Position numbers and translations under genes: made by a program
Shown: one piece after another, positions 1-64,000 of the stretch
Position numbering within the stretch: position 1 is the stretch's first letter
How the letters are laid out: each line of letters starts with the position of its first letter
Notes under the pieces: model-generated
Databases searched by the model: none
What the model saw: the letters and a program-made list of their open reading frames with translations, nothing else
Told to the model about the DNA's origin: nothing
Assembly: GCA_964410585.1 (NCBI GenBank)
Contig: CAYPFW010000001.1
Coordinates: forward strand, 447,814-511,813
Direction: 5' to 3'
DNA: 64,000 nucleotides
Source: an uncultured archaeon
GTDB taxonomy: Archaea > Aenigmatarchaeota > Aenigmatarchaeia > QMZP01 > JACQNV01

Positions 1-1
1 C

Positions 2-196
2 TTTGAAAAGCAGGAAAGGGTATACTCAAAAGCCTTTTACAGAAGTCTCTTCCCCTCAATCTATATTGAAGAGCAAATACTTGAAAAAGGGGGAAAACTT
101 TTAGGGAAAACCATACCCCCACTTTTAAGGAAAAGTGTTTTGGAATCTTTGGACGAGTTAAAAAGAACAATGAAGATTAGACAAACTTTCCCTTAA
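2..196 (+). CDS. C-terminal fragment of a CDS cut by the window edge (product unknown)
   Basis: Frame 2 is stop-free from the window edge to TAA at 194-196 (...LDELKRTMKIRQTFP*). It is absent from the ORF track because no start lies inside the window. Confidence 0.35.
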   Translation, partial: FEKQERVYSKAFYRSLFPSIYIEEQILEKGGKLLGKTIPPLLRKSVLESLDELKRTMKIRQTFP

Positions 197-346
197 TATA
201 GGCATTGGTCACAAGTAATACTATGAAGAAAAACATGTCACACAAAAAAACAGCAGCCCTAACCTTTTTTTTATCTGTTTTTACATTCTTAGGAGTCTTA
301 CTTATTCAGACTTTAGTTTCTTAAATCCAAAATACATCTAACCTTC

Positions 347-1675
347 ATGGATAAGCAGCAAATTCAGGCATATTATTCTCGTGAAGATATCAGGCAAAAA
401 ATCTTAGAAATTTCTAAAAATAGGGAAGTTGTTGGTGTCTTCCAAGATGGTGCATATTCTAAAAGGCCAAACTCTATTTCCTATCCAGCTGACATTGATT
501 CGATGATCAAAACAGGCATAGTGGAATTACATGGTTCAATAGAACATTGGCAAAACCCAAATACTGTAAAGGATAGAGTAGGATGGGACATGATTTTAGA
601 CCTTGATTGCGACAAAACAGAACACGGAAAAATCTGCGCCCAAGCTCTTGTATCTTGTTTAAAAAAATATGGAGTTAAAAATATCTCAATTAAGTTTACA
701 GGAGGAACAGGTTTTCATTTAGGTATATCTTGGGCATCTATTCCAAAGGAAATAAACTACGAACCTGCACAAAACTTATTCCCAGATGTTGCAAGAAAAA
801 TAGCTCTTTTTTTGAAAGAACAAATCCGCAATGATTTTTCTAAAATACTGTTAAACAAATATTCTCCAGAACAACTCGCCCAGGATGTTGGACGCCCATT
901 GGGTGAAATTATAAAAGATGAGGGCCTAGACCCATTTGAAATCGTTGAGGTTGATCCCATTTTGATTTCTTCTAGGCACCTTTTCCGTCTCCCGTATTCC
1001 TTAAACAAGAGCTCATTTTTAGTTTCCGTTCCATTGAAGATAGAGGATATAGAAGATTTCAAAAAAGAGGAAGCATCTCCGGATAAAATAAAACCTGTTT
1101 TGGGTTTTTTGGATACAGGGGAAAAAAATGAATCTGAGTTACTGATTGCAGAAACCCTAGATTGGTGGACAAAAAACAAACCACCTGAAAAGCCAAAAAA
1201 GAAAATAGAAATAAAGGAGGCTATACAATCTGATTTCTTCCCACCATGCATCAAAAATATTTCTCAAGGATTAAAAGATGGGAAAAAACGGGGCGTGTTT
1301 GTTTTGATGAATTTTTTGTCTTCAGCAAAATGGGATTGGACAAAAATTGAGGAATACATACAACAGTGGAACCAGAAAAATCAGCCACCTCTTCCAGATT
1401 CCTACATAACATCCCAAATAAGATACAACAGCAGAAAAGATCCAAAGCCTCCACCAAATTGTCCAGAGTCTGTAACGAGATCTGAAAAGGGTAGTAGAGG
1501 ATACTATGATTCAATGGGTGTATGTCAACCAAACGAAGTTTGCCAGAAAATAAAAAATCCAATCAGCTATCCATTTTTTGTTTCAACTGAAAGTGTTTTG
1601 AAAAAAACAGAGATGAAAAAGGAAAAAGCCTCAAGACAAGAACCAAGAGATAGAAGAGAAAATTTTGATATGTAG
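347..1675 (+). CDS. priS: DNA primase: PriS catalytic domain fused to a PriL-type Fe-S C-terminal domain
   Basis: N-terminal archaeo-eukaryotic primase motifs (MILDLDCD, FTGGTGFHLG). The C-terminal part has an FPPCI motif plus further Cys (PNCPES, GVCQPNEVC), like the PriL C-terminal cluster domain. Confidence 0.8.
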   Translation: MDKQQIQAYYSREDIRQKILEISKNREVVGVFQDGAYSKRPNSISYPADIDSMIKTGIVELHGSIEHWQNPNTVKDRVGWDMILDLDCDKTEHGKICAQALVSCLKKYGVKNISIKFTGGTGFHLGISWASIPKEINYEPAQNLFPDVARKIALFLKEQIRNDFSKILLNKYSPEQLAQDVGRPLGEIIKDEGLDPFEIVEVDPILISSRHLFRLPYSLNKSSFLVSVPLKIEDIEDFKKEEASPDKIKPVLGFLDTGEKNESELLIAETLDWWTKNKPPEKPKKKIEIKEAIQSDFFPPCIKNISQGLKDGKKRGVFVLMNFLSSAKWDWTKIEEYIQQWNQKNQPPLPDSYITSQIRYNSRKDPKPPPNCPESVTRSEKGSRGYYDSMGVCQPNEVCQKIKNPISYPFFVSTESVLKKTEMKKEKASRQEPRDRRENFDM

Positions 1676-1677
1676 TC

Positions 1678-1904
1678 TAGCCTTTCTTTTCAAAAAGATC
1701 AGCATCTCACTATGTGATGATGCTGAGATGTCGTGTGCTTGCACATCGTAATTGGAAGCTGGTTTCAGAGACCAGCTTCGGTATCCGCCTGTGAGCACAT
1801 CTTGAGTGAGACAAGCTCACTCAATCTCGTGCCCTGTTAACCGCTATATGGTTAATTGGAGACACGAAAGCGGTAAGGTATCGGAAAGAAAACGGTATAC
1901 ACCT
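1678..1904 (+). repeat. Long-form X repeat with a nested W hairpin
   Basis: TAGCCTTTCTTTT...CATCTCA/TGAGATG hairpin...TTAATTGGAGACACGAAAG...GGTAAGGTATCGGAAAGAAAAC. The W module TTGGAAGCTGG-loop-CCAGCTTCGG sits at 1752-1786. Confidence 0.8.
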
Positions 1905-1957
1905 AACCCCTTTAGAAAAAGAAGGTGTAAGCTATCCCAAGAAAACTAATTTACAAG
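1905..1957 (+). repeat. Short-form S repeat
   Basis: CCCCTTTAGAAAAAGAAGG hairpin followed by the box GTAAGCTATCCCAAGAAAACTAATTTACAA. Same family as 11767, 30833, 35954 and 55451. Confidence 0.7.
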
Positions 1958-1984
1958 TCTAAAAAACATAACCAATTTCTATTT

Positions 1985-2263
1985 TTAAAGTCTTCCATAT
2001 TTTTTATGAGCCTGCTCAGCTGTTAAGAATTCTGTAACCTTCACAACTTTATTTTCGATATCAATAACATAGAAAAATCTATAATCCCCAACCCTTAATC
2101 TATAAGCAGATCTCCGCGTTCCTTTTATTTCCTTTTTATCGCCATCTGGACTAGGAAAGGGATTTTCGAGAGATTTTAATTTTTCTTTAAATCTCGCAGA
2201 TTCCTTTGTTGGGAAGCTATTTATTTTACTCAAAACTTCTGTCTCAACGAGAACCTGGAACAT
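1985..2263 (-). CDS. RelE/ParE-family type II toxin
   Basis: 92 aa with the YRLRVGDYRFFY core typical of RelE/ParE. It lies immediately downstream of a small partner ORF. Confidence 0.8.
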   Translation of the reverse strand: MFQVLVETEVLSKINSFPTKESARFKEKLKSLENPFPSPDGDKKEIKGTRRSAYRLRVGDYRFFYVIDIENKVVKVTEFLTAEQAHKKYGRL

Positions 2264-2449
2264 TTACAACTCCACAAACTTGCCCTTTTTAGCTATTTCA
2301 TTTTGAGTTTCTACAAAAAAGTCTATCCTTGCTATCCTTTCATGCTCCTGTATAAGTTTATTTATTAGACTATCGTAAGTGTCATTCATACTTCCTATAC
2401 TTTTTAACTTTTGCTGGGTTTCCCTTTCAACTTGTATTGTTGTTTTCAT
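2264..2449 (-). CDS. Putative antitoxin of the RelE/ParE module
   Basis: Small ORF abutting the toxin start. Start moved to the internal ATG (MKTTIQVERETQQKL...), confirmed as cat at 2447-2449. Confidence 0.55.
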   Translation of the reverse strand: MKTTIQVERETQQKLKSIGSMNDTYDSLINKLIQEHERIARIDFFVETQNEIAKKGKFVEL

Positions 2450-2545
2450 AATATATAATAAGATATAGTTATATATAAAGATTATCAATTAGCAATAAAA
2501 ACAGAAAAACTGGAGTAATTTAAAACCTCTTTCTATTTTATAACT

Positions 2546-3043
2546 ATGCTAACCTACGAAACAATACGAAAAATACTAGATGAAGAAAAAGCCTCGCCAA
2601 ATTTGGCCAAAATCCCAGCTGATTTTTTCAAACAGGCGAAAGAATATTTGGAGAAAAAAGCACAGGTTTCAAAGGATTGGGAATTTGAATCAACAGAGAG
2701 GAGGCTCAAAGACATAATCGACTTGAGGGAAAAGAAGGTTATAATGTTTGCAATGTATGCTGTCAGAGCAAACACAGATGTCCAAAACTTGACAGAAGAA
2801 GAAATGGAACTCTTTAATACTGTTTTGAATGGTATCAAACTTTTCAGAGAAGGCATAGATAAGCAAATGTCAGCAAAAAAAGGAGAGCCTGTTGTTATTT
2901 TAAATGATGTTGGCGAGTTTGTTGGAATAAATATGGCTGTTTACGGCCCATTCAAATCCGGTGATATTGTTACCCTACCCAAACCAAACGCAGAATTAAT
3001 TGTGAAAAAAGGCTACGGCAAGAGGCTGAATATACCTGCTTAA
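2546..3043 (+). CDS. GINS-like replication protein (Gins51/Gins15 type)
   Basis: 165 aa helical N-terminal domain (LAKIPADFFKQAKEYL, REKKV) plus a small beta C-terminal domain. Adjacency to primase is common in archaea. No search was run. Confidence 0.5.
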   Translation: MLTYETIRKILDEEKASPNLAKIPADFFKQAKEYLEKKAQVSKDWEFESTERRLKDIIDLREKKVIMFAMYAVRANTDVQNLTEEEMELFNTVLNGIKLFREGIDKQMSAKKGEPVVILNDVGEFVGINMAVYGPFKSGDIVTLPKPNAELIVKKGYGKRLNIPA

Positions 3044-3112
3044 ATGTATATAAATACTCTAGATACAATCATATGAATCTGACAGCTTTCTTTTAGAAGC
3101 GATAGGGTAATT

Positions 3113-3400
3113 ATGAAATTTCCAAAAGAGATTAGGATCTATTGTCCAAAGTGTAAAAAACATACAGAACACAAAGTGAAGCAAGAAAAGAAAAGAGCAA
3201 GAAGTTCAAAGCATCCAGATTCATCATCGCAGAGGCGTTTTCAGCGAAAAATGAAAGGTTACCACGGTTTCCCAAGACCACAACCAAGTGGCGAAGGCAA
3301 ACCAACAAAAAAAGTTGATTTGAGATACAAATGCTCTGTATGCGGGAAATCACAAATAAGAGGCATGGGATTTAGGGTTAAAAAATTAGAACTTACATAA
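3113..3400 (+). CDS. rpl44e: 50S ribosomal protein L44e (eL42)
   Basis: [13 protein letters not shown] ... YKCSVCGK zinc-ribbon pattern in a basic 95-aa protein. Confidence 0.9.
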
Positions 3401-3402
3401 TT

Positions 3403-3570
3403 ATGGCATCTGGATTTTTCAAAGTAAAATGTGAGAAGTGTAAGAACGAGCAGACTGTTTTCGAGAAGGTCTCGACAAAAGTTGAGTGTTTAGTTTGTGG
3501 AGAAATTTTAGCAGAACCAACAGGCGGAAGGACAAATTTTAAAGTGACAGAACTTACAGCTGTTAAGTAA
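3403..3570 (+). CDS. rps27e: 30S ribosomal protein S27e (eS27)
   Basis: 55-aa ORF missed by the track: MASGFFKVKCEKCKNEQTVFEKVSTKVECLVCGEILAEPTGGRTNFKVTELTAVK. It has a C-x2-C...C-x2-C ribbon, and the L44e-S27e order is conserved. Confidence 0.85.
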   Translation: MASGFFKVKCEKCKNEQTVFEKVSTKVECLVCGEILAEPTGGRTNFKVTELTAVK

Positions 3571-3592
3571 ATTCCTGACTTCAAAGCTCATA

Positions 3593-4219
3593 ATGACTGA
3601 GTTCATTTACAAAGAAACAGAATATAATTGGAGAGAGGAATTCCCTAAACTGGGTCTCGAGCTTTTTCTACAGCAGAAATTAAAAAAATTCAATGACAAA
3701 AACACGCACCAAGCAGTCCTAAATATCCTGAAGGAAATGATTTCTGGAAGCTATAATTTTGAATGGTTTTACGAAAACTACTCTGACAAAAAATTTGAAG
3801 GCACATGTCACCAAATTTCACCTGTTTTTGCCTTATTTTTGGCTGCCCTTGGAATAGAAGTTGCTTTTTTGGAGTTTTACCAAGTTTCAGACAGAAGCTC
3901 AACAGATCCTGAAAAAGCAGAAAAGAAATTTGAGAAACTTGGGTATAATCCATATTGTTTAGTTGAGGCGAGATTTTGGAATGACAAATTTTTGATTTCG
4001 CCTAAACATTTTAACCAAGATTTAGTGAGCTTACTTCAGCCTGTTTCACACAGGGAATTTGTTGGGGTATTGCCACATCCAGAAGATCCAGACAAGAGCG
4101 GCGTCTATTTGAAAAATTTGAACAAAACAGGAAGAGAAGCTGTTTGGATGAAAAAGGATTATAAAGAAGAAAAAGAAGAATACTTTAGGTGTTTTGAAAA
4201 GAAACGAGTTAAGACTTAA
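3593..4219 (+). CDS. Hypothetical protein
   Basis: 208-aa ORF with genome-typical composition. A GTCHQISP motif could mark a Cys-hydrolase fold, but this is unsupported. Confidence 0.5.
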   Translation: MTEFIYKETEYNWREEFPKLGLELFLQQKLKKFNDKNTHQAVLNILKEMISGSYNFEWFYENYSDKKFEGTCHQISPVFALFLAALGIEVAFLEFYQVSDRSSTDPEKAEKKFEKLGYNPYCLVEARFWNDKFLISPKHFNQDLVSLLQPVSHREFVGVLPHPEDPDKSGVYLKNLNKTGREAVWMKKDYKEEKEEYFRCFEKKRVKT

Positions 4220-5141
4220 CTTCTAAAAAACCTTTAATCAATGGCACAATTTCCTTCCTCATTATTATAGCGTTTCTTTTTGCAACATTATTTTCAAATT
4301 TTATATTGAAGATTTTTGTCACAAGCTCTTCAGATTTCTTATCAATAATCACAAATTTGTTGAAAGCCTTTTCGACGTCTATACAGCTCAAAAACATCAC
4401 ATCGAGAGCATTCTGTTGCTTGATTTCATCTAAGGCTTTTAGTATGGAATCAAAATTGTTTTTAATAAAATCATCAACTTTAACTATTTCTAGCTGGACT
4501 ATACCAATTTTTGTTTTGAAATCAAAGTAGGCAAAATCGTTTAGGAAGACATCTTTCAGCGGCTTGTCAAAATTGGATTTGTGCTCGAACATTTCATGAA
4601 TATAATTTTTTGGTAAGCTGAGATGATTTTTCAGCCATTTGGCCATTTTCCTATCTCTTTCTGTTGTTACGTTTGCTTGGAAGTTAACTGTGTTTGAAAC
4701 TATGGAAGAATATAGAAGAGCTGCAGATTCTTTAGAAATTTCAATTTTGTTTTTGTAGAATTTTTCAGCTATCAAAGTTGCTGCTGAACCTACAAGCTCA
4801 ATTTGCACTTTTGCGTTTGGGAATTTGTTCGCTTGGTTAATTTTCCTGTGGTCAATTATTCCAACAACTTTAGAGGGATCAATTTCTTTTGAGATGCCTT
4901 TTAAGTCACTGCTATCTACAAGAACGATATTTTCATATTTCTCAACTAATTTTTCAGCATTTTTCATTTTACTGATACCAAACTCATCAAAAACAAATTG
5001 GGCTTCCCTGTGAATAGTTCCAAAAATTCCAGCAACTGCGTCCTCTCCTTTCTTTTTTAGAAATTCGGAATAAGCGAAAGCACATGCTGTCCCATCAAGA
5101 TCTGGGTTTTGATAAGCTGTAACAAGTATTTTAGGCTTCAT
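4209..5141 (-). CDS. DHH/DHHA2 phosphoesterase (family II inorganic pyrophosphatase-like)
   Basis: NPDLDGTACAFAY, VLVDSSD and IIDHRK motifs (DHR instead of DHH), with GSAATLIAEKF in the C-terminal half. Confidence 0.7.
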   Translation of the reverse strand: MKPKILVTAYQNPDLDGTACAFAYSEFLKKKGEDAVAGIFGTIHREAQFVFDEFGISKMKNAEKLVEKYENIVLVDSSDLKGISKEIDPSKVVGIIDHRKINQANKFPNAKVQIELVGSAATLIAEKFYKNKIEISKESAALLYSSIVSNTVNFQANVTTERDRKMAKWLKNHLSLPKNYIHEMFEHKSNFDKPLKDVFLNDFAYFDFKTKIGIVQLEIVKVDDFIKNNFDSILKALDEIKQQNALDVMFLSCIDVEKAFNKFVIIDKKSEELVTKIFNIKFENNVAKRNAIIMRKEIVPLIKGFLEVKS

Positions 5142-5195
5142 ATCATCTTATTTAAGTATATTATTTAATAAGTGAATTGTATCATTTTCAATAAA

Positions 5196-5270
5196 GGTTA
5201 ATCGTGGAAGGCGTTTAAAAATTTTTCGAAGCGAACTGAGAAAAATTTTAGCCTCCTGTTTTGATTAACC
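5196..5270 (+). repeat. Y repeat
   Basis: Outer stem GGTTAATC/GATTAACC encloses GTGGAAGGCG, an AT-rich hairpin and AGCCTCCTGTTTTG. Confidence 0.8.
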
Positions 5271-5287
5271 TTTTGGGACAAAAGGTT
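5267..5287 (+). promoter_or_regulatory. Z hairpin ending at the aIF2-alpha start codon
   Basis: AACCTTTT-GGGAC-AAAAGGTT is followed directly by ATG at 5288. The 3' arm contains the AAGG(T) SD-like bases. Confidence 0.5.
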
Positions 5288-6052
5288 ATGAGGAAGACTG
5301 GATTTCCAAAATGGGGAGAATTGGTTATTGTTAGGATAACCAAGATAAACCCACATTCAGCAACAGCAGACCTAATAGAATACAAAAGAACAGGCTATAT
5401 TCAAGCTGTAGAAGTTGCAAAAAAGTGGGTCAGAAATATTTCCGAGTTTTTGAAAGAAGGACAGTTTGTTGTTTGTAGAGTTTTGAGATCTGATCAAAAC
5501 AACATAGATTTATCTGTAAAAAGAGTTGCAAGAGAAGAAGCAAACAGAAAGCTCAGCGCATTTAAAAGGGAAACAAGATTTGAAAAGTTATTCGAGATTG
5601 TTGCAAAGGAGTTTGGAAAAGACTTAGAAACAGCTTACAAGGAAGTGGGTTTTGACTTGCAGGAAAATTTTGGTTCAATTGAAAAGGCTTTTGAAATTGC
5701 TTGGAAAAATCCAGAGCTTTTGAAACAAAGGGTAAACAAGAGAGATTGGATAGAAAAACTAATTGATCTTGCCAATAAAACATTCACTGAAAAGACACAT
5801 GAAATGAAATCAAATTTAAAATTAATTTCATATAATTCAGGTGGTTTGAACATAATCAAAAGCGCATTAGGAAAGGCTGCAAAATCCGACCTAGAAGTCA
5901 GGTACATGTCTGCACCAAACTACCAATTAATCGGAAAGGGGAAAGACATCAAAAAACTTCGAGCTACTTTAGAACAGGTTTCAGAAGAGGTTGTCAAAGA
6001 AGTGAACAAACATAGAGGCGACTGCTCTTTTTCTATTGAAGGAAAACACTAG
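5288..6052 (+). CDS. eif2a: Translation initiation factor aIF2 alpha subunit
   Basis: S1 domain (WGELVIVRITKI...GYIQAVEVAKKWVRNISEFLKEGQFVVCRVL...IDLSVKRV). Start set at the ATG after the Z hairpin. Confidence 0.85.
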   Translation: MRKTGFPKWGELVIVRITKINPHSATADLIEYKRTGYIQAVEVAKKWVRNISEFLKEGQFVVCRVLRSDQNNIDLSVKRVAREEANRKLSAFKRETRFEKLFEIVAKEFGKDLETAYKEVGFDLQENFGSIEKAFEIAWKNPELLKQRVNKRDWIEKLIDLANKTFTEKTHEMKSNLKLISYNSGGLNIIKSALGKAAKSDLEVRYMSAPNYQLIGKGKDIKKLRATLEQVSEEVVKEVNKHRGDCSFSIEGKH

Positions 6053-6090
6053 CATTGAGGCATTTATATCTGGAAACAAAAATTACTATT

Positions 6091-7434
6091 ATGGTTTTAG
6101 ATAAGCTAGGCTCAAGCCTTAAAGACACTTTCAAGAAGCTTGCAGGAATGAGCCTTGTAGACAAGGAATCAGCAGAGAGGATAATTCTAGACATACAAAG
6201 GGCATTGCTACAGTCAGATGTAGATGTCAGGCTAGTTTCTGATTTAACAAAAAGCCTAAAAGACAAAATTTTAAATAAAAGACTACCACATGGCCTGACA
6301 TTAAAGGAACACTTCATCAAAACTCTATACGATGAACTTGTAAATTTCTTAGGCAAGGAAAAGGGTGATTTAGAGGTAAAAAAACAAAAAATTCTTTTGA
6401 TGGGTTTGTTTGGTTCTGGAAAAACAACAACAGCTGGAAAACTTGGAAAATGGTTCAAAACAAGGGGTCTGTCTGTTGGTTTAGTTGCATGCGATATCCA
6501 TAGGCCAGCTGCCCAAGAACAGCTTTCACAAATATCAAAACAAATAGACGCTAAAATTTACACAGAAGGCTCAGGACTTCTTGGGAAAAAGAAAGCTGAA
6601 AAAATAGCAGAAGAAGCCTTGAAAAAATCAAAAGACGATGTGCTTATTTTCGACTCAGCTGGAAGGGATGCTTTGGATAAAGAACTTGCACAAGAATTAA
6701 AAGACCTCTCAAACACAATAAAACCAGACGAAGTTCTTCTTGTAATACCAGCAGACATAGGCCAAGCTGCTAGAAGACAAGCAGAAGAATTTGTAAAATT
6801 AGTTGGCATAACTGGCATAATTGTTTCTAAATTGGATGGAACAGCAAAAGGTGGTGGTGCCTTGACGGCATGTTCTGTTTCTGGAGCAAAAATTAAGTTC
6901 ATTGGTGTCGGCGAGAAGATTGGAGATTTGGAGCAGTATGATCCTCAGAGATTTGTTTCCCGGTTAATTGGTTATGGGGATATACAAGGCCTTTTGGAAA
7001 AAGCAGCTGAAGTGGGCGTAGATGAAGAATCTTTGGAGAAAATAAAAGAGGGACAGTTCACTTTGGATGAGTTTGTGGTGCAAATAAAACAAATGCAAAA
7101 AATGGGCCCATTAGGAAAAATAACAGAGATGATTCCAGGATTTTCAGGGATGAAAATTCCAAAAGATACATTGGATGTACAAGAAGGGAAGATGAAAAAA
7201 TGGGAGCACATAATCAAATCAATGACAAAAGAAGAGAGGCAAGATCCAGAAATAATTAAACAAAGCAGGATCACAAGAATAGCAAAGGGTTCTGGTACAA
7301 GACCCGAGGATGTTAAAGAACTCATGAAAAGCTATAAGCAAATCAAGAAGGTTATGAAAATGATGGGCGGCGGCAAAGGTTTGAAAAGAGGCGCCTTTGC
7401 TGGATTGGCTAAACAGTTTGGAATGAAATTGTAA
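6091..7434 (+). CDS. srp54: Signal recognition particle protein SRP54
   Basis: GLFGSGKTTT, DSAGR and SKLDGTAKGGGAL GTPase motifs plus a Met-rich M domain. Start set at MVLDKLGSSL. Confidence 0.95.
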   Translation: MVLDKLGSSLKDTFKKLAGMSLVDKESAERIILDIQRALLQSDVDVRLVSDLTKSLKDKILNKRLPHGLTLKEHFIKTLYDELVNFLGKEKGDLEVKKQKILLMGLFGSGKTTTAGKLGKWFKTRGLSVGLVACDIHRPAAQEQLSQISKQIDAKIYTEGSGLLGKKKAEKIAEEALKKSKDDVLIFDSAGRDALDKELAQELKDLSNTIKPDEVLLVIPADIGQAARRQAEEFVKLVGITGIIVSKLDGTAKGGGALTACSVSGAKIKFIGVGEKIGDLEQYDPQRFVSRLIGYGDIQGLLEKAAEVGVDEESLEKIKEGQFTLDEFVVQIKQMQKMGPLGKITEMIPGFSGMKIPKDTLDVQEGKMKKWEHIIKSMTKEERQDPEIIKQSRITRIAKGSGTRPEDVKELMKSYKQIKKVMKMMGGGKGLKRGAFAGLAKQFGMKL

Positions 7435-7454
7435 CATTTTCTTTTAGAAAATCT

Positions 7455-8243
7455 ATGGATAAGAACAGATGGAACAATTATAGAAAAGCAAACGATAATT
7501 TTCCGGAGGTTAGAAGAAGAGAACTCCAATTAATGCTGAAAAAGATCAATCCACAAATTGGTGATATCATTGTCGAAGCAGGTACTGGAAACGGTTATTT
7601 AACCTTTCCAGTAGCTCAAAAAGTTGGAAAAAATGGCAAAGTTATCACCTACGATATTATTTCTAATAATCTTTCAGAAGTTAGAAAGCTGAATAAGAAG
7701 TTTAAGTTGCCTATTGATATTAAACAACAAGAAACTTCTTATGATTTTGATGAACAAAACTCTTCAGTTGATAAGGTGATATCTATTGCTTCCTTTCATC
7801 ACTACGATAATAGATCAACTGGTTTTTCTGGTAGATTAAAGGCTCTAAAAGAGTTTAATAGAATATTAAAAAATAATGGAAGGTTAATTATTGCCGATAT
7901 AGGCAAAACCACTGTTTCTTCTAAATATTTTAATGAGATTGATGATCCAAAATATTGTTTTCCAAATGGACATCCACATGAATTTTTGAGTAGAAAAGAA
8001 ATTCAAGACCTTTGTATACAAACAGGTTTTAAAATTGAAAGTTATGAAGTTGCCCAAGTTCCTTGGACATTTGATACTGAAGAACAAGCTAAACAATTTT
8101 TGCATACAATACATAATGCTACATGTTCTCCTGAAGAATCCTTTCAGCATGCTAAAGAACACCTTAATTTCTGGAAGGAAGGAGGAAAATATTATCTGGA
8201 TTGGGAATTGTTCTATTTTGTAGCAATAAAAAGTAGTTTTTAA
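7455..8243 (+). CDS. Class I SAM-dependent methyltransferase
   Basis: VEAGTGNGYLT glycine-rich SAM motif, with LIIADI after motif II. Confidence 0.7.
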   Translation: MDKNRWNNYRKANDNFPEVRRRELQLMLKKINPQIGDIIVEAGTGNGYLTFPVAQKVGKNGKVITYDIISNNLSEVRKLNKKFKLPIDIKQQETSYDFDEQNSSVDKVISIASFHHYDNRSTGFSGRLKALKEFNRILKNNGRLIIADIGKTTVSSKYFNEIDDPKYCFPNGHPHEFLSRKEIQDLCIQTGFKIESYEVAQVPWTFDTEEQAKQFLHTIHNATCSPEESFQHAKEHLNFWKEGGKYYLDWELFYFVAIKSSF

Positions 8244-8265
8244 ATCTAAAATAGTTTCTTATTAT

Positions 8266-8838
8266 ATGAACATTGGTTTTGACCTAGATGAAGTTCTTGC
8301 AGATCTTTTAAGTTCTCTAATAAAATTTCACAACACCAATTACAAAACCAATTTGGTAAAAGAACACTTTGTTTCTAATAAGTTCTGGGAAGTTTGGGGC
8401 GGCACAAAAGATGAAGCAACGCAAAAGGTTTACAATTTCCATGCAAGCGATTATTTGAGAAACCTAAAACCAATTGACGGCTCAAAAGAAATAGTTGATT
8501 TCCTAAAAAAGAAGAATAATTTATTTGTCATCACGTCAAGATCAAATGACTTTGAAAGCGCAACAGTAGAGTGGATAAACCAGCACTTCCCAAAAAAGTT
8601 TTCTAGCATAAATTTCGCAAACCATTATTCACAAAGCGGGAAACAAATAACCAAATCATCCATTTGCAATGATCTTGGTATCGATATTATGATTGAAGAT
8701 TCAGTTGATCACGCTTTGGACTGTCTTAGTCCGACCAGAAAAATTCTTCTAGTAGATCACCCATGGAACAAATCATTTAATCCGATCCGAGGAATTTACA
8801 GGATAAAATCTTTGAAAGAAATTGCTGATTTTGTTTAG
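8266..8838 (+). CDS. HAD-superfamily 5'(3')-deoxyribonucleotidase-like phosphatase
   Basis: N-terminal FDLDEVLAD (DxDxV) motif and a C-terminal IEDS motif. Confidence 0.6.
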   Translation: MNIGFDLDEVLADLLSSLIKFHNTNYKTNLVKEHFVSNKFWEVWGGTKDEATQKVYNFHASDYLRNLKPIDGSKEIVDFLKKKNNLFVITSRSNDFESATVEWINQHFPKKFSSINFANHYSQSGKQITKSSICNDLGIDIMIEDSVDHALDCLSPTRKILLVDHPWNKSFNPIRGIYRIKSLKEIADFV

Positions 8839-10265
8839 ATTTTCTTCACCATGTAGTCGCCTTCTAAATGGTAGCCGAGCTTCTCATAATATTTTCTGAC
8901 TCCTACACCAGAAATAACAACAATTTTGTCAAAGCCTAAATCCTTTGTTATCCTTTCAGCTTCTGCTAACAGCTTCCTGCCAAAACCTTTGTGCTGGAAG
9001 GTTGTTGTCCATGCCTCGTTTTCTTTTAATCCAGCTTCCAAACCAAAAACATGGAGCTCCCTTACAATTGTTGAAGTTGGTGTGATCTCAGGCCTAAAAT
9101 TTGGAACTTTTTCAATAGACGTCGAAGGTATCCTAAGCCTCAACAAGCCAATTATCAAATCGTTTTCAACATCATCAAAAGATAGGAAGATTTCCTTTCC
9201 ACCAGATGCTTCGTATTCTATTCTGTTCAATTTTATATTTTCCTCTTTTACATTTTTTCCTTTTAACAAACCATAACCAACTTCCCTGCATCTTATACAT
9301 TGACATTTCAAACCAAGTTCCTTCATCCTTTGTTTTGCAGAATCTCTTTGGTGACAGAATTTTGTCCCACCAACTATGTATTGAGCAGGAAGATCCCTCA
9401 TCACTCTTTGTATGCGCGCATACCTTGGCACAAGCGCCTTTGTCCTTGCCAAGATTTCAACAATTTCGTCTTCTGTGTATGGTTTGTATTTTCCTTCTTT
9501 GAGCCATTCTTCTAATTCTGTGCCCTCAACAACAACACAAGGATATATTTTCAATCCATCTGGCCTAAAGTTTGGATCAGAAAAAAGTTTTTCAAACTGT
9601 TTGACATCTTCTTCAACATTAGATCCTGGCAAATTGCACATATAGTGATAATAGATTTTGAAACCAGAATCTTTGAGCAAACGTGTCGCCTCTATAACAT
9701 CTTTTACAGTGTGTCCTCTTTTTGTAAGCTCATAGTTTTTGTCGTCTGCTATTTGCACACCTATTTCCACTCGCGTTGTCCCAAAGCTAAGCATCTCATC
9801 TATCTGGTGCTTTTTGCACCAATCTGGCCTTGTTTCTATACACAAACCAACACACCGATGTGTAGTTGTTTCATTTATTTTTTTGGCTTGTTCTAGACTT
9901 TCGGAAACAGTAAAATTCAAACCATCATATATCCCTTTGATAAATTCTGTCCTGTATGATTTTGGCGAGGCCATGAATGTGCCGCCCATTATAATGACTT
10001 CATTTTTTTCTGAAATATGTCCATTCTCTGTGAGTGTTTCTATCCTTCCTTGTATTTGCCCCTTAGAATCATAGTTTTGCCTAAGAGCTCTTAGGACAGT
10101 TGGCGATTTTGGCATGTAACTTTTTGGTGTTGGTATTGGCTTGTCATAGCCGCCTGGACAGTATACACATTCTCCAGGACAAGGAAGTGGTTTCGTCATT
10201 GCAGAGAGGATGGTAACACCTGAAATTGTCCTGACCTTTTTCTTAGGATGAACTGTTTTAAGCAT
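8835..10265 (-). CDS. elp3: Elp3-type radical SAM/GNAT tRNA wobble-uridine modification enzyme
   Basis: CPGECVYCPGG cluster motif, a radical SAM core and a C-terminal GNAT (QHKGFGRKLL). Start set at MLKTVHPKK (cat at 10263-10265). Confidence 0.9.
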   Translation of the reverse strand: MLKTVHPKKKVRTISGVTILSAMTKPLPCPGECVYCPGGYDKPIPTPKSYMPKSPTVLRALRQNYDSKGQIQGRIETLTENGHISEKNEVIIMGGTFMASPKSYRTEFIKGIYDGLNFTVSESLEQAKKINETTTHRCVGLCIETRPDWCKKHQIDEMLSFGTTRVEIGVQIADDKNYELTKRGHTVKDVIEATRLLKDSGFKIYYHYMCNLPGSNVEEDVKQFEKLFSDPNFRPDGLKIYPCVVVEGTELEEWLKEGKYKPYTEDEIVEILARTKALVPRYARIQRVMRDLPAQYIVGGTKFCHQRDSAKQRMKELGLKCQCIRCREVGYGLLKGKNVKEENIKLNRIEYEASGGKEIFLSFDDVENDLIIGLLRLRIPSTSIEKVPNFRPEITPTSTIVRELHVFGLEAGLKENEAWTTTFQHKGFGRKLLAEAERITKDLGFDKIVVISGVGVRKYYEKLGYHLEGDYMVKKI

Positions 10266-10290
10266 GTTAATTATTATCAATAGTATTAAT

Positions 10291-10908
10291 ATGCCAAAAC
10301 CAAACGACAAAAAAATCAAGGAAGTCTACAACAAAATAGCAGAAGGTTTCTTCAATCTGAGACAAAAACCAATCACACCAGAATTGGAAAAATTGGCTCA
10401 AAGGTGGAAGCCCGGGTTGCTTTTGGATATTGGTTGTGGAATAGGAAACTCTACTCTTCCTTTTTCAAAAAAAGGTTTTTCTTGTATAGGAACAGATATA
10501 GCACAAAATAATCTGAAATTCGCAAAAAAATATTTTGAAAAACACAAAGCAAAAGGCTCTTTTTGTGTTTCTGAAATGCAAAGCCTTCCTTTCGAATCTG
10601 GAAGATTTGATTATGTTATTTCTGCTGCAGCTTTTCACCATCTCGATTCAGAAGAAAAAAGATTGAAGTTTTTGGAGGAAATAAGAAGAGTGTTGAAACA
10701 TAAAGGAAAAGTCTTCATTTCTGTATGGCTGAAACAATCTGAAGACGCTTACATCTCATGGACAAACAAAGGTAAAAAATACCTCAGATATTACCATTTC
10801 TTCGAGAAAACCGAATTAAATAATCTTTTTGAAAAATCTGGTTTTAAGAAAATCCAAGTTTTCGAGGACGAAAGGGGAAAAAACATCTGTGTTTTGGCTT
10901 TTAAGTAA
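10291..10908 (+). CDS. Trm9/ALKBH8-like SAM-dependent methyltransferase
   Basis: VYNKIAEGFFNLRQKP...LLDIGCGIGNST pattern resembles Trm9. It is divergent from elp3. Start set at the ATG at 10291. Confidence 0.55.
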   Translation: MPKPNDKKIKEVYNKIAEGFFNLRQKPITPELEKLAQRWKPGLLLDIGCGIGNSTLPFSKKGFSCIGTDIAQNNLKFAKKYFEKHKAKGSFCVSEMQSLPFESGRFDYVISAAAFHHLDSEEKRLKFLEEIRRVLKHKGKVFISVWLKQSEDAYISWTNKGKKYLRYYHFFEKTELNNLFEKSGFKKIQVFEDERGKNICVLAFK

Positions 10909-10926
10909 GCTGGTTAGTATATTGGT

Positions 10927-11727
10927 ATGCGCACATTTCATAGTCTAAACAAAATTGTAAAGGAAGTTATATACGAATCGGATATAATCCTGGAAATCCT
11001 AGATGCAAGATTCATCGACGAAATGAGGAATTTTGAAGTTGAAAAGAAAATACAGGAACTGAAAAAACCTCTTATTTTTGTTTTTAACAAATGTGATTTG
11101 GCTGATAAAAAGCAGATGGAAGCAAAGAAAAGAGAGCTTGCAAATTCTGTATTCATATCTTCAAAAGATAGGATGGGAACAAAAATTCTCATAGACAAAA
11201 TAAAAGAGATTGCCGATAGTCTTGATCCAAACAGAAAGAAATACCACAAATCATTTAAACAGGAAGAGGGATTTGAAAAAAACATAGTTATTGTAGGTTT
11301 AGTTGGCTATCCAAACACAGGAAAAAGCTCTGTAATAAACATTTTGAAAGGCAGAAGAGTTGCTGAATCTTCTCCACATAGCGGTTATACAAAGGCTAAA
11401 AAGCTCATAAAAATAACAGACGACATTTATTTGATGGATACACCTGGAATACTTAGAGCAGAAGATGTTGACAAATCAAACCACGTCCTTGTCGGAGCAA
11501 TGGATGTTTCAAAAATAAAAGACCCGGAAACAGAAGCCCTGAAATTAATGAGAACACTTGACGGTAGGATAGAAAGGTTTTTTGGTGTTGAAAAAAAAGA
11601 AGATGTTTTAGAGGCTTTGGAAGAGATTGCAAAAAAATTCAACAGATACAGGAAAGGTGGAGTTCCTGATACAGAAGTCATGGCAAGGAAAATTATTCAA
11701 GACTGGCAAAGGGGAAAGATAAGATGA
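10927..11727 (+). CDS. Circularly permuted ribosome-biogenesis GTPase (YlqF/RbgA/YawG family)
   Basis: Motif order is G4 NKCD, then G1 GYPNTGKSS, then G3 DTPG. Confidence 0.8.
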   Translation: MRTFHSLNKIVKEVIYESDIILEILDARFIDEMRNFEVEKKIQELKKPLIFVFNKCDLADKKQMEAKKRELANSVFISSKDRMGTKILIDKIKEIADSLDPNRKKYHKSFKQEEGFEKNIVIVGLVGYPNTGKSSVINILKGRRVAESSPHSGYTKAKKLIKITDDIYLMDTPGILRAEDVDKSNHVLVGAMDVSKIKDPETEALKLMRTLDGRIERFFGVEKKEDVLEALEEIAKKFNRYRKGGVPDTEVMARKIIQDWQRGKIR

Positions 11728-11766
11728 AACAAGAAAAAGATTTCAACAAAAAAGAAATTTTGGAAG

Positions 11767-11825
11767 CTATCCTTTTCTTTTAGAAAAAGAAAAGTATACC
11801 GTACCCCAAAGAAAACTAAATACAT
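11767..11825 (+). repeat. Short-form S repeat abutting the pus10 start
   Basis: CCTTTTCTTTTAGAAAAAGAAAAG hairpin plus TATACCGTACCCCAAAGAAAACTAAATACAT, then ATG at 11826. Confidence 0.75.
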
Positions 11826-13031
11826 ATGAACAAAGAAAGAGAATTTAACAAAAAGGATATATTGGAAAAGGCAAAGGAAATTGAAAAACTGAAAAAAGTC
11901 TGCGACAATTGTTTAGGTAGGCAGTTTGCCCAAACTGGTCATGGGTTCACAAACAAGCAGAGGGGAGAGATTTTGAGGAAACTTCTGAAAACAAAAGAAC
12001 CAAAAGAATGCGAGATATGTGATGACTTATTCAAAGATTTGGAAAAATATGGGAAAGAAGCTGTTGGGTGCTTGAAAAAGTATGATTTCAAAACTTTTTT
12101 AGTTGGAACTCAGTTGTCTTATTTGCTCTCAAAGAAAGAGGAATATTTTTGGGAGGAGATAGGAGCAGAAGGCTGCGAATCGATAAAATCAGAGATAAAC
12201 AGGGAAGTGGGAAAGCTGATTTCTAAAGAAACAGGAAAAGACATGGACAGAGATATCCCAGACATAAACGTGATTGTTGACTTGGAGAAAGACAGGATTA
12301 GGATAAAATCAAACCCTCTTTTTGTTTATGGTGGATATAAAAAATTAGTAAGGGGCTTACCTCAAACAAAATGGGAAACTTATCCGGAGACTGTTGAAGA
12401 TATAGTAGCAAAGCCATTCATGAAAGCGACAAAAGGAGAAGAACATGCTTTGCATGGGATGGGTAGGGAAGACATAGATGCTAGGTGCCTTGATTTTAGG
12501 CCATTTGTTTTTGAAGTAGTAAATCCACAAATACGCGGAGTTGATTTGAAAAAAATGAAAACAGAAATAAACAAGTCAAAAAAAGTCGAGGTTTCTGACC
12601 TAAAGTTTTCAAACAAACAAGAAGTAAGGGATTTGAAAGCAGCAAAACCTGCTAAATCATATAGGGTTTTGGTTGAATTTGAAAAGCCTGTTTCTGAGAA
12701 GGATTTGGCTAAATTAAAAAAGTTGAAAGGATTGACAATTAAACAAGAGACACCTAAGAGGGTTTTGCATAGACGAGCTGACAAAACGAGAGACAGAAAA
12801 GTCAGGGAAATAAAATGGAGCATTGTAAATTCTAAAAAAGCGAAAAATGCTTCTAGCAAACTCGTAGAGTTTGAAGTTAAAGGGGATGCTGGGCTTTATG
12901 TCAAAGAGCTTGTCCACGGGGATGAAGGAAGGACAAAACCTTCTGTTTCTGAAATTTTGGGGAACAAAGGAGAAGTAAAAGAGCTAGATGTGATCAAAAT
13001 TTGGACAAAGAACATGCCGAAACCGGTCTGA
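11826..13031 (+). CDS. pus10: tRNA pseudouridine synthase Pus10
   Basis: N-terminal CDNCLGRQF and CEICDDLF zinc motifs, followed by THUMP-like and PUS catalytic regions. Confidence 0.85.
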   Translation: MNKEREFNKKDILEKAKEIEKLKKVCDNCLGRQFAQTGHGFTNKQRGEILRKLLKTKEPKECEICDDLFKDLEKYGKEAVGCLKKYDFKTFLVGTQLSYLLSKKEEYFWEEIGAEGCESIKSEINREVGKLISKETGKDMDRDIPDINVIVDLEKDRIRIKSNPLFVYGGYKKLVRGLPQTKWETYPETVEDIVAKPFMKATKGEEHALHGMGREDIDARCLDFRPFVFEVVNPQIRGVDLKKMKTEINKSKKVEVSDLKFSNKQEVRDLKAAKPAKSYRVLVEFEKPVSEKDLAKLKKLKGLTIKQETPKRVLHRRADKTRDRKVREIKWSIVNSKKAKNASSKLVEFEVKGDAGLYVKELVHGDEGRTKPSVSEILGNKGEVKELDVIKIWTKNMPKPV

Positions 13032-13089
13032 AGACCAGTTTCCAACTCTTACGTAGATTTATAAATCACTATACTCTAATAAGTTGAAT

Positions 13090-13383
13090 ATGGTACGAAC
13101 TAGTAAAGGTACAAGATCGGCGACAAGAAGTAAATATAAGAAAGGTTTGAGAGACAAGTTTACTATTACGCCTTATCTTCAGGAATTTGAAGTTGGGCAA
13201 AATGTTGTAATAAATCAAGATCCATTCTCCCAAAAAGGCCTGCCACACCACAGATTCAAAGGTATGATAGGTGTGATTCAGGAGAAAAGAGGCAGATCAT
13301 ATGTGCTCAAACTACCAGTTGGCCCAAAAAAGACAAAGACGGTTATTTCTAGACCAGAGCATTTGAAGGCTCACAAGAAATGA
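13090..13383 (+). CDS. rpl21e: 50S ribosomal protein L21e
   Basis: MVRTSKGTRSATRSKY...HHRFKGMIGVI pattern. ATG at 13090. Confidence 0.9.
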   Translation: MVRTSKGTRSATRSKYKKGLRDKFTITPYLQEFEVGQNVVINQDPFSQKGLPHHRFKGMIGVIQEKRGRSYVLKLPVGPKKTKTVISRPEHLKAHKK

Positions 13384-13404
13384 GCTTTTTCTGTAAAAAA
13401 GCTC
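13382..13404 (+). terminator. Hairpin overlapping the rpl21e stop codon
   Basis: GAGCTTTTT-CTGT-AAAAAGCTC forms a 9-bp stem with T/A runs. Confidence 0.4.
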
Positions 13405-13408
13405 ATGC

Positions 13409-13504
13409 AAAAATCGGAGGCTCGTAAGAGTTGGAAGCTGATCTCAATAAGCTTCGGTATCTGACACTCGTCGTTGAGACTCCTCGTTCGATTGCGCCTT
13501 CCAT
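13409..13504 (-). repeat. Y repeat (reverse) with a nested W hairpin
   Basis: CGGAGGCTC ... GCGCCTTCCAT termini. The AT-rich hairpin is replaced by TTGGAAGCTG-loop-AGCTTCGGTATC (13431-13461). Confidence 0.65.
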
Positions 13505-13589
13505 TATTTAGATGATATTTATATAGCGAAACTGTATAATAGACTATATTCTATTTAAGAAAGGAGGTTTAGGTTTCTGCGTATGCAAA

Positions 13590-13641
13590 AGGTTTTGGGT
13601 AAAATAGCCTTTTGATGAAGGCGGAAGCCTCGAAAAGGCTA
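13590..13641 (-). repeat. Short S/X-type repeat (reverse)
   Basis: GGTTTTGGGTAAAATAGCCTTTTGATGAAGGCGGAAGCCTCGAAAAGGCTAT. Compare 40194-40321. Confidence 0.6.
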
Positions 13642-13643
13642 TT

Positions 13644-13973
13644 ATGGAAATAAAGAACGAGCAACCTGTTCCAGCAGCAGTTGTCAAAAAATTGCTTTTG
13701 AAAAGAGAGAAGGAAAAAGAGCTTGGTTACGAGCAAAAAGTTACTTTGGATCATTTGAAAAAATTCTGCGATTTGTCTGAAAAAGCATCAGAAGAGCTTA
13801 TTGAGGAGCTAAAAGGCGTTGAAAAGTTGAATGAAAGGCAAATTGTAAACATAGTGAACTTGCTTCCACAGGATTTGGATGAACTTAGGCTTATTTTTGC
13901 AAACGAGAGGATAGACCTCTCTGACGGCGACAAGAAAAAGATCCTCGATGCTGTCAAAAAGGCAACCAAGTAA
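13644..13973 (+). CDS. rpoF: DNA-directed RNA polymerase subunit Rpo4 (RpoF)
   Basis: 109-aa helical protein (LGYEQKVTLDHLKKF..., LNERQIVNIVNLLPQD) in the conserved position after L21e. Confidence 0.8.
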   Translation: MEIKNEQPVPAAVVKKLLLKREKEKELGYEQKVTLDHLKKFCDLSEKASEELIEELKGVEKLNERQIVNIVNLLPQDLDELRLIFANERIDLSDGDKKKILDAVKKATK

Positions 13974-14050
13974 TCTTGGCTTATTTTTAAATGAGCAAAT
14001 ACAATCTAATAGATAGAGGAATGTAGGTGTTGGAAAAAGTTTAGGCATAT

Positions 14051-14135
14051 AGTGGAAGGCGTAATCAAGTGGAAGCCGTTTAAAAAAATTGCGAATCGCA
14101 ATGAGCAATTTTTTAGGCTCCTGTTTTGATTAACC
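14051..14135 (+). repeat. Y repeat
   Basis: GTGGAAGGCG...GTGGAAGCCG, an AT-rich hairpin (AAAAAATTGC/GCAATTTTTT) and AGGCTCCTGTTTTGATTAACC. Confidence 0.8.
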
Positions 14136-14200
14136 TTCGTGTCTCGCAGAGTGCGTAGGACACGAGACATCTCTGCACCAATATAATTGGAGATGCAGAT
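14136..14200 (-). repeat. X repeat core (reverse)
   Basis: CGTGTCTCG...CACGAGACATCTCTGCA...TGCAGA is the reverse complement of the GAGATGTCTCGTG core. Confidence 0.75.
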
Positions 14201-14215
14201 TTAGGATAAAAGGTT

Positions 14216-14803
14216 ATGGAACAGCATGAAATAAAGAAAGATGAATGGGGAATAGTGTTGGAGTTCCTTCCAAAAGGACATATTGGTATGCAAAGATCTC
14301 AACCAGTTGCACAAGTCCTTGGGGACAAATACTTTTCTTTACTTGAAGTTATAATCAGGGAAGGCGCGACAGCCGCAGCAGAAGAAAGGCTATACATAGG
14401 AGATAAAAAGAGAGACAAAGTCAAATACATACAAGGCAGGATAGAAATGTCAGGCCTTACATCAGGATCAAAAGATGAGCTTTCAAAAGCAATAGAGACT
14501 GTTGTTGAAAAAAGCCCAGAACAGTTCATAAAGTTTTTCAATGAGTGCGGACCCCTTACAACAAGGATGCACCAACTTGAACTACTTCCAGGAATTGGAA
14601 AAAAACATTTGTGGAAAGTTTTAGAGGAAAGGAAAGTTGAGCCTTTCAAGTCTTTTGACGATATCAAAAACAGGGTCCCAATGATCCCAGACCCTAAAAA
14701 GATGATTGTGAAAAGGGTGGAAGCAGAATTAGAGGGAAAGGATAGGTATTATTTGTTTGCTTTGAAACCCAAGGAAGCTTTGAGGGAAGAGTTCAGGCGC
14801 TAG
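14216..14803 (+). CDS. DUF655-family protein (HhH-containing, conserved archaeal partner of Rpo4)
   Basis: VLEFLPKGH...SLLEV...RMHQLELLPGIGKKHLWKVLEER...PFKSFDDIKNRV pattern. Confidence 0.75.
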   Translation: MEQHEIKKDEWGIVLEFLPKGHIGMQRSQPVAQVLGDKYFSLLEVIIREGATAAAEERLYIGDKKRDKVKYIQGRIEMSGLTSGSKDELSKAIETVVEKSPEQFIKFFNECGPLTTRMHQLELLPGIGKKHLWKVLEERKVEPFKSFDDIKNRVPMIPDPKKMIVKRVEAELEGKDRYYLFALKPKEALREEFRR

Positions 14804-14937
14804 CCTTTCTTTTTCAAAAAAAGATCAACATCTCACCGATGCAAAGGATGATGAGATGTCTCGTGAACAATTAACTGTTCACGCAGTTAATAGGAGACAC
14901 GAAAGTCTACCGTACCCAAAGAAAAACGATATACAAA
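14801..14937 (+). repeat. Long-form X repeat (best reference copy)
   Basis: TAGCCTTTC (the TAG is the stop of the upstream gene), CATCTCA-N16-TGAGATG, GTCTCGTG, hairpin GTGAACA-ATTAAC-TGTTCAC, TAATAGGAGACACGAAAG, TCTACCGTACCCAAAGAAAAAC. Confidence 0.85.
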
Positions 14938-14957
14938 CAACATTAAAGGATTCAAAT

Positions 14958-15386
14958 ATGTTAGTACAAGAGATAATGAGCAAAAAAGTTCTGACAGCAG
15001 AAGGAAGTCTAACTGTTCAAGAAGCTGTTGAATTAATGAACAAGAACCAAGCAGGCTCTTTGATAGTTGTTGATTCTGGAAAAATGAAAGGTATTGTTAC
15101 TGAACGTGATGTTTTGAAAACAATTGAACAAGGCAAAGACGCGAAAAAAGTTTTGATCAAGGAAATAATGACAACAGATGTTTATTTTGTGAAGCCACAA
15201 GACAATGTTGTTGATGCTGCGCAACTCATGGCTGAAAAACACATCAAAAAACTTCCTGTGATTAGCGGCGGCGCACTTGTTGGCATTTTAACTGCAACAG
15301 ATATTGTTGCATCTGAACCTCTGTTCATGCACCAACTCGGAGAGATTTTCTTGACAGCTAAAAAGCACACAACAGCTGCTGGTTAA
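14958..15386 (+). CDS. CBS-domain pair protein
   Basis: Two CBS repeats (IMSKKVLTAEG..., IMTTDVYFVKP...HIKKLPVI). Start set at the ATG at 14958, downstream of the repeat. Confidence 0.8.
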   Translation: MLVQEIMSKKVLTAEGSLTVQEAVELMNKNQAGSLIVVDSGKMKGIVTERDVLKTIEQGKDAKKVLIKEIMTTDVYFVKPQDNVVDAAQLMAEKHIKKLPVISGGALVGILTATDIVASEPLFMHQLGEIFLTAKKHTTAAG

Positions 15387-16422
15387 TTTTGAGCTCATTT
15401 TTTATTAGATCTTCTGCAGCTTCGTATAATGTTTTGTTTTCTTCCTTACTCATTTCAATAGTTTGCTCTAGTCGGCTTTGGATTATTTCTCTTGTTTTAG
15501 AAATCACATAGTCAAAATCTTTTCCCTGAACTTCGCACATTGAAAGGAAAACACCGCCTATGTTGATCACATAATCCGGAACATAAACTATTTTTCTTTT
15601 CGCAAAATCATCTATCAAATCTTCGCTAGCCAAAGGATTGTTTGCTGCGCCTATCACCATGTCACAATTTAATTTTCCAATAGTTTCTTTTGTTAATATT
15701 CCGCCACAAGCATTTGGAGAAAAAATATCACATTTCACTTCATAAATTTTATCTGGTTCTACAGTTTCAACATTGAATCTTTCTTTTATTGATTTTATTT
15801 TTTCAGGATCGATATCAGTCACAACTATTCTACATCGTTCATCAACAAGCCTTTTAACAAGGTCTGCTCCAACACTCCCAACACCTTGAACTGCAATTGT
15901 CTTGTTTTTGAGGCTATCTGTTCTATATTTCCATTTGCACATTGTTTTCATTGCTACCAAAATTCCGTATGCCGTTGGTATAGCTGTATCGCCAAGACCC
16001 GAATTCAGGCCATCTATGAATTTGGATTTTTCTGCCATATATTCTATGTCTTTTATGTCAATATTCATGTCTGTTCCTGTTTGAAGTTTTCCATTCAAAG
16101 ATTCAACAAATTTTCCAAATTCCCTAAGCATCTCTGGTGTCTTTTGAGTCTTTGGGTTTCCAACTATCACACCCTTTCCGCCGCTATATCCACCATTGTA
16201 TTTTTTTCCAATTATCACACATTTCTTTGTCATCACCTTTACAAGTTTTGTTGCATCTTTTATTCCATCAAGCAAAGTTGGATAGTATACCATTCTTGTC
16301 CCACCATTTCCCTTGTCACCATAAACAGTATTCATTGCCGCAATGAAAAAACATCCTGATTTTTTATCATGTTTTATGTGCAATTCATTGCACCAATTTT
16401 CTTTCATTAGTTTTTCTATCAT
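15358..16422 (-). CDS. Glu/Leu/Phe/Val-family amino-acid dehydrogenase (Leu/Val dehydrogenase-like)
   Basis: GGYSGGKGVI catalytic-Lys region and a VQGVGSVGADLVKRL Rossmann motif. Confidence 0.75.
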   Translation of the reverse strand: MIEKLMKENWCNELHIKHDKKSGCFFIAAMNTVYGDKGNGGTRMVYYPTLLDGIKDATKLVKVMTKKCVIIGKKYNGGYSGGKGVIVGNPKTQKTPEMLREFGKFVESLNGKLQTGTDMNIDIKDIEYMAEKSKFIDGLNSGLGDTAIPTAYGILVAMKTMCKWKYRTDSLKNKTIAVQGVGSVGADLVKRLVDERCRIVVTDIDPEKIKSIKERFNVETVEPDKIYEVKCDIFSPNACGGILTKETIGKLNCDMVIGAANNPLASEDLIDDFAKRKIVYVPDYVINIGGVFLSMCEVQGKDFDYVISKTREIIQSRLEQTIEMSKEENKTLYEAAEDLIKNELKINQQLLCAF

Positions 16423-17198
16423 TCAATCATCCTACTTGTTGCTATTATTCCTCTGATATACAACTCTTTTTTTAACCACACATACCAATCATCGCCTAAA
16501 ATTTTGTATTTTTTACAAAGATCATCAACTACTTTCTGATTTTCTCTCAATGGGTTTTGCAGCATACTCAAACAAACCTCAGGCTCCAAATTTGACAACG
16601 GCAAAATATAACCGTCAACTCCTTTGGATTCAAAACAAAGATGCTCCCATCCCTGAAAAATAGGAACTTCCAAATTCGCATCCAATAACCTTTTTGTAAA
16701 ATCAACAGAACCGCTTGCCTCTTTTATTCCAACAATATTTCTCAATTCACAAATTCTCAAAATGGTTTCATATTCTATTTGGTTTCCAGAAATTGCAGAC
16801 TCATTGTAAATGAAAACAGGAGAATCTGCTTCGTTTCTTATTCTCCTGAAATGTTCATATATTTCTTCCTGAGAGCATTTTCTAAAAGGTGTTGTCACAA
16901 CAACAGCATCTGCGCCAAGCTTTTTTGCGATTCTTAATTTTTCCACAACCTCTTCTGTTGTTTTAAACTCAACTCCTGCCAAAACAGGTAAACCTTGGGC
17001 ACATTTTACTGTATATTTTATCATATCTTCAAATTGTCTATCATTTAATTTCCAACCTTCACCTGAACTTAGAGTTGGCATCAAAGCGGTGGAATAAGGC
17101 CTGACAAAATCTACCAACTGTCTTACACTTTTTCTGCACACATCGCCTCTGCTGTCTAAAGGTGTGACTAGAGGCGGAATTACTCCTTTGTATCTCAT
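16419..17198 (-). CDS. DapA/HTPA-synthase-family class I aldolase
   Basis: GVIPPLVTPL...LSSGEG...GADAVVVTTPF pattern. ATGA overlaps with both neighbours (17195-17198 and 16419-16422). Confidence 0.7.
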   Translation of the reverse strand: MRYKGVIPPLVTPLDSRGDVCRKSVRQLVDFVRPYSTALMPTLSSGEGWKLNDRQFEDMIKYTVKCAQGLPVLAGVEFKTTEEVVEKLRIAKKLGADAVVVTTPFRKCSQEEIYEHFRRIRNEADSPVFIYNESAISGNQIEYETILRICELRNIVGIKEASGSVDFTKRLLDANLEVPIFQGWEHLCFESKGVDGYILPLSNLEPEVCLSMLQNPLRENQKVVDDLCKKYKILGDDWYVWLKKELYIRGIIATSRMIE

Positions 17199-18193
17199 AA
17201 ACCAACCTCCTTGGCCCATTGGTCTTTGCATTCGTGGTATAGTGATCTTAATTTTGAAGCATCCTGATCAGCGTTGAACTGTTGTATGGCTTCTCTGACC
17301 TCTTTATCACAAACACCGCAGTTGGATGATTGTCTATCCCCTGACAAATTTTCATCACTCATTCCAGCAAATAGTCTACCATCTGTTCTTCCTATTCTTT
17401 CAGCTGTTTGAGCCAGCACTTCAACAACACTCCATAGCTTTGGCGGCTTGTATTGGCCAGTTAAGAAAAGGGTTTCTATTGGCTTGCCTCTAACTACATA
17501 AATAGGTTCAAAGGCTATTCTTCCATATACACTATATTTGTCAGCTTTTTCGAGAACATGCAATGCTGTCGCTACTGAATCTTCTATAGCTTCTCTTTCC
17601 GAAAATCCCTGCGGTTTGATTTGGACATAAGCTACAAAATCTAAACCAGCTTTCCTACACATCATCATAGATTCATCTAAGTGCACTTCTGGCACATTTT
17701 TATTCAGGACATCATTTCTAATTCTTGGATTAGAGGTCTCGTATCCTAAGGCAAATTCCAATACTTGGTCCTCCCTTAAACACCCCTTTGCTTCCTTTAG
17801 TTTTTCCACTGTTGTATAGCCTCTTCTGGATTCTGTCATAATCCTTTTTACAATTGGTATATTTGCAAGTGCTGAAAGCATATATCTTCTAACTTCTGGC
17901 GACATTTCCCTGTCGCTGTAGAAATTTCCTAGAGAAGCCAAATCGAAATGCTGGAATTTACCAGTTCTCAAAAGTTCTAAAACAGTGCTGTGCTGAGCTT
18001 TCAGATTTTTGTCTCTGATGTCGGGTCTAGAATATTCTGCAAAATTGCACATTGTACAGCCCCTTCCCTTTTTGTCATATTCGCATCCTTTTGTTCTGTA
18101 AGAAACAAAGAGCCTATTTGCTGGGCTACCTTTGATGTTGATTCTACTTGCAGTAATGTAAGCAGGGCTATCAAGCAAAGATTGAGATGTCAT
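17195..18193 (-). CDS. Radical-SAM-like Fe-S enzyme (COG1244/TIGR01210-like), atypical C-x9-C-x2-C
   Basis: YRTKGCEYDKKGRGCTMCNF motif with a TIM-like remainder. The family assignment is from memory of the motif pattern. Confidence 0.5.
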   Translation of the reverse strand: MTSQSLLDSPAYITASRINIKGSPANRLFVSYRTKGCEYDKKGRGCTMCNFAEYSRPDIRDKNLKAQHSTVLELLRTGKFQHFDLASLGNFYSDREMSPEVRRYMLSALANIPIVKRIMTESRRGYTTVEKLKEAKGCLREDQVLEFALGYETSNPRIRNDVLNKNVPEVHLDESMMMCRKAGLDFVAYVQIKPQGFSEREAIEDSVATALHVLEKADKYSVYGRIAFEPIYVVRGKPIETLFLTGQYKPPKLWSVVEVLAQTAERIGRTDGRLFAGMSDENLSGDRQSSNCGVCDKEVREAIQQFNADQDASKLRSLYHECKDQWAKEVGL

Positions 18194-18309
18194 ATTTTAT
18201 TATTTATCACCATCATGTGATAACTAATTAAACTATGGTTGTTGGGTATATCAAATTGTGTCGCACCATACTGGTACGACTATTTAAGGACAAGAAAGGA
18301 AATAGAAAT

Positions 18310-19065
18310 ATGAACACAGAACCATTGAAGAAGTTGGGTCTTGGCGAAAACGAGATAAAAGTTTATTTGACTTTACTTAAGACAGGATCAATCACAGCAT
18401 ATGAATTGGGTAAGAAAACAGGCATATACAGGGCTCATGTTTATGACAAACTAGAAAGATTGATGGAGAAAGGCTTGGTGACACATGTTTATCAAGGATC
18501 AAAAAAATATTTCCAAGCAACTTCCCCTGAAAAATTAAAAGACTATTTAGAAGAGAAAAAGAAAGTTTTAGAAGAGCAGGAGGTTGAAGTCGATAAAATT
18601 CTTCCAGATCTTCTGGAAATGCAAAAAGCTCCAAAAGAAGATACAAGGGTTGAAGTTTTCAAGGGAAAGGAAGGATTGAAATATTTTTTGAAAGATATTT
18701 TGAAAACAAAAAAAGAAGTTCTTGTAACAGGAATAGATGATAAAAGATATGAGCAAGAATTGCCAATTTTCATGAAGCAGTATTTCAGAGATTTGAAAAA
18801 TCAGAAAATAAAAGAAAGGATAATCACAATAAAAAGGCAGGATATATTTTTATTCAACAAAACAATGGCACCGACAACAGAATATAGGTTTCTAGAAGAA
18901 GAACAATTTAATCCAACCAATACATTTGTCTATGGAAACAAGGTTGTTATTGTTTCTTGGGGAACGCCGGTAACCGCGATAATGATACAAAACAAGCAAA
19001 CAGCAGACACATACAGAAACCATTTTGAACATTTGTGGGAAATTGCTTCTAAAGAGAATAGATAG
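18310..19065 (+). CDS. TrmB-family transcriptional regulator
   Basis: LGLGENEIKVYLTLLKTGSITAYELGKKTGIYRAHVYDKLERLMEKGLV wHTH. Divergent from the radical SAM operon. Confidence 0.8.
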   Translation: MNTEPLKKLGLGENEIKVYLTLLKTGSITAYELGKKTGIYRAHVYDKLERLMEKGLVTHVYQGSKKYFQATSPEKLKDYLEEKKKVLEEQEVEVDKILPDLLEMQKAPKEDTRVEVFKGKEGLKYFLKDILKTKKEVLVTGIDDKRYEQELPIFMKQYFRDLKNQKIKERIITIKRQDIFLFNKTMAPTTEYRFLEEEQFNPTNTFVYGNKVVIVSWGTPVTAIMIQNKQTADTYRNHFEHLWEIASKENR

Positions 19066-19100
19066 ATCAATCCCCATATCAAATTCTTTACATCATTTTC

Positions 19101-19712
19101 TCAAATAAAACTTCCAGCTAGAAAACTCAGAACAAACAAAACTAGCCCAACAACAACTGGAATCAACCAATTATCATCTATCCAACCACGCCTTCTGTGT
19201 TTATCGATTCCTTTTGCAGAAACACCAAGCTCTAACAGACCTCCAACAACAGCACCAATAATTGCAAGCCAAGCACTAACCCAAATCAAGGAAACTAAAA
19301 AAGAGCCGATGACAAAACCGAGGAAGCCTTCCAGTGTTTTGTGGCCGCATACTTTATGTCGGCCTATTGATTTTCCAACTAATGTTGACAAACCATCTCC
19401 AATTGCTAAGGTTGCAGAAGCAGCAGACGCAATAGGCATAGGGAAAAGTAAAAAGCTGAAAAAGCAGCCCATGTAGAACCAAATTGCACCTGTGAATGGC
19501 CAATTTTCATTTCCTCTTTCAAACTTCAGCATGAATTTTCTCAGACCAATAAGCTGTGTTTTAACAATTTGTATATATTGAGAATAAGCAAGGAATGCAA
19601 AACCTATCACAAAAAACATCAATGTTGCTTCAACCTTTGTCAAAAACTGCGCGAGCAAAACAAACAAAACACCAATTATATGTATGCTCTGCCTCAGGAG
19701 CTCTTTTTTCAT
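19101..19712 (-). CDS. Polytopic membrane protein, dolichol kinase / CdsA-like cytidylyltransferase family
   Basis: About 6 TM segments with a GDGLSTLVGKSIGRHK motif. Confidence 0.5.
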   Translation of the reverse strand: MKKELLRQSIHIIGVLFVLLAQFLTKVEATLMFFVIGFAFLAYSQYIQIVKTQLIGLRKFMLKFERGNENWPFTGAIWFYMGCFFSFLLFPMPIASAASATLAIGDGLSTLVGKSIGRHKVCGHKTLEGFLGFVIGSFLVSLIWVSAWLAIIGAVVGGLLELGVSAKGIDKHRRRGWIDDNWLIPVVVGLVLFVLSFLAGSFI

Positions 19713-19762
19713 AAAGTAAGTTGCATGAACTGCTTATATAAAGTTTTGTCCAAAGTAAATAT

Positions 19763-20503
19763 ATGGAAGCAACAGAAGATAGGACAAGAAGATTTTTTAC
19801 AGACGAAAGAACTTTAGAAGAACTTCCAAAAGATTATGGAAGATATTTGGGCGAAAAACTTGGATTTGTTCCTTATGTTGGGAGATTAAGGGATTTAGTA
19901 AGCCCCGAAGATGTCAAAACAGAACCAAGATACTTAAACGCTAAAAGATTGCTCTCTGATTATTTTGATTCTGTGCAGGAAAATGTGGCTTGGCATTTTG
20001 CAGATGAATTTGGCGTGCTACCATTTTCAGAGGGGTTGGAAATTGGTGTAGCTGAATTGCCAACAAATTATATAGTTGAAAACAATGAAGTTGTTGGAGT
20101 TGAAAAGGTTTTTGGTTTGTATGATCCTTCTAGGAAAAGAATACTTTTGGATCCTGTTTTGTTCAAGGAATTAAACCATCCAGAAAGAGCTAGACTTCTC
20201 AGATATTTGGGCGAGTTGCCAACAGCAGAAAGAGTTTTGACAGAAGAATTCATACATTCTGTGCAAGATGATTTAGGAATAATTTACCACCATTACAACA
20301 AATATGGCCCTGAAAAAGCAAGAGCAAAGATAGAAGGCGCAGCTGCAAGAGAATCTGAGAGGATTGTTGGAAAAACAGACAGAATTTATGCTGATTATAA
20401 AAGACAATACGAAGATGAGGTTGAAAGAAAAGGCAGGCGCAAAGCTTTCTTAGAAGGCAGCATTCCTGAAGTTATGGGTGTACCGTTGTATGGATATAAT
20501 TAG
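19763..20503 (+). CDS. Hypothetical protein
   Basis: 246-aa ORF with no recognisable motif. Confidence 0.5.
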   Translation: MEATEDRTRRFFTDERTLEELPKDYGRYLGEKLGFVPYVGRLRDLVSPEDVKTEPRYLNAKRLLSDYFDSVQENVAWHFADEFGVLPFSEGLEIGVAELPTNYIVENNEVVGVEKVFGLYDPSRKRILLDPVLFKELNHPERARLLRYLGELPTAERVLTEEFIHSVQDDLGIIYHHYNKYGPEKARAKIEGAAARESERIVGKTDRIYADYKRQYEDEVERKGRRKAFLEGSIPEVMGVPLYGYN

Positions 20504-20526
20504 AACAAAATTATCACTGTCTTTCG

Positions 20527-21498
20527 CTACTCAAACGGAAAATAGACAATTTTCTTCTCTTCTCTTGAAATAACAAACTCATAATCATCTATCATGCCTT
20601 CAAATTGTCGCCTCAACTCATTCATAATAGAATCAAACTCGTCAAAAGATTTAGCTTGAAGTTCTATTTCAAAATCCCTACCCCCAATTGTTCTATTTAC
20701 ATTTAGTATGTTAGGATGCTGTAAGCAAAATTGCTCTAGTTCCCGCACTCTTTCGGTGTTGATGAGATTTATGTACGATTTGTAATATCTGTAACCAAGA
20801 AATGAGACATCAATTAGTGCACGATATCCAAGAATGACTTTATTTTTTTCTAACTTCCTAATGTGATTTCTTATCACTTGTGGACTGGTCTTAAGTTTAT
20901 TTGAGATTTCAAGTAAAGACATTCTTCCATTATTAGATAAAAGTCGGAGCAACTCTATATCTAATTTATCAACAGGAAAAATCTCTCTAGATGCTCCAAC
21001 AAGAGTTCCTGTCTCTGCATTTTTTTGGTTGACGATATACGATTTTGGATACTGTCTAATATGACTATAAACTACAATCAATCTCTTGCTAATATATTTT
21101 CTGTACTTTTCCATAATCTTGTCCCAATAGTCGTAGAAATCAAGAATGTTTTTGACAGCAACAGCAAAACCAACATCCCATTGCCCTTCTAGTGCAACTA
21201 GCCACCAGACCTCCTTATCTTTGATTAAATTGTTTTCTAATTCGTCTTGTTTTTCTCTGGTGATATTGTGGAACTTAAAATAAACCCGAATGCTTTGGTA
21301 TCCTAATTTCGAATAGTCAATAACAGTTATGTATCCGGGCAAGACATCAACTTCCTCAAGCCGCTTTATTCTATAATCTACAAACTGTTTTGATTTACGT
21401 ATCATCCTTCCTATTTTTGTAGTCGTTAGTCTTGCATTTTTGTCTAGATCAAAGATGATTTTTCTGTCATAACTGTCAAGTTTTATCTCTTTCTCCAT
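20527..21498 (-). CDS. Tandem (duplicated) Lrp/AsnC-type transcriptional regulator
   Basis: Two HTH plus RAM-like halves (LDSYDRKIIFDLDKNARL... and LDIELLRLLSNNGRMSLLEISNKL...). Confidence 0.75.
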   Translation of the reverse strand: MEKEIKLDSYDRKIIFDLDKNARLTTTKIGRMIRKSKQFVDYRIKRLEEVDVLPGYITVIDYSKLGYQSIRVYFKFHNITREKQDELENNLIKDKEVWWLVALEGQWDVGFAVAVKNILDFYDYWDKIMEKYRKYISKRLIVVYSHIRQYPKSYIVNQKNAETGTLVGASREIFPVDKLDIELLRLLSNNGRMSLLEISNKLKTSPQVIRNHIRKLEKNKVILGYRALIDVSFLGYRYYKSYINLINTERVRELEQFCLQHPNILNVNRTIGGRDFEIELQAKSFDEFDSIMNELRRQFEGMIDDYEFVISREEKKIVYFPFE

Positions 21499-21606
21499 AT
21501 TTAAGACAATAGTAATTTTATCCTTATAAATCTTTCTATTTGTCCAAATTTCTAATAGTTTATTTTATTATTTCGTTTATTCAAGTATTAACTACTTGGT
21601 GGTAGA

Positions 21607-23133
21607 ATGTCAAAGAAAATAATGTTGATAAAACCTGCATACGAAACGGATGCGATTTGGGATACGATTAGAACAAGCCATCCACTAGGATTATGGTGGA
21701 TAGGCTCTGCATTAAAAGAAAGGGGTCATGAAGTAAGGCTTCTTGATGAAACTGTAAGAGACAGGGGATTGGAAAAAAGAACAATGTTCACTCGAGAATT
21801 ATGTGGGACTGAAAGTATGGATATTCCAAAAGAATGTTCATATGAAGACTTTCAGCGCCAAAAGATGCACGATTTCAATACTCTTGATCCAAGAGAATTT
21901 GTAGAGAGGTATTCTTCTTTTAGGGGAGACAAGATTGTAAGAAACATGGTGAGAACAGGAAATCCTCTTGAAAAAACATTGGACGAAATAGGGAAAATGG
22001 ATCCTGAATTTGTCGGTATACCTATTTTTGCAAGTTGCAATTATCCTGCTGCATTGACATTGGCTAGAGCAGTAAGATCGGTTTTTCCTGACACAAAAAT
22101 AGTAATGGGAGGACAACATGTAACTGCACAACCTATCGAAATTTTATCAACTGGGGTAGTAGATCATGTGGTTACAGGTGATGCCGTGGCTGCGGCTATC
22201 AATCTAATTGAAAATGGATCGAATCGGAAAATAATATTTGGCGGAGTATCACAGATAGGGGATTTTCCATTATTGGATATGGATTTGATGGCTGAAAACC
22301 AGTATCCATTGAAGCCTACGCACACTTATGATACACAAGGAAGAAAATCTGTCGATTACATGTTTTCTAAAGGGTGTTTCCGCAGTTGCGAGTTTTGCGT
22401 GGCAGGCGAGAAGGAAAATAGGGTTTCAACATCAGATCTTGAAAAGATATATGAACAATTGAAAAGATTTTCGGATGCTGGAATTGAAGAGATTATAGTT
22501 CAGGACGATGCTTTTTTATTCAAACCACAAAAAAATCTGAGGTCATATCTAGAATTGATGAAAAAACATGGACTTTATTGGCAGGATAATGGTGGTATTG
22601 AATTTGAAGGGTTAACACCTGAAGTTATTGAGATGTTAATGGAATACCAAAACAGCGGTTCTGGAAGGATAAATTCGTTATATGTTCCGCTAAACCCACG
22701 GAAGGGTGCAGAAACTGGGAGCGCATTGAAAGATATGCAAAAAAGATTTGCGACCCACTTTCCTCACATCAAAACACTAAGAGAATCTGGAATTTATGTA
22801 TACACAAGTGAAATAATTGGCTATCCTGGACAATCTTTGAATGATATGGAAGAAGATATTCACCTTCATCAAGAATTGGTACACAATGGCTACGCTGATA
22901 AATCCATGACTTTCGTGACTTCAACTTTACCAGGAACCAAACTACACAGGGAACGTAGTCACAACATTGTAAATCCTTTAGATTGGGCTGCTTATTCTAA
23001 TTTTGTTCCTCAAAGCGTTACAGATGTTGTTCCAAATATTCAGGATATTGAGCGGATGACTGTCTTCAGAAACAAGGAAATGAATAAAGTTCAGACAAGC
23101 TATCCGTGGGGTAGCACATTTCCTAATGAATAG
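21607..23133 (+). CDS. B12-binding-domain radical SAM enzyme
   Basis: N-terminal Rossmann-like B12 domain (IMLIKPAY...GHEVRLLDE) and a CFRSCEFC CxxxCxxC motif. Confidence 0.75.
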   Translation: MSKKIMLIKPAYETDAIWDTIRTSHPLGLWWIGSALKERGHEVRLLDETVRDRGLEKRTMFTRELCGTESMDIPKECSYEDFQRQKMHDFNTLDPREFVERYSSFRGDKIVRNMVRTGNPLEKTLDEIGKMDPEFVGIPIFASCNYPAALTLARAVRSVFPDTKIVMGGQHVTAQPIEILSTGVVDHVVTGDAVAAAINLIENGSNRKIIFGGVSQIGDFPLLDMDLMAENQYPLKPTHTYDTQGRKSVDYMFSKGCFRSCEFCVAGEKENRVSTSDLEKIYEQLKRFSDAGIEEIIVQDDAFLFKPQKNLRSYLELMKKHGLYWQDNGGIEFEGLTPEVIEMLMEYQNSGSGRINSLYVPLNPRKGAETGSALKDMQKRFATHFPHIKTLRESGIYVYTSEIIGYPGQSLNDMEEDIHLHQELVHNGYADKSMTFVTSTLPGTKLHRERSHNIVNPLDWAAYSNFVPQSVTDVVPNIQDIERMTVFRNKEMNKVQTSYPWGSTFPNE

Positions 23134-23175
23134 TTTCCAACAAAAAGCGAAAAATTTTATGTAATAAAATTAACT

Positions 23176-23439
23176 CTACTTTGATACCAATCCTTTTTGA
23201 ATTATTTTTTTAATCAGTTCTGGATTCCAGACCCAGACTATTTTTTCGTCTTTGTCTATTATTATTTTGTTCAAATCAACTAGATAATCAACTATCATAG
23301 AAAATGTTTGGTACATAACCTGTTTTGGGAGAGCCTTCCACAATTCTGTTCTTGTTGGATAGAAATCCAACTTTTTGATAGTTTCTTCTACCATTAAAAC
23401 AGTGTCTAATCTTGGATAGTGCAAAATATCTTGGCTCAT
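23176..23439 (-). CDS. Small DNA-binding/antitoxin-like protein, orphan paralog of 44417-44680
   Basis: MSQDILHYPRLDTVLMVEETIKK...; strongly similar at nucleotide level to the 44.4-kb copy by eye (my rough estimate 85-90% identity), including its promoter. Confidence 0.6.
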   Translation of the reverse strand: MSQDILHYPRLDTVLMVEETIKKLDFYPTRTELWKALPKQVMYQTFSMIVDYLVDLNKIIIDKDEKIVWVWNPELIKKIIQKGLVSK

Positions 23440-23447
23440 GTAATTAT

Positions 23448-23466
23448 ATAAGTTTATATAACTTAT
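23448..23466. promoter_or_regulatory. Palindromic TATA-overlapping operator candidate
   Basis: ATAAGTT-TATAT-AACTTAT lies 9 nt upstream of the ATG. An identical copy is at 44689-44707. Confidence 0.5.
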
Positions 23467-23638
23467 AAAGTTATCGTTAACACATATAACACCGTTATAT
23501 TCCTTTGGTTTAAAGTATTTATACAAGATACCACCAAATAGTAATAATGACAATAATTAATCTAGATCTTCTATATTATAATGTGTTTAAGATACTACGG
23601 TTTTGGAAGGAGATGTAATCGAATTTTTAAAGAATTGT

Positions 23639-23655
23639 CCGCGATAACATCGCGG
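23639..23655 (+). promoter_or_regulatory. 17-nt perfect palindrome upstream of the start codon
   Basis: CCGCGAT-AAC-ATCGCGG lies 11 nt before the ATG at 23667. The same element is at 39917-39933 before the helicase gene. Confidence 0.55.
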
Positions 23656-23666
23656 TTTCTGTGAGT

Positions 23667-24548
23667 ATGTTAACTAGAAAAAAGTCGCTAAAAATTCAGG
23701 ACAGGCTTGGAATGAGGGTTGGAATAGCCTACGGAACATACAAAAAGCCAAATGCAAAAACAACAAACGATGTACTCGAAGTTTTGTCTGACTTGTACCA
23801 AGCAGGTTTCAAGGCATTTGTACTTTGCCCAGATCTGTTTGAAAAAATCCAAGACTCTGCAGACATTTACAAAGAACACTACAATGATTTGCTGAAAATC
23901 AGGAACCTAGCTGCAAAATACAACATCGAGCTCGCAGTGAGAACAGAAAACCTTCCTGAAGATCCATTCAAACTCGACAACAAACTCAAAATTTATTTCA
24001 CAGCTGCTTCTGTTATGGATTGTAGGATGTTTATCATGCCACCTAATTTTTACACAATGATGCCAAAAGACCAAGCAGTGAAATTGATTGTCCACAAAAT
24101 AAATGAAATCACAAACAGCCTTAATTTGAAAGTAAAAATAGGCGTTGAGGCAACTGGAAAAGTCAAGGATGTTGGTTCATTGGAGGATATTTTAGAAGTT
24201 GCAAAAAGGGCCCAAAACTCTGAGCCTGTTTTGAATTTCGCTCACATACATGCAAGAGGTTCTGGTGCTCTGCGATCAGAAACAGATTTCAAACATGTCA
24301 TTGATACTGTTAGGAAAGAGCTTGGTTCTGGTGCAATCCAAAACCCATACATGCTGTTCTCTGGTGTGAAATACGGCCCTTCTGGAGAAATCCAACACAT
24401 ACCATTTAGAAAAGCAGACATCAACTTAAACCATTTGATCAAGGCAATCATGACATTTGGAACAAAAGGAACTTTGATCTTCGAAGACCCTGAAAGAGAG
24501 AAAGGAATTTTAGACATGTTGAAAGATTTTGGGGAGATGGTGCGATAA
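23667..24548 (+). CDS. Xylose-isomerase-like TIM-barrel protein (AP endonuclease family 2-like)
   Basis: The alternating beta/alpha pattern and the LNFAHIHARG and LIFEDPE motifs are suggestive of the metal-binding barrel. Confidence 0.45.
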   Translation: MLTRKKSLKIQDRLGMRVGIAYGTYKKPNAKTTNDVLEVLSDLYQAGFKAFVLCPDLFEKIQDSADIYKEHYNDLLKIRNLAAKYNIELAVRTENLPEDPFKLDNKLKIYFTAASVMDCRMFIMPPNFYTMMPKDQAVKLIVHKINEITNSLNLKVKIGVEATGKVKDVGSLEDILEVAKRAQNSEPVLNFAHIHARGSGALRSETDFKHVIDTVRKELGSGAIQNPYMLFSGVKYGPSGEIQHIPFRKADINLNHLIKAIMTFGTKGTLIFEDPEREKGILDMLKDFGEMVR

Positions 24549-24549
24549 T

Positions 24550-25020
24550 ATGGAAGGATTAATTATTTCTTTAGTTCAAACAGACGACGATTTGTTAGAT
24601 ATAGTTCCATTGAAACAAGATGACGACAACCAAGCCCTGAAAAGAATGAGATTAGAAAGTCAAACAGAAGACCAAACCCTTGAAAAAATTCTTAGATTGA
24701 AATTCAAAGGTTATGATTTTTGGATAGCTAGACTTAATGGCGAAGCAATTGGGTATGCTACAGGAGAATTACAAACAAATGGAAGTTATAGATCAGAAGG
24801 AATTTATGTCAAACCAGAACAAAGAAGAAAAGGATATGGGACTGAAATAAAAAGGACTCAAATAGTTTTTGCAAAAGAATTGGGGTGTACAGAACTTGTA
24901 TCAAATGTTTCTGGAGATAACGTTGCAAGCTTAAGGGTCCAAGAAAAATGTGGAATATCAGCAGTCCCAAATGAAAGAACTGGTGGATACTTTCTTTCAC
25001 TCAAACTAAGCGATGCTTAG
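24550..25020 (+). CDS. GNAT-family N-acetyltransferase
   Basis: IYVKPEQRRKGYGTEI motif A. Confidence 0.75.
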   Translation: MEGLIISLVQTDDDLLDIVPLKQDDDNQALKRMRLESQTEDQTLEKILRLKFKGYDFWIARLNGEAIGYATGELQTNGSYRSEGIYVKPEQRRKGYGTEIKRTQIVFAKELGCTELVSNVSGDNVASLRVQEKCGISAVPNERTGGYFLSLKLSDA

Positions 25021-25050
25021 CCTATTTATTTCTTTGCTCCTTTATTTGGT

Positions 25051-25983
25051 ATGCCAAATCCTAAAATTAGAAATTTATCAATTTATCCAGTAAAAAGTTG
25101 TGATGGGATAGAAGTGCCGAGAGCCACTTTAACACAGTCTGGACTATCTGTAAACGGTTATAGAGATCACCAATACATGGTTGTTAGAGCTAAACCAAAT
25201 GATAGAACTGTATACGAATTTCTAACGCAAAAAGACGCAGATCAAATGAGAAAAGAAGGTTCAGATAGGATAGCCTTAATGGCTTTGATAAAACCAGAAA
25301 TAAAAAGTGGAATTTTGAGATTAACTTGGAGATACGAACAACCAATAGAAGTCCCTGAAGATACAAGAGGAACTGAATTAACTGTTAAAATTTGGGATGA
25401 TGAAACTTCAGCAGTTGATAAAGGGAGAGAAGTTTCTGAGTGGTTAAGTGATCATCTAGGATTGAAAGTCAGACTTGTTGAAGCTACTGGTTCTTTCAGT
25501 AGAACTGCAGAACAAACATATACAGAAAATCAAAACCCTTTACGATTTCAAGATATCTATCCAGTTCACTGGTTTTCAGCAGAATCTTTACAAGAACTTT
25601 ATGAAAAATCTGGACAGCAAATTCCTTGGCAAGCTTTCAGGCCCCAAATAGTTACAGAAGGTTCTGAACCAAGGTTTGAACACGATGTCGAATTTGCTCG
25701 AATTGCTGGACTTGTTTCTTTTAGAAATATAAGACCATGTGACAGATGTCTAGTCACACAAGTTGATCCTGAAACAGGAATAATAAGAACAGATGAACCT
25801 CTTCGAACTTTGGCTAAATACAAAAACTGGATCAAAAACACTGGAAAAAGAAAAGTTATTTTTGGTGAATATGCTCTCCCAGAAGGCATAGGAAGGATAG
25901 CAGTTGGTGATGAAGTTGTTGTCAATTCATTTAGAACGCCGCCTCTGGAGTATGGAACTTTGGAAGAGATTCAGGCAGCCTAG
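25051..25983 (+). CDS. MOSC-domain protein (MOSC_N beta-barrel + MOSC)
   Basis: IRNLSIYPVKSCDGIEV N-terminal signature, with RPCDRC in the MOSC domain. Confidence 0.8.
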   Translation: MPNPKIRNLSIYPVKSCDGIEVPRATLTQSGLSVNGYRDHQYMVVRAKPNDRTVYEFLTQKDADQMRKEGSDRIALMALIKPEIKSGILRLTWRYEQPIEVPEDTRGTELTVKIWDDETSAVDKGREVSEWLSDHLGLKVRLVEATGSFSRTAEQTYTENQNPLRFQDIYPVHWFSAESLQELYEKSGQQIPWQAFRPQIVTEGSEPRFEHDVEFARIAGLVSFRNIRPCDRCLVTQVDPETGIIRTDEPLRTLAKYKNWIKNTGKRKVIFGEYALPEGIGRIAVGDEVVVNSFRTPPLEYGTLEEIQAA

Positions 25984-26016
25984 GAAACTTTTTATTTCTT
26001 CATTCTATTTTTCTGA

Positions 26017-26589
26017 ATGATCATAACAATTTCTGGTACATCTGGAAGTGGAAAATCCACTGTTTCTAAAATTCTACAGCAAAAACTTGGAGCAGAAAGA
26101 ATCTATGTTGGAGGAATTCGGCGCGAACTTGCACGGAAAAAAGGAATGACGCTTATCGAATTAAACGAGTATGCAAAAAACAACCCTGAGACAGATGTTG
26201 ACGTAGATAAGGCAGCAGCAGAACAAGCAAGGGAATTGGAAAAGCAGGGGAAAACAGTTATAGCAGAAGGCTATGTGATGTTCCACTTCCTTCCAGAGTC
26301 AATAAAAATTTTCATAAAAGCTGATTTTGATGTTTGCGCAGAAAGAATATGGAAAGACTTGCAAAATGAAAAATCAAAACAATCCAGAAATGAGGGTGAA
26401 ATTGTTTCATTTGATCAAATGAAAAAACGTGTTAGAGAAAGGCTAAAAGAGGATTCAGATAGATACAAAAAATATTATGGTATTGATCATTTAGACGAGA
26501 AACATTATGATTTTGTTGTCGATGCAACAAAAATAAATGCAGAGCAAGTCGCTGAAAAAATTCTAGAATTTTTGAAAAAGAAATTATGA
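26017..26589 (+). CDS. cmk: Cytidylate kinase, archaeal type
   Basis: MIITISGTSGSGKST P-loop and a short NMP-kinase layout. Confidence 0.7.
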   Translation: MIITISGTSGSGKSTVSKILQQKLGAERIYVGGIRRELARKKGMTLIELNEYAKNNPETDVDVDKAAAEQARELEKQGKTVIAEGYVMFHFLPESIKIFIKADFDVCAERIWKDLQNEKSKQSRNEGEIVSFDQMKKRVRERLKEDSDRYKKYYGIDHLDEKHYDFVVDATKINAEQVAEKILEFLKKKL

Positions 26590-26825
26590 TAAGAGAATCA
26601 GTATTTAGGACATATGCAACAACAATATACTTTACCTCATTAGGTCTTGCTTGGGGATATGTACATATTCCACTTGCAATGGCCTACAGGACTGAGATCA
26701 CACAAAAATACACAGCCCAAGACTGGCTTTTATTTGGTTCTATTCATGCAATTCCAGCTGCCCTCTTTTTAGGAACATTTGGTTTTGTGGTAGATAGAAA
26801 TCGCAAACAGTATCCAAGAGATTAG
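26586..26825 (+). CDS. Small membrane protein
   Basis: 79 aa with two hydrophobic segments. ATGA overlap with cmk. Confidence 0.5.
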   Translation: MIRESVFRTYATTIYFTSLGLAWGYVHIPLAMAYRTEITQKYTAQDWLLFGSIHAIPAALFLGTFGFVVDRNRKQYPRD

Positions 26826-26833
26826 AATCCATA

Positions 26834-28123
26834 CTATTCTGCCCCAACATCAGGCGCAACTAAATTCTTTTTCAAAACAACACCAACATCGCGGATGAAC
26901 TTTCTGACCATTTCCCTTTGCTGTAAAATATTCCTTTTGTCAACATCAATAACCTTGCCTTCGTCAACTGCTTTTACCATTTTCTGAAGCTCTAAAAATA
27001 CTTGCATGTATTTGTCTGAAACAAGACCCTTTTTGATGACTTCACTTTCAAATGCATCCACAATTTTTTCATTTGAAGCAGGCAATTTGCCAAGCGATTT
27101 CAGCAAAGTGACAATTGTCTCCATCATTATTGCATAAGACTTATCAATCATGTTTTCCCTTTTCAAAACTTCTATTTTCACTATAAGCGACTGCATTTTC
27201 TTTGTGAAGTCTTTTGCGCGCTCAATCCATTTGTCAACATCTGCACCAGAAATCTCATTTATTCTTTTGTGCTCGACTTCCTTTCTCACATGGATTATCT
27301 CTTCCATCCAATCTGCATATTTTTCTTCCAAAAGTTTTGCCTGAACAAGGCTTCTTTTCATTTCAATTGCAGCATCAGAAGGCCTTGGTGGACTTTTTCC
27401 CAAAAACATTAGAACAGCTTGAGCAGATTCAAGCATCGCATAATACAAATCCTCTACAACAGAATAAATTTTGTTGTCTTCTGCTTTGAAAATTCTTTTT
27501 GGGGCTCGATCAATGTATTTTTCAACAGCTTCTTTGCTTGGTCTTATTTCGCCCATTTGGAGTAGCCTTTTGATTGGCAAGAAAATATCCTTGTCGTAAA
27601 CAGGCACACCTTCTCTGATGAAATTGAAAATAATTGGATGACCTTCCCTTACCATTGCCCAAAACTCAGTAAGCAAATAAGGTTGTTGGATAGAAAGTTG
27701 CTTTGACAAACTTCTTGCAATTTCAACAACATCCTTGTCTATCTTTGCAAGCATTTCAGGCGATATTCTTTGCCTTGTGTCGTCTACAATCACAAAAACA
27801 TCAATATCAGATTCTCCTCTCCATTCTTCCCTTGCAGTAGAACCAAACAAGACAACAGAGCGTATCAACGCACCATGCTTTTCCAAAAGAACCTTTGTGA
27901 ATTTTTTTAAGATTTCAATCCTTTCCTCCTTTCCTATTCCCTCTGCCCCTTCTTTGTCATATTCACCTTTCAATGTATAGTTAGAATCAATTGCAAAATT
28001 TTCCCTGTCTCTTTCTGCTGCTTTTACATCTTGTTGAACAGGATTTTCAACTGTAGAAACATTAGCAAACTTATCTGCTTTTTTTATTGTAATTGGCTTC
28101 TCCTTTGCTTCTTTTTTTGTCAT
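26834..28123 (-). CDS. Nucleotidyltransferase (MNT/Pol-beta superfamily) fused to helical HEPN-like region
   Basis: VVLFGSTAREEWRGESDIDVFVIVDD NTase motif followed by long helical C-terminal repeats. Confidence 0.6.
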   Translation of the reverse strand: MTKKEAKEKPITIKKADKFANVSTVENPVQQDVKAAERDRENFAIDSNYTLKGEYDKEGAEGIGKEERIEILKKFTKVLLEKHGALIRSVVLFGSTAREEWRGESDIDVFVIVDDTRQRISPEMLAKIDKDVVEIARSLSKQLSIQQPYLLTEFWAMVREGHPIIFNFIREGVPVYDKDIFLPIKRLLQMGEIRPSKEAVEKYIDRAPKRIFKAEDNKIYSVVEDLYYAMLESAQAVLMFLGKSPPRPSDAAIEMKRSLVQAKLLEEKYADWMEEIIHVRKEVEHKRINEISGADVDKWIERAKDFTKKMQSLIVKIEVLKRENMIDKSYAIMMETIVTLLKSLGKLPASNEKIVDAFESEVIKKGLVSDKYMQVFLELQKMVKAVDEGKVIDVDKRNILQQREMVRKFIRDVGVVLKKNLVAPDVGAE

Positions 28124-28154
28124 AATATATATTATATCCCTTTATTAAATACAT

Positions 28155-28535
28155 TTAGACATTTGGATCGCCGAAAAATTGTTTTGCTTCTCTTTCTAAA
28201 GTGTCCATACCTACTGGTTTTTCTAAATATTTAGCATTTCCGGATCTTTCTACAATGGCTGTTATTTGAGCTCTTTCACTATCTGAAACAGGTGAGCAAC
28301 ATATCAAAACAGGTGTTCGCCTTCCATCTTTTCTTAATTGCTCGAGTATTTCTATACCCCTTGGGCTACCCATGTTGTTGTCAAACACAGCGCCATCGAA
28401 GTTTCCTGAGTAAATTTTTTCACGAGCTTCTGTCCCATTTGCTGCTTGTTCAACAACATATCTATTTCTAGTCAATAGTCTAGAGTATAAATCTCTCAGA
28501 GGTTTTTCATCATCTGCAACTAAAATTCTTTTCAT
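28155..28535 (-). CDS. Stand-alone response-regulator receiver (CheY-like)
   Basis: ILVADDE, phospho-acceptor context AVFDNNM, ICCS, and LEKP conserved Lys. Confidence 0.8.
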   Translation of the reverse strand: MKRILVADDEKPLRDLYSRLLTRNRYVVEQAANGTEAREKIYSGNFDGAVFDNNMGSPRGIEILEQLRKDGRRTPVLICCSPVSDSERAQITAIVERSGNAKYLEKPVGMDTLEREAKQFFGDPNV

Positions 28536-28897
28536 AGTTCTGCTCCTACAGCTGATTCGTCTTTGATGTATTTGAATAAATCATCGAACAAAAATCCAGG
28601 CTTTTTGAAAATTGGTATTTTTTTGTCAACGTCTTGCCTCAAAGAATCATATTCAAAATTATCCAAAGTTGTTGTCAAGGCCAACTTTGTTCCAACTGGA
28701 ACGCTATGTACCATATCAGCTATCTGATCAACATTAGCATAGTGCACATCGAAAACAACTGCATCAAATCTGCTTGAGTCAACTTCTTTGTAGTTCCTAG
28801 CAAATCTTACATCAACTTTAGCTCTTCTGGCCCAAATATCGTATGCACTTCTCAAACTCTCATCTGGCTCAACAAAACAAACTCTAATCCTATTCAT
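28532..28897 (-). CDS. Second, divergent receiver-like domain protein
   Basis: VCFVEPDE, AVVFDVH, LALTTT and FKKP occupy the canonical REC positions. 4-nt overlap with the next gene. Confidence 0.55.
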   Translation of the reverse strand: MNRIRVCFVEPDESLRSAYDIWARRAKVDVRFARNYKEVDSSRFDAVVFDVHYANVDQIADMVHSVPVGTKLALTTTLDNFEYDSLRQDVDKKIPIFKKPGFLFDDLFKYIKDESAVGAEL

Positions 28898-28938
28898 ATA
28901 ATCACTAATAAATAGTGAAATTAAGGCTTTATAAAGGT

Positions 28939-30831
28939 TTATCTCAGCTCGCCCTTCTTGAACATTTCAGCTTTGCCTTTGTTCTTTGCTGCTGAGGATA
29001 GGATACCCCATTCTTCTTCTGGGACTTCAAATAGATCTTTTAACGGATCCATTTTATGATCCTCAATTATCTGCATTTGTCTTTTTACTCCACCCATAAC
29101 AAGTGACCCTTCCAATGCAAAAAATTCAGCTGGTAACTCCTTTAATGGAGTTTCTTTTTCAACATACTTTGCAATCAATCTCAAGACGTCTATTGATTTT
29201 TGGAAAGGATCATCTCCACCTCCTCTTTCATATATTAAAAATGATGTTCTTTTTTTACCAAAACCTGTTTTCACAAGATTTAATATAAGTTCATACAAAA
29301 CAACATCGCCAAACTCCAGTATGTCATGTGGATGCATTGGATTTGGGTGGTTAGCATGTATAGAAATTGTGAGTTCTCCAAAATCAGGTTTAGTCAAAAT
29401 ATCCGCTCTGCTTTCCAAAAGAGCGTCTACACCCTGTGTGGCCAAGTGCTCATGATCCACTATCAACATTAACCTAGACAGCTTACTTTCTTTTCTTGAT
29501 GTTTTAACTGCAGCATATAACTGTTTTGGCCTCCACAATAAATGGGAACCAGCATAATGAGGCTCTCTGGCTTCTGGATTTTCTATTCCAACTATTATAC
29601 TTCTTGCAGTCTTAATGCATTCTTCTTTAAACCTTTTATCCTCAGGCGATTTATCAGGAAGTTTTTTCAACTCTTTGCCAATAAATTCATCCTCAATCCA
29701 CTTGAATGCAGCTTCCATGTGACCCTGTAAAAATTTAGCTGCAACAACAGAATAAAAAAATTCTTTGAACTCTCTATCATTATACTTTTGCGCCTCTAAC
29801 CATGTATTATCAAACCAATCTGGATCATTATAATTTATTTTATATTTTTTCATCAAATCCTTGTATTCAGCTGCCATTGCAACCCACATAGGATCCTTTT
29901 CCAAAAACAAGTAGTTTGCCATTATTAGATAACCTTCAACTATTGTCACACCACCTCTTATTTCCTCAGAATACCATCTATCTCCTTTGGCTAACTTTTC
30001 TCTTGCAGCATCATCATATGCCTGCTCCTCCATCAAAGATCTTTGAACTATATATTCCTGCCTCACCCTGTCCATTGTTTTTCTTATTTCAGCATCAACT
30101 TCAGGGTGGCCTGTTTTTGGGACAACACCTCTTGTTTGTGCATCCTCAACTACATCATCTATAAGCTCTTCAATTGAAATTTTTCCTTGATATTTTATTT
30201 CAACAATCTGTTTAAGCTGAGGTCTCAACTTATTAAGCACTTGTCTTAATACCTCCTCTGTATGCTCTTTTTCCCAATTTAAAGAATCAACAGAAACTTT
30301 GTTTCCCAATTTTATTCTTTCATCTCTTGAAAAGATATCAGCAAGATAGTGCTCAATTTTTTTCTTGATAAACCATTCTCTGAGTTTTTTGGATTCTTTC
30401 AAAATTCCAGAAATAAACCTTCCCTTATGATCACAAAAAGACAAGGTCATTTTTCTTCCAGTACCATATGTCAGAAGCTCGAGCCAAATATTTAGACATG
30501 CATGGAAATCAATATACGTAGCCCCAACATAAATTGCTGATCTCAGGGATTTTGTTATCCTTTCATGCGAATCTCTCCAATCAGACCTTTCAGGCATGTC
30601 CAAAGCTATCTGCAAATCACCGTGCATGTTCAATTCAAGGCCCTGTTTTTTTGCTATGCTTCTAATTTGTTTGGCATCTGTAAAAGTGACTTCACTCGGC
30701 AGGTCCAGAGGAAGTTCTATTGTGTTTACACCTCGAGTAAGCACATAACCAATTTTTTTGATAGTTGTGGCTAACTCTGGCGACCTCGCTATATAATGCA
30801 ATCCCGGTGTTGTTCCAACTTTAAATCCCAT
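28939..30831 (-). CDS. Large uncharacterised protein, possibly a split xylose-isomerase-like TIM barrel with a ~330-aa insertion
   Basis: N-terminal TIELPLD, LNMHGDL and YIDFHAC, C-terminal IVDHEHL, SIHANHP and LIYERGG. Weak motif-level reading only. Confidence 0.3.
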   Translation of the reverse strand: MGFKVGTTPGLHYIARSPELATTIKKIGYVLTRGVNTIELPLDLPSEVTFTDAKQIRSIAKKQGLELNMHGDLQIALDMPERSDWRDSHERITKSLRSAIYVGATYIDFHACLNIWLELLTYGTGRKMTLSFCDHKGRFISGILKESKKLREWFIKKKIEHYLADIFSRDERIKLGNKVSVDSLNWEKEHTEEVLRQVLNKLRPQLKQIVEIKYQGKISIEELIDDVVEDAQTRGVVPKTGHPEVDAEIRKTMDRVRQEYIVQRSLMEEQAYDDAAREKLAKGDRWYSEEIRGGVTIVEGYLIMANYLFLEKDPMWVAMAAEYKDLMKKYKINYNDPDWFDNTWLEAQKYNDREFKEFFYSVVAAKFLQGHMEAAFKWIEDEFIGKELKKLPDKSPEDKRFKEECIKTARSIIVGIENPEAREPHYAGSHLLWRPKQLYAAVKTSRKESKLSRLMLIVDHEHLATQGVDALLESRADILTKPDFGELTISIHANHPNPMHPHDILEFGDVVLYELILNLVKTGFGKKRTSFLIYERGGGDDPFQKSIDVLRLIAKYVEKETPLKELPAEFFALEGSLVMGGVKRQMQIIEDHKMDPLKDLFEVPEEEWGILSSAAKNKGKAEMFKKGELR

Positions 30832-30832
30832 G

Positions 30833-30888
30833 CTAGCCTTCTTTTAGAAAAAGAAGTCTACCGTACCCAAGAAAACTATTATACATAC
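30833..30888 (+). repeat. Short-form S repeat
   Basis: CTAGCCTTCTTTTAGAAAAAGAAG plus TCTACCGTACCCAAGAAAACTATTATACATA. It starts 1 nt from the start codon of the 630-aa gene. Confidence 0.75.
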
Positions 30889-30976
30889 CCACTCTTTCTA
30901 AAAAATCACCCCTTGCGTTTAGACAACTCCTTTTCAATAATTTTAGCTTCATCTTTTCGATTAGGTTTTTAAAAGG

Positions 30977-32566
30977 TTAATAACTCGGTCCCGATCCTGG
31001 AACCCCCATTTTCCATTTTAAAAATTTTATAACCTCTGCATATAACTGTCCTGCAGGAAGGAAATACATTTTTGTTAACCTTTCCTCTAAATTGCTTTCA
31101 TATGGTCCAGGTCTGATAAATGGACTTGTTATTTTAATCAAAAAATTTTTAGAGCCGGAAAAAGCGCTTTTTACTCCGTCTCGTGTTTTTGAGAGAACAG
31201 AAGGCTTACTTGGTTCCTTTTTCTCTTCCATCTCTGTCTCTATTTCTTTCCTTATATCATCTTCATATTCTTTAGAACCAATGAGCTCGTTTATATGTCT
31301 ATTAAATTTTTCCTCAACTGCAGCAAGCTCGATTATATGTAAAAGTAAAACATTTTGAGAAACTGTTCTATGCTTTATATCAAATGTTATATCCTCAAGC
31401 TCACCCTTCCCTGGGATTTTGCCTAAAAATTTCATGACTTTTATGTCATAGACTCTGTAATAAAGAGCTGTCTCTGACATTTCTTTTGATGAGACTGCTT
31501 TCTTGAATAGCTTTTCCATTCTTTCCTCAAGCTTTTCATCATCCTCAACAACAAATTTACCATCCTTAACTTTACCCCAAACCTTGTGGTGCTCTGCTAT
31601 TATTCTTGCCCACTTTTTAGAAAAGCTATCTATTGGGCTTATTTGACCTGTTCTTTCTGGCTTTGACATTTCAGGTGGATTAAAAACCTTCCAACCTAAA
31701 AATCTAATGTGTGATGAAGCAACAGCATTTCCAAAACCAGGTGCCATATAAACACTTGTCACAGCTTCCTGTGGATTTTTTTCCAAGCTATCTCTCATCA
31801 TCTTGTGCCTAGAAACATAAGGCTTGAGCCACTCTCTATACTCTGCTATACTTCTTTCTCTGGCTTTAACTAGTGAATTTATCCTCGCATATCTCTTTTG
31901 TACTTCAGGAAGGAACATTTTTTTCCAATTTTCAAAAAGCTCGTTTTTTGTTTTTAGAACAGTGGCCTCTGCCTGCGAAACAGCTAGCTTGTCCTTTATT
32001 TTTTCAACATCTTTTCTTGACTTTTCATCTAAGGTTCCAAATCTTATGAAATCTGTGATTATTGTTGGCCATCTTTTAGTCATGCTAATCATAGAAAAGT
32101 TTTCGCCTGTAAATGCATCAACCCTGTCAATGAAAAGCGATCTTAGAACATGCTCATCTTTGTCTTTTTTGGCTTTTACAAAATAGTTTATTATCTCCCT
32201 ATATTTTCTTAAATCATGCATCGCTAACTCATAGTCTGCAACTGCTTGGGCAGCAGACGCAAGGCCTTGTTTTATTGATCCTTCTAGTTTTTGTTTTTGT
32301 GTGATTGTTAATTCATATGCCTGTGTATGTGTTGGTGAAACAGACATCCATTCATCCAATTTTTTCAATGTATATTTCCATTTAGGCATTTGAAAGACCA
32401 AGGAATAATAAAGAGCTGTACATCCACCAACTTCTGTTGTGTAGTTTATGTCCATTTGTTGGTCACCAGGAAGGGCACAAAGGGCCTCGCCTAGTGTTAT
32501 TTTTTTTATTGCATTATTGTATAAGTGATCTATTACAAAATCTTCCTTTATTTCATCTTTTCCCAT
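30977..32566 (-). CDS. Hypothetical 529-aa protein (largely helical)
   Basis: Long uninterrupted ORF with a GGTGA SD upstream. No recognisable motif. Confidence 0.6.
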   Translation of the reverse strand: MGKDEIKEDFVIDHLYNNAIKKITLGEALCALPGDQQMDINYTTEVGGCTALYYSLVFQMPKWKYTLKKLDEWMSVSPTHTQAYELTITQKQKLEGSIKQGLASAAQAVADYELAMHDLRKYREIINYFVKAKKDKDEHVLRSLFIDRVDAFTGENFSMISMTKRWPTIITDFIRFGTLDEKSRKDVEKIKDKLAVSQAEATVLKTKNELFENWKKMFLPEVQKRYARINSLVKARERSIAEYREWLKPYVSRHKMMRDSLEKNPQEAVTSVYMAPGFGNAVASSHIRFLGWKVFNPPEMSKPERTGQISPIDSFSKKWARIIAEHHKVWGKVKDGKFVVEDDEKLEERMEKLFKKAVSSKEMSETALYYRVYDIKVMKFLGKIPGKGELEDITFDIKHRTVSQNVLLLHIIELAAVEEKFNRHINELIGSKEYEDDIRKEIETEMEEKKEPSKPSVLSKTRDGVKSAFSGSKNFLIKITSPFIRPGPYESNLEERLTKMYFLPAGQLYAEVIKFLKWKMGVPGSGPSY

Positions 32567-32573
32567 AACTCAC

Positions 32574-32744
32574 CTAAAATACTATTAAAACAATGCCTAT
32601 GAAGAATGAAATTAGACCTATGACTATTCCAATTATCGGAAAATCTTCTCCTTGGTGCTCTGTTGTCCCAGGAAATATAAAAGCCATGAAAACACCAAAA
32701 GCCATCAATAGTATACCAATTATTATGCTTAGCAATCCGCCCAT
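32574..32744 (-). CDS. Small two-TM membrane protein (56 aa)
   Basis: Not in the track: MGGLLSIIIGILLMAFGVFMAFIFPGTTEHQGEDFPIIGIVIGLISFFIGIVLIVF. It ends 8 nt before the 529-aa gene. Confidence 0.5.
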   Translation of the reverse strand: MGGLLSIIIGILLMAFGVFMAFIFPGTTEHQGEDFPIIGIVIGLISFFIGIVLIVF

Positions 32745-32783
32745 ATCTACTCTTTATTTATATTTGATATATTAAATACTATA

Positions 32784-32922
32784 TAGGGCTATCCTTTTCT
32801 TTAGAAAAGTCTGCATCTCCTAAGAAATGGATGCAGAGATGTCTCGTGAACAACGAGCAAAGAAAAAGGTTAATAGGAGACACGAAAAAGTCTACAGTAT
32901 CCAAAAGAAAACTATTATACAA
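32784..32922 (+). repeat. Long-form X repeat
   Basis: TAGGGCTATCCTTTTC, CTGCATC/GATGCAG hairpin, GAGATGTCTCGTG (32836-32848), TAATAGGAGACACGAAAAAG, TCTACAGTATCCAAAAGAAAACTATTATACAA. Confidence 0.85.
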
Positions 32923-32971
32923 CAGAGGAAAAAAGACTATAGAGAAGAAAAATATTTGATTTGAGGTAAAT

Positions 32972-33493
32972 ATGCCAGTTTTTGCGCGAACGAAATTAGT
33001 GATGTATGACAACTGCTTCCCAGAAGACCCTGGAGAAGTAGAGTTGAAATATGTAGGCCCAAACGCAATGGAAGTTTATCACAGGATGTATGAACTAATC
33101 AAAACAGTTTGGAGGGCATCTGACAAAGATGTACAGGAAGATCAATACAATTATGGAAAGGGGGAAGTTGAAAAAATAAAGGTAAGATGGCATTTGCACA
33201 AAGATGCTGATAGGTTTACCTATTATTGGGTAAGGTTCGATTTGAGCGCATCTGGAAACGAGAAGTCTGGAAGTGTCTACATCAGAATCAAGCCAGTTTT
33301 AATGACAGAATATCCACAAGATACTGTTTGGCAAAGATCATTGCTTTATGAAATGCTTAGAACATTTTGGCACAGGGTTTTCTATCACAACAAAAGAAGA
33401 GAGTTTTTAGATGAATGTAAGGACTTGACATCTTTCTACTTGAAAAAAATGAGGGAATATTTCAAGTATTTGGCTGAAGATAATAAAGAATAA
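32972..33493 (+). CDS. Hypothetical protein, paralog of 33527-34051
   Basis: 173 aa, with a possible start at the ATG at 33002. Shares length and a W...YYWVR/LYWVR...D(L)R... pattern with the next ORF. Confidence 0.55.
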   Translation: MPVFARTKLVMYDNCFPEDPGEVELKYVGPNAMEVYHRMYELIKTVWRASDKDVQEDQYNYGKGEVEKIKVRWHLHKDADRFTYYWVRFDLSASGNEKSGSVYIRIKPVLMTEYPQDTVWQRSLLYEMLRTFWHRVFYHNKRREFLDECKDLTSFYLKKMREYFKYLAEDNKE

Positions 33494-33526
33494 TTTTAGT
33501 CACATTCAAATATTAAAGGTTACATT

Positions 33527-34051
33527 ATGGGGGATTCGTTAAAAATAACAGATGATTGTCTTGCACCAAGGGGTAGACTTCAGCTATTTTATACAGGGAA
33601 AGATCCATTCACAGTAGCCGTAGAAACAGAAGAAGTTTTCAAACCATTTTTCCGTATATCAACTTCTAAAAGAAATCAGCAAACATTCAAATGGGATGTA
33701 GCAGGCCAAAACCAAGAGTTTACAATCTTGTATTGGGTGAGGAAACCGTTCAGCAGATATTCAGAAATGAGAGTTGATCTTAGATTCCAGGGATACCAAG
33801 ATAAAGAAACCAAAAAGGGCCACTGTAGAGTTGAGATAATATCAAAACTTGAAAACACTTTTCCTAAAAATTGGGTTGTCAAAGGATTTTTCTTTTTGTA
33901 TAATATATTTTTTTATGATAAAATTAGGCAAAAATATCTCCAAATTTGCAGTTCCATGACCCAAGGCTTGGCTGAAATCATAAAAGACAAATATGGAATG
34001 AGACCATCTGCTTCGCAAGCTGTTGACAGGTTCCCATCAGAGGAAGATTGA
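33527..34051 (+). CDS. Hypothetical protein, paralog of 32972-33493
   Basis: 174 aa, arranged in tandem with its paralog. Confidence 0.55.
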   Translation: MGDSLKITDDCLAPRGRLQLFYTGKDPFTVAVETEEVFKPFFRISTSKRNQQTFKWDVAGQNQEFTILYWVRKPFSRYSEMRVDLRFQGYQDKETKKGHCRVEIISKLENTFPKNWVVKGFFFLYNIFFYDKIRQKYLQICSSMTQGLAEIIKDKYGMRPSASQAVDRFPSEED

Positions 34052-34128
34052 GCCTTTTTCAAAATCTACATCTCCAACAATATTGGTGCAGAGATGTCTC
34101 GTGCACATTGCAATAGGAGACACGAAGG
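34051..34128 (+). repeat. X repeat
   Basis: GCCTTTTTC, CATCTCC...GGTGCAGAGATGTCTCGTG (34091-34103), CAATAGGAGACACGAAGG. Confidence 0.8.
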
Positions 34129-34135
34129 CTCATGC

Positions 34136-34195
34136 CAAAAAGGAGGCTAAATTTTTCTTCATTTGCGGATTCGCAAAAAATTTCACGCCTTCCAC
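34136..34195 (-). repeat. Y repeat (reverse)
   Basis: AAAAAGGAGGCT, AT-rich hairpin, CGCCTTCCAC. Confidence 0.8.
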
Positions 34196-34204
34196 ATTGA
34201 AGTT

Positions 34205-35953
34205 TTATCCATAGTAATACTGTCCTTTTTCTTTTTGCTCCCTGTCTAAAACAGAACCGAATTTGTTTGCCCTTGGCCTTCCTGTATGCGGATCTCGACG
34301 GAAGGTCAAATTCATTTGCTTCAAAAATTTGTTCATACCATCTTTCAAATCACATGGTGAAAGGCCGCGCCCTTCTTGTCCTGGCCTCCCTTCAAAAATC
34401 ATAACTCTGTCAGATATCACATCTATCAACTGCAAATCATGGTCAACAACAAAAGCTGAAACAGAATTTTCTTCCACCCAATCCTGGATAATTTTTGCAA
34501 GCCTGAGCCTTTGCTCAACATCTAAAAAAGCAGAAGGCTCGTCTAGAAGCAGGATTTTGTGTTCTCTTGCTAAAGCAGCTGAAACAAAAACGGCTTGTAG
34601 CTCCCCTCCAGAAAGTGATCCTAATTCCCTTTCCAAAAATTTATCTACACCAAGAATATTGTTTACTCTTTGGACTCTTGACAAATTTCCAATAAAATTT
34701 CTTACAGTTGTTTCTTTTTGTTCTTCTGTTAATTCCAGCCTTTGGGGCTTGTAGGAAAGTTTTAGATCTAAAGAGCCTCCTTTGTCTGGTTTCAATTCGC
34801 CTGCAAGCATTTTTACAAAAGTTGTTTTTCCAATCCCGTTCGGGCCTAAAATTCCTATTATTTCTGATTTGTTCAAGCTTCCTTCTTCTGTTTTCAAGGA
34901 AAAATCTTTGAAACTTTTTTCAAACTTTTCGAATTCAAAAAGAGGTGTTGTTTTCGTTGATATTTTTGCCGACTTAGAAAAAATTATTGGATCCTTTCTT
35001 ATCCTCATGTTTTCTTCTTTCAGATGACCGTCTAGATATGCATTTATGCCAACCCTAACACTGTAAGGGTGCGAAACAATACCAAATGTTCCAGGCGTTC
35101 CATACAAAACATGAATTTGGTCAGCAAGATAATCAGCCAAGGCTAAGTCATGTTCTATGACAACAACATAATTTTTTTCAGCAAGGTTTCTAATAACCTC
35201 AGAAACTTTGAACCTTTGTTCAACATCTAAATAAGAAGAAGGCTCATCAAAAAAATAAAAATTGCCGCCCTTGATTATTGTTGCAGCAATTGCAAAAAGC
35301 TGAAGCTCTCCGCCTGAAAGGTCTGAAATATTTTTTTCCAAAAGATGGTCTATACCCAAACCCTTTGCAGTTTTTTCAAACTTACTTTCTGTATCTATCT
35401 TTTTCAAAAGGTCTTTTATCTTTCCTTTCAATGTTTCCTGTATCTTATCTATGTTTTGTGGCTTGTAAGCGAGCTTAATTTTTTTTAAATTTGCTAAATA
35501 ATCTTGGAGTTCTGTTCCCTTGAATCTTTGTACGACTTCCTCCCAACTAACGTCTCTTTCCAAAACATCACAATTTGGCTTTAGGTTACCTGAAAGAATT
35601 TTCATCACAGTTGATTTACCGACACCATTTGGCCCAACTAAACCAACAACTTGACCTTTTTTTGGTATAGGGAGTTTGTACAAAGCAAACATATTTTTTC
35701 CATATCTATGTATTGGAAATTCATCAAGAGCTGTGGGCAAGTTAACAACAGAAACAGCATGAGGCGCAGCCTTCACGCAAAGCATACAGGAGATACAGGT
35801 TTCTTCATCTATCAAAAGGTTTTCATTCTCGTCTATTGATATGCATATTGTATCTGCTCTGTTTACAGGGCAAACACTTTGCACATATTTTTTCTGGTTC
35901 AGATCCTTGAACTTCTCATTATCTACAACAGCTATACGCTTTTTCGATGACAT
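34205..35953 (-). CDS. abce1: ABCE1 / RNase L inhibitor (ribosome recycling ATPase)
   Basis: N-terminal 2x[4Fe-4S] Cys motifs (CPVNR..., CISCMLCVKAAP) and two ABC cassettes (GPNGVGKST, GPNGIGKTT, two LSGGELQ). Confidence 0.95.
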   Translation of the reverse strand: MSSKKRIAVVDNEKFKDLNQKKYVQSVCPVNRADTICISIDENENLLIDEETCISCMLCVKAAPHAVSVVNLPTALDEFPIHRYGKNMFALYKLPIPKKGQVVGLVGPNGVGKSTVMKILSGNLKPNCDVLERDVSWEEVVQRFKGTELQDYLANLKKIKLAYKPQNIDKIQETLKGKIKDLLKKIDTESKFEKTAKGLGIDHLLEKNISDLSGGELQLFAIAATIIKGGNFYFFDEPSSYLDVEQRFKVSEVIRNLAEKNYVVVIEHDLALADYLADQIHVLYGTPGTFGIVSHPYSVRVGINAYLDGHLKEENMRIRKDPIIFSKSAKISTKTTPLFEFEKFEKSFKDFSLKTEEGSLNKSEIIGILGPNGIGKTTFVKMLAGELKPDKGGSLDLKLSYKPQRLELTEEQKETTVRNFIGNLSRVQRVNNILGVDKFLERELGSLSGGELQAVFVSAALAREHKILLLDEPSAFLDVEQRLRLAKIIQDWVEENSVSAFVVDHDLQLIDVISDRVMIFEGRPGQEGRGLSPCDLKDGMNKFLKQMNLTFRRDPHTGRPRANKFGSVLDREQKEKGQYYYG

Positions 35954-36013
35954 CTACCCCTTTTCTTTAGAAAAGAAAAGTGGTAAGGTATCCCAAAAGA
36001 AACTAATATACAA
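35954..36013 (+). repeat. Short-form S repeat abutting the abce1 start codon
   Basis: CTACCCCTTTTCTTTAGAAAAGAAAAG plus TGGTAAGGTATCCCAAAAGAAACTAATATACAA. On the minus strand it reads AAAGGGGTAG-ATG. Confidence 0.8.
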
Positions 36014-36079
36014 ATTCATTCTTTTCTAAAAGAAATTCACCTCATTATCTGTATAATAATATAGATCAGAAATATAACC

Positions 36080-36397
36080 CTATTTCACACCTTTCAAAAT
36101 CCTTTCAACTTCTTCATCAGAAACATATGTTTTTGTGACTTGGTCTGCTTGGTTCTTGTCAAAGATTTGAACCATCACAAAGGTACCTTCTGTCCTACCT
36201 TCGCCTACTGTATACTCTGTAATCACACATCTTCCAAAAGCTTTCCAGTCTGTTGTCCTTAAATCCATTGGAACTTTTATTTGGTATAATCTATGGCCTT
36301 CTTTTCTAAAATGATATTTCTTGCCTAGTTCCAAAGGTTTTGGCATTTCTTTCGGGTCTAGCCTCAAACAGGCTTGGAGCAAAAACGGATTTCCCAT
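36080..36397 (-). CDS. Hypothetical protein
   Basis: Start set at MGNPFLLQ (cat at 36395-36397). The longer track ORF overlaps the upstream gene. Confidence 0.45.
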   Translation of the reverse strand: MGNPFLLQACLRLDPKEMPKPLELGKKYHFRKEGHRLYQIKVPMDLRTTDWKAFGRCVITEYTVGEGRTEGTFVMVQIFDKNQADQVTKTYVSDEEVERILKGVK

Positions 36398-36416
36398 ATA
36401 ATTATGTATATAATAA

Positions 36417-36977
36417 CTAGCTTTGCATTTTTTTAACCAGCCTATGAATCTTATCTTCAACTGTTTCTTTCTTTTCGTAGGTTTTCTGGAATTCCAAAGA
36501 AATTGGTTTGCCAAGTATTTGGGATGCAACTTCTGTAAAAGATTTTATTTGAATTGGCAAGGTTTTGTTTGGGACAGTGACTTTGTATTTTTCGCCCTCA
36601 GAACTAAAAACTAGGTTTAGGCTAAGTATTGGAACAGGATAGATGAGGTTTTGGAGAAATGACCTTTTGTCAGATGATTCTTCTATTATCCTGACTGTTT
36701 TTCCAATGTCTTTGCTGAGCTTTCTTATGTTTGTAGCTCCCTTTCCTATAAGTTTTAGGGCTTCGCCTTTGGAGCATACAATTGCTAACAGGCTATCTGT
36801 TTCATAAACCCCCTTTATGTCAGCTTTATCAATTCCTTTAATTTTGTCAGAAAGAGCATTTATTCTTCTAATAATTTCCAATTCTCTAACTGAGACCTTC
36901 CCTGAATCTACTTTTTCCTGGCATGCTGGACACAGAATTTCTGAGTTCAAGCATACTTGGCAAATCTGAGCCTTCAT
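36417..36977 (-). CDS. KH-domain RNA-binding protein with N-terminal zinc ribbon (NusA-like)
   Basis: CQVC...CPAC ribbon and a GKGATNIRKLSKDIGKTVRIIE KH GXXG motif. Confidence 0.55.
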   Translation of the reverse strand: MKAQICQVCLNSEILCPACQEKVDSGKVSVRELEIIRRINALSDKIKGIDKADIKGVYETDSLLAIVCSKGEALKLIGKGATNIRKLSKDIGKTVRIIEESSDKRSFLQNLIYPVPILSLNLVFSSEGEKYKVTVPNKTLPIQIKSFTEVASQILGKPISLEFQKTYEKKETVEDKIHRLVKKMQS

Positions 36978-36997
36978 ATAAGCTTTTATCCTAAAAG

Positions 36998-37060
36998 CTT
37001 AAGCAAAACAGGAGGCTATTTTTTGCTTCGCTGCTGCTTGCAAAAAATTACGCCTTCCAG
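36998..37060 (-). repeat. Y repeat (reverse)
   Basis: CAAAACAGGAGGCT, hairpin TTTTTTGC/GCAAAAAA, CGCCTTCCAG. Confidence 0.8.
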
Positions 37061-37074
37061 CCTAAACTTTTGAT

Positions 37075-37095
37075 CGACCTTTTCCCAAAAGGTCG
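37075..37095. repeat. Z hairpin
   Basis: CGACCTTTT-CCC-AAAAGGTCG. Confidence 0.7.
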
Positions 37096-37170
37096 GGTTA
37101 ATCAAAAACGGAGCCTAAAATTTTCTTCATCTGCGGATTTGAAAATTTTTACGGCTTCCACGATTAACCC
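37095..37170 (-). repeat. Y repeat (reverse)
   Basis: Outer stem GGGTTAATC/GATTAACCC enclosing CGGAGCCT, an AT-rich hairpin and CGGCTTCCAC. Confidence 0.8.
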
Positions 37171-37354
37171 ATCTTCCCAACTTGTTTGAAAATTTTAGAT
37201 GAACTCTGGATTAACCAATAACACTGTTAAGTTCCGCTTTCGGTTCTTCCAAAATGTACTAATATTATACATTTCAAGGCTTAAAAAAACATGTTTGGAT
37301 ATATATACTTTTCGCTTTTCAAAGTTTATAAACGGGTCAATACAACTTAATATC

Positions 37355-38008
37355 ATGTTCAACCCATTTAGCGTAACAGGCGCGGTTGATGACGCAAAGA
37401 AAAACCGCAGTTTGGGTAAGTCAGTAGTAGTGAACGTAATTGCAGGCGTACTAGTATTAGTAGGCCTTGTAATAACCTTCGCAGTAAACCCTCTATTGGG
37501 AGCTGTTGGTGGTGCAGTCACTGGTGTAATTGCTGGTGTCGGTGCTATCATTGGTCTTCTAGTAGGTGAACTGATCCTTGGATGGGTCTACAGCTTGGCT
37601 GTAGGTGTTATCGGAGGAAAGGGTAGTCTATACGAAGGATTTACAGCACTAACATATCCAACATACGTTCTAGCACTAGGATGGCTAGTTGCTTCAGTTT
37701 TGGGATTGATCCCTCTAGTAGGACCTTTATTGGCTCTATTGGTCGGTTTGATCTTTGGAGCAATCGGTGTAGCTACATTCTTTAGGGTAACAAAAGATTT
37801 GTTTGCTCTAGACTATGTCGCAACATTAGTAGCTGTCGGTGTTTTAGTCCTAGCACTTAGTGTTGCTGGTGTATTCGCTGCAGGAACAGCTTTCACACAA
37901 TTAGGCGGATTACTCGGTAGTACAGGCGGACTAACAGGCGCTGGAGCAGCTAATCCACTTGCTGGATTGGGCGGCCTTGGTGCATTGAACCTACCAACAG
38001 GATATTAA
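37355..38008 (+). CDS. Gly/Ala/Val-rich polytopic membrane protein (Yip1-like?)
   Basis: MFNPFSVTGAVDDAKKN followed by about 5 TM segments and a GGLTGAGAANPLAGLGGLG tail. The gene looks GC-richer than its surroundings. Confidence 0.5.
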   Translation: MFNPFSVTGAVDDAKKNRSLGKSVVVNVIAGVLVLVGLVITFAVNPLLGAVGGAVTGVIAGVGAIIGLLVGELILGWVYSLAVGVIGGKGSLYEGFTALTYPTYVLALGWLVASVLGLIPLVGPLLALLVGLIFGAIGVATFFRVTKDLFALDYVATLVAVGVLVLALSVAGVFAAGTAFTQLGGLLGSTGGLTGAGAANPLAGLGGLGALNLPTGY

Positions 38009-38084
38009 TGACTTAACCTAGAAATAGATTATTAACTTTTTCTTATTTTTTTGTTTTCTAGCGTAAGCTTTTTCTGGGAAAAAA

Positions 38085-38152
38085 GTCGTGTCTCGTTCCA
38101 ATATCAAAAGACACGAGACATCTCAGCATCTTTCGCATTGGTGAGATGCTGA
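38085..38152 (-). repeat. X repeat core (reverse)
   Basis: GTCGTGTCTCG...CACGAGACATCTC (38112-38124)...GGTGAGATGCTGA. Confidence 0.8.
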
Positions 38153-38217
38153 CTTAAGCAAAAATAGGAGCCTAAATTTTTGCTCATTGTGATTCGCAAA
38201 AATTTTACGGCTTCCAC
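38153..38217 (-). repeat. Y repeat (reverse)
   Basis: AAAATAGGAGCCT, hairpin AAATTTTTGC/GCAAAAATTT, CGGCTTCCAC. Confidence 0.8.
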
Positions 38218-38245
38218 TTTTAAAACCTAGAACTAAAAACAAAAG

Positions 38246-38581
38246 ATGAGGCAGTTTCTTAGATCAAAAATTGAGAGGCTTAGGATTACTTCTATCAATC
38301 CAGAAGGTGTTGGTGGAATTGTTTTAGACGGGTTTTTAATGGAAAAAGCTGGCATATTACCCGGAGAAAGAGTTTTAGTTGGAAATATTTCTAACGGTCA
38401 ACACTGGGAAACTCATGTGACTCAGGGAGAAAAGTTTATGGTTTCTGTTAGAGAATCAGGAGCCAAACTTTGTAAGATTGGGGATATCCTTGCCATCTCT
38501 ACATTTGAACTTTCTGATTTACCAATAAAACCAAAAATAGTTGTTGTAGATAAGGAAAACAAATTTGAGAAAATTGTTTAG
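38246..38581 (+). CDS. PanD-like (aspartate decarboxylase fold) protein lacking the self-processing Ser
   Basis: Aligns by eye to PanD (KIERLRIT..., AGILPGERV, NISNGQHWETH, IGDILAISTF). However, the Gly-Ser cleavage site reads GVGGIVLD. Confidence 0.6.
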   Translation: MRQFLRSKIERLRITSINPEGVGGIVLDGFLMEKAGILPGERVLVGNISNGQHWETHVTQGEKFMVSVRESGAKLCKIGDILAISTFELSDLPIKPKIVVVDKENKFEKIV

Positions 38582-38644
38582 ACTGTAAGAAAAATATAGT
38601 TTTTATAAGCCGGTTTGTAAAAAAGTTTCCTTATCCCTAAAAGA

Positions 38645-39904
38645 CTAGGTTGGTCTTGATCCCCAATATCCTTTAGGTTTATCATGCCTAGGTCTATGAG
38701 GCCTGTTTTGTCTTTCTGATTGTCTTTCCCTTCTCCAATCCATTGGTCTGTGGAAGCCTCTGTCTGGCCTTCTTTCTGGGAATTTTTTCACAAAAACCCT
38801 TTGGAATTGGGGAAGTTCCATTTGCTCAACTTTTATTGAATGGTCCCTCAAAACAGCATTGAAATTATTGTAATCCATTTCATCTAAAAGATTTATTGCC
38901 AAGCCACTTTTTCCCATTCTAGCTGTCCTTCCAACCCTGTGGACATATTCTTTTGATGTTTTGGGAATGCTGTAATTGAATATGTGTGTTAAGTCTTTGA
39001 TGTCTAATCCTCTCGCAGCAACATCACTTGCAACTAAAATGTTTATATGTTGATTCCTGAAGCTTTCCATTACCCTGTTTCTTTTTTCTTGGCTTAGGCC
39101 TCCATGTAGAGCCATTGCCTTTATCCCGTTTTCATATAGGTTCCTTGCAACTATGTCAACTTCCCTTCTTGTTGAACAGAAAACAAGTGCAAGCCTTGGG
39201 TTTTCTGCTTTCATTAGATGAACAAGTAGAGAAAATTTTTCACCTCTTGGGACATCATAGTAAACTTGTTTTAGAAGTTCTTTTTTTACAAAATCTTGAG
39301 TCTTTATTTTTTCTGGGTTCTTCATGTACCTCAATGCTATCTTTTGGACATCATGATTGAAAGTTGCACTGAACAATAAAGTTTGTCTTTCTTTTGGACA
39401 AAGAGAAATTATTTGGGTTATGTCGTCTATGAATCCCATGTCTAACATCCTGTCTGCTTCGTCTAGGACTAAAAACTTAATTTTGCTTAGGGACAGTGTG
39501 TTCCTTCTTAGGTGATCTAAAAGCCTTCCTGGAGTTCCAACAACTATGTCAGCTGATTTTAGGTTTTCTATTTGTGGATTCATACTGACTCCACCATAAA
39601 CAGTTGTGATGAAAACCTTTTTGTGTTTTGAAAAACTTCTCAGATTTTTTGCTATTTGTTCTGCTAACTCCCTTGTAGGAGCCATTATCAAAGACTGTAT
39701 TCCAAAGCCATGTTTTACTTTTTCCAAAATCGGCAAGCCAAAAGCAGCTGTCTTTCCAGACCCTGTTTCTGATTGGCCCATAACATCTGCACCTTTCTTT
39801 ATTATAGGTATTGCTCTTTCCTGTATTTCTGTTGGTTCTTTGAACCCCAATTCTAGAATTGCATCTAGGATTGGTTTTTCTAAATTCATTTCTGCGTATT
39901 TCAT
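38645..39904 (-). CDS. DEAD-box ATP-dependent RNA helicase
   Basis: Q motif, SETGSGKT, DEAD, SAT and HRVGRTARMG. ATG at 39904 (the track start at 39916 is a TTG). Confidence 0.9.
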   Translation of the reverse strand: MKYAEMNLEKPILDAILELGFKEPTEIQERAIPIIKKGADVMGQSETGSGKTAAFGLPILEKVKHGFGIQSLIMAPTRELAEQIAKNLRSFSKHKKVFITTVYGGVSMNPQIENLKSADIVVGTPGRLLDHLRRNTLSLSKIKFLVLDEADRMLDMGFIDDITQIISLCPKERQTLLFSATFNHDVQKIALRYMKNPEKIKTQDFVKKELLKQVYYDVPRGEKFSLLVHLMKAENPRLALVFCSTRREVDIVARNLYENGIKAMALHGGLSQEKRNRVMESFRNQHINILVASDVAARGLDIKDLTHIFNYSIPKTSKEYVHRVGRTARMGKSGLAINLLDEMDYNNFNAVLRDHSIKVEQMELPQFQRVFVKKFPERRPDRGFHRPMDWRRERQSERQNRPHRPRHDKPKGYWGSRPT

Positions 39905-39916
39905 ATTTGAGTGCAA

Positions 39917-39933
39917 CCGCGATGTTATCGCGG
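39917..39933 (-). promoter_or_regulatory. 17-nt perfect palindrome upstream of the helicase start
   Basis: CCGCGAT-GTT-ATCGCGG. In gene orientation it is identical to 23639-23655 and lies 12 nt before the ATG. Confidence 0.55.
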
Positions 39934-40193
39934 AGACTTCTAACTCTCCTTTTTAGTTTTATAGAAATATCTTACTAAGCCACAAGGCTCATATCGATTA
40001 TAGCGTAGAGAATATCTGCGCGCAAAAGCCAGAAGTTCTGGCATAGAACAAGTCTTACCAAAATTTCCAACTTTAGTTTCTATTAACTATATCAAAATAG
40101 TAACCAAGGGCTTATAAAGGTTATTCCTCTCTGTGCCCACAAAACAAGATTTCTGTAATTGTGCTCACAAAAATCAGAAAAATACTTTAACCA

Positions 40194-40321
40194 GGTTTTG
40201 GGTACGGTAGCCTTTTGACAAAGGCGGAAGTCGCGTCTCCAATTAGCTGAGTGTTCAGTTAGTTGTTCGCGAGACGTCTCTGCGTCAATTTAGCAGGAGA
40301 CGCAGACCTTGAAAAGGCTAG
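40194..40321 (-). repeat. Long-form X repeat (reverse), starting 2 nt after the peroxiredoxin stop
   Basis: GGTTTTGGGTACGGTAGCC...GCGTCTCCAATTA...CGCGAGACGTCTCTGCGTC...GACGCAGA...GAAAAGGCTAG. Confidence 0.8.
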
Positions 40322-40323
40322 CT

Positions 40324-40893
40324 CTAAATCTTCCCAACCAAATCTAAGCCGGGTTTCAATGTTTTTTTTCCTGGTTCCCAGTTTGCTGGGCAGACAAAGC
40401 CTTTGTTTTCTCTGACAAATTTTGCAGCCTGAAGTTTTCTCAATAATTCTTTTGCACTTCTTCCAATACTATTATCATGAAGTTCAAAAGCTTTTAGAAT
40501 TCCGTCTGGATCAATTATAAAAGAACCTCTCAAAGACAAACCCTCTTCTTCAATATATGTTCCAAATTCCTTGCAAATATTTCCAGTTGGATCAGCAAGC
40601 ATTGGATATTTTATTTTTTTGATAGAAGGTGAGTTGTCGTGCCATGCTTTGTGAACAAAAACAGTGTCTGTGCTGACTGACATGATTTCTGCACCGAGCT
40701 TCTGGAATTCTGGATATAGGTCTGCTGCTTCTTCTAATTCTGTTGGACAAATGAAAGTGAAATCAGCCGGATAGAAAATTAAAACAACCCATTTTCCTCT
40801 AAAATCTGAAAGTTTCAAAACCTTTTCTTCTTCATTTACAAAAGCCTTTGCTTTAAAGTCTGGAACTGGGTGACCTATTTTTACCATACTCAA
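40324..40893 (-). CDS. 2-Cys peroxiredoxin (AhpC/TSA family)
   Basis: FYPADFTFICPTEL active-site motif and a C-terminal resolving Cys (GFVCPANW). Confidence 0.9.
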   Translation of the reverse strand: MSMVKIGHPVPDFKAKAFVNEEEKVLKLSDFRGKWVVLIFYPADFTFICPTELEEAADLYPEFQKLGAEIMSVSTDTVFVHKAWHDNSPSIKKIKYPMLADPTGNICKEFGTYIEEEGLSLRGSFIIDPDGILKAFELHDNSIGRSAKELLRKLQAAKFVRENKGFVCPANWEPGKKTLKPGLDLVGKI

Positions 40894-41070
40894 TTAGAAA
40901 TCGACACAACCGATTTCAATTCTCTAACCCCTTAATAGCTACATTTGCCTTTTACATAAAAGAAGTAGCCATAGTTTTATTGAAGTTTAGATTTAAATAT
41001 CTTTTTGGGTAATAAGGTTTTCCCATGGTAAGACACAGGCCCCTCTCAAGTCGTTCAGAGAAGACCAAAA

Positions 41071-41107
41071 TTGAAACTAAGTGTCTTAGTTTCTCGCGAA
41101 TACTTGG
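41071..41107 (+). repeat. Linker copy C0 (diverged)
   Basis: TTGAAACTAAGTGTCTTAGTTTCTCGCGAATACTTGG. Same layout and same GTGTC centre as C3. Confidence 0.55.
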
Positions 41108-41232
41108 AGCGATCGAGCCTTTGCAAATAGAATTGAAAGGCGAAGAAGTTTGAGAGCCCGAACTTGTTATCATTAACAATTTATTCAGACATTATTTAGG
41201 TGCCCGCAGTTATCTCGAAATATATTAGAATT

Positions 41233-41583
41233 TTATTCCACATATTCCCCACGAATTGCAATAACTTTAAACCTAATGGCCAAATCTTCAATAATATCTG
41301 CAGCACCTGATTTATCACACTTTGATGTTCCTAGAACCTCATAACCTCCACGAGACCCCCCTAACCTATCTATAAAATAATCTTGCATCTCCTTAAAGAA
41401 CTCTAGATATCCCTCGTTACAAATTGTAACTTCGCGACGCTCATGATCAATTGCTATTGCACAATCTATTCTTTCACCAGACAAATGAAAAAGAGTTCTT
41501 CGCAACCCATCAGAAACCGCATTTCTATATTGCCCTAGATTTTCAAATTCTACTATCTTTTGTCTTGTCATTTTTTCACCCAA
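41233..41583 (-). CDS. Cassette ORF a, hypothetical (116 aa)
   Basis: Flanked by inverted repeats TTTGAGAGCCC (41149-41159) / GGGCTCTCAAA (41647-41657) and AGGTGCCCGC / GCGGGCACCT. Confidence 0.55.
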   Translation of the reverse strand: MGEKMTRQKIVEFENLGQYRNAVSDGLRRTLFHLSGERIDCAIAIDHERREVTICNEGYLEFFKEMQDYFIDRLGGSRGGYEVLGTSKCDKSGAADIIEDLAIRFKVIAIRGEYVE

Positions 41584-41657
41584 TATAAAATGTAATTTTA
41601 AAGCATATAAGCTTGTGGATCTCGTGGGCGGGCACCTCGTTAGTGAGGGCTCTCAAA

Positions 41658-41711
41658 TTTCACTTAATGATCTTATGCTCCCACGATAGTGGTTCGAACG
41701 CAGTGAGAAAG
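41658..41711 (+). repeat. Linker copy C1 (left arm replaced)
   Basis: TTTCACTTAA-TGATC-TTATGCTCCCACGATAGTGGTTCGAACGCAGTGAGAAAG. Confidence 0.75.
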
Positions 41712-42095
41712 TCGAGATTGCAGTGCAAAAATAAAAACAAGTTTTTGGATTTAATTGTTAAACGGTGGGGGCGGGTTTGTAGTTCCAGTTCTTACTATAA
41801 CTACCAACTCTCCAAGGTTCACAATCTCTTCTGCCAACAATTTCCCACCACATACCAGGGAAAAGGATAGTCGCTATAAAAGTATCTCCTATCTGCTCCA
41901 TGCGTGTATCAGAATAAGTCCTGATATCTTTTCTTAACTCATCAAAAAGATAACCCACTTTAGTTCTGTATACTTTTCCTGTATCTTCAGATACCCATTT
42001 TGGTTTAAACATACAAATAATTAAAGTGTAAATAATTTAAGCTTAACCCCGCCCCCTCGCCAGTCGTCTAGGAATCCAAAAACCTGCGATCTCGA
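41712..42095 (-). mobile_element. TIR-bounded small-ORF element b (384 bp)
   Basis: TCGAGATTGCAG..TTTTTGGATT..GGGGGCGGG at the left. The right end is the inverse: CCCCGCCCCC..AATCCAAAAACCTGCGATCTCGA. Confidence 0.7.
41758..42012 (-). CDS. Cassette ORF b, hypothetical (84 aa), paralog of ORF e
   Basis: MFKPKWVSEDTGKVYRTKVGYLF.... The C-terminal ...KPAPTV is encoded by the GC-rich TIR box. Confidence 0.6.
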   Translation of the reverse strand: MFKPKWVSEDTGKVYRTKVGYLFDELRKDIRTYSDTRMEQIGDTFIATILFPGMWWEIVGRRDCEPWRVGSYSKNWNYKPAPTV

Positions 42096-42130
42096 TTGAG
42101 CATAATGATCTTATGCTCCCACGATAGTGG
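42096..42130 (+). repeat. Linker copy C2 (3'-truncated)
   Basis: TTGAGCATAA-TGATC-TTATGCTCCCACGATAGTGG. Confidence 0.8.
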
Positions 42131-42136
42131 CGAGAC

Positions 42137-42433
42137 TTACTTTGGCTGATCAGAAGTCGAAGAGTCGACGGCGGAGGCTCTTGAAACAATATATTCTTCT
42201 GTAAAATTTTCGAGTTCGGTAAGAACTTCTGGGTCAGATCCTATATAAGCAAATAATCTGTGTGCAAGCATATCATAACTACCAACTTCTTTACCTTCTC
42301 TATCATAAATTAAAGCACCATCAATCCCTGGAATATCTAAAACTCTGAAGCCTCTTCTCTGTATTGATTCTGCAAAATCTTTAAAAGATTCGTCCCTTCC
42401 TAATTGATATTCTCCAATTTTAATTTGTTTCAT
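42137..42433 (-). CDS. Cassette ORF c, hypothetical (98 aa)
   Basis: Bracketed by TCGACGGCGGAGGCTC (42165-42180) / GAGCCGAAGCCGTCGA (42478-42493), 13/16 complementary. Confidence 0.55.
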   Translation of the reverse strand: MKQIKIGEYQLGRDESFKDFAESIQRRGFRVLDIPGIDGALIYDREGKEVGSYDMLAHRLFAYIGSDPEVLTELENFTEEYIVSRASAVDSSTSDQPK

Positions 42434-42493
42434 AAGCTATGAATTGACACCAAGTTTTAAATATACCAAACACAGAAGAGCCGAAGCCGTCGA

Positions 42494-42563
42494 TTGAGCA
42501 TAAGTGTCTTATGCTCCCACGATAGTGGTTCGAACTTGGGAAAATGATATAGAAGTGAGAAAG
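42494..42563 (+). repeat. Linker copy C3 (complete, centre GTGTC)
   Basis: TTGAGCATAA-GTGTC-TTATGCTCCCACGATAGTGGTTCGAACTTGGGAAAATGATATAGAAGTGAGAAAG. Confidence 0.85.
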
Positions 42564-42581
42564 TCGCATGTGGAGGGGCTA

Positions 42582-42836
42582 TTAACCATATTTTATTTTA
42601 TGAAACAGAACAGTTAATGAAAAAATAAATGTAACTATATTTATGCTTATCAAGGGCAACGAATTAATCAATACACCATAAATCAACCACAATAACTGAC
42701 TTATCGTAAGGATAAGATACATGTGAAAGTTAATATCGCGAGTCAACTTGGTTCTCCACACTTGAACTACTTGAGGGAAAATAGCAACAATTGACAAAAT
42801 GGTGGCAATATACCCGAGAAGGTCAACATAAATCAT
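42582..42836 (-). CDS. Cassette ORF d: SemiSWEET / PQ-loop 3-TM transporter (84 aa)
   Basis: Three TM segments with FPQVVQVWRTK and LWLIYG motifs. Bracketed by TCGCATGTGGAGGGGCTA (42564) / TAGCCCCGGAACATGCGA (42888). Confidence 0.7.
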   Translation of the reverse strand: MIYVDLLGYIATILSIVAIFPQVVQVWRTKLTRDINFHMYLILTISQLLWLIYGVLINSLPLISINIVTFIFSLTVLFHKIKYG

Positions 42837-42888
42837 ACAATTAATTGAATTCGCATATGTAAATATTTTTTAGCCCCGGAACATGCGA

Positions 42889-42957
42889 TTGAGCATAATG
42901 ATCTTATGCTCCCACGATAGTGGTTCGAACTTGGAAAATAATATAGAAGTGAGAAAG
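42889..42957 (+). repeat. Linker copy C4 (complete)
   Basis: TTGAGCATAA-TGATC-TTATGCTCCCACGATAGTGGTTCGAACTTGGAAAATAATATAGAAGTGAGAAAG. Confidence 0.85.
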
Positions 42958-43413
42958 TCGAGCTCGCAGTTAACAAATAGAAACAAGCTTTTGGATTAAT
43001 CTGTCAAATCAAGAGAGGGGGCGGGGATTGTTTTTGGTTCATCGATTTTTCTCAAATCATAGAAAGATCTAAGATAAAAATAAGGTACTAAAGCAGGAGT
43101 AACGACTATTCCAGAAATACCAATGCCTAAGCTAAGCAACGCATCTACAGGATCTTCTTCCCAGTTTTCTTTTGATATATCAAGATCTCTATATATACTA
43201 TCAACAGCTTTTGAAAAAGACCAACCTAAACGGGTTCTATAAACCAGTCCATACTCCTGACTCAAATGATTAATTGTAGAACGTGTAAGTTCCTCACTTT
43301 CTGAAACAGCTGTCTTGGGAATAAACATATAACCAAAATATAACTGCAAACAATTTAAGCTTAATCCCGCCCCCTCGTAAGTTGCCTAGTAATCCAAAAA
43401 CCTGCGAGCTCGA
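42958..43413 (-). mobile_element. TIR-bounded small-ORF element e (456 bp), homologous to element b
   Basis: TCGAGCTCGCAG..CTTTTGGATTA..GAGGGGGCGGGGATT at the left. The right end is the inverse: AATCCCGCCCCCTCG..TAATCCAAAAACCTGCGAGCTCGA. Confidence 0.7.
42996..43328 (-). CDS. Cassette ORF e, hypothetical (110 aa), paralog of ORF b
   Basis: Start set at MFIPKTAVSESEEL...LVYRTRLGWSF, matching the ORF b N-terminus. The C-terminal ...IPAPSLDLTD is encoded by the TIR box. Confidence 0.6.
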   Translation of the reverse strand: MFIPKTAVSESEELTRSTINHLSQEYGLVYRTRLGWSFSKAVDSIYRDLDISKENWEEDPVDALLSLGIGISGIVVTPALVPYFYLRSFYDLRKIDEPKTIPAPSLDLTD

Positions 43414-43436
43414 TTGAGCATAATCAGTGTTAAGTG
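43414..43436 (+). repeat. Linker copy C5 (right arm replaced)
   Basis: TTGAGCATAA-TCAGTG-TTAAGTG. The new right arm is the reverse complement of the C1 left arm CACTTAA. Confidence 0.7.
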
Positions 43437-43515
43437 ACTCTGTTAGGAGCGAGGCTTAACAGGTTATTAAGTAGCCGAAGAGTCGAAAGAAAGTAAACAA
43501 CTAATAGGGGCGGAA

Positions 43516-43884
43516 TTAGTCAGATCGTCTAGGCATAGATATAATGGTTGGTTTACCCATATCATCCCAAGCTTCCCAGGCTTCTCGAGAAACACCTGTT
43601 TGTCTAACGTCATCCCCAGTAACTACATGTGGAGGTTGAGCGTCTTCTGGAAGATTTTGCACATATCTATCAAAAACCCTACTAACAGCATAAAGTGTAA
43701 ATCCAGGATTTCCCCCAGTAAGTTCTTCCAAAGCGGCATAACCAGAATCATCAAATCTAATAAAACTACCAGGCTCTTGACCCATCGCTTTGTGTGCAAA
43801 ATCTAATCTACGCTCAACGACTGGTCTAACCATAGAACGGTTGGTAGGTATTTCGATGTAACGCATCTCAATTGGCTCTGACAT
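43516..43884 (-). CDS. Cassette ORF f, hypothetical (122 aa)
   Basis: Bracketed by TCGAAAGAAAG...GGGGCGGAATT (43483-) and AATTACGCCC...CTTTCTTTCGA (-43970). The composition looks GC-richer than neighbouring genes. Confidence 0.55.
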   Translation of the reverse strand: MSEPIEMRYIEIPTNRSMVRPVVERRLDFAHKAMGQEPGSFIRFDDSGYAALEELTGGNPGFTLYAVSRVFDRYVQNLPEDAQPPHVVTGDDVRQTGVSREAWEAWDDMGKPTIISMPRRSD

Positions 43885-43970
43885 ATAATCACCAAATCAA
43901 CCATTAAATATTGAAAGTAAACTATTTAAGTTATAAATTACGCCCTTCACGGTTAACCGCTTTCTTTCGA

Positions 43971-43985
43971 TTTCACTTAAGAGAC
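43971..43985 (+). repeat. Linker remnant C6
   Basis: TTTCACTTAAGAGAC shares TTTCACTTAA with C1. Confidence 0.45.
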
Positions 43986-44093
43986 TTTATACGAACGTTG
44001 ATAAACTAGACTGATTTTGGGCTTTATTTGTTGTTTTGAGATTGTTTTGGATATATTGATTCTGACGCTTCTGGAAATCTATAGACGCTAAAT

Positions 44094-44420
44094 TTAGCCA
44101 TATCCAAATCTTCTCTCATAATTTTTGTGATCAAACCACTCAAGTAAGATAGCCATTATTTTAATTTCGTCTTTTGCTATTGTGTATATTAGTCTCCAAG
44201 CGTTTGGCAAATCATATTTCCACAAATTGTCTATTTTGTATTTCTTGATGTATTCTTTCGGCCACAAATCTTGAGGAATCTTTATTCCACAATTTGGATT
44301 CTTTTTCAAATCATCGGTTGCTCTTTCAAGAAATTTGTAAAGCTGAGGATCTTCAGATTCTGCCTTTTCGTACTCCTCCTTTGTTTTCTCATCTATAAAA
44401 CCAACAAACACATTTGTCAT
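44094..44420 (-). CDS. RelE/YoeB-like type II toxin
   Basis: 108 aa with ...NLWKYDLPNAWRLIYTI...ILLEWFDHKNYERRFGY. 4-nt overlap with the upstream small ORF. Confidence 0.6.
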   Translation of the reverse strand: MTNVFVGFIDEKTKEEYEKAESEDPQLYKFLERATDDLKKNPNCGIKIPQDLWPKEYIKKYKIDNLWKYDLPNAWRLIYTIAKDEIKIMAILLEWFDHKNYERRFGYG

Positions 44421-44680
44421 TTTAATATCAATCCTTTTTGTGTCACTTTCCTAATTAGTTCTGGGTTCCATATCCATACTATCTTTTCATCTTTGCCTAT
44501 CGTAATTTTTCCCAGTTCTTCCAGATAATCAATTATCATGGAAAATGTTTGGTACATAACTTGCTTGGGGAGCGCTTTCCACAACTCTGTTTTCGTTGGG
44601 TAAAAACCCAAATTTTTTATAGTGTCCTCTACCATCAATACCGTGTCCAGTCTTGGATAGTGCAAAATATTTTGGCTCAT
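44417..44680 (-). CDS. Small DNA-binding/antitoxin-like protein (paralog of 23176-23439)
   Basis: MSQNILHYPRLDTVLMVEDTIKN.... It sits upstream of and overlaps the toxin. The palindromic promoter copy is at 44689-44707. Confidence 0.6.
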   Translation of the reverse strand: MSQNILHYPRLDTVLMVEDTIKNLGFYPTKTELWKALPKQVMYQTFSMIIDYLEELGKITIGKDEKIVWIWNPELIRKVTQKGLILK

Positions 44681-44711
44681 GTAATTATATAAGTTTATAT
44701 AACTTATAAAG

Positions 44712-45599
44712 CTATCTGTTGTCTCCATATATCCCATCCAGAGGACTCCTAACTTTTATCAAAGTTGGTGCAGCTGTGTGTAGATAAATTTGTGTGGTTT
44801 CTGGGCTTTTGTGGCCGAGCAGGCCTTGGACTTCTGAAACAGAGCAACCGTTTTCAATCAAGTGGGTTGCGAAGGAATGTCTTAAAGTGTGAGGATGAAC
44901 CTTCTTTCCAATTTTGGATTTTTTTGAGGCCTTTTTCAGGATTTGCTGGATGCTGCGGACGCTGTATTTGGTTTTTTGGTTTGTAAGAAAGAGTGGGTTT
45001 TCTGGGAGAAGACCTTCATCTTGGATAAGTTTTCGGATTGCTGATTTCAGGCTTTCTGCGATAATAAACAATCTGTCTTTATTTCCTTTGCCTCCTCTAA
45101 CCCAGCCATAGTTGTTTTCAAGATTCAATTCCTTTACAGTTAAATTTACAAGTTCAGAAACCCGCATACCAGAAGAGTATAGGAATTCTATCATCAGCTT
45201 GTGTTTTTGATTTTGTACTGAGGAAAATAATTTTTGAATTTCATCTTTGGTCAAAACAACTGGAATTTTCTCTGGAACTTTGGAGTAGCTTATATCTATC
45301 CAAATTCTTTTGTCAAGGACTTCTTCAAACAAAAATCTGATCGCCATGTGGTAGACGTTCATTGTGCTGCCTGATTTTTCTTTTTCAGAGAGATTTTCAA
45401 GAAATTCGCGGACATCTTTTTTGCCTATTTTATCCAGACTCTTTCTAGAGAATTTTAGAAATTGATCGATACAATAAATATAGGTCTCAGATGTTCTGGG
45501 ACTATAGTTTCTTCTTCTACATTCTTTTTCGAGAGAAGATTTCCAATCGATAGGTGTGTAGGACATACGATTTATGTATATTTTTAATTCTTTTGGCAT
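44712..45599 (-). CDS. Tyrosine site-specific recombinase (Xer/integron-integrase-like)
   Basis: SAM-like N-terminal domain. Catalytic positions are R (GMRVSEL), HTLRHSF, LLGHKS and IYLH. C-terminal IKVRSPLD resembles the IntI1 C-terminus GVRSPLD. Confidence 0.85.
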   Translation of the reverse strand: MPKELKIYINRMSYTPIDWKSSLEKECRRRNYSPRTSETYIYCIDQFLKFSRKSLDKIGKKDVREFLENLSEKEKSGSTMNVYHMAIRFLFEEVLDKRIWIDISYSKVPEKIPVVLTKDEIQKLFSSVQNQKHKLMIEFLYSSGMRVSELVNLTVKELNLENNYGWVRGGKGNKDRLFIIAESLKSAIRKLIQDEGLLPENPLFLTNQKTKYSVRSIQQILKKASKKSKIGKKVHPHTLRHSFATHLIENGCSVSEVQGLLGHKSPETTQIYLHTAAPTLIKVRSPLDGIYGDNR

Positions 45600-45624
45600 G
45601 GTAGCTGACAGTATCTGGAAATTT

Positions 45625-45831
45625 TCAAGCTGCTTGTAGAGAAGAAATTGTGTTTTTAGGGACTACTTTGCTTGCTGAAAGGATTTCTATTCCAATTAAT
45701 TTTTTGTTTGAGTCAAAATCGAGGACAATATTTTCGTTCATAGACACTGTGCTCTTTACTTCGCCTTTGGAGATTTTGTCCTTTAGGTAAATGTAGGCTG
45801 CATCTGCTTCTTTGTCGTATGTTATTTTCAT
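45625..45831 (-). CDS. DUF2283-family small protein (antitoxin-like partner)
   Basis: ITYDKEADAAYIYL...LIGIEILSAS pattern. Confidence 0.65.
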   Translation of the reverse strand: MKITYDKEADAAYIYLKDKISKGEVKSTVSMNENIVLDFDSNKKLIGIEILSASKVVPKNTISSLQAA

Positions 45832-45835
45832 ATCT

Positions 45836-46051
45836 CTAGTAGACTGTTATTATAATTATAGTGTCTTTTTCTTCCTTATAAACAACCTCTATAGTGCGGT
45901 TGCTAATTTTTTTGGTAGCTGTGTTTCTATCTTTGAACGATGATATTGAATAATCATAAGAATATATGGTTTGTTCAACTTGTTCTTTTGATATGTCACG
46001 CTCTTCCATTCTCTGTTTAGCATGGTTTGTGTACACTATTCTTTTTGGCAT
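45836..46051 (-). CDS. DUF4258-family toxin-like protein
   Basis: YTNHAKQRMEERDISKEQVEQTI signature. Confidence 0.65.
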   Translation of the reverse strand: MPKRIVYTNHAKQRMEERDISKEQVEQTIYSYDYSISSFKDRNTATKKISNRTIEVVYKEEKDTIIIITVY

Positions 46052-46085
46052 AAGACATTAGATCTAGAAATATCATCTTACAAAA

Positions 46086-46430
46086 TCAGTTAGCATAGTC
46101 TTCTTGAGAAAGAACAACGCTCAATTTTATTGGTCCGTCTTCTATTGGTTTTAGCCTCATTTTCAGAATTTCGTTGAAAAAGAAGCTAAGAGAATTCGAA
46201 ATAAGTTGTGGGAAAGCCCCTGATTTGTTGGAGAGCTCTTTTTCCAAATATTCTTGCAAATCGCTTTCTGTTATTTCTTCCAACGGTTTGTCTATCTTAA
46301 AAACAAACTTTTTAATGTTGAAAAGATGTGTTGCTATTGTTTCTTCTGGCAGATTCTTGAGCCTCATTTCCCTGTATGCAACAAATATTGGGTCAATATC
46401 CATTTCCATAATACTCCTCCTATTCATCAC
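46086..46430 (-). CDS. Stand-alone integrase N-terminal SAM-like (core-binding) domain protein
   Basis: Helical pattern ...EETIATHLFNIKKFVFKI...ITESDLQEYLEK...SLSFFFNEIL without any catalytic domain. Confidence 0.5.
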   Translation of the reverse strand: MMNRRSIMEMDIDPIFVAYREMRLKNLPEETIATHLFNIKKFVFKIDKPLEEITESDLQEYLEKELSNKSGAFPQLISNSLSFFFNEILKMRLKPIEDGPIKLSVVLSQEDYAN

Positions 46431-46758
46431 TCATTGCAATCTCCCTGAAAAGGAGATGTATAGCGTCTCTTGCAATTTTTTTATTTGATTGTATTTGGTT
46501 TAGGTAATCGTTAAGGTCTTCCTCGCAGGCTGCTGATGGGTCCTTTTCCAAAAAGTTTAGGAACCCGTATATGTGGAACCAGTAGTCTTTTATTTCCTCT
46601 TTTGAGAGGCTTCTTCTCTCCATTTCTAGAGAAAGTTTAAACTCTAATGTCCTTGGATAAAAATCCAAAGCTGTGGAAAATTCTAAGAAGGCTCCTTGGA
46701 CAATTTGTTTTTCCAATTCATCGGCCTTTGGAGGGCAAGATTGTAACATAATGATCAC
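46420..46758 (-). CDS. Second stand-alone integrase SAM-like domain protein
   Basis: ...YWFHIYGFLNFLEKDPSAACEEDLNDYLNQI...IHLLFREI. An S-repeat box lies directly upstream. Confidence 0.45.
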   Translation of the reverse strand: MIIMLQSCPPKADELEKQIVQGAFLEFSTALDFYPRTLEFKLSLEMERRSLSKEEIKDYWFHIYGFLNFLEKDPSAACEEDLNDYLNQIQSNKKIARDAIHLLFREIAMSDE

Positions 46759-46761
46759 TTA

Positions 46762-46856
46762 AATTGTAATTTAGTTTTCTTTTGGGATACCTTACCACTT
46801 CTCTAGTTGTAAACTTTTGATCAACCTTTTCTTAAAAGGTTGAGAAAGGGGAAGTT
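46762..46856 (-). repeat. S repeat (reverse) with a Z hairpin nested in its loop
   Basis: TTTAGTTTTCTTTTGGGATACCTTACCACTTCTC ... TCAACCTTTT-CTT-AAAAGGTTGA (46821-46843) ... GAGAAAGGGGAAG. Confidence 0.7.
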
Positions 46857-46969
46857 GGAGGGGTATCCTTCGGGGGCAATCCGAAGGTTGCTGACATGTA
46901 TTTCAGTCAGCTCTCCACAATAAGACGTTCTTTTGGACAGTATATAAGGCAAACCCAAGGGTAGCTTTC

Positions 46970-47100
46970 CGCAATTCCAATTTCGGTGTTATATTGGCTA
47001 TGTATATCGATTTTCGAGATTCCAATAAATTCCACAAAGAAACAGTGTTATTTATTTTTATGCTTCAATAAAATAGATGAGGAAAGATTTGGTCAAAATT
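46970..47100. other. Candidate replication-origin features (ORB-like TTCCA boxes plus an AT-rich tract)
   Basis: AATTCCAATTTCGG, GATTCCAATAAATTCCACAAAGAAAC, then TGTTATTTATTTTTATGCTTCAATAAAATAG. A further AGTTCCAATTTTGA lies at 48640-48655 on the other side of cdc6. Confidence 0.25.
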
Positions 47101-47172
47101 TATAGAGAGGATAGGAGACGATTAGCTAGACAAATTTATGCGGAATTTTTATCTTGAGACTCTCGCGGAGTT

Positions 47173-47511
47173 TTGGATTTGGTTAGATCAAAGGGATATG
47201 AGGTAGATGGTCTTCAAATTAGAGGCGATATACAAGTTGATTTTTATGCAACAAAACCAGTAGGACAGAGAAAAATTTATGTTGCTGCACCTGTTTTAGA
47301 TGATAAGGGACACAAACTTTTGATAAGAGGTGAGGCATATGGCAACCCATTATTTGATTTGCATAGGGGAGTTCATCTTGTTTTGCATCCACCTCGCCAG
47401 GAGGAATCTGATCTTGATCAGCTTTTTGAGGCAGTATCTCAACAATTTCCACCGCTACTGTTACTTAAGTTGTTTTATAGGGATGTAAATAAAAGAAGAG
47501 AAGCCTTATAG
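47173..47511 (+). CDS. Hypothetical protein (TTG start, weak)
   Basis: 112-aa ORF with no ATG start and no recognisable motif. Confidence 0.3.
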   Translation: MDLVRSKGYEVDGLQIRGDIQVDFYATKPVGQRKIYVAAPVLDDKGHKLLIRGEAYGNPLFDLHRGVHLVLHPPRQEESDLDQLFEAVSQQFPPLLLLKLFYRDVNKRREAL

Positions 47512-47579
47512 AACCAAGGAATAGCAGACGGTTTGGATGTTGTAGAGGAACTTATTTTAGAAAACGATAGCATGCTAAG

Positions 47580-48599
47580 TTAAATAGTATAAATCCTTCC
47601 CCTACCATCTCCAACAAGTTTGATCAGCTTATAGTGTTCCAATTTATCTAAATAATTCCTTGCTGTCCTGTCAACTATTTTTTCCAGTTTATTTTTTTCA
47701 CATAACTCTTCAAATTTTTTGTAGAAGTCTTGAGGCGCTATTTTTCCTGAAGCACAAATAATTTCATACATTAGTTTTTGATGCTTGTTTAGAGAGGATA
47801 TTAGATCATTTCTTCCAACGATTTTGGCCTTGTGTATGAATTTATCTACAAAATCAACTGGGATTTTTTTTAAATCTTTTCTCTCTGCCTCTTCTGCAAC
47901 TATTCTTAAAGTATCTATAGCAAACCTCGAATCTCCCTCTGAAACAGAGGCTATTTTTTCAATCAATTCTTGGGAAGCCGCGTGTGGGAGGAGACCATAT
48001 TCTGCTCTGGTTTTTAGTATGTCTATTATCTCATACTCTTTGTAGTGCGGAAATTCTATGTAGTTTATTGAGGCTAACCTACTCCTTATTCTTTCCTCGA
48101 AACCAAAGAGCGCTGTCTCTTTATTTGAAATGAAAATTAAACAAGCACCCAGTGAAAGAAATTCATAGATAATTCTGTCAGATTCTATCTGGTCCACCTC
48201 ATCTAAAATTATCACACAATTCTTGCCTTTTATTTTTGCTTTAACTTTTTCCAAAAGCTCGTCTGTTGGTATGCCTTTCCTGTGGATGAATGTTTGACCA
48301 AATTCATGAAGAATATTGTAAAGTATTTGGAAATCAGAAGGTGTTGTCCAACAGTTTATGTAAGAAGATGTTACAGGAATGTGAGATTTCAGTTCCTCAA
48401 TAATAAATTTTGAGAGGCAGGTTTTTCCTGTTCCAGGTGGCCCGTACAAGAAAACATTCCTTGCCTGCTTCCCATTTACTATTGGAGAAAGGTCGTCGCG
48501 TATAGTGGATATTTGAGAATCTCTATGAATAATTTTTGATGGAATGAATTGCTCTGTTAGAACGCGAAGATCTCGGATGATTGTATTATCTGTATACAT
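47580..48599 (-). CDS. cdc6: Orc1/Cdc6 replication initiator
   Basis: AAA+ fold (LYGPPGTGKT, VIILDEVD), an initiator-specific region and a C-terminal winged helix. Confidence 0.9.
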   Translation of the reverse strand: MYTDNTIIRDLRVLTEQFIPSKIIHRDSQISTIRDDLSPIVNGKQARNVFLYGPPGTGKTCLSKFIIEELKSHIPVTSSYINCWTTPSDFQILYNILHEFGQTFIHRKGIPTDELLEKVKAKIKGKNCVIILDEVDQIESDRIIYEFLSLGACLIFISNKETALFGFEERIRSRLASINYIEFPHYKEYEIIDILKTRAEYGLLPHAASQELIEKIASVSEGDSRFAIDTLRIVAEEAERKDLKKIPVDFVDKFIHKAKIVGRNDLISSLNKHQKLMYEIICASGKIAPQDFYKKFEELCEKNKLEKIVDRTARNYLDKLEHYKLIKLVGDGRGRIYTI

Positions 48600-48659
48600 A
48601 ATCTATATTGGTTGTAGAAGTATTTATTGGAAAGGTTAAAGTTCCAATTTTGATCAAAT

Positions 48660-48692
48660 GGTTTTGGTTACAGAGGCCTCGAAAAGGCTAGC
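48660..48692 (-). repeat. Short S/X-type repeat remnant (reverse)
   Basis: GGTTTTGGTTACAGAGGCCTCGAAAAGGCTAG. Confidence 0.5.
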
Positions 48693-48719
48693 ATTTAAAA
48701 CTTACAACAAACTCTTAAT

Positions 48720-49103
48720 ATGGGATATGGAAGGCCTTTGGTCACACTGATGGTAATTGATGATCAACCAAAAGTTGATATACTTAATGTTAGCGGATTT
48801 TCGTACACAGGTATAGAGAATAGAAGAATGGTTTTCAGAAGATATTGGAGAGATCCTCAAGACCAAACATTTCAGAGATTGAATGAAGTAAATGAGGCTG
48901 TTCAAAGAGGCCGCGGTTTGGAATACACAAACGTTGTGCATGTAGAAAGAAAAGGCTATATTTTTGAGGTCACATGTTTTTTTGAGGGTCCTGTGCTTAG
49001 CATGCTAAATGGAAAAAGAGCGATTATTAAAACAGAAAAAAATCCAGACCATTTTGTGACACAGAGTTTTAGGGAAGCTGCGGAAAAACTTTTACAAAGT
49101 TAA
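48720..49103 (+). CDS. Hypothetical protein
   Basis: 127-aa ORF with no motif. Confidence 0.45.
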   Translation: MGYGRPLVTLMVIDDQPKVDILNVSGFSYTGIENRRMVFRRYWRDPQDQTFQRLNEVNEAVQRGRGLEYTNVVHVERKGYIFEVTCFFEGPVLSMLNGKRAIIKTEKNPDHFVTQSFREAAEKLLQS

Positions 49104-49948
49104 ACTTCTAGAACAAATAAAATATGGTATTCTGGACATAAAGGTTGATCTAAACCATTGTCATCTACTTCTTTTAATTTAAGACCACACTTTTCAAAAA
49201 CATTTTTCCAACCATCTATTGTATTGTGGTTGTATGGGACTACGACCTTTTTGTCTTCATGTTGACAGAAGTGGAAAACTCTATTGTACAAATGGTCGAA
49301 GAAAAAATTTACCATCATTTGTTCCTCTGCAGAAAGTTGGCCAAGCTTTGAAGAATTTTTCATACCAAAAACAGATTCTAAAACAAGAATTCTTCCGCCT
49401 GCTTTTGTTAGCCTTTTAGCTTCGAGCAAAGTTTTTACAGGGTCATCTGCATGATGGAGAACTGTGAGCAAAAGCACGTTATCGAATTTTTCGCTTGTCG
49501 GAACCGAAGTTTGGTTACAATTAAAAAAATCAATTCCTGTTGATTGAATATTTTCGTGTTTGTAAATGTCTGTTGCAATGACTTTCATTTTCGAAATTTT
49601 TGAGACGCGCTCTGCGACTTTTCCATCACCGCAACCGAAATCAAGTACAGTTTTTCCTTCAAGATGCTTTTGTATTTGTGAGTAAATTATTTCTGCCCGA
49701 CAATCTAATTTTGCAGATATTTTTTCAGCTGTTTTTTCTCGTTCAAAAATTTCGTGGGCCCTTGATTCGTATTCGCTCAGAGTTTTGTAAGACAAGCCCA
49801 ATTCTATGATTTCTTTTACAAGATTTTCGTTGTCTATGTCTAGCGATCCTAAAATAGAAGATAGTGACTGCTCTATAAACTGCCTAGCATTTTTGTTTGC
49901 CAAGATTTCCTTTATTTCTGGGATTTGGAAATTAAATTTGCTTTTCAT
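49100..49948 (-). CDS. Class I SAM-dependent methyltransferase
   Basis: VLDFGCGDGKVAERV motif I and ILVLESV. Confidence 0.7.
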   Translation of the reverse strand: MKSKFNFQIPEIKEILANKNARQFIEQSLSSILGSLDIDNENLVKEIIELGLSYKTLSEYESRAHEIFEREKTAEKISAKLDCRAEIIYSQIQKHLEGKTVLDFGCGDGKVAERVSKISKMKVIATDIYKHENIQSTGIDFFNCNQTSVPTSEKFDNVLLLTVLHHADDPVKTLLEAKRLTKAGGRILVLESVFGMKNSSKLGQLSAEEQMMVNFFFDHLYNRVFHFCQHEDKKVVVPYNHNTIDGWKNVFEKCGLKLKEVDDNGLDQPLCPEYHILFVLEV

Positions 49949-50043
49949 ATTTAACCACTATTTAGATACTAAAGTTTAGATATATCAATCTTCTATTCCC
50001 CTCAGGGGGGAAAGTTTAAGAACACAAAAAACAATTGGTTAAC

Positions 50044-50805
50044 ATGGATACACGAGCTCTGGAAGATCTGGGTTTGACAAAGGGCGAAATCAAAGTTTAT
50101 TTGGCTCTAATTGGTCTAGGAGAAACAACATCTGGACCTTTAGTAGAAGAGTCTGGAGTATCTGTTTCCAAGGTTTACCAAATTCTAAATCGCCTTGCAA
50201 AGAAAGGTTTGGTTAGCCACATTGTAAAAGGAAAAACAAAATACTTCAAAGCAGCTGACCCAAATAGGCTTTTAGATTATTTGTCTGAAAGGGAGGATAA
50301 ACTGAAAGAGGAAAAAGAAGAGCTGAAAAAATTCATTCCTTTATTGGAAACAAAACAAAAATCTTTGCTGACTGCTGAAACTGCACAAGTTTTTGAAGGC
50401 CTTCGTGGCATACAAACCGCTAGAGAGAGGACGCTAAAAATAATGAAGCCCGGGAATGAAATGTGGCTTGTTGGAATTGCTAAAACACCTTATGAAAAGC
50501 TAACACCATATTTCAGGGAATATCATAAAAGGAGGTATGGGAAAGGAATAAAATGCAAATATCTTTACAACGAATATTCAAAAAAGCCCTATGGCGAAGT
50601 TTCAGCAACATATCCTCTGAGCGAAGTTAGATATATGCCAAAAGATGTTGTCACACATTCTTGGATGGAAATATATGCAGACACAGTGACAATTGGTTTG
50701 CACCACAAAAAATCTTTTTCTGTTGTTATTCAAAATCAGGATGTAGCAGACTCGTTCAGAGAATATGCAAAACTTTTATGGAGAATATCAAAACCACATA
50801 AATGA
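50044..50805 (+). CDS. TrmB-family transcriptional regulator (paralog of 18310-19065)
   Basis: LEDLGLTKGEIKVYLALIGLGETTSGPLVEESGVSVSKVYQILNRLAKKGLV. Confidence 0.8.
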   Translation: MDTRALEDLGLTKGEIKVYLALIGLGETTSGPLVEESGVSVSKVYQILNRLAKKGLVSHIVKGKTKYFKAADPNRLLDYLSEREDKLKEEKEELKKFIPLLETKQKSLLTAETAQVFEGLRGIQTARERTLKIMKPGNEMWLVGIAKTPYEKLTPYFREYHKRRYGKGIKCKYLYNEYSKKPYGEVSATYPLSEVRYMPKDVVTHSWMEIYADTVTIGLHHKKSFSVVIQNQDVADSFREYAKLLWRISKPHK

Positions 50806-50807
50806 TT

Positions 50808-50862
50808 TGTAAACTAGTTCTTTTGGGATACCTTACCACTTTTCTTTCTAAGAAAAGGGGGA
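50808..50862 (-). repeat. Short-form S repeat (reverse)
   Basis: TGTAAACTAGTTCTTTTGGGATACCTTACCA plus CTTTTCTTTCTAAGAAAAGGGGG. Confidence 0.75.
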
Positions 50863-50923
50863 GCTTTGGTCTATTTCTAAGCCGCATAAATAGGCTTATA
50901 TATACTGCTTTCAATCTATCCAC

Positions 50924-51664
50924 ATGTTATATTTAATTTCTCTTGGACTTGCAGATGAAAAGGATATGAGCATAAAAGGTCTTGAAACTGCAAAGAAATG
51001 TGACGCTCTTTATGTTGAATTCTATACAAATAGGCTTGAGACTAATTTGGAAAAATTGGAAAGTTTGATTGGAAAAAAAGTTGCTCAGCTCAATAGAGAG
51101 GATTTGGAAGAGAAATCAAAAAAGATTTTGAAAGAAGCTAAAACAGCTGATGTCGGGGTTTTTGTTGGCGGAGATGCATTGGCTGCGACAACACATATCT
51201 CCTTGGTTTTAGATGCAAAAAAAGAAGGAGTTCCTGTTAAAGTGATACATAGCTCTTCTATTTTCACAGGAGTTGCTGAAACTGGACTTCAGCTATACAA
51301 GTTTGGTGCGACAACTACATTGGCTTTCCCACAAGATGGATATCACCCAACATCCTGCTATGATGTTATTGTGAAGAATAAAAAAACAGGCTTACATACA
51401 CTGGTTTTGTTGGATATAAGAGAGAGATTGATGAGTGTGAAAGATGGTCTTAACACGCTTTTGGATTTGGAAAAATTAAAACAGGAAAAAATTATTTCAG
51501 CTGAAACAAAACTAATTGCTGCCTCAAACCTGGGATCTGAAAAACAAAAAATAAAATACGGGAAAGTCAAAGACTTGATGAAAGAAGAATTTGGGATGCC
51601 TGCTGTCATTGTTTTTCCTGGAGATTTGCACTTCATGGAAGAAGAGTTCTTGTCTCTTCTGTGA
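50924..51664 (+). CDS. dphB: Diphthine synthase
   Basis: MLYLISLGLADEKDMSIKGLE...LYVEFYTN and the tetrapyrrole-methylase fold pattern. Confidence 0.9.
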   Translation: MLYLISLGLADEKDMSIKGLETAKKCDALYVEFYTNRLETNLEKLESLIGKKVAQLNREDLEEKSKKILKEAKTADVGVFVGGDALAATTHISLVLDAKKEGVPVKVIHSSSIFTGVAETGLQLYKFGATTTLAFPQDGYHPTSCYDVIVKNKKTGLHTLVLLDIRERLMSVKDGLNTLLDLEKLKQEKIISAETKLIAASNLGSEKQKIKYGKVKDLMKEEFGMPAVIVFPGDLHFMEEEFLSLL

Positions 51665-51715
51665 AGAAGAGCAAGAGACATCTCAGCACTCACCTCATAG
51701 TGAGATGCTGATCTT
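51664..51715 (-). repeat. Partial X repeat (hairpin-1 module only, reverse)
   Basis: AAGAGACATCTCAGCA...TAGTGAGATGCTGATC. Confidence 0.6.
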
Positions 51716-51803
51716 GGATAGTTTATAGTTTTTGTTAACATCGTTAACCTTAACATCCAAAACTTTTTCAGTTATTTTTATTAACCGCTCCCCAATTATT
51801 TTC

Positions 51804-52373
51804 ATGCAAAACAAATCAATGATTTTGAAATCACTAATACTCGCCGTTGTTGTAGTTGTTGCACTGGTCCTTGGTTTGCAGGGGTTCGGGAAAGCTTTTC
51901 CAGACACGTTCTCTAATTTGCAAACTTTAGCTGATCAGTATGGTTTGCTTGGGGTTTTTCTTGTGATGTTTGTTGGCGGAACACTTTTTCCCCTTCCAGT
52001 TGATGCATTTTATATTGGATTGGTGAAATTGGCAATAAATCCGTGGCCTATAATTATCGCAAGCATTGTGGCTTCTTTCTTTAGTGGTTTGCTTAATTAC
52101 TACATTGGATATTTTTTGCAGGACAGGATTTTTGGCAGGTTTGTGAAAAAAGAACACTTGGAAAAAACAAAAAACCTTTTTGATAAATATGGACCAGTTG
52201 GAATAATTATTTTTGGAGCAATTCCACTAAGCCCAGTTGAAGATCCTATAAGCTTGTTTTGTGGTTTGGTAAAAATGAATGTAAAAAAGTTTGCTTTGTA
52301 CTGGCTAGTTTCTAGGGTTTTGAGCTTTGGGATTCTGACAGCTGCGGCGCTGTTTTTGAATATTGCTTTCTAG
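51804..52373 (+). CDS. DedA/VTT-domain membrane protein
   Basis: YGLLGVFLVMFVGGTLFPLPVDAF..., then KYGPVGIIIFGAIPL. ATG at 51804. Confidence 0.6.
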   Translation: MQNKSMILKSLILAVVVVVALVLGLQGFGKAFPDTFSNLQTLADQYGLLGVFLVMFVGGTLFPLPVDAFYIGLVKLAINPWPIIIASIVASFFSGLLNYYIGYFLQDRIFGRFVKKEHLEKTKNLFDKYGPVGIIIFGAIPLSPVEDPISLFCGLVKMNVKKFALYWLVSRVLSFGILTAAALFLNIAF

Positions 52374-52392
52374 TAGGAATTCAATGGGTTTG

Positions 52393-52407
52393 TATAACAG
52401 TGTTATA
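52393..52407. promoter_or_regulatory. Palindromic operator candidate 1 of 3
   Basis: TATAACAGTGTTATA. Confidence 0.55.
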
Positions 52408-52429
52408 TTTACTTGCTTTCCTGATTTAC

Positions 52430-52443
52430 ATAACACTGTTATA
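52430..52443. promoter_or_regulatory. Palindromic operator candidate 2 of 3
   Basis: ATAACACTGTTATA. Confidence 0.55.
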
Positions 52444-52499
52444 TCAACACACAGAAGGCTCGTGAAAACATGTTTAAATTTCCATATTTCAGCCTCATA

Positions 52500-52514
52500 T
52501 ATAACACTGTTATA
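52500..52514. promoter_or_regulatory. Palindromic operator candidate 3 of 3
   Basis: TATAACACTGTTATA, about 50 nt upstream of the ATG at 52566. Confidence 0.55.
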
Positions 52515-52565
52515 TCGAGGCAAAGCTTTATAAGTAACTAAAGTAACTACTACATAGTGATTGTT

Positions 52566-53327
52566 ATGGGTGGTCAAAAAATAACTCAGTTTCTAAGGGA
52601 AGGTCCAAGACCTGAAGAATTAGGTGCATACGCAACCAACGCAATAAGATCAACACCTTTAGCTCGAAGAGCAACAGAGCTTTATGAAACAGTTGATCCT
52701 ACAAACCTTACTCCAGAAAGATTAGCAAGAACAGGACAAACACTTGTAGAAAAAGCATACAGATCGGCCCTAGACAAGGTTTTTGGAAAACCAAGAAAAG
52801 CAAGCAGACCCGAAAATGCTGTTAGAAAATATGTTCTAAAAGTTTTAGCAGGCGACAATTTAGGGGCACAAGTAAACGAGGTCTCAGCTGACTGGTTAAG
52901 CAACTTAGAATATGTTGACATAAACATAGGAAAAAGAGGAAGATCGCCTTTAGGATTCAATGAAAATGTTAATGGAAGAAATATAGTCTACATCCCAAGA
53001 GTTGGAGAAAATGTAGGCTTAGTTGTTTCTCGCGGAATACAAGATTACATAAAAATACACGAGCTCATGGAAACAACAGAAGCAAAACCAAAAGGAGAAA
53101 GAGAACATGAAAAAATGGACGCAGCAATACTTTCTGTTTTAAAAGAATTCAGCACAACAAGCGAAAGAGCAAGACAAGCATACAGAGGCGCTCTTTCAGT
53201 CTATGAAGCAAGGGGAGAAAATGACCCATACTTCAGAGGAGTTTCAAAATTCTATCCAGTTAGAGAAGAGATACGTTCAAATGTCTTTAGTTTAAACAAT
53301 AAAGGAGAGTTTGCTTTCGCGGCTTAG
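52566..53327 (+). CDS. Hypothetical protein
   Basis: 253 aa from the ATG at 52566 (the track start at 52557 is a GTG). No motif recognised. Confidence 0.55.
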   Translation: MGGQKITQFLREGPRPEELGAYATNAIRSTPLARRATELYETVDPTNLTPERLARTGQTLVEKAYRSALDKVFGKPRKASRPENAVRKYVLKVLAGDNLGAQVNEVSADWLSNLEYVDINIGKRGRSPLGFNENVNGRNIVYIPRVGENVGLVVSRGIQDYIKIHELMETTEAKPKGEREHEKMDAAILSVLKEFSTTSERARQAYRGALSVYEARGENDPYFRGVSKFYPVREEIRSNVFSLNNKGEFAFAA

Positions 53328-53336
53328 GAAAATAGC

Positions 53337-54500
53337 ATGCCATCAATAACAGAAATGGATTTGTTTGAAGAAGATTTGGAAAATTTAGACATAGATCCAT
53401 CAGGATTGGAAGCTGGCGAGACCAGCTTCGGCCCTCGAGGGGGAACAGGAAATTTTAGACACACTGATTTATCTCCTAGATACAGATTCGGCGGAGCAAA
53501 TCCAGCACCAGCAGGCCAACAACAAGGTGTCTTCAAAAGATGGAGAGAATACAGAAAACAAATAAGAGAAAAACAACCTTTGGTTAGATGGGGAAAACTT
53601 TTTGGCTTGTGGAAACCATTGGCATATAGAGGTGTTTCACAAGTACTTGAAAAAATTTCAGTCCCAGCAGAACAAAGAGGAAACTTTTTTGTCGATCTTT
53701 ATGGTGGTATAGTTGATGGATATAAAACAAGTTTTAAAAAACAAGCTGACATTAAACCAGCTGACATAGTGCCTGGTTTAAGAAGAGAATTAGAATTTGC
53801 AGGAGGCTCAACTAAAATAGAAAAAGTTTACTTCTACAGATACAATGGCCAAGATGTGCCAATATTTTTCAGCACAGGTGACAATCCATCAGAACAACAA
53901 TTACGAGAAGGCATAGCTCATGTCCAGCAAATCAAACAAGCAGGAAGAAAAAGATATAGGGAATCAAAATACAACAAAATGGACAAAGCTGTAGCAGATT
54001 CATTTTTAGATGGAGATTTCATCACATGGGCAGCTGATAAATTTACTCGCGGTGACTATAAGAGATATTTTGAACAAGAACCTGGAAAAGCGCACAGATG
54101 GTTTGTCAAACTTGATACAGCATGGATACACCAATACGGTGATCAAGACGCAGTAGCAGAGGCTGCTTTGCCAAATGATTTGAAGCCAACTGTTTTTGTA
54201 AGAAAAGTTCCAGAAAATCAACACGGTGTAAACAGCTTTTGGAACTATGTAGGAAAACTAGTTGGAAAAGAAAAACCATTTAGTTGGGGAAGATATGCTT
54301 ACTGGAAAGCAGGTGACATAATCGTGGATTTGGTAGACTTAGCTTTTGGAGACCATGTACTTGAATCTGCAGAAGCCCTAAAATTCCCAGCAGATAGTAT
54401 AAGGGACTTGTCTTATTCATTCCTTAAAATAGGTTCTGATGCAATGAGAGGTTTTTTCAATCCAAGAACTCCATATCTTGCATACGAACAAGTTTTATGA
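53337..54500 (+). CDS. Hypothetical protein with an in-frame W-repeat copy near the N-terminus
   Basis: 387 aa. Nucleotides 53406-53431 (TTGGAAGCTGG-CGAG-ACCAGCTTCGG) encode LEAGETSFG. Confidence 0.6.
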   Translation: MPSITEMDLFEEDLENLDIDPSGLEAGETSFGPRGGTGNFRHTDLSPRYRFGGANPAPAGQQQGVFKRWREYRKQIREKQPLVRWGKLFGLWKPLAYRGVSQVLEKISVPAEQRGNFFVDLYGGIVDGYKTSFKKQADIKPADIVPGLRRELEFAGGSTKIEKVYFYRYNGQDVPIFFSTGDNPSEQQLREGIAHVQQIKQAGRKRYRESKYNKMDKAVADSFLDGDFITWAADKFTRGDYKRYFEQEPGKAHRWFVKLDTAWIHQYGDQDAVAEAALPNDLKPTVFVRKVPENQHGVNSFWNYVGKLVGKEKPFSWGRYAYWKAGDIIVDLVDLAFGDHVLESAEALKFPADSIRDLSYSFLKIGSDAMRGFFNPRTPYLAYEQVL

Positions 54501-54584
54501 AAAGAGTAACTCATAATTGGATTCAAATTCGCTGATCGCTGTTTAAACGCATAAAAGCACAGCGCACCAATTATACCTATTATA

Positions 54585-54648
54585 GTGGAAGCCGCGAATT
54601 TTTCGAGCTAGCAAGCGAAGGAAAAATTAGGCTCCTGTTTTGGTTAAG
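54585..54648 (+). repeat. Y repeat
   Basis: GTGGAAGCCGCG, AT-rich hairpin, AGGCTCCTGTTTTGGTTAAG. Confidence 0.8.
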
Positions 54649-54743
54649 TCAGCATCTCACTGTGAGGTGGATGCTGAGATGTCTCGTGCACAGTTAACTG
54701 CTTATGCGGATAATTGGAGACACGACTTTTGGGACAAAAGGTT
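54645..54743 (+). repeat. X repeat ending in a Z-like hairpin at a start codon
   Basis: CAGCATCTCA...TGCTGAGATGTCTCGTG (54676-54688)...TAATTGGAGACACGA, then CTTTTGGGACAAAAGGTT-ATG. Confidence 0.85.
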
Positions 54744-55382
54744 ATGGCTTTGGATATATTTCAGTTATTATTTCAGGCTTTGAGAATTCAGGATTTGGCT
54801 TACAAATACACAAACCCAGTTGACCAGTTTTTGTATTTGATTTTCTTCCCATCTTTAATTATCATAGCAATTGTCACGCTGTTTACAAGCAAAGTTTTCA
54901 GCGGCAAGCTTGCTTTCTTGTTCACGTTTGCATTTTACATCTTCATCATTGTCTATCCACCGGGTGGACAAAAAAACATATACTCTGCAATTGCGCCTTT
55001 GGGTGAATTATGGTTCTTGGGCTTTGCTGTGATAGCTGTTCTTTGGTTCCTTTTCAGGTTCCCATTTAGCCATGGTGGAAGCGGTGGAAAATCTGGTGGC
55101 GGTCTATTTGGCTTAGGTGGTGGCCTATCTGGACTTCAAACACGAGAAGGAAGGAAAGGATTAATAGTGGAACTTCATGAAATTGATGAACAATTAAAAG
55201 CAATGCAAATTTATGCGGAAAAAATGAAAGCTCATCCTGATGAGGGTGATTATGCAAAACTTTTTGAGGCAGCAAGAGAGAAAGCCGATGCAAAAATAAC
55301 AAGTCTAAGTGTTTTTGGAGCAAAACACGGCGATATTAGTGGAAAGCGAGCTAGGTATAATAAAATTATTGGAAGTATATAA
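54744..55382 (+). CDS. Membrane protein with Gly-rich linker and helical C-terminal domain
   Basis: 3-4 TM segments, then GGSGGKSGGGLFGLGGGLSG, then a charged helical tail. ATG at 54744. Confidence 0.6.
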   Translation: MALDIFQLLFQALRIQDLAYKYTNPVDQFLYLIFFPSLIIIAIVTLFTSKVFSGKLAFLFTFAFYIFIIVYPPGGQKNIYSAIAPLGELWFLGFAVIAVLWFLFRFPFSHGGSGGKSGGGLFGLGGGLSGLQTREGRKGLIVELHEIDEQLKAMQIYAEKMKAHPDEGDYAKLFEAAREKADAKITSLSVFGAKHGDISGKRARYNKIIGSI

Positions 55383-55450
55383 TAATTTATAGCATTACCT
55401 CAGCTATATAAATTCTAAATCACAAAATAAATATTGAAAAAACAGAAGCC

Positions 55451-55506
55451 TACCCCTTTCTTTAGAAAAGAAAGTGGTAAGGTATCCCAAAGAAACTAAT
55501 ATACAA
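55451..55506 (+). repeat. Short-form S repeat
   Basis: CTACCCCTTTCTTTAGAAAAGAAAG plus TGGTAAGGTATCCCAAAGAAACTAATATACAA. Confidence 0.8.
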
Positions 55507-55512
55507 TTTTAT

Positions 55513-55761
55513 ATGGAAAAAACAGAAGCTTTGATGTCTGCAGTAAAAAGGGAAATTGGTATTGGAAACTTTCTTTTAGAAAAATACAAAACTGAAGAAA
55601 AGGAATTTGAAAAAAAATACAAAATGCAAACCAAAAACTTTTTGCAAAAATTTGAGAGCGGCAAAATCGGAGACGACGAAGACTTTTTTGAGTGGTTGGC
55701 AATTTCAAAGGCTGTCTCGCATTGGGAAATCAAATTAAAAATGCTGAAGGAATATCAATGA
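55513..55761 (+). CDS. Putative antitoxin partner of the DUF6516-like protein
   Basis: 82-aa helical protein with an ATGA overlap with the next ORF. Confidence 0.4.
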   Translation: MEKTEALMSAVKREIGIGNFLLEKYKTEEKEFEKKYKMQTKNFLQKFESGKIGDDEDFFEWLAISKAVSHWEIKLKMLKEYQ

Positions 55762-56126
55762 TAGACGAGTATTTTAAGAGTGTGGAAAATACAATAAATG
55801 CTTTCCCCTTAACTCTTTTTAGTTCTCACAAATTTGAAAAAGTAGACATCAACGAGGGTTTTTTAAAAATAAAACTTGTACTCCTAGATCAATCACAACT
55901 TCATATTTTCGAATACATAAAAATCAAAAATAGTCCAATTGTGGAAAACTATAGGTACCATTGGCAGGATAAAAATTCCAATGTTATTAAAAGATGGGAC
56001 AATGCTCCTCATCATAAGTCAATACCAACTTTCCCACACCATGTTCACGAAGGAGAATCAGTGAAACCATCTCAACAGCCAAATATAAATCAGGTTCTCA
56101 ATATAATTTCAAAGGAGATGGGATAA
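55758..56126 (+). CDS. DUF6516 / TumE-like toxin-family protein
   Basis: YRYHWQD...RWDNAPHH...FPHHVH motif string. The family name is recalled from memory. Confidence 0.5.
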   Translation: MIDEYFKSVENTINAFPLTLFSSHKFEKVDINEGFLKIKLVLLDQSQLHIFEYIKIKNSPIVENYRYHWQDKNSNVIKRWDNAPHHKSIPTFPHHVHEGESVKPSQQPNINQVLNIISKEMG

Positions 56127-56551
56127 TGGCCTTTGCAGAATTTCTTCCATTTATTTTTGTGATCGCAGTAGTGTACGGAGGCCTTGAAGTATCTGATGTT
56201 TTCAAAAACAAGGCAGTCAAATTTATCATAGCTTTGGTTGTTGGCTATTTTGCAATGACAAACGCCTCTGTTGTTGCTTTCATCACACAATTCCTTCCTT
56301 TAGCAGCTATCGTGTTTGTTGTTGTTTTCCTTATTGGTTTCATCTACAAAGTTTTCCAAAAAGGTGGAGAAAAAGATTGGACACTGATAGGTTTGATAAT
56401 AGCAACAGGATTAATAGGCCTTGCACAATTCCAAGGAAGCCTAACACCATACCTAAACAACTTACCAATTGATCCAAACAATTTCTTAGCAATAGTTTTG
56501 ATCATGGCTTTCATAGCTTTTCTGTATGCTGCTTACAAAAAGGGCGGGTAG
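56126..56551 (+). CDS. Polytopic membrane protein (related in layout to 58052-58606)
   Basis: 141 aa with 4 TM segments. The N-terminal FLPFIFVIAVVYGG resembles FLFPFLLSLAILYS in the 58-kb ORF. Confidence 0.55.
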   Translation: MAFAEFLPFIFVIAVVYGGLEVSDVFKNKAVKFIIALVVGYFAMTNASVVAFITQFLPLAAIVFVVVFLIGFIYKVFQKGGEKDWTLIGLIIATGLIGLAQFQGSLTPYLNNLPIDPNNFLAIVLIMAFIAFLYAAYKKGG

Positions 56552-57929
56552 GCCAATCGTTGTTTTATTTGTTCTGATTTTTGTAGTTTTAGTCAGTGGA
56601 TGCACTCAAAACCTCGATCAGTGTGTTTCTGACTCTGACTGTAAAGAAGGTCAATGCATTCACGGAGAATGTATTTCAATTCAAGTGAGTGGATGCAGTT
56701 CTGACAATAATTGTTTGTCTAATCAAACTTGCCAAGACACCAACTGTATTTCAAACAATAACTATAGTGACTCTGAAACCGTCAAAAACCAACTAGTTGA
56801 CAAACTTGAAAATAAGGAGTATATATTCCCAAATTCTCCAGCCGAAAGCAATTTTTTCAAAGGCGATAAAACAGCTGAAAAAATACTTCTCGGCGAAATA
56901 ACCAACTACAGCATAAATGAGTTTAATGATAGAATAGAAACATCGAACAATACATTTGCTTTCAAGGTTTTGAATGCACTCAAAATCATTGGATATACAT
57001 TTGTTTCAACAGAGTATAAGGATACCTATTATGCTTATCTTAAAGAAAACAACTTCACGAAAAGTGATATAGTTTCAAAAAATGCTTTGGGGAAAATTGA
57101 TTTAGAACTAAGCGAAAAAGAAAAATTTGATTCTCAAAAATCGAGGGAAATGCCTCTGTATAGCGAATTTATAGAAGAAAATATAGAAGGTGATGTAAAT
57201 AAAAACCATTTAGTTTCATTGCTCACACAAGGAATTAACTTGCTTCCAAGTAATCTAGTAGACTGGAACCAGCACCTAAGCAGCTTTTTTGATGAGACAT
57301 ATTTTTCAGGTAAGACCTCAAGAAAATGCAATAACAAATGCCTCATTTCATTTAGCAAATATTACTATGGTCAGCTGAATCCCTGGTCAGATTCAAATGG
57401 AAATGTGGGAAAAAGTTGGTCACTAAAAGATGATTTTTCCACAATTACAACAATAATTCATGAATATGGACACTTCTTGGACAGTGAACTAAAGGTAAGT
57501 GATGGTATAACAAAGCGTGGGTCAATTAACACAACTGAATTTTACTCAATAAGCTATGATGTTGGAGATACAAAAGAAGGCTACTTTAAGCCAAGAAATG
57601 GTGTGATTGACAATAAAGAAGAGAACTTTGTTTCTGGATATGCTGCTAGTGGATTTGAAAGCGAAAAATATCAAGGCTACTATACACCTTATGAGGATTT
57701 TGCAGAGTCTTTTGCAATGTACGTTTTTGCTGGAAATGTCTTTAGATGTAAGGCAGGCAAGTATTCATCAATTAGCCAAAAATACAACTGGCTGAAGACC
57801 AACGTATTTAATGGTGAAGAATATTCATACAATCTAGCATCTGATTGCGGTAAGTTTTATTTCAATCATCAAGCCTACATAACCAATCCAAATTTTGTTA
57901 AATTTGACTTTGCTGATATAGTAAATTGA
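56526..57929 (+). CDS. Secreted/lipoprotein zinc metallopeptidase with Cys-rich N-terminal module
   Basis: Signal peptide plus LVSGC lipobox-like site, several short CxxxxC/CxxC-type Cys repeats by eye (CVSDSDCKEGQCIHGEC...) and a TIIHEYGHFLD HExxH motif. Confidence 0.65.
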   Translation: MLLTKRAGRPIVVLFVLIFVVLVSGCTQNLDQCVSDSDCKEGQCIHGECISIQVSGCSSDNNCLSNQTCQDTNCISNNNYSDSETVKNQLVDKLENKEYIFPNSPAESNFFKGDKTAEKILLGEITNYSINEFNDRIETSNNTFAFKVLNALKIIGYTFVSTEYKDTYYAYLKENNFTKSDIVSKNALGKIDLELSEKEKFDSQKSREMPLYSEFIEENIEGDVNKNHLVSLLTQGINLLPSNLVDWNQHLSSFFDETYFSGKTSRKCNNKCLISFSKYYYGQLNPWSDSNGNVGKSWSLKDDFSTITTIIHEYGHFLDSELKVSDGITKRGSINTTEFYSISYDVGDTKEGYFKPRNGVIDNKEENFVSGYAASGFESEKYQGYYTPYEDFAESFAMYVFAGNVFRCKAGKYSSISQKYNWLKTNVFNGEEYSYNLASDCGKFYFNHQAYITNPNFVKFDFADIVN

Positions 57930-58051
57930 CACTACTCAACAGTTAAGAATATAAAGCTTTCTATCAAATATAGATAGAAACAAAGAGAAGTTCCTTGAGG
58001 CTTCTCACAAATATATAAGGGAGTTGAACCAAACTATAATATTGATTTAAT

Positions 58052-58606
58052 ATGGGCGCTGAATTATTGCTTTTCCAACTTGGTGGAATACCAGAACTTG
58101 CAAACACAGGAATATTCAAATTCCTATTCCCATTCTTGTTATCTTTAGCTATATTATATTCTATAATAAACTTTGCTGCAGGAGACAGAATACCTAAATC
58201 AGCAAATGGTTTGATCTCAATTATAATTTCATTCTTCGTAATGCTTTACACAAGCTGGAACCCTTCAATAACAGCATTTTTCACACAAATATCAGGCAGC
58301 TTCCTTATCATAGGTTCAGGTATATTGTTTTTAATAGTCATACTAGGTATAGCAGGATTCAAATTCCATGACTTTGGTGGAGAACACTTCAAATGGGCAG
58401 TTGTCCTATTCTTGATCCTAGTAGCATTCCTAGTCTTCTTCGGAGCAGGTGGAGCTCAATTCCTAAACTTGCCTTCATTTGCATCTTCAGGTGACTTTTG
58501 GTCAATAATATTCTTCGTAGTAATAATCGCAATCGTCTTCCTATTCTTGACAAAGGGCGATAGCGGTGGCGGCGGAAAGAAAGGCGGAGATAAGAAAGAG
58601 GGATAA
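58052..58606 (+). CDS. Polytopic membrane protein with Gly/Lys-rich tail
   Basis: 184 aa with 5-6 TM segments and a C-terminal GDSGGGGKKGGDKKEG. Confidence 0.55.
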   Translation: MGAELLLFQLGGIPELANTGIFKFLFPFLLSLAILYSIINFAAGDRIPKSANGLISIIISFFVMLYTSWNPSITAFFTQISGSFLIIGSGILFLIVILGIAGFKFHDFGGEHFKWAVVLFLILVAFLVFFGAGGAQFLNLPSFASSGDFWSIIFFVVIIAIVFLFLTKGDSGGGGKKGGDKKEG

Positions 58607-58718
58607 AATCTAGTTCTTTTGTTTTTGTAAATTCAGATGTAGAACTAGATTTATAGATGTTGATGTATTCAAACGAAATTTCTTTTCTAAGAAGCTGTAA
58701 TCAGCAAGATCTAAATGT

Positions 58719-59573
58719 TTATTCATCAGAAGATCGTCTTCTTCCTTTCAAGCCCTGTATAGAATTATCCAAGCTAGCTATTCTATCTGTCACACTCACC
58801 AAAGTCTGCTCTAATGCTGTTTTTATTCCATCCATTCTATCCTTTACGGTGTCCATCGAATCCTTGTAAGAATCCATTTTCTTTGCTAGACCCTGTATCT
58901 CTGTTTCTTTTTCCTGCAACATTTTATTTACTTTCTGTCCTAGCTCTTTTATCTCAGCTTCATAATCTTTAAACTTTCCTTCAAAATCAACAAACTTGGC
59001 GTCTAATTCCCCGAGCTTCTCCTTCACAATAACTTCAATTAATTCCTCTGCCTCTTTCCTCCCTAAAGGCGGCTCTTTAAATGGTTCATGTGGAACAGGA
59101 GAAGGCCTTCTCATAGGAGGCGGAATAGGTCTATTTACCCTGCTCGGTGGAGCAATAGACATTGGCTCCTCTTCTAGCTTTTCCTTCAAATCATTAAGAT
59201 CTGGTAATCTAGGTATAGAAGACTCGTCTATATCACCTTCAATTTCCTCATGTGTCAATGGGGGTCTTGTAGGCTTTTTCACTGCGGCTGGCCGTGGCTC
59301 ATCTGCTTGTTCAGTCTTTCTAACAGGTGTGCCTAGCTCTGCCTTTAAGTATTCTCTTATTCCCCTATCTATTTCCAAAGAATTAAATCCTTCCTTCTTC
59401 AAAGTTCTGAAAACTTCAGGCTCTGAAAAACCTCTTGAAAACAACTCCTTAACTCTATTAAAAATATTAGAATGCTCTCTTACACTTTCGGGCGGTCTTA
59501 TAGGCGCTGATTGTGGAGGACGATGACTTGGAGCCTCAGTCTTTTTCTTCAGAAAACCAAATGGACTGCTCAT
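58719..59573 (-). CDS. Pro-rich / coiled-coil protein
   Basis: Pro-rich middle region (RPPLTHEE..., PPPMRRPSPVPHEP) and a C-terminal heptad-like region. Preferred over the antisense ORF 58996-59526. Confidence 0.55.
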   Translation of the reverse strand: MSSPFGFLKKKTEAPSHRPPQSAPIRPPESVREHSNIFNRVKELFSRGFSEPEVFRTLKKEGFNSLEIDRGIREYLKAELGTPVRKTEQADEPRPAAVKKPTRPPLTHEEIEGDIDESSIPRLPDLNDLKEKLEEEPMSIAPPSRVNRPIPPPMRRPSPVPHEPFKEPPLGRKEAEELIEVIVKEKLGELDAKFVDFEGKFKDYEAEIKELGQKVNKMLQEKETEIQGLAKKMDSYKDSMDTVKDRMDGIKTALEQTLVSVTDRIASLDNSIQGLKGRRRSSDE

Positions 59574-59699
59574 GTTATATTATTACTTGAGCACCCTTAT
59601 TAAATCTTGTTTTCAAATTTGAAATAAATGAACACATTTTTGGGAGAATTTTAAGATTATATGCTTTTCAAAAGTCCAAAAATGTGTCAAGTTTATACT

Positions 59700-60092
59700 A
59701 TGAAAATTTATGTCGCGGCAAAGTTCGAAAAAAAGGATCTTGTGTTGGACACTTTCAAAAAACTAAAAGATTTAGGTCATTCTATATCTTATGACTGGAC
59801 ATATCACAAAAACTATAGACCATATGACCAAAACCAGGAAATGGCAGCACACTATTCTCAAAATGAGCTTTCTGGGATAGAAAACTGCGATGTTTTCATT
59901 TATTTCTCCGAAGACCGTGGCCACACTTTGCATATGGAGTTTGGCTCAGCCCTTGCTTTTGCCAAAAAAACCGGAAAACCAATAATCTACGCAATTGGTG
60001 AATTCAACTCAAAGTCGCCTTGGTTTTTCAATCCTTTAGTAAAAAGAAGAAATTCTATAGAAGAAGTTTTGGAAGAGATAAAGAAAATGTAA
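59700..60092 (+). CDS. Nucleoside 2-deoxyribosyltransferase-like protein
   Basis: MKIYVAAKF..., CDVFIYF and HMEFGSALAFAK (Glu in the typical position). ATG at 59700. Confidence 0.5.
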   Translation: MKIYVAAKFEKKDLVLDTFKKLKDLGHSISYDWTYHKNYRPYDQNQEMAAHYSQNELSGIENCDVFIYFSEDRGHTLHMEFGSALAFAKKTGKPIIYAIGEFNSKSPWFFNPLVKRRNSIEEVLEEIKKM

Positions 60093-60094
60093 GA

Positions 60095-60586
60095 TTAACA
60101 CAACAATCTAATCCAAATTTTCATGCTTGGAGTAAACTGCTCGGGATTTGAGTTTATTTTTTGCTTCAATTCTTTTTTAGAAAACCACTTCACTTGAGCC
60201 ACTTCTTCGTTTTGTATTTTAAACTCATTTATTTGTCTATCAATTTTTAGAGTATACATCTGGCAGAAAAAATTGTGTTTTCCGAAAATCCTTTTCTTTG
60301 GGCCTTTAGAAGGTTTTATGCTTTTCAAGCCAATTTCTTCTTCAGCCTCTTTGACTATATTTTGTTTGTATGTTTCGCCCCTTTCCACAGTTCCAGCAAC
60401 AGCAGGCGACCATTTTCCAGGCTCGTTTTTCTTGGTTAATGCTCTCTGAGCCAAGAGTATTTGGTTTTTAGAATTTGTTATCCATAAGGCAGAGACGCGG
60501 TAGATGTCTTTTGGTTTTATTTCATCCAAACCTTTATAGCCGATTATTTGGTCTCTTTGGTTTACAATAGTAAAAAGGGATTTCAT
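60095..60586 (-). CDS. NUDIX hydrolase
   Basis: Nudix box GTVERGETYKQNIVKEAEEEIGL. Confidence 0.8.
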   Translation of the reverse strand: MKSLFTIVNQRDQIIGYKGLDEIKPKDIYRVSALWITNSKNQILLAQRALTKKNEPGKWSPAVAGTVERGETYKQNIVKEAEEEIGLKSIKPSKGPKKRIFGKHNFFCQMYTLKIDRQINEFKIQNEEVAQVKWFSKKELKQKINSNPEQFTPSMKIWIRLLC

Positions 60587-60649
60587 AACATGATCAATAC
60601 GTCCTCACGCAATCCACGAATATATAAGTCCCTAGATCTTATATAAAAT

Positions 60650-60784
60650 ATGGAAACAGTGACAATATCAAAACAGGAATACGAACACTTAAAACAGCAA
60701 GCACAGATAGATGTAGAGTTATTGCAACAATTAATATCTAGTTTTACTGATATAAAAGAGGGGAGAGTTAGAAGAGTTAAGTAG
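60650..60784 (+). CDS. Small antitoxin-like ORF (44 aa)
   Basis: Not in the track: METVTISKQEYEHLKQQAQIDVELLQQLISSFTDIKEGRVRRVK. The DIKEGRV ending is typical of RelB/Phd-class antitoxins. Confidence 0.35.
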   Translation: METVTISKQEYEHLKQQAQIDVELLQQLISSFTDIKEGRVRRVK

Positions 60785-60785
60785 A

Positions 60786-61100
60786 CTATCGTACTAAATT
60801 CTCGATTTCATTTTTGTAAAAATCCAGCATCATTTTGATGCCATTGATTACTCTTTGTTGATCCTTCTTTTCGCTTATACCAACCATGTAAACAGATTTT
60901 AGGTTTTCATAGATTAGATAATAAACTCTGAATTTATCGTGCTTCTTTTCTCTAAGCCATTTAACTCCTAGAGGATCACCAACATAAGGAAATTCAACAA
61001 GTTGATCTTCAATTTTATCGAGCCATCTATGGAACTCATTATCGAATTCCTTTAGCTTATCATCGAATGTTTTAGAATGAAATATTTTATAATCTCCCAT
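60786..61100 (-). CDS. RelE/ParE-family toxin-like protein
   Basis: 104 aa with the KFRVYYLIYE core. Confidence 0.6.
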   Translation of the reverse strand: MGDYKIFHSKTFDDKLKEFDNEFHRWLDKIEDQLVEFPYVGDPLGVKWLREKKHDKFRVYYLIYENLKSVYMVGISEKKDQQRVINGIKMMLDFYKNEIENLVR

Positions 61101-61133
61101 ATATTCTATTTATCATACTCTTAAAAATACAAG

Positions 61134-61511
61134 CTATCTTCTTTTTTGGCTTATCATTTCCTCGACCTGTTCCCTTGTTACGAATTTTGATTTGAGTGGA
61201 TTGTAAATGTCCAAAAGTTCTTTTATCCCAGTGACCTCTGATTTTGTTGCAAATCTTTTCAGTTGATTTATCAATTCATTTACTGTGTTTTCGAGCTGCC
61301 CAAACTTGGAAAGAAAATCATTCATTCTAGAATCAATTGACTGCTCAAGCCTTGAGATATCCTTTTTTTGGTTTAAGATTTCATTTTCCAAAGATGTTGT
61401 TGTGTTGACTGTTTCATTGTATCTCTCTTCCAAATCCCTCAACCTTCTTGTAACATCATTGACTCTGCTTGTCAATTCGTTTATAACCCTAAACATCTCT
61501 TGGTCTGGCAT
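61134..61511 (-). CDS. Coiled-coil protein
   Basis: 125 aa with heptad-like repeats throughout. The C-terminal half resembles the coiled-coil part of 58719-59573 in composition. Confidence 0.5.
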   Translation of the reverse strand: MPDQEMFRVINELTSRVNDVTRRLRDLEERYNETVNTTTSLENEILNQKKDISRLEQSIDSRMNDFLSKFGQLENTVNELINQLKRFATKSEVTGIKELLDIYNPLKSKFVTREQVEEMISQKRR

Positions 61512-61683
61512 ATCTACCTATATTTGGTTGAGCGTTCCTTTAAATTAAGATTTTAGCCGAAAATCAATTAACCATTAAATACTGCTTCAATCAATATTAC
61601 ATATATAGGGGATTACGCTACAAGAGAGCGTTCAGAGTTACCAAAAAGAGGGGTGAATTTTTCTTTTAGTGGAATGAGTGGTT

Positions 61684-61743
61684 TTGTATCCTAGTTTTCT
61701 TTGGGGTACCTTACCACTTTCTTTTTCTAAAAGAAAGGGGTAG
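61684..61743 (-). repeat. Short-form S repeat (reverse) abutting the ATPase start codon
   Basis: TTGTATCCTAGTTTTCTTTGGGGTACCTTACCA plus CTTTCTTTTTCTAAAAGAAAGGGGTAG, then ATG at 61744. Confidence 0.8.
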
Positions 61744-63999
61744 ATGCCAGCGTGTACTTGTAAAAAAGAATTTGATCAGGAAAGGGGTGTCTTAAAATTC
61801 AATTGTTTAGGAACCCTTTGCGGAGCTTCGATAGAGGATTATTCTTCTTGTACAGCAGAAGCAATAGATGGCTTGCTTGAAAACAAAACCGCAGAATATA
61901 TTGTTTTTGCAAAAGAAAGGGAATATGAATATGGGCCAGAGCAGGTCAAGGTCTTGAAAGAAATAGCTCATGTTATAGAATCAATTATCAGGGAAAAACT
62001 AATTTCTAATTTAGGTCCCCCACAAGGCAGGCGCTTCTTTCCTGAATGGAGTTCAAGGCTGCAGTATATTGTTTTAGATTTGATTAGGACAGATCCTATA
62101 GGTGCATATGTCGAATTGATCAGAGAAATAAGGCGCGCAAAAATAAGGCAAGACAAATCCCTTCCAGCATTCAAGCCCTCATACAAATATTATATCGACA
62201 ACATACTGGAAGTTTTGAAAGAAAAATTAGAAAAAACAGAATTGATAAAAATCGCAGAACCAAACCTTGATGGCTACCATGTTGGCGACCGCTCTTTGTA
62301 TAGGCAAATTTTCTCACCTTCAATCAGACCAAATTTCATGCTCACAAGATTCATGGTCATCCCTCCAGAAGGTGGAAAGGTCATAGCAAGATACGAAGTT
62401 GGTGACACCCAAGTTGAAATTTTCAAAATCCCAGGCGAAACATCCTACATGTATTATGCAATTCCACCAGAATTCCGTCTTCCAGAAGAGCAATACAGAG
62501 TGCTGGATGCGGCTAGGAGATACATGGCAACACACAAACCAGCCTCTGCTGAATTTGTGAAATCAACAGAAGTGAGGAAGATTTTCTACAATATAGGAAA
62601 AGACGTCATCTCAAATATAGTCGCAAGTACAAAAACAAACTTGAAGATTGAGGATATAGAAAAACTCGCAAATATTTTAACAAGATATACAGCTGGTTTT
62701 GGTGTGCTCGAGGTTCTTTTAGCAGATGAAAAAATCCAGGATATTTACATCAACTCACCAATTGAAAGACTGCCTATACTCATCGCTCATTCTGATTTTG
62801 AAGAATGCAAGACAAACCTAATTCCAACATCAGATGATGCAGAGAGCTGGGCTACACGATTAAGGATCCAATCTGGCAGACCTTTAGACGAAGCAAACCC
62901 TGTATTAGACACAGGTATAGAAGTCCCTGGAGGAAGGGCGAGGTTTGCAGTGATTACAAGGACCCTATCTCCTGAAGGTTTAGGATTTGCAATAAGAAGA
63001 CACAGAGATTCTTCTTGGACATTCCCTCTTTACATGCAAGAAAAAATAAAAATGATGAATCCACTTGCAGCCGGTTTGCTATCCTTTTTAGCAGACAACT
63101 CTGCGAGCATTTTGATAGCAGGCGGTAGAGGCTCTGGAAAAACATCTGTCTTAGGTGCAATGATGTTGGAGCTTCTTCCAAAAACAAGAGTTGTAACAAT
63201 TGAAGATACTCTTGAGCTTCCTGTTTTCCAAATGAGGAATTTAGGCTTCAACATTCAGGCAATGAAATCTCGATCAGTTATAACAAGAGTTGAAACAGAA
63301 ATGGCAGCAGACGAGGCTTTGAGGACGGCTTTGAGGTTAGGTGATTCTGCAATGATTGTAGGAGAAATCCGTTCTTTGGAAGCTAAGGTCTTGTGGGAAG
63401 CAATGAGAATCGGTGCTTTGTCTAATGTTGTGGCAGGTACAATCCACGGTGAGTCTGCATATGGTGTTTATGATAGGGTTGTCAATGATTTGGGTGTGCC
63501 TTCAACGAGTTTTAAGGCCACAGACATTGTTGTAATTTGCAGAAGGTTGAGATCAGCAGATGGCTTGCATACATTCAGAAGGATAGTTGGGATCACAGAG
63601 GTTAGGAAAAATTGGGACACAAATCCTTTGAAAGAAGGCGGATTTATCGACTTGATGTCTTATTCTGGAAAGAAAGATAATTTAGAAGGCTCAGACACTT
63701 TTGTCAATGGCGAGTCTGAAATTTTGAACAGGATTTCCAATTTTGTCAAAGAATATTCAGGCAACTGGGAAGCAATGTGGGACAACATAAAACTTCGAGC
63801 AGATATGAAAAAAACGACAGTTGAAATTGCAGAGAAACTGAAAAAACCAAAACTGCTAGAGGCAGAAGCAATTGTCAGGTCAAATGTCCAATTCCACTCT
63901 ATCTCCGACAAAATAAGGCAAGAAACAGGCGCAGCAGACTCAAAAAGGGTTTTCAAAGAATGGTCTAATTGGTTTAAAGTAGAAGCACAGGGGAAATAA
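61744..63999 (+). CDS. FlaI/PilB/GspE-family type IV filament or secretion ATPase with long N-terminal extension
   Basis: Walker A LIAGGRGSGKTS, Asp box, Walker B-like MIVGEIRS and a His box region. The N-terminus is Cys-rich (CTCKKEF...NCLGTLC). 751 aa. Confidence 0.85.
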   Translation: MPACTCKKEFDQERGVLKFNCLGTLCGASIEDYSSCTAEAIDGLLENKTAEYIVFAKEREYEYGPEQVKVLKEIAHVIESIIREKLISNLGPPQGRRFFPEWSSRLQYIVLDLIRTDPIGAYVELIREIRRAKIRQDKSLPAFKPSYKYYIDNILEVLKEKLEKTELIKIAEPNLDGYHVGDRSLYRQIFSPSIRPNFMLTRFMVIPPEGGKVIARYEVGDTQVEIFKIPGETSYMYYAIPPEFRLPEEQYRVLDAARRYMATHKPASAEFVKSTEVRKIFYNIGKDVISNIVASTKTNLKIEDIEKLANILTRYTAGFGVLEVLLADEKIQDIYINSPIERLPILIAHSDFEECKTNLIPTSDDAESWATRLRIQSGRPLDEANPVLDTGIEVPGGRARFAVITRTLSPEGLGFAIRRHRDSSWTFPLYMQEKIKMMNPLAAGLLSFLADNSASILIAGGRGSGKTSVLGAMMLELLPKTRVVTIEDTLELPVFQMRNLGFNIQAMKSRSVITRVETEMAADEALRTALRLGDSAMIVGEIRSLEAKVLWEAMRIGALSNVVAGTIHGESAYGVYDRVVNDLGVPSTSFKATDIVVICRRLRSADGLHTFRRIVGITEVRKNWDTNPLKEGGFIDLMSYSGKKDNLEGSDTFVNGESEILNRISNFVKEYSGNWEAMWDNIKLRADMKKTTVEIAEKLKKPKLLEAEAIVRSNVQFHSISDKIRQETGAADSKRVFKEWSNWFKVEAQGK

Positions 64000-64000
64000 G

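Follow-up and report, generated by a model that had tools for sequence, protein, structure and literature searches.

The window analysed here is a 64-kb stretch of DNA from an Aenigmatarchaeota-like DPANN archaeon with a small genome. Its intergenic DNA carries nine X, eight Y and about 14 S modules together with Z and W hairpins, a load far above chance (Table 1). In all, about 40 module pieces are spread over about 22 intergenic gaps, corresponding to about 140 per Mb for X alone and about 600 per Mb for all modules combined. The preliminary description had reported a dense family of intergenic palindromic repeats, and X, Y, S, Z and W are all confirmed where it had placed them. A covariance model built from X recovers exactly the nine copies listed there (five forward, four reverse), with E values from 1e-20 to 2.5e-6. 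The 13-mer GAGATGTCTCGTG is likewise perfect at 14853, 32836, 34091 and 54676 on the forward strand and, as its complement, at 14161 and 38112. Four further window copies have one or two mismatches, giving ten matches against 0.77 expected, a number reached in 0 of 100 shuffles. Pattern scans for Y, S, Z and W (shuffle expectation 0-0.7 per pattern) return seven canonical Y modules and one variant (13408-13504), the S hairpin/box copies, three strict Z palindromes, beyond which further Z copies are variants, and three W hairpins. The modules are mostly intergenic, as claimed, except for one W copy (53408-53431) within an ORF; X lies outside long ORFs in 79 of 81 testable copies.

Table 1. Hairpin modules of the window. 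L045, L144 and L127 are relatives described in the text; bits are covariance-model scores.
Module	Position	Strand	Evidence and context
X1	1699..1867	+	28 bits, E 2.5e-6
X2	14137..14199	-	77 bits; two-hairpin fold z -5.3; 63 nt, after GATTAACCT in Y2 tail; site absent in L045 and L144
X3	14825..14902	+	59.6 bits; long-HP2 variant; nested in S1 between DUF655 and CBS genes
X4	32810..32885	+	65 bits; in 3' arm of S1 hairpin (AGAAAAG^AAAAGT); L127 site has X on same strand, S inverted
X5	34065..34125	+	66 bits; splits GCCTTTTTCAAAA/..AGGC hairpin, adjoins Y4; composite on opposite side of the gene in L127
X6	38086..38152	-	75 bits; adjoins Y7; fold computed
X7	40231..40306	-	57.6 bits; in loop of S2 hairpin; empty paralogous site at 13590-13643
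X8	51648..51711	-	57.8 bits; fold z -4.5
X9	54649..54725	+	59 bits; flanked by Y3 (..GGTTAAG) and Z (CTTTTGGGACAAAAGGTT); ATG 54744 follows closely; empty paralogous site at 5260
Y1	5196..5270	+	GGTTAATC-GTGGAAGGCG-AT-rich hairpin-AGCCTCC-TGTTTT-GATTAACC; downstream Z at 5268-5286, then ATG 5288
Y2	14051..14136	+	partial duplicate of own 5' end; absent in L045 and L144
Y3	54585..54648	+	pattern scan and compensatory-pair analysis
Y4	34136..34200	-	pattern scan and compensatory-pair analysis
Y5	36998..37062	-	then Z-like hairpin AAGCTTTTAGGATAAAAGCTT before ATG 36977(-)
Y6	37095..37170	-	closed by GGGTTAATC/GATTAACCC; fold z -4.7
Y7	38153..38223	-	pattern scan and compensatory-pair analysis
Y8	13408..13504	-	variant with inserted W (13431-13457); gap is 58 nt in L045
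S1 pair	1678..1957	+	1678-1902 carries X1; second is 1903-1957
S1	11767..11825	+	hairpin and TACCGTACCCCAAAGAAAAC box; abuts Pus10 ATG
S1	14801..14936	+	carries X3; first bases overlap DUF655 TAG stop
S1	30833..30885	+	hairpin end abuts ATG of minus-strand gene 28939-30831
S1	32789..32922	+	carries X4
S1	35954..36012	+	hairpin end abuts ABCE1 ATG (minus strand)
S1	55451..55506	+	pattern scan and fold
S1	46762..46803	-	box with decayed hairpin; Z at 46824-46840
S1	50806..50862	-	begins right after stop of ORF 50044-50805
S1	61684..61743	-	hairpin end abuts ATG 61744
S2	13590..13643	-	TAGCCTTTT..AAAAGGCTA hairpin and ACCCAAAACC box; fold z -5.1; inserted between ancestral GGAGGTT and Rpo4 ATG
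S2	40193..40323	-	carries X7

The repeat originally called X is real, but that outline had lumped the true X with a flanking S hairpin and S box. The true X runs TC...CACGA over 61-78 nt and in the window is always nested within an S- or Y-type module. It consists of two hairpins, TC-HP1-GA and TC-HP2-GA, joined by the linker GATGTC, and the feet of the hairpins are its termini (5'-TC...GA / TC...CACGA-3'). HP2 pairs TCGTG-nnn with nnn-CACGA, and not GTCTC with GAGAC as had been proposed. X1 is swollen to 169 nt by extra hairpins between GAGATG and the final HP2, namely a TCGTG..CACG mini-hairpin, W at 1752-1783 and one more. Folded as single-stranded DNA, X gives z values of -2.0 to -5.3, with stems that reach the first and last base.

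Compensatory changes occur in the stems of both X and Y. One HP1 pair is UA in 21 copies, AU in nine and GC in one, the next is GC in 20, UA in six and AU in one, and the observed covariation score is reached by no shuffle. The inner pairs of HP2 covary as well (TC/GA, AAC/GTT, TGC/GCA, CC/GG), and even its conserved foot changes in a compensatory manner (TCGCG/CGCGA, TCTTG/CAAGA, TCATG/CATGA). X7 combines CGTC/GACG with TCGCG/CGCGA, while the HP2 stem of X8, a copy that provides the stop and last five codons of ORF 50924-51664, has changed from TCGTG/CACGA to TCTTG/CAAGA. The Y stem shows compensatory changes at 8 of 16 pairs. Mismatches in HP1, read on a defined strand, are G.T in 25 cases versus A.C in 12, an excess that weakly favours folding of one particular strand. 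The motifs GAGATGTCTC and CATCTC/GATG are nearly invariant, more so than pairing requires, which would suit double-stranded sites for a DNA-binding protein (a nucleoid protein, XerA-type recombinase or transcription factor) with the palindrome GAGA-TG-TCTC as recognition core; a XerA/integron-type recombinase is encoded at 44712-45599. Stem covariation points instead to pairing within the molecule, not to readout of its sequence, orthologous sites can do without the modules, and the nesting within the core described below would destroy the site, making this explanation very improbable.

The motifs extend past the window, with X present in 12 species-level MAGs (Aenigmatarchaeota or uncultured archaeon) and 88 metagenome stretches; none was found in viral contigs. 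From one genome to the next, over a range of 37-57% GC, the core of X hardly varies, which is also compatible with a selected cellular function. Many of the related contigs are short, so that the repeats seem to break assemblies, and collapsed or chimeric repeats might be suspected. The copies are nevertheless distinct, being 61-92% identical to one another, lie in unique, syntenic gene contexts and recur in dozens of independent assemblies (NCBI, ENA, JGI), leaving an assembly artefact a negligible prospect.

Close relatives lack modules in orthologous intergenic regions. The L21e-Rpo4-DUF655-CBS gene order is kept in L045 (DUF655 protein 88% identical to that of the window) and in L144 (92%), which covers only the last two gaps. 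These gaps measure 260, 242 and 154 nt in the window, 58, 63 and 2 nt in L045, and 63 and 1 nt for the pair of gaps that L144 covers; the whole 154-nt gap holding X3 is thus reduced to 2 or 1 nt. All modules are missing at the three gaps of L045 and the two of L144. In a more distant relative, L127 (72-86% identity), modules occupy two sites that are empty in the window (26 and 33 nt), the reverse is also seen, and at a third orthologous site S is inverted relative to the window. In L037, S and an X-in-X stand where the window gap is 38 nt. Copies have therefore been gained and lost between close relatives, and the modules behave as small mobile DNA elements. The junction GATTAACCT^TTTGGGAC lacks an insert at window position 5260 but holds one in L098, gtagg^tttcgc has none in L141 and one in each of L023 and L056, and GAGATG^TCTCGTG inside X has received a second X in L013, L037 and L126. 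X inserts precisely, in either orientation and without target-site duplication. Its usual landing site follows a run of purines and lies within or next to a further hairpin module, which may be S, Y/Z, a second X or an IS200-like element's left end, resulting in nested mosaics.

Precise boundaries without duplication would also be explained by an RNA intermediate, through reverse splicing and reverse transcription or excision of a bulge-helix-bulge intron. Insertion often occurs in single-stranded parts of other hairpins, and G.U exceeds A.C in the stems, both of which suit such a route. By inspection, however, the X boundaries cannot form a bulge-helix-bulge motif, and 5' TCTGCATC and 3' GACACGA are complementary neither to each other nor to the variable flanks. 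No reverse transcriptase is encoded in the window, and Rfam returns no ribozyme or intron match. With respect to flanking genes, X is sense in 18 cases, antisense in 25, divergent in 20 and convergent in 12, an absence of orientation bias that speaks against X acting in cis as a strand-specific RNA. Spread through RNA is accordingly highly doubtful.

The evidence leans towards X, Y and S, with the small Z and W, being short non-autonomous, hairpin-forming mobile DNA families that have colonised Aenigmatarchaeota intergenic DNA. A different and rather unlikely reading is that the modules serve chiefly as functional punctuation of genes, at the level of transcription or of the RNA, and that they are spread by recombination and kept by selection. 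The S hairpin with its T-tracts would be a bidirectional terminator, its box a BRE/TATA-like promoter and the 5'-UTR hairpin a means of sequestering a GGGG Shine-Dalgarno, while Y would be a structured element whose apical loop, rich in GA, might be a K-turn-like L7Ae site, with a U-tract behind it. The S hairpin end does abut a stop (14801, 1678) or start codon (30831-, 35953-, 61744+), ..AAAGAAAGGGGTAG immediately precedes ATG, and three ATGs have the TATA-like portion of an S box some 50 nt upstream, ATG 14958 having it 26 nt upstream. The Y loop retains CGAR...YGAR, T4-5 follows Y, six of eight Y copies are sense to a neighbouring gene, and the S-X arrangement is seen repeatedly in several genomes. 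Yet in the 88-92% relatives these housekeeping genes are expressed with no module present, from ordinary TTTATATA boxes and with GGAGGT Shine-Dalgarno sequences, and insertions have split the ancestral Shine-Dalgarno from the ATG of Rpo4 and DUF655. The S box stands anywhere between 0 and 50 nt from the ATG, both S orientations are found at the same orthologous site, and X is randomly oriented relative to transcription.

Transposase genes of every type are absent from the 64-kb window. Among archaea, no IS family is more widespread than IS200/IS605 (PMC13343696). An IS200-type Y1 gene adjoins X in two sequenced contigs, and two more are suggestive. Y1_Tnp genes in X-carrying Aenigmatarchaeota contigs match Pfam at E 1.5e-23 and 9e-17 and exceed the cutoff of NCBIfam transpos_IS200; against NCBIfam REP_Tyr_transpos the Y1 protein scores 42, with a cutoff of 80. 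The one Y1 element found is bounded by end hairpins of its own that differ from X, the X adjoining its gene has inserted into the left end of the IS and is not an IS terminus, and X is absent from ten loci carrying three homologues of the element. The link between X and the Y1 genes of the same lineages is therefore one of co-occurrence, not cognate recognition. No X with cargo, that is, an autonomous parent, was found. IS200/IS605 elements typically use a fixed 4-5-nt target, and that the target of X is no more than a loose purine run counts against such a mover. Nor does the window show an obvious flip in X orientation across the putative origin (~47 kb), although nine copies say little on this point.

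Rfam yields no match at gathering score and none at E<=1, supporting the earlier view of a REP/BIME/MITE-like load belonging to no known family, and the best reading remains a previously undescribed family of non-autonomous hairpin elements of this kind. The REP/BIME and REPIN-RAYT systems reportedly described in Proteobacteria are also short, imperfect, intergenic palindromes in many copies, without target duplication, joined with other short motifs into mosaics and thought to be single-stranded hairpins handled by a Y1 HUH enzyme in trans. X differs in having no GTAG head, in its two different tandem hairpins rather than an inverted REP doublet, in nesting in itself at a fixed internal point, in a core conserved across a whole archaeal group and not just within species, and in that no flanked single-copy RAYT was found with it. 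The IS200/IS605-derived MITEs (PATEs) reported from haloarchaea and cyanobacteria resemble X in being small, archaeal, bounded by a hairpin at each end and devoid of DDE-sense inverted terminal repeats and target duplication, with IS200/IS605 elements in the same lineages. The ends of X, however, are unrelated to LE/RE of the IS200-like element found here, its target is no fixed tetranucleotide, and because its termini are hairpin feet neither a guide nor the spacing to a cleavage site could be accommodated. Pneumococcal BOX, Neisseria Correia and enterobacterial ERIC are modular or nested intergenic repeats of bacteria, which supply neighbouring genes with promoters, terminators and processing hairpins and can alter ORF ends; they share no sequence similarity with X, and Correia, like most MITEs, carries inverted repeats at its termini and a duplication of TA or more, neither of which X has. 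A likeness to Helitron/IS91-type rolling-circle HUH elements (5'-TC terminus, 3'-end hairpin, precise insertion without duplication) may serve as a lead only, as X lacks the CTRR 3' end and A^T target, is far smaller and has no Rep/helicase gene found for it. In a prokaryotic census, two DPANN genomes, Altiarchaeum with 146 MITEs per Mb and a Woesearchaeon with 105, are among the highest archaeal densities (PMC11602168). That census, in which Aenigmatarchaeota are not mentioned, demanded terminal inverted repeats and target duplications and would therefore have passed over elements of the X type (PMC11602168).

As mobile elements, the modules would move as folded single-stranded DNA, probably acted on in trans by an HUH-type enzyme, of which the IS200-type Y1 transposase of these lineages is the type available. 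After insertion they would become part of gene boundaries, contributing stop codons, T-rich hairpins, TATA-like boxes and Shine-Dalgarno-like purine tracts, and some copies may thereby now serve as functional punctuation.

The intergenic hairpins of the window had been read in the preliminary description as a REP/BIME/MITE-like load, and the data support a family of non-autonomous hairpin modules (X, Y and S) of this kind. The nine X copies listed there are exactly those found by a covariance model built from X, eight at 58-77 bits and one swollen copy at 28 bits. All six copies of the 13-mer GAGATGTCTCGTG reported as perfect are so, and four further copies with 1-2 mismatches bring the matches to 10, against 0.77 expected; no shuffle reached 10. 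Pattern scans of the window bore out the S hairpin/box copies and returned seven canonical copies of Y plus one variant, three Z palindromes of the strict form alongside other Z variants, and three W hairpins, the shuffle expectation being 0-0.7 for each module pattern. One W-type hairpin, GGAAGCTGGCGAGACCAGCTTCGG, lies within a 387-aa ORF without a Pfam match. The modules match no family represented in Rfam, where no covariance model matched at the gathering score and the sole match at E<=1 was a chance one to RsmY within a coding region; no description of the X, Y or S repeats was found in the literature searched. Every one of the nine window copies of X is nested inside another module, four at the tails of Y/Z modules and five in S1 or S2 (the S host of one copy, X8, is reduced to a short S-like flank, CTATCC). 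The surrounding DNA has a G+C content of ~36% and carries archaeal housekeeping genes, including PriS/PriL primase, GINS, L44e, eIF2-alpha, SRP54, Pus10, L21e, Rpo4, DUF655, ABCE1 and Orc1/Cdc6, among others. The DUF655 protein has its closest named homologues in Candidatus Aenigmarchaeota. The primase is a single 442-aa ORF matching both small and large subunit domains, and this PriS-PriL fusion is a DPANN-type feature.

Alignment of 31 copies, followed by inspection of 115 unique copies, led to a redefinition of X as two hairpins in tandem, in the order TC, HP1 (nnnCATC..loop..GATGnnn), GA, the linker GATGTC, TC, HP2 (GTG-nnn..loop..nnn-CAC) and GA. When copies are folded, the first and last bases of X fall in hairpin stems (z -2.0 to -5.3); the two ends are imperfectly inverted (TCTGCATCTCC vs TCGTGTCTCC), each forming part of its own hairpin. 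Compensatory substitutions are present in the stems of both X and Y. Covariation is strong in HP1, where the observed score was reached by no shuffle, and extends to the inner pairs of HP2 and to its conserved foot, which changes in a compensatory manner to TCGCG/CGCGA (window copy 40231-40306), TCTTG/CAAGA (X8) and TCATG/CATGA (L104, a metagenome locus). An alternative register of HP2, pairing GTCTC with GAGAC, also fits; it was rejected because the variants covary in the register TCGTG-nnn/nnn-CACGA. Y is built on a bulged GGAAGSC/GS'CTCC helix, which bears an AT-rich stem and a loop of the form CGAR...YGAR, with compensatory changes at 8 of its 16 pairs. In S, a CTAGCC-TTTCTTT/AAAGAAA hairpin comes first, then TACCGTACCCAAAGAAAAC and a TATA-like stretch. 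Protein-binding sites are an unlikely explanation of these covarying repeats. Mismatches in the HP1 stem of X are G.T more often than A.C (25 to 12), an asymmetry that is suggestive only, and spread of X via RNA is judged improbable. A C/D-box sRNA was also considered, from an ATGATGA present in one copy, and was rejected, since this is not kept in the other copies.

Comparison of orthologous gaps indicates that the modules come and go among close relatives. In L045, a close relative whose DUF655 protein is 88% identical, the order L21e-Rpo4-DUF655-CBS is kept and the gaps measure 58, 63 and 2 nt, those of the window being 260, 242 and 154 nt. Promoter and Shine-Dalgarno sequences can be recognised as common to both, and the extra window DNA is exactly the modules. 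Gene coordinates of the contig encoding P0004, an 88% identical protein, give gaps of 71, 73 and 1 nt, and in L144 (92% identical), which spans just the two DUF655-flanking gaps, these measure 63 and 1 nt. The converse is seen in L127, 72-86% identical over window 30977-35953, where Z+Y and X+S+Y with a nested X occupy two sites that are empty in the window (26 and 33 nt). At a third L127 site X has the same strand as in the window and S is inverted, and the Y-X composite lies on the other side of the same gene. The gap separating eIF2-alpha from SRP54, 38 nt in the window, contains S with a nested X in L037.

Empty and filled versions of the same site define the insertion itself. These include GATTAACCT^TTTGGGAC, empty in the window at 5260 and filled in L098; gtagg^tttcgc, empty in L141 and filled in L023 and L056; and insertions of X within X at GAGATG^TCTCGTG (L013, L037 and L126). 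Throughout three empty/filled pairs and the X-in-X nests, TC...CACGA is inserted exactly, with zero duplicated bases. On their 5' side the insertions are flanked by runs of purines (AAAA, AAAG, AAGG, TAGG, GATG) that follow no one fixed word. An apparent 7-nt duplication, AAAAGTC on both sides of X4, is the A-rich arm of the S hairpin in two parts; an intact S copy shows the same arm. Some insertions have separated the ancestral Shine-Dalgarno sequence from the ATG (Rpo4, DUF655), and one ORF takes its last five codons and stop from X8.

The main rival explanation is that the modules are functional terminator, promoter or 5'-UTR punctuation, a view favoured by the Y loop motif and by where S lies, at the boundaries of genes. 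Against this explanation count the dispensability of the modules in close relatives, their occurrence in either orientation and their variable distances from the ATG. A reading of the S box as an ordinary promoter only was rejected, since the box lies 0 to 50 nt from the ATG and occurs in both orientations. X itself falls outside long ORFs in 79 of 81 testable copies, and shows no preferred orientation with respect to the genes on either side (++18, --25, -+20, +-12).

An assembly artefact is an unlikely source of the repeats, and X is not limited to the window. A search for the X core plus HP2 in one representative genome per species returned 30 archaeal loci in 12 MAGs, whose labels read Aenigmatarchaeota or uncultured archaeon and whose G+C ranges from 37 to 57%, along with 14 chance matches in high-GC bacteria. 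The X model recovers all 30 archaeal loci with E values no higher than 1e-8 and scores 28 at 51-77 bits, and HP1, no part of the search pattern, is present in 11 of the 12 full copies first inspected. JGI metagenomes contributed 88 stretches with X; IMG/VR gave no X match, and viral carriage was rejected on that search. Judged from exact core matches only, of which there are 8 in the ~0.9-Mb genome Ga0082335 vs 6 in the 64-kb window, the window lineage appears to be ~ten times denser in X. In the hypersaline-type metagenomes Ga0180431/2, X is found in a conserved mosaic between a GTCAACCTTCGGTTGAC hairpin and a CTGTTCAGCTACGCTGAACAG hairpin (L094, L095, L099, L104, L106, L129 and similar loci); this mosaic differs from that of the window, so X partners elsewhere with other lineage-specific hairpins.

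No transposase is encoded in the 64-kb window, nor were IS200-like end remnants found in it. The search for a mobilising transposase, using IS200 and IS608 TnpA sequences as tblastn queries, did locate Y1 (IS200-type HUH) genes in X-bearing contigs: in L023 and L056 the gene lies downstream of X at ~35 nt, and the arrangement looks the same in L055 and L086. They match Pfam Y1_Tnp (E 1.5e-23 and 9e-17) and pass the NCBIfam transpos_IS200 cutoff (65.8 vs 55), and fall below that of the REP-associated model (42 vs 80). The family has 68 members of ~142 aa, one annotated Aenigmarchaeota, and constitutes a solo IS200-like element whose left and right ends have hairpins of their own. X looked promising as the cognate end of the adjacent transposase, a reading that was rejected because ten loci with three homologues have no X and supply the empty site; X, like a mini-X in L056, is thus an insertion into the IS left end. 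These Y1 genes have such an inserted X on just one flank, and the element's left end (CTACTGGCTTCAGCCAGTAG; GGGGAGCGAAAACTGCCCC) and right end (hairpin plus GGAGGATGTCAC) are unlike HP1 or HP2. No X with cargo was found. The putative link between X and an HUH enzyme is based on co-occurrence and mechanistic analogy. As an element in its own right (L134-L143, L023, L056), this compact IS200-like unit of Aenigmatarchaeota encodes a 142-aa transposase. Its left end (TCGCAYGGCGGAAG.., two hairpins) is conserved, and the hairpin of its right end has a covarying stem; the same Y1 protein occurs in at least three different right-hand contexts, and the L023 version has just 33% protein identity yet ~80% DNA identity at the left end. 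Among the IS families of archaea, IS200/IS605 is the commonest (PMC13343696).

X shares features with several known systems and departs from each. Like REP/RAYT (REPIN) repeats, it is a high-copy intergenic imperfect palindrome; no cognate RAYT gene flanked by the repeats was found, and its TC...GA feet and two different tandem hairpins contrast with their GTAG-type head and inverted doublet. IS200/IS605-derived MITEs (PATE) resemble X in having a hairpin at each end, no terminal inverted repeats in the DDE sense and no duplication, whereas their ends are homologous to the left and right ends of an autonomous element in the same lineage. They insert 3' of a fixed 4-5-nt target, with a strand bias relative to replication; the flanks seen for X are the purine runs listed above. 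Classical DDE-derived MITEs are flanked by target-site duplications, which X lacks, and have terminal inverted repeats; the ends of X are imperfectly inverted, as described. An archaeal bulge-helix-bulge intron was rejected, the X boundary sequences being complementary in no copy inspected, and so was an integron attC reading of Y, whose closing helix GGTTAATC...GATTAACC has the opposite order to R''(RYYYAAC)...R'(GTTRRRY) and whose flanking genes are housekeeping. The family is set apart by hairpin-foot termini, absence of target duplication, self- and cross-module nesting, and phylum-wide conservation.

Tentatively, and with less than even confidence in the proposal as a whole, X may be, in archaea, the equivalent of a REP-type system, one that works by a new mechanism. 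X would be a phylum-wide 'hairpin cassette' with termini at hairpin feet, integrating without duplication into single-stranded purine runs of folded modules, itself and the IS200 end included. Its candidate mover would be an enzyme of the host, HUH or other structure-specific, that is conserved and possibly domesticated, and the resulting mosaics would have taken on roles as terminator, promoter and 5'-UTR punctuation in the streamlined genomes of DPANN archaea.

Several further features of the window were recorded. Five or six small unrelated ORFs (84-122 aa; one a SemiSWEET) form an array with conserved, structured junctions, comprising a 53-nt CGATTGAGCATAATGATCTTATGCTCCCACGATAGTGGTTCGAAC present four times plus 88-nt and 61-nt repeats. 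It adjoins a XerA/integron-integrase-type tyrosine recombinase (NCBIfam NF040815, 229.8 vs cutoff 220) and two truncated N-domain ORFs, and is possibly a cassette array of integron-like type or else a set of integrated elements in tandem. The non-coding gap beside the Orc1/Cdc6 gene is a likely replication origin; the cumulative GC skew has its minimum in this part of the window. A direct repeat covers paralogous small ORFs of 87 and 106 aa with homologues in L080 and L090, and ATAACACTGTTAT and ATAACACCGTTAT look like putative operator sites.

Coordinates of features in the window
Feature	Position	Strand	Remark
Fused primase ORF	347-1675
Swollen X copy	1689-1824
Direct repeat, 296 nt	23180-23475 and 44421-44716		83% identity
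ATAACACCGTTAT	~23495-23510		upstream of 23667
AAAAGTC at X4	32800
X4	32810-32885	+	within S1
Intact S copy	35954
Small-ORF array	41233-44737	-
Tyrosine recombinase	44712-45599
Cumulative GC skew minimum	~44-48 kb
Truncated N-domain ORFs	46086-46749		region
Non-coding gap	46750-47579		830 nt
Orc1/Cdc6	47580-48599	-
ORF ending in X8	50924-51664
X8	51648-51711	-
Palindrome ATAACACTGTTAT	52374-52565		three copies, upstream of ORF 52566-53327
ORF with W-type hairpin	53337-54500
W-type hairpin GGAAGCTGGCGAGACCAGCTTCGG	53408-53431

A MITE census made with inverted repeats and target duplications found high densities in other DPANN genomes and does not report an X-type family (PMC11602168). To MITE finders that depend on those two features, a family of the X type is invisible. 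The family probably fragments metagenome assemblies of the Aenigmatarchaeota, for which it is also usable as a lineage marker. DPANN archaea are regarded as streamlined; despite this view, recently inserted hairpin DNA makes up ~3-4% of these 64 kb of housekeeping genes, reshaping stop codons, the spacing of Shine-Dalgarno sequences and promoter-proximal DNA. Precise, duplication-free and self-nesting, and with its termini at hairpin feet, the insertion of X offers a tractable system for finding the enzyme behind REP-like movement in archaea.

Follow-up and report, generated by a model that had tools for sequence, protein, structure and literature searches.

The locus described here is a chromosomal array of single-gene cassettes, arranged head to tail with dif-like junctions, that adjoins the xerA gene of a small DPANN archaeon. 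We propose, with a probability of about 80%, that it represents an integron-like platform for gene capture, with XerA acting at dif-like sites, and that it is widespread in this DPANN clade. In the window, the whole 64-kb stretch of DNA that was analysed, positions 41071–43995 hold seven dif-like core sites (S0 to S6) bounding six cassettes (A to F), each with one minus-strand ORF (41233–41583, 41758–42012, 42137–42433, 42582–42836, 42996–43349 and 43516–43884). A sequence-only reading had proposed a non-canonical, integron-like or dif-module-like array at this locus, with six minus-strand ORFs between a peroxiredoxin gene and a tyrosine recombinase gene and with copies of a linker, complete at 42494–42563 and 42889–42957 and partial or diverged at 41658, 42096, 43414, 41071 and 43971. 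Each of these elements held up, and the cassette-specific inverted repeats said to bracket the ORFs were recovered by a repeat search (I1, I8, I9 and I24). No published account of this array type was found in the literature searched.

An independent assembly, GCA_947085685.1, carries an identical array (20,558 nt, one mismatch), so the array is not an assembly artefact. It is the sole other assembly of the strain, and no variation was found between its array and that of GCA_964410585.1; mobility is therefore shown in relatives and not for these six cassettes. In relatives from the Aenigmatarchaeota and Woesearchaeota, the conserved site beside xerA is followed by different cassettes, and whole cassettes have been gained, lost and duplicated exactly at the sites in natural populations. 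Two loci, L201 and L202, are 100% identical over 11,159 + 9,006 nt and differ by a single cassette of 673 nt whose ends coincide exactly with sites. In L203 a cassette of 860 nt has entered precisely at the platform site, and L204 has a tandem duplication of its first cassette. Whole-cassette differences also separate L014 from L016 and L113 from L119, the latter pair coming from one metagenome. The junctions of these indels share only 2–4 nt, which rules out homologous recombination as their source. Site-bounded indels in related strains, the absence of which would have spoken against the sequence-only reading, are thus present. The identity of the two assemblies would suit a static tandem array in which the linker is a shared regulatory or terminator–promoter module and nothing is mobile, and the linker does contain hairpins and A/T-rich promoter-like stretches. 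Against such an array, which we regard as very improbable, stand the exact cassette differences within otherwise 100% identical DNA, the hybrid half-sites of the window, which have partners one cassette away, and the repeated termination of metagenome contigs at the platform site.

Read in the orientation of xerA, a cassette starts with a right arm, TTAnnnnnAA, followed by a private inverted repeat, a promoter-like A/T-rich stretch and the ORF, and it ends with the partner of the inverted repeat, a body, a left arm, nnnnnTAA, and a spacer of 5–6 nt. The first 10 nt of the linker are the right arm of one cassette, while its remainder (spacer, left arm and a body of about 50 nt) is part of the neighbouring cassette, and the crossover point lies 10 nt into the linker, after TTGAGCATAA on the plus strand. 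The linker is thus a real repeat but not a free-standing unit, most of it being cassette sequence. Its proposed core, GAGCATA-N7-TATGCTC, is more aptly described as two 8-bp arms, with TAA/TTA at their ends, flanking a spacer of 5–6 nt, and the TCG.../...CGA cassette termini, present in this array, are a local habit, relatives mostly having TTT... there. Across 30 junctions the consensus is GG[G/T]NNNN-TAA / [C/G]A-NNN(N) / TTA-NNNN[C/A]-AAT, which corresponds in sequence to the layout of dif, with two arms around a roughly 6-nt spacer. One example of a dif-like site is GAGCATAA-GATCA-TTATGCTCAAT.

The two arms of the same cassette are complementary, with 98.4% of cells pairing, a figure that is partly so by construction since boundaries outside the window were partly found via a search for complementary arms; boundaries defined by indels and by homology agree with it. 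Covariation of arms within cassettes reaches 0.78 compared to 0.19 in shuffles (attained in none of 500), whereas for arms that are just neighbours in the array the pairing is 62%, the shuffle level. Pairing within the cassette rather than within the site accounts for the hybrid sites at 41658 and 43414. This complementarity of half-sites had been missed in the earlier reading. When the leader of each cassette was compared with the trailer of that cassette (27 cassettes, 13 loci), the longest exact repeat had a median length of 10 nt, as against 6 nt for mismatched leader/trailer pairs. It could be that the complementary arms are palindromic dif sites from different donor lineages.

All seven core sites lie on the minus strand. 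S2 (42096–42118), S3 (42494–42516) and S4 (42889–42911) are homotypic, of type A–A', whereas S1 (41658–41680) combines a type A left arm with a type B right arm and S5 (43414–43437) a type B left arm with a type A right arm around a 6-nt spacer. The distal site S0 (41071–41093) reads GAAACTAA / GACAC / TTAGTTTCAA, and its right arm and leader (TTAGTTTCAATTTTGGTCTTCTCT...) also open cassettes in L014, L016 and L018. The xerA-proximal site S6 (43971–43995), both attI-like and dif-like, reads TTCGTATAA / AGTCTC / TTAAGTGAAA; its left arm and spacer are the fixed half of the platform and its right arm is that of cassette F. In relatives, TTCG[T/C]ATAA-AG[T/C]CT[C/G] is kept beside xerA and followed by at least seven different right arms. 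Upstream of the core site lies a conserved accessory region (43996–44078, minus strand) containing the box ATTTCCAGAAGCGTCA (44063–44078, minus strand), and the same box (AAATTTCCnGAnTC...), with about 60 nt after it, also lies ahead of the core site in L004, L010, L014, L018, L019, L020, L195, L198 and L201, regardless of the orientation of xerA.

The cassettes are likewise on the minus strand. Cassette F (43424–43980, 557 nt) has arms TTAAGTGA...TCACTTAA, spacer CACTGA, private repeat TCGAAAGAAAG/CTTTCTTTCGA and an ORF of 122 aa. Arms TTATGCTC...GAGCATAA are shared by cassette E (42899–43423, 525 nt, spacer GATCA, ORF of 110 aa at 42996–43328), cassette D (42504–42898, 395 nt, spacer GACAC, ORF of 84 aa, private repeat I9), cassette C (42106–42503, 398 nt, spacer GATCA, ORF of 98 aa, repeat I8) and cassette B (41668–42105, 438 nt, spacer GATCA, ORF of 84 aa). 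Cassette A (41081–41667, 587 nt) starts with TTAAGTGAAA and ends with GAAACTAA and spacer GACAC; its arms are mismatched, and its private repeat (TTTGAGAGCCC/GGGCTCTCAAA, I1) is intact. The ORF of cassette D encodes a PQ-loop/SemiSWEET-like membrane protein (Pfam PQ-loop, E=1e-9), and no homologues were found for the three ORFs searched (cassettes C, E and F). Cargo in relatives includes methyltransferases, GNATs, toxin–antitoxin pairs and transporters, and the cargo is thus accessory in kind; cassettes of this system measure 0.1–2.9 kb with one gene or operon each, and some lack an ORF. In L195, each of five cassettes defined by their sites contains a single gene or operon, all of them transcribed away from the platform site. 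The peroxiredoxin gene (40324–40893) may tentatively be the last unit of the array (40067–41080, minus strand), being preceded by a C-type cassette leader; after it come a lone GAAACTAA (40073–40080) and AGTTGG with no recognisable trailer, and the chance of finding this 8-mer within 1 kb is about 0.04.

The non-coding leaders of cassettes B and E are homologous, as are their trailers (86% and 82%), although the encoded proteins are unrelated; relative to cassette E, cassette B has one base pair of the 12-bp terminal repeat altered on both sides, from A–T to C–G. Such homologous frames around different cargo, together with terminal inverted repeats of about 20–45 nt per unit (arms plus private repeat), are what miniature inverted-repeat transposable elements would present, carrying passenger ORFs, mobilized by a remote transposase with strong target preference and lying beside xerA by coincidence. 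We consider this improbable, given that no target-site duplication was found at the insertion junctions of L203 and L201/L202, that the units lie strictly head to tail at a single locus and that the junctions have Xer/dif geometry. In addition, the platform site adjoins xerA not only in the window but also at 12 other distinct related loci (L004, L010, L014, L018, L019, L020, L021, L022, L025, L195, L198 and L201), the two being co-oriented or divergent; it is absent beside homologues of 52% identity or less. The linker core has 3–4 matches in the 64-kb window, all within the array, where 0 were expected (100 shuffles), and no linker was found outside the array in the window, so that over this range it does not behave as the genome-wide repeat that would have undermined the sequence-only reading.

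The repeats might also act at the RNA level, either as processing stems around the ORFs, as known for archaeal rRNAs, or with the linker as the remnant of a tRNA or as a small structured RNA. Within the linker are GGTTCGAA, a 7–8 bp hairpin and a 4-bp tetraloop hairpin, and its single strand folds better than shuffles (z = −2.4 to −3.2). This explanation is nonetheless hardly credible to us: the window yielded no tRNA or tmRNA and no Rfam match even at E<=1, DNA polymorphism falls exactly at the sites, and transcription probably starts past the upstream arm of the repeat, since a promoter-like element, identified by eye, is located inward of that arm.

The presumed enzyme of the array is a xerA-type tyrosine recombinase of 295 aa (44712–45599, minus strand) with Pfam domains Phage_int_SAM_4 and Phage_integrase, and homologues of 60–80% identity occur across DPANN archaea. 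It passes the NCBIfam model XerA_Arch (NF040815, 229.8, cut-off 220), aligns continuously with the XerA structures 5hxy and 4a8e, and is classed as a XerA equivalog of the archaeal type that lacks the IntI insertion. A canonical archaeal integron, in which an IntI integrase recombines folded attC sites, would fit an array of small same-strand ORFs beside a tyrosine recombinase, an N-terminal domain of the SAM_4 type common in IntIs and an E value of 1.5e-59 with the integron integrase model TIGR02249; integrons are, moreover, known in Aenigmatarchaeota and Nanoarchaeota (PMC9668308). However, the recombinase falls below the cut-off of that model (201.9 versus 265), its alignment with IntI4 (2a3v) breaks in two and lacks about 40 residues, and its RII box and H box are 61 residues apart compared to 101 in nine true IntIs. 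Furthermore, no RYYYAAC...GTTRRRY pair was found on either strand at 40900–44100, the array sites are unlike the attC published for Aenigmatarchaeota, which is a hairpin of 72 nt with GTTAGCC at its end (PMC9668308), and the arm sequences were not found in the supplementary data of that paper. A canonical integron is thus extremely improbable, in agreement with the earlier view that the sites are not attC; its suggestion that the adjacent recombinase serves the array gains from the XerA assignment and the linkage of site and xerA.

In the mechanism that we favour, capture by XerA, the fixed half-site TTCGTATAA + AGTCTC and about 80 nt of conserved accessory sequence would act as the counterpart of the integron attI. 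As a cassette brings a right arm, a complementary left arm and a spacer, its excision as a circle would recreate a palindromic dif-like site; recombination of this site with the platform site would insert the cassette beside xerA, and recombination between two array sites would delete or duplicate it. In every informative comparison the spacer moves with the left arm (the platform spacer with at least seven first cassettes, cassette c1 with four neighbours, cassette c3 behind two spacers), and sequence comparison thereby places the crossover such that the spacer stays with the left arm. Because spacers differ in sequence and length, we infer that exchange would involve a single strand, the one cleaved at the right arm, with replication finishing the junction, as happens in integrons and in certain elements that exploit Xer; the ends of a cassette, complementary over a long stretch specific to that cassette, suggest a base-paired (folded or cruciform) intermediate. 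XerA would probably be the catalyst, but a second, unseen recombinase may be at work, and XerA may serve the cell as a housekeeping dimer resolvase, in which case the array would exploit a neighbour that is not dedicated to it.

Compared to integrons, including the archaeal integrons of Ghaly et al. 2022 (PMC9668308), the system shares a fixed site beside a tyrosine recombinase gene, with new cassettes entering at the proximal site, and mostly single-gene cassettes, many without homologues, arranged head to tail and read away from that site. The first bases of a cassette likewise pair with its own far end and not with its neighbour, crossover occurs at one fixed phosphodiester directly before TT, similar sites accompany different cargo and some cassettes are ORF-free. 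In contrast to integrons, the recombinase has no IntI-specific domain and is scored as XerA, the cores are dif-like with double arms (TAA-N5-6-TTA) instead of 57–141-nt attC hairpins bearing RYYYAAC/GTTRRRY, the complementary ends enclose the entire cassette including the ORF rather than lying together downstream of it, and each cassette seems to come with a promoter-like leader of its own.

Similarly, IMEX have no recombinase of their own and integrate at dif via the host Xer enzyme, rebuilding dif-like sites with possible tandem accumulation; some use single-strand exchange completed by replication, and CTXphi uses folded single-stranded DNA. Known IMEX are, however, phages of bacteria or large islands that encode replication or transfer functions of their own, whereas here archaeal cassettes of 0.1–2.9 kb accompany a single XerA with a site directly beside xerA; no report of an archaeal IMEX was found in the literature searched. 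The pdif (dif) modules of Acinetobacter plasmids also consist of small cargo (resistance genes, toxin–antitoxin pairs) bounded by Xer-type sites, and the same module recurs in different contexts. Their sites reportedly lie on plasmids in alternating, inverted orientation and are bound by XerC and XerD, while the present sites are chromosomal direct repeats with one recombinase and a dedicated proximal insertion site. The archaeal XerA/dif dimer-resolution module (Cortez 2010, PMC2958812; Serre 2013, PMC3646895) has a recombinase of the same family and arms around a roughly 6-nt spacer, with cleavage expected at the spacer borders, and xerA and dif are adjacent in some archaea (PMC5357621). In the literature dif is a single-copy site (PMC8371274), unlike the direct copies, at least seven with variable arms, that bound mobile cassettes here, and the present locus is close to an orc1/cdc6 gene, at a distance of about 2 kb, and not in a terminus region.

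Between xerA and the site module are two small toxin–antitoxin-like genes (44094–44737, minus strand; weak ParE/YoeB match), a position occupied by MazEF in L004 and by Fic in L014 and empty in L010 and L018; these genes are variable context outside the array. Finally, two tandem minus-strand ORFs (46086–46758) encode the N-terminal core-binding (SAM_4) domain of a recombinase alone and are, speculatively, candidate accessory factors.

A peroxiredoxin gene (40324-40893) and a tyrosine recombinase gene, hereafter xerA (44712-45599), enclose six small minus-strand ORFs, which are set apart by copies of one ~70-nt sequence, with an inverted repeat of its own around each ORF. The sequence-only reading, which had interpreted this stretch as a non-canonical cassette array with an adjacent recombinase, was essentially right and its finding is real: the ORFs, the repeated "linker" and the private inverted repeats beside the recombinase were all confirmed. 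The linker is restricted to the array rather than dispersed, as its core gave 3-4 matches in the 64-kb window, every one of them within the array, and 0 in 100 shuffles. The array is not an assembly artefact, because the same 20.5 kb recurs, with one mismatch, in an independent public assembly, GCA_947085685.1. We put the probability that the locus is a site-specific cassette array at roughly 0.9.

Read on the minus strand, which is the orientation of the recombinase gene, the core sites (n=7) take the form of a left arm nnnnnTAA, a spacer of 5-6 nt and a right arm TTAnnnnnAA. The xerA-proximal site (43971-43995) reads TTCGTATAA - AGTCTC - TTAAGTGAAA and the next (43414-43437) TCACTTAA - CACTGA - TTATGCTCAA; the three that follow read GAGCATAA - GATCA or GACAC - TTATGCTCAA, the site at 41658-41680 GAGCATAA - GATCA - TTAAGTGAAA, and the last, distal site (41071-41093) GAAACTAA - GACAC - TTAGTTTCAA. 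The left arm of each next site is the exact complement of the right arm of the preceding site, and hence a unit that begins at one right arm and closes with the next left arm and its spacer has matched ends; only cassette A departs from this, its arms being mismatched. At 43414 and 41658 the site is a hybrid because cassettes of unlike arm type meet there. The earlier description of the sites holds, although it had overlooked the complementarity of arms within a cassette; likewise, the linker is a genuine repeat but not a separate unit, being composed of 10 nt of one cassette and ~60 nt of the next.

Each unit comprises, in order, the right arm, a private inverted repeat, an A/T-rich stretch that appears promoter-like by eye, the ORF, the repeat partner, a body of 30-60 nt ending in a small hairpin (e.g. 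CCAC-TATC-GTGG), and the left arm with its spacer. The private repeats of the window array often begin with TCGA. Cassettes B and E have homologous leaders (86%) and trailers (82%) and encode unrelated proteins, and between their 12-bp terminal repeats one base pair is changed, on both sides. Searches for homologues of the ORFs of cassettes F, C and E returned only the queries themselves, and none of the cassettes encodes a recombinase. Tentatively, the peroxiredoxin gene could be counted as the last cassette, its sole support being a leader and a lone 8-mer. It should also be mentioned that several private repeats contain a 3-nt central mismatch (TCC in the trailer, TTC, TGC or TAC in the leader) with 5-8 perfect pairs on either side of it, as in the window at 42165-42182/42476-42493 and 42564-42581/42871-42888 and in the related loci L004, L010 and L014.

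Alignment of 30 distinct junctions from 13 loci gave the consensus GG[G/T]NNNN-TAA - [C/G]A-NNN(N) - TTA-NNNN[C/A]-AAT. TAA and TT(A)...AAT are invariant, and the spacer measures 6 nt in 23/30 junctions and 5 nt in 7/30. All sites share one polarity (left arm, spacer starting [C/G]A, right arm ending AAT) and display the dif-type geometry of two partly symmetric ~11-bp arms around a 6-bp spacer. The dif site of E. coli, GGTGCGCATAA-TGTATA-TTATGTTAAAT, is similar to this consensus. Bacterial and archaeal dif sites are organized as arm-spacer-arm, and XerA cuts at the spacer borders (PMC2958812, PMC3646895). As had been suspected, the sites are not attC-like: an attC is an imperfect hairpin, 57-141 nt long, that follows each ORF and carries R'' RYYYAAC and R' GTTRRRY; when both strands of 40900-44100 were scanned for the RYYYAAC...GTTRRRY pair, there were 0 candidates, and the junctions are of the form TAA-N5-6-TTA. 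The attC that Ghaly et al. took from an Aenigmatarchaeota genome is canonical, 72 nt long and ends in GTTAGCC (PMC9668308); it has no feature in common with the array sites, and none of the arm sequences of the array occurs in the supplementary data of that study. The presence of GGTTCGAA and a hairpin with a 7-nt loop in the linker also suggested tRNA remnants of integrating elements, a reading that we rejected because ARAGORN detected no tRNA or tmRNA in the window and Rfam gave no match there at gathering score or at E<=1.

The recombinase is composed of SAM_4 and Phage_integrase domains. It passes NF040815, the NCBI equivalog model for archaeal XerA, with a score of 229.8 (cut-off 220), and fails the integron integrase model TIGR02249 (201.9; cut-off 265), to which the match is split into two stretches. 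Its best solved relatives are XerA 5hxy and 4a8e, with a continuous alignment to both; in the alignment to Vibrio IntI4, IntI residues 180-245 lie opposite only 25 recombinase residues (191-215). In a joint alignment the RII and H boxes are 61 residues apart in the recombinase and 57-63 in all DPANN relatives, compared to 101 in nine true integron integrases subjected to the same scan. By model score, alignment and RII-H spacing, the protein lacks the IntI-specific additional domain around patch III and is an XerA equivalog. Pairwise identities of 29-36% to IntIs and 33-40% to other Xer proteins are too alike to give its clade placement relative to either group. Homologues with 60-80% identity are found in Aenigmatarchaeota, Woesearchaeota and Pacearchaeota, and the fact that housekeeping genes (tsaD/kae1, RIO kinase or AP endonuclease) directly follow xerA in several of their genomes suggests that it is a core gene. 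We consider it quite likely that XerA runs the array.

A conserved platform half-site, TTCG[T/C][A/T][T/A]AA + AG[N]CT[G/C], adjoins xerA in the window and in 12 further distinct related loci, with a conserved box, AAATTTCCnGAnTC, ~60 nt upstream of the half-site. In the closest relatives (XerA 73-80% identical; L004, L010, L014/L016, L018) it is located downstream of xerA and co-oriented, and in more distant ones (50-66%; L019, L020, L021, L022, L025, L195, L198, L201-L206) upstream and divergent; beside homologues of <=52% identity it is absent. Cassettes were traced by walks anchored at this site, which gave runs with matched arms, while a generic finder of complementary 8-mer chains was dropped, as it produced chains of 3 in 4/30 shuffles of 20 kb. 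Of the 78 loci picked up when metagenomes were scanned with the platform-site pattern, only 7 were real, and 19 matches in viral contigs to two palindromic core types were all chance palindromes devoid of the surrounding features. Locus L195 contains five consecutive cassettes of one gene or operon each, all transcribed away from the platform site, encoding a 522-aa protein, an 822-aa DNA methyltransferase, a nucleoside phosphorylase, a SET protein and an ASCH + nucleotidyltransferase set. The private leader/trailer repeats are general across cassettes, the longest exact repeat having a median of 10 nt within a cassette versus 6 nt between cassettes, and a perfect stem of >=4 bp abuts the left arm in 15/20 cassettes versus 29% of control positions.

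ORF-less cassettes of 89-208 nt repeatedly come first after the platform site (L014 11508-11714; in reverse, L201 10952-11155, L198 10970-11058 and L025 10967-11088) and occur twice each in L016, L204 and L025. They might supply a promoter or small RNA; the one tested, from L014, had no Rfam match. The trailer bodies belong to a few sequence families common to Aenigmatarchaeota and Woesearchaeota (...CTCCAAGTATTCG..., ...ACGTTGCACT..., CTTTCTCACTTC...GTTCGAACC), found in trailers of the window (e.g. 41094-41150), at L014 12040-12085 and in L025, L195, L004 and L019, which suggests that they could be conserved protein-binding or structural elements and that cassettes may be exchanged between phyla.

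Comparison of the relatives demonstrates that cassettes excise and insert as discrete units. The L201-L206 population comes from groundwater metagenomes. An identical XerA protein (P0092) is encoded by four contigs. L201 and L202 are 100% identical over 11,159 + 9,006 nt and differ by one 673-nt segment, TTATACGCAA...GCGTATAA-CATCG, which is exactly one cassette from right arm to spacer. In L203, an extra 860-nt cassette sits precisely at the point where, in L201, the platform half-site meets the first cassette, identifying the half-site as the functional equivalent of an attI proximal site beside the recombinase gene, and in L204 the first cassette is present as a tandem duplicate. Similarly, L014 and L016 do not differ until cassette 1 ends, beyond which their cassettes are different, and L113 and L119, from one metagenome, have a platform flank (95.7%) and one downstream cassette (98%) in common, between which two cassettes in the one stand against a single different cassette in the other. 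Homologous recombination and transposition do not fit, since the junctions of the indels share only 2-4 nt and insertion is accompanied by no target duplication. The linker-bounded presence/absence variants proposed as a check by the sequence-only reading were therefore seen in related genomes, as cassette indel, insertion and duplication; in the window strain itself no variation was seen, its own six cassettes being invariant in both assemblies. Many contigs of these populations stop at the platform site, within a few hundred bases of xerA, which is what differences between strains would produce, and the platform explains why metagenome contigs of these organisms so frequently break beside this gene.

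In every informative comparison the spacer travels with the left arm: at the platform it is AG[N]CT[G/C] whichever of at least seven different cassettes comes first, cassette c1 retains CACTGA before four different neighbours, and cassette c3 follows CATCG in L201 and CACTGA in L202. The switch point is hence the border of the spacer with the right-arm TT, the position at which a right-arm-bound tyrosine recombinase cuts the opposite strand, as established for XerA (PMC3646895). Spacers within one array vary in sequence and in length (5 or 6 nt), so that a full two-strand exchange would leave a mismatched heteroduplex. This led us to infer that one strand pair may be exchanged, as in integrons and some Xer-exploiting phages (PMC5357621), and that the junction would then be resolved by replication or a resolvase. 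Such a one-strand or folded-substrate mechanism is plausible, though we hold it less likely than not.

The two arms of a cassette pair in 98.4% of cells, a figure partly built in as distant boundaries were located by seeking complements, with a covariation of 0.78 versus 0.19 in shuffles, 0/500 of which reached it; arms that merely adjoin in the array show 62% pairing, no better than shuffles. Boundaries defined independently (window linker repeats, indels, homology breaks) all obey the pairing rule. By analogy with attC and the CTXphi site, cassette ends might pair at some stage, through folding of a single strand or in a cruciform of an excised circle, and this would explain why private repeats lie by the arms as well as the compensatory B/E change. 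Alternatively, the complementary arms could each represent the palindromic dif of the lineage from which the cassette was derived, all being tolerated by XerA; this account leaves the private repeats unexplained. We lean, at less than even odds, towards pairing of the cassette ends.

In function the array shares with integrons an insertion site proximal to the recombinase gene, cassettes arranged head to tail, a single fixed crossover point, ORF-less cassettes and cargo that has no homologues, yet it lacks both of their defining features, IntI and attC. With archaeal Xer/dif it shares XerA and the dif geometry, but instead of a single dif per chromosome there are seven copies within 3 kb, all direct repeats. 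Structurally it corresponds to an IMEX (an element integrating at dif via the host Xer enzyme), with no recombinase of its own and direct dif-like sites at a host Xer site, and differs from all described IMEX in host domain, size and organisation. The pdif modules of Acinetobacter are found on plasmids and bounded by Xer sites in inverted orientation (C/D then D/C), whereas the array sites are all of the same polarity and the replicon is different, the source contig being ~600 kb with orc1/cdc6 and other chromosomal genes. Reviews describe dif as single-copy in archaea and list IMEX from bacteria only; a full-text literature search found no description of such arrays, which is not proof of their absence from the literature.

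We regard the locus as an integron-like cassette platform based on Xer/dif, which appears to be general within one DPANN clade. We tentatively propose, at somewhat less than even odds, that in Aenigmatarchaeota, Woesearchaeota and relatives the conserved XerA and its dif-like site constitute a true integron analogue, in which cassettes would be recognised by end pairing and moved by one-strand exchange. If so, either the integron principle would have been invented independently in these archaea or the platform would be a surviving relative of an Xer-based integron ancestor, and it would be a main source of new genes for their reduced genomes. That integrons, the textbook example of gene capture, arose from an Xer-like recombinase is a long-standing guess; an unmodified Xer-type enzyme doing the same job with dif-like sites would make this question testable. 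It would further be, as far as we have found, the first Xer-exploiting mobile DNA in archaea, and a general way of turning genes over in the small genomes of DPANN archaea, which rely on functions that they acquire. The platform also marks a reservoir of homologue-less proteins and a set of short programmable recombination sites that are candidate tools.

The neighbourhood of xerA has further features. An orc1/cdc6 gene (47580-48599) lies ~2 kb away, in an order (cdc6 - HATPase gene - xerA) kept in L004, L010 and L014, so that the array lies close to a likely replication origin rather than to a terminus; the stretch 46700-47650 showed no clear origin repeats. Two tandem minus-strand ORFs (46086-46430 and 46420-46758) encode only the SAM_4 core-binding domain of the tyrosine-recombinase N-terminus; a 95-aa ORF with a faint SAM_4 match precedes xerA in L014, and ORFs of 93-94 aa with no recorded Pfam match hold this position in L004 and L010. 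The SAM_4-only proteins might bind DNA as accessory partners of XerA. Addiction modules abound in the whole neighbourhood, a probable toxin-antitoxin pair (DUF2283/DUF4258, 45625-46051) lying directly upstream of xerA. Between the xerA stop and the conserved box, each genome carries a different toxin-antitoxin or Fic module (window 44094-44737; L004 10917-11521; L014 10891-11379), and in L010 and L018 the stretch is empty; it looks like a second insertion hot spot, and it contains no recognisable recombination site. The 106-aa ORF overlapping the 3' end of xerA (44417-44737) has a paralogue of 82.7% identical DNA 21 kb off, at 23180-23478, and it is at this repeat that the short-read contigs L001 and L002 break. 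Finally, the related Aenigmatarchaeota genome of L198 contains an RtcB RNA ligase gene with an intein (13765-16554).

Follow-up and report, generated by a model that had tools for sequence, protein, structure and literature searches.

The window, a 64,000-nt stretch of DNA from an uncultured aenigmatarchaeon (assembly GCA_964410585.1, contig CAYPFW010000001.1), contains a tandem row of small units separated by short palindromic sites. Two of these sites, C1 and C5, carry arms of different types, which raises the question of how they were formed. The first-pass annotation placed both at the edges of the array and read them as attL/attR-like sites left by the insertion of circular units into a chromosomal attB. 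The analysis confirmed that both are hybrids of the kind left by reciprocal site-specific recombination, with the exchange in or next to the palindrome centre, and that cassettes b to e are integrated mobile units; the sites are not scars of a chromosomal attB insertion. Judging from their composition and that of related arrays, C1 and C5 are real recombination junctions between neighbouring mobile cassettes and mark the DNA exchange point. The locus is probably an integron-like gene-cassette array made of Xer/dif-type parts, and its host is a tiny DPANN archaeon.

Seven cores follow the dif-like pattern ATTnnnnnTAA-N5-6-TTAnnnnn, which is palindromic over only 8 bp and has a spacer of 5 or 6 nt. 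C0 (41073-41093, + strand) reads GAAACTAA-GTGTC-TTAGTTTC with matched arms. C2 (42098-42118) and C4 (42891-42911) both read GAGCATAA-TGATC-TTATGCTC, and C3 (42496-42516) reads GAGCATAA-GTGTC-TTATGCTC. The two hybrids are C1 (41660-41680, + strand), with the sequence TCACTTAA-TGATC-TTATGCTC, and C5 (43416-43437, + strand), with the sequence GAGCATAA-TCAGTG-TTAAGTGA. C1 is the a/b junction and joins left arm B of cassette a to right arm A' of cassette b; C5 is the e/f junction and joins left arm A of cassette e to right arm B' of cassette f. C6 (43973-43993) reads TCACTTAA-GAGAC-TTTATACG and is the core of an attI-like site. All cores and the asymmetric tails of hairpins 2 and 3 share one orientation. 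Direct reading bore out the swapped arms of C1 and C5, together with the earlier caveats that the centre of C5 differs (6 nt), that GTGTC occurs in both C0 and C3, and that TTTCACTTAA is found again at 43971.

The genome search found no further sites of the dif-like core type outside the array, and all four genome-wide copies of ATTGAGCATAA lie within it. Three copies of ATTTCACTTAA exist in the genome: two are C1 and C6, and the third (contig C3) lies inside a membrane-protein gene and was rejected as a chance match. Clear linker-sequence matches within the order were confined to the same family (this genome, G000, with G001 and G003), and the order-wide search with 3 mismatches gave no more matches than the control level. 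The tRNA scan of the window found no tRNA, so the linker sequence GGTTCGAA is not a fragment of one. The palindrome TATAACAGTGTTATA shares CAGTG with the C5 centre, yet it is a separate motif with about 36 copies genome-wide. The GC skew of contig C1, calculated to place the origin or terminus relative to the array, was too noisy for that purpose.

The left arm of C1 and the right arm of C5 (TCACTTAA/TTAAGTGA) are indeed complementary, over 8 nt and not the 7 nt first given. Three of the 8 nt (TAA/TTA) are common to all arms, leaving five informative bases per arm in an AT-rich sequence, so the match might be ascribed to chance or to mutational decay of two edge copies of the repeat. The probability that the other five bases match in a fixed slot is approximately 1.1 × 10−3 at the local base composition, and that of ATTTCACT recurring before TAA at the C6 slot is approximately 3 × 10−5. 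The array of a relative (G002:C37) has the B and B' arms in the same slots, and the matching of arms described below is general over 29 cassettes. Chance or decay can be practically dismissed, which answers the doubt raised in the first-pass annotation.

The array extends from C0 to C6 and ends at a conserved attI-like site, and cassettes a and f share the architecture of the others; C1 and C5 are not its edges. A complete cassette begins with a centre of 5-6 nt and a right arm of 8 nt (TTAnnnnn); two small hairpins, the first half of a cassette-specific stem, the cargo ORF or ORFs, the second stem half, and ATT with a left arm of 8 nt (nnnnnTAA) follow in this order. Cassettes range from 0.2 to 2.5 kb, and some have no ORF. 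All units of the window lie on the + strand and their ORFs on the − strand. The outermost is cassette X, of which about 40 nt of the right end remain (41038..41080; …CTCAAGTCGTTCAGAGAAGACCAAAAT and left arm TGAAACTAA), adjoining the region upstream of the peroxiredoxin gene. Its homologues are the right end of a complete 1.8-kb cassette in contig L142 and one in G001:C23. Both halves of C0 come from cassette X, namely its right end and its left-end module.

Cassette a (41081..41667) comprises the centre, right arm TTAGTTTC, hairpins 2 and 3, stem halves at 41145-41164 and 41642-41661, left arm TCACTTAA and an ORF (41233-41583). Cassette b (41668..42105; ORF 41758-42012) has long inverted repeats (41711-41780 and 42043-42096) and own arms TTATGCTC/GAGCATAA that match at 8/8 positions; cassette e (42899..43423; ORF 42996-43349) is its paralogue with the same repeat family and an 8/8 match. 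The closing stem of cassette c (42106..42503; ORF 42137-42433) pairs 42165-42182 with 42476-42493 as 8 bp, a 3x3 loop (GGA/GAA) and 7 bp, and its left end was found again in G003 at 91% identity in another context. Cassette d (42504..42898) encodes a SemiSWEET transporter (42582-42836) and pairs 42564-42581 with 42871-42888. Cassette f (43424..43980; ORF 43516-43884) closes with TCGAAAGAAAG/CTTTCTTTCGA at about 43482 and 43959 and has arms TTAAGTGA/TCACTTAA. The own arms of c, d and f also match at 8/8 positions. Cassette a, at 4/8, is the only one in the window with unmatched arms. It violates the own-arm rule and counts against the cassette-array explanation; it may be a chimera because its left-end module is of the X type, an account made after the fact.

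The arms belong to the cassettes. In the first pass, cassettes were defined solely by their closing inverted repeats, which gave 25 candidates, 19 of them with own arms matching at 8/8 positions. Their mean match over the five variable arm positions was 4.36, against 2.59 when permuted (maximum 3.68 in 20,000 permutations). The curated set drew on this genome, three relatives and ten metagenome contigs and comprised 29 cassettes. In 25/29, the right arm at the left border was perfectly complementary to the left arm at the right border of the same cassette. Fifteen distinct arm pairs were present, and each of stem positions 1-5 showed between two and four types of Watson-Crick pair. Only 4/18 internal junctions were palindromic in place, and 14/18 were hybrid, wherever the arm types of the neighbours differed. 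Contig L142 illustrates this with five consecutive cassettes that each match at 8/8, preceded by hybrid junctions in four of the five cases. Arm sequence goes with the cassette and not with the platform, and the covariation of arms within cassettes argues that their pairing matters.

An arm that travels with its cassette could also be the tip of a terminal inverted repeat. Non-autonomous MITE-like elements inserted in tandem would have the long inverted repeat that brackets each cassette and whose outermost 8 nt are the arms, and the same 6-nt centre flanking most L142 cassettes resembles a target-site duplication. However, the flanking centres of c, d, e and f in this genome are unequal, so no target-site duplication is present. 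No common terminal repeat was found either, and 15 arm pairs with cassette-specific inner repeats could not be read by sequence by one transposase. No transposase gene lies in or beside the arrays, which end at a conserved site beside a tyrosine recombinase gene. We consider such elements highly improbable.

The B arms require separate consideration, since the first-pass annotation had taken B as a foreign arm and B-O-B' as the chromosomal attB. Cassettes b to e, singly or as a block, could have integrated into a prior B-centre-B' site between the present a and f and left B-O-A' at C1 and A-O-B' at C5. The pattern is exactly reciprocal, and palindromic junctions of one arm type do occur, for example TCAATTAA-GTTGTC-TTAATTGA at position 4124 of L142. 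Of the five arrays in which the attI-like site is visible, four have arms of the B or TCAAT type at the junction next to it, so the B arm could belong with the platform and not with a cassette. Against this, the attI-proximal arm in G001 is A, and TCACTTAA-N5-6-TTAAGTGA was absent from all 91 genomes of the order, this one included, an outcome that the first-pass annotation had itself named as refuting its reading. Cassette f has B' (C5) and B (C6) as its matched ends, and in G002 the two arms bracket an unrelated 1.7-kb cassette; both cases follow the usual own-arm rule. Were cassettes inserted one after another at the attI-like site, the same order would arise without a special site. We regard a former B-centre-B' site as unlikely, although it is the strongest of the competing explanations. 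Entry of b to e as one block at a former a/f junction (B-centre-B') and one-by-one addition of a to f at the attI-like site would equally yield the order seen today.

The comparison of arrays showed that homologous cassettes occupy different contexts and that homology ends exactly between ...TAA and the centre. Cassette d is 87.9% identical between this genome and G002:C37, with identical ends, and homology stops immediately after GAGCATAA. Beyond this breakpoint the sequence continues as TGATC-TTATGCTC here and as GCTGTG-TTAAGTGA in G002. The left arm of cassette X is joined to A0' in this genome and to A' in G001 and L142. One cassette has the same centre, (T)TAGTG, in four contexts that differ on the left side. 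Cassette c has unequal centres in this genome and G003, which counts against the cassette-array explanation. Cassettes c and d are 88-91% identical across genera, against 64-70% for a housekeeping gene, that of a DEAD-box helicase, and a lone cassette was found upstream of the pelota gene in G001. These sequence comparisons show that cassettes are shared between genera.

The same breakpoints bear on a role of the stems and hairpins in RNA. The structures might process, stabilise or insulate cassette transcripts, and the C1 and C5 arms would then reflect decay of a repeated RNA element. The covariation of hairpins 2 and 3 and of the closing stems fits an RNA fold equally, and all six cassette ORFs here are on the recombinase-gene strand. 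However, ORF direction is not fixed with respect to the structure; that it differs between arrays relative to the site also counts against the cassette-array explanation. The Rfam search of 38-48 kb (both strands, E ≤ 1) gave no match. The presence of the same cassettes in different genomic contexts, with sharp breakpoints at the core, requires DNA exchange. An additional RNA role is possible, yet it would leave the hybrid arms unexplained. As the explanation of the hybrids, an RNA function is very unlikely, if slightly less so than the MITE-like elements.

The cassette array adjoins an attI-like site (43973..44093, + strand). This consists of the left arm of cassette f (43973-43980), followed by GAGAC-TTTATACG, ATTTTGGG/GTTTTGGA repeats and TGACGCTTCTGGAAAT. 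G001, G002, L135 and L142 all have the conserved right half of C6, but with varying left arms: arm B precedes it in this genome and G002, arm A in G001, and TCAATTAA in L135 and L142. In C6, the B arm of cassette f is joined to this conserved half-site beside the recombinase gene. Two small overlapping ORFs (44094..44737, − strand) lie between the site and the recombinase gene; one has a weak ParE/YoeB-like toxin match and the other is its presumed partner. The pair is absent at the corresponding place in G001.

The recombinase gene (44712..45599, − strand) encodes a 295-aa tyrosine recombinase, which profile scores and solved relatives assign to the XerA type without the IntI-specific domain. 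It scored 229.8 bits against NF040815 (XerA_Arch; cut-off 220) and is the only match in the genome above the XerA cut-off. Its score against TIGR02249 was 201.9 bits (cut-off 265), in two stretches, and the test for the IntI-specific domain was negative; PRK15417 gave 131 (cut-off 435). The best solved relatives are XerA 5hxy and 4a8e, and IntI4 2a3v aligns in two stretches. In G001 the gene and the attI-like site are syntenic; G002 retains a remnant of the gene. A second Xer-type gene (399 aa, contig C5) counts against regarding either the catalyst or the housekeeping XerA as settled. A direct-repeat search (L052-L055) found no arrays beside XerA orthologues of 53-65% identity in other DPANN genomes, a further point against the cassette-array explanation.

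We propose that a cassette circle, if formed, would pair the cassette's own arms into a dif-like palindrome, ATTGAGCATAA-TGATC-TTATGCTC. A four-way fold, closed by the stem of the cassette itself, would carry this palindrome at its tip. A tyrosine recombinase, most likely the adjacent XerA-type protein, may then swap strands at the boundary between left arm and centre (...TAA before NNNNN) in a single exchange. With the exchange at this boundary, each array junction consists of the left arm of one cassette and the centre and right arm of the next. The centre is 5 or 6 nt long and varies between sites, which does not fit the classical two-step exchange, since that needs homologous spacers. Reconstituted circular junctions were predicted with DNA parameters to fold into the closing stem and three hairpins at -25 to -29 kcal/mol, compared with -14 to -23 kcal/mol for the array junctions as present (C0-C5). 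The cassette stems showed no strand bias (44 G-T vs 37 A-C mismatches, in local alignments that were over-extended) and therefore give no pointer to which strand folds, if either.

A more specific scheme is possible rather than probable. The locus would be a DPANN gene-capture platform parallel to the integron that evolved from Xer/dif, in which the cassette site is split around the cargo. Each cassette would fold as single-stranded DNA into its own stem, made of the arms and inner repeats. Two perfect duplex arms, unrelated to each other, would surround a single-stranded centre at every junction to form a pseudo-dif core. The XerA-type enzyme, without the IntI domain, would make a single strand exchange after TAA. 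Such a split, folded site would account for the covariation of arms inside cassettes and its absence at junctions.

The array resembles integrons in its tandem, small and mostly single-gene cassettes beside a tyrosine recombinase gene, and, as in integrons, it abuts a conserved insertion site next to that gene. Cassette sites are conserved in pairing more than in sequence, crossover occurs at one defined point, and junctions are composites of two cassettes. Cassettes common to distant hosts, ORF-less cassettes and a toxin-antitoxin-like pair at the array are further likenesses. Ghaly et al. (2022; PMC9668308) described archaeal integrons and integrase-less attC clusters, and the supplement has Aenigmatarchaeota entries with attC clusters without intI in the order QMZP01. 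In contrast to integrons, the recombinase here is of the XerA type without the IntI-specific domain, and the pairing partners flank the cargo instead of forming a contiguous attC hairpin between ORFs. The search of both strands of 40894-44100 for canonical attC boxes (R'' RYYYAAC...R' GTTRRRY) gave 0 candidates, where shuffled sequence gave 0.85 on average. The exchange point would be at the tip of the reconstituted hairpin, in the dif-like core, and not at its base.

Xer/dif chromosome-dimer resolution by XerA has been described in archaea (Cortez et al. 2010; PMC2958812). The array shares with it a XerA-family enzyme and a core (...ATAA-spacer-TTAT...) with dif-like arms. It differs in having seven directly repeated cores against one, and 8-bp palindromic arms that vary by cassette around a 5-6-nt spacer, compared with a single 28-bp dif of two 11-bp arms and a 6-bp spacer. 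The dif site of E. coli is GCGCATAA-TGTATA-TTATG. IMEX such as the CTX phage integrate at dif using the host Xer proteins, and IMEX arrays grow as one unit after another enters at a single site that each insertion leaves usable. In the case of the CTX phage, the integrating DNA is a folded single strand, and XerC makes a single strand exchange where arm and spacer meet. Repeated entry at one reusable site would be common to IMEX and this array, but the units here are gene cassettes of 0.2-2.5 kb with their own stems, not phages or islands.

The pdif/dif modules of Acinetobacter plasmids are also small accessory-gene modules bounded by Xer-type sites in many contexts, and are thought to move by host Xer recombination. 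They are flanked by oppositely oriented XerC-XerD and XerD-XerC sites and have no module-specific stems. Here, in contrast, the cores all point one way (the test for inverse orientation was negative), which implies one homomeric-type recombinase; arms co-vary within the cassette, and the array ends at an attI-like site. An integron-like platform made of Xer/dif-type parts was not found in print.

The hybrid arms of C1 and C5 are a natural record of the place of strand exchange in a cassette system that is not a classical integron, with the crossover mapped to the boundary between ...TAA and the centre. The A, B and hybrid cores provide concrete substrates for biochemistry, both as double-stranded DNA and as folded single strands. 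The locus would be evidence of a second way in which gene-cassette platforms arise, here from the chromosome-resolution machinery, and may help to explain rows of cassettes in archaea without an integron integrase. It also suggests how the genome-reduced DPANN archaea acquire accessory genes, a SemiSWEET transporter being among the cargo in this array.

The core site, read directly from the sequence, was present in seven copies (C0–C6) in the array region, each consisting of a left arm, a centre and a right arm. C0 (41073) reads GAAACTAA-GTGTC-TTAGTTTC and C1 (41660) reads TCACTTAA-TGATC-TTATGCTC. C2 (42098) and C4 (42891) share the sequence GAGCATAA-TGATC-TTATGCTC, and C3 (42496) reads GAGCATAA-GTGTC-TTATGCTC. 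C5 (43416) reads GAGCATAA-TCAGTG-TTAAGTGA and C6 (43973) reads TCACTTAA-GAGAC-TTTATACG. The arms of C1 and C5 were correctly reported in the first-pass annotation, and their complementarity extends over 8 nt, not 7. All arms share TAA/TTA, which leaves five informative bases per arm. For these, an exact complement at a fixed slot has a chance probability of about 1e-3. The chance of ATTTCACT recurring at C6 is about 3e-5. Genome-wide, ATTTCACTTAA occurred three times (C1, C6 and one chance copy within a gene), and the four copies of ATTGAGCATAA were confined to the array. A palindrome of 15 bp, TATAACAGTGTTATA or the variant with CACTG, occurs at about 36 sites genome-wide (37219, 52395, 52431 and 52502 in the window), and its copies are often clustered and intergenic. 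The palindrome probably serves as the operator of a global transcription factor and has no relation to the cassette cores. The long-range stem GGTAGCCTTTTG...CTTGAAAAGGCTAGC, which surrounds further hairpins at 40207–40323 directly downstream of the peroxiredoxin gene, is a member of another repeat family, also seen at other places in this genome.

Behind each core come a 4-bp hairpin (CCAC-GATA-GTGG) and then a third hairpin, whose stem sequence varies among copies with pairing kept. Two types of third hairpin were found: TTC-GA-ACTT...AAGT-GA-GAA and GCGA-stem-GAAGAG. A cassette-specific inverted repeat surrounds each ORF, starting directly behind the third hairpin and ending in ...CGAT/AAAT just ahead of the next core. 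The stem of cassettes c and d comprises 8 bp, a 3x3 purine loop and 7 bp. All six cassette ORFs in the window (84–122 aa) are on the minus strand. When the right and left ends of a cassette were joined to represent an excised circle, the closing stem and three hairpins had a predicted folding energy of −25 to −29 kcal/mol, compared with −14 to −23 kcal/mol for the present array junctions C0–C5 and −3.2 kcal/mol for the attI-like C6, a gap that is in part a consequence of the repeats themselves. ORF-less mini-cassettes of about 190 nt were seen at or near the attI-proximal array end (L135, 2158–2352; L142, 3941–4124; G002 contig L030, 1012–1075). They contain only TTAATTGA/TTAAGTGA arms and the hairpin CCTCACGA...TCGTGAGG, the loop of which includes ATTGGATAAAGG, resembling a dif half-site.

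Metagenome contigs were scanned for the right arm plus the second hairpin, which gave ten array-bearing contigs. In a first cassette set, delimited by the closing inverted repeats alone, the right arm at the cassette's own left border was an exact complement of the left arm at its own right border in 19 of 25 candidates. The mean match over the five variable arm positions was 4.36, versus 2.59 when pairs were permuted (20,000 permutations, maximum 3.68). A curated list, assembled partly by eye and in agreement with the repeats-only test, showed an 8/8 own-arm match in 25 of 29 cassettes. It held 15 distinct arm pairs, with two to four Watson-Crick pair types at each of stem positions 1–5. Only 4 of 18 internal junctions were palindromic in place, exactly where the neighbours had the same arm type. 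On the metagenome contig L142, five successive cassettes each matched 8/8, and four of the five junctions preceding them were hybrid. These comparisons show that the arm sequence is a property of the cassette.

In the window, the own arms are A'/A for cassettes b–e and B'/B for cassette f. C1 is the a/b junction, C5 the e/f junction, and C6 the junction of f with the attI-like site. The sole exception in the window to the own-arm match was cassette a, whose arms are TTAGTTTC and TCACTTAA. The module at its left end, a right arm with the second hairpin, shares homology with the corresponding end of cassette X in L142, and C0 is the right end of X joined to the X left-end module. Since the left-end module is X-type and C0 is made of two X parts, cassette a is best read as a chimera. 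The first-pass annotation had regarded C1 and C5 as attL/attR-like hybrids at the array edges, produced by integration into a chromosomal attB with B arms. The hybrid-site logic was right, with the crossover at the small palindrome. B is not a chromosomal attB: TCACTTAA-N5-6-TTAAGTGA was absent from 91 genomes of the order, and B'/B likewise flank an unrelated 1.7-kb cassette in the relative G002. The array also continues past both C1 and C5. Cassettes b–e may have entered via a former a/f junction, or a–f may have been added one by one at the attI-like site, and either history would yield the present order. The attI-proximal junction has B or TCAAT-type arms in four of the five arrays in which that junction is visible (G000, the genome studied here, G002, L135 and L142; not G001), which keeps the earlier idea partly alive.

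Relatives were compared to locate the exchange point. In G001 (contig C23), the next elements after the recombinase orthologue (75% identity) are ATTGAGCATAA-GAGAC-TTTTAATGG and ATTTTGGG repeats, in that order. The left arm at the attI-like right half is TCACTTAA in G000 and G002 (contig C37), and TCAATTAA in L135 and L142. The same right half with differing left arms indicates that C6 is an attI-like half-site, itself conserved, to which the arm of the adjoining cassette is joined. Cassette d (SemiSWEET) of G000 and G002 had 87.9% identity over 347 nt with identical non-coding ends, and the homology ended exactly at GAGCATAA|, followed by TGATC-TTATGCTC in G000 and GCTGTG-TTAAGTGA (B' arm) in G002. 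Cassette X ends in …GAAGACCAAAATTGAAACTAA, and this end meets TTAGTTTC in G000 and TTATGCTC in both G001 and L142. In one metagenomic cassette, the centre (T)TAGTG was constant behind four differing left contexts. Together, these four comparisons place the exchange where left arm and centre meet. The centre usually moves along with the cassette on its right; an exception is cassette c, with TGATC in G000 versus GTTGTG in the relative G003. On a Woesearchaeota contig (L052, ~1040–1075), the 11-mer AGACTTTTAAT matches the centre plus right half of the G001 attI-like site at every base. It is found no more than about 60 nt from the stop codon of an XerA with 65% identity, has no cassettes behind it, and may be an unoccupied platform site.

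The array-side recombinase (44712–45599, minus strand) has 295 aa. It passed the NCBI archaeal XerA model (229.8 bits, cut-off 220), as the only protein in the 1.1-Mb genome to do so, and failed the integron-integrase model (201.9 bits vs cut-off 265, in two separate stretches). Its best solved relatives were XerA of Thermoplasma and Pyrococcus, and IntI4 aligned in two pieces only. The model failure and the two-piece alignment indicate that the IntI-specific domain is absent. A second Xer-type gene (399 aa, zinc-ribbon tail) is present on the contig named C5, so the 295-aa enzyme is not equated with the housekeeping resolvase. No arrays were found beside orthologues (53–65% identity) in other DPANN genomes, where the neighbours are ordinary genes. 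We infer from adjacency and synteny that the 295-aa recombinase is the array catalyst. Upstream of its gene, two adjoining ORFs of 114 and 112 aa (46086–46758, minus strand) have matches confined to the N-terminal SAM-like core-binding domain of XerA/IntI (E ~1e-5 to 1e-4), and may represent either separate DNA-binding partners or gene fragments. The attI-like site is separated from the recombinase gene by an overlapping pair of small ORFs (44094–44737, minus strand). One of the two has weak ParE/YoeB toxin matches, and the pair is missing at the G001 counterpart. Toxin-antitoxin pairs stabilise chromosomal integron arrays. In the G002 array (L030, 2800–2905), the recombinase gene is reduced to an inverted remnant of about 100 nt of its 5' end adjoining the attI-like site, with a methyltransferase gene next, so an intact recombinase is lacking beside this array. 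Elsewhere in G002 there are two more distant Xer-type genes.

Cassettes c and d had 88–91% identity between genera, compared with 64–70% for a DEAD-box helicase gene, which was alignable only in part. A solitary GNAT-acetyltransferase cassette in G001 (contig C58; L029, 8700–9330) lies directly upstream of the pelota start codon, far from the recombinase. It has the right arm TTATGCCC, hairpins 2 and 3 and the closing stem, and its ORF is oriented the other way with respect to the site. In G003, the left end of cassette c adjoins an unrelated large gene.

The nearest Xer-based module system is the pdif modules of Acinetobacter, which have inversely oriented sites. A full-text literature search found no published description of a split-site Xer/dif-type cassette architecture. 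Integrons follow the same logic, but two of their defining features fail here: the recombinase lacks the additional domain of IntI, and no attC with R''/R' boxes was found in the array. Archaeal integrons, as outlined by Ghaly et al. (2022, PMC9668308), have attCs of the bacterial type and IntIs that carry the additional domain; the Aenigmatarchaeota entries quoted from the supplement belong to the order QMZP01 and are attC clusters lacking an integrase. The archaeal Xer/dif work (Cortez et al. 2010, PMC2958812) describes dif near xerA in Sulfolobales and dif flanked by inverted repeats in Thermococcales, without mention of cassette arrays.

Xer-type site-specific recombination at the dif-like core is the most likely mechanism, in which strand exchange would occur after ...ATAA. 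The XerC exchange point in dif is also after ...ATAA, so the two points would be the same. The strong within-cassette arm covariation argues that the arms of one cassette pair with each other at some stage. This would imply a folded single strand or a cruciform, because a double-stranded site has no need of complementary arms. No folding-strand bias was evident in the cassette stems (44 G-T vs 37 A-C mismatches), and ORF direction relative to the site was not uniform among arrays. The stems may also act at the RNA level, a role that cannot account for the shuffling of cassettes. Replicative resolution in integrons has reportedly been the subject of a published study. The products of the proposed Xer-type exchange resemble those of integron or CTX-phage integration, where the junction is defined by a single exchange.
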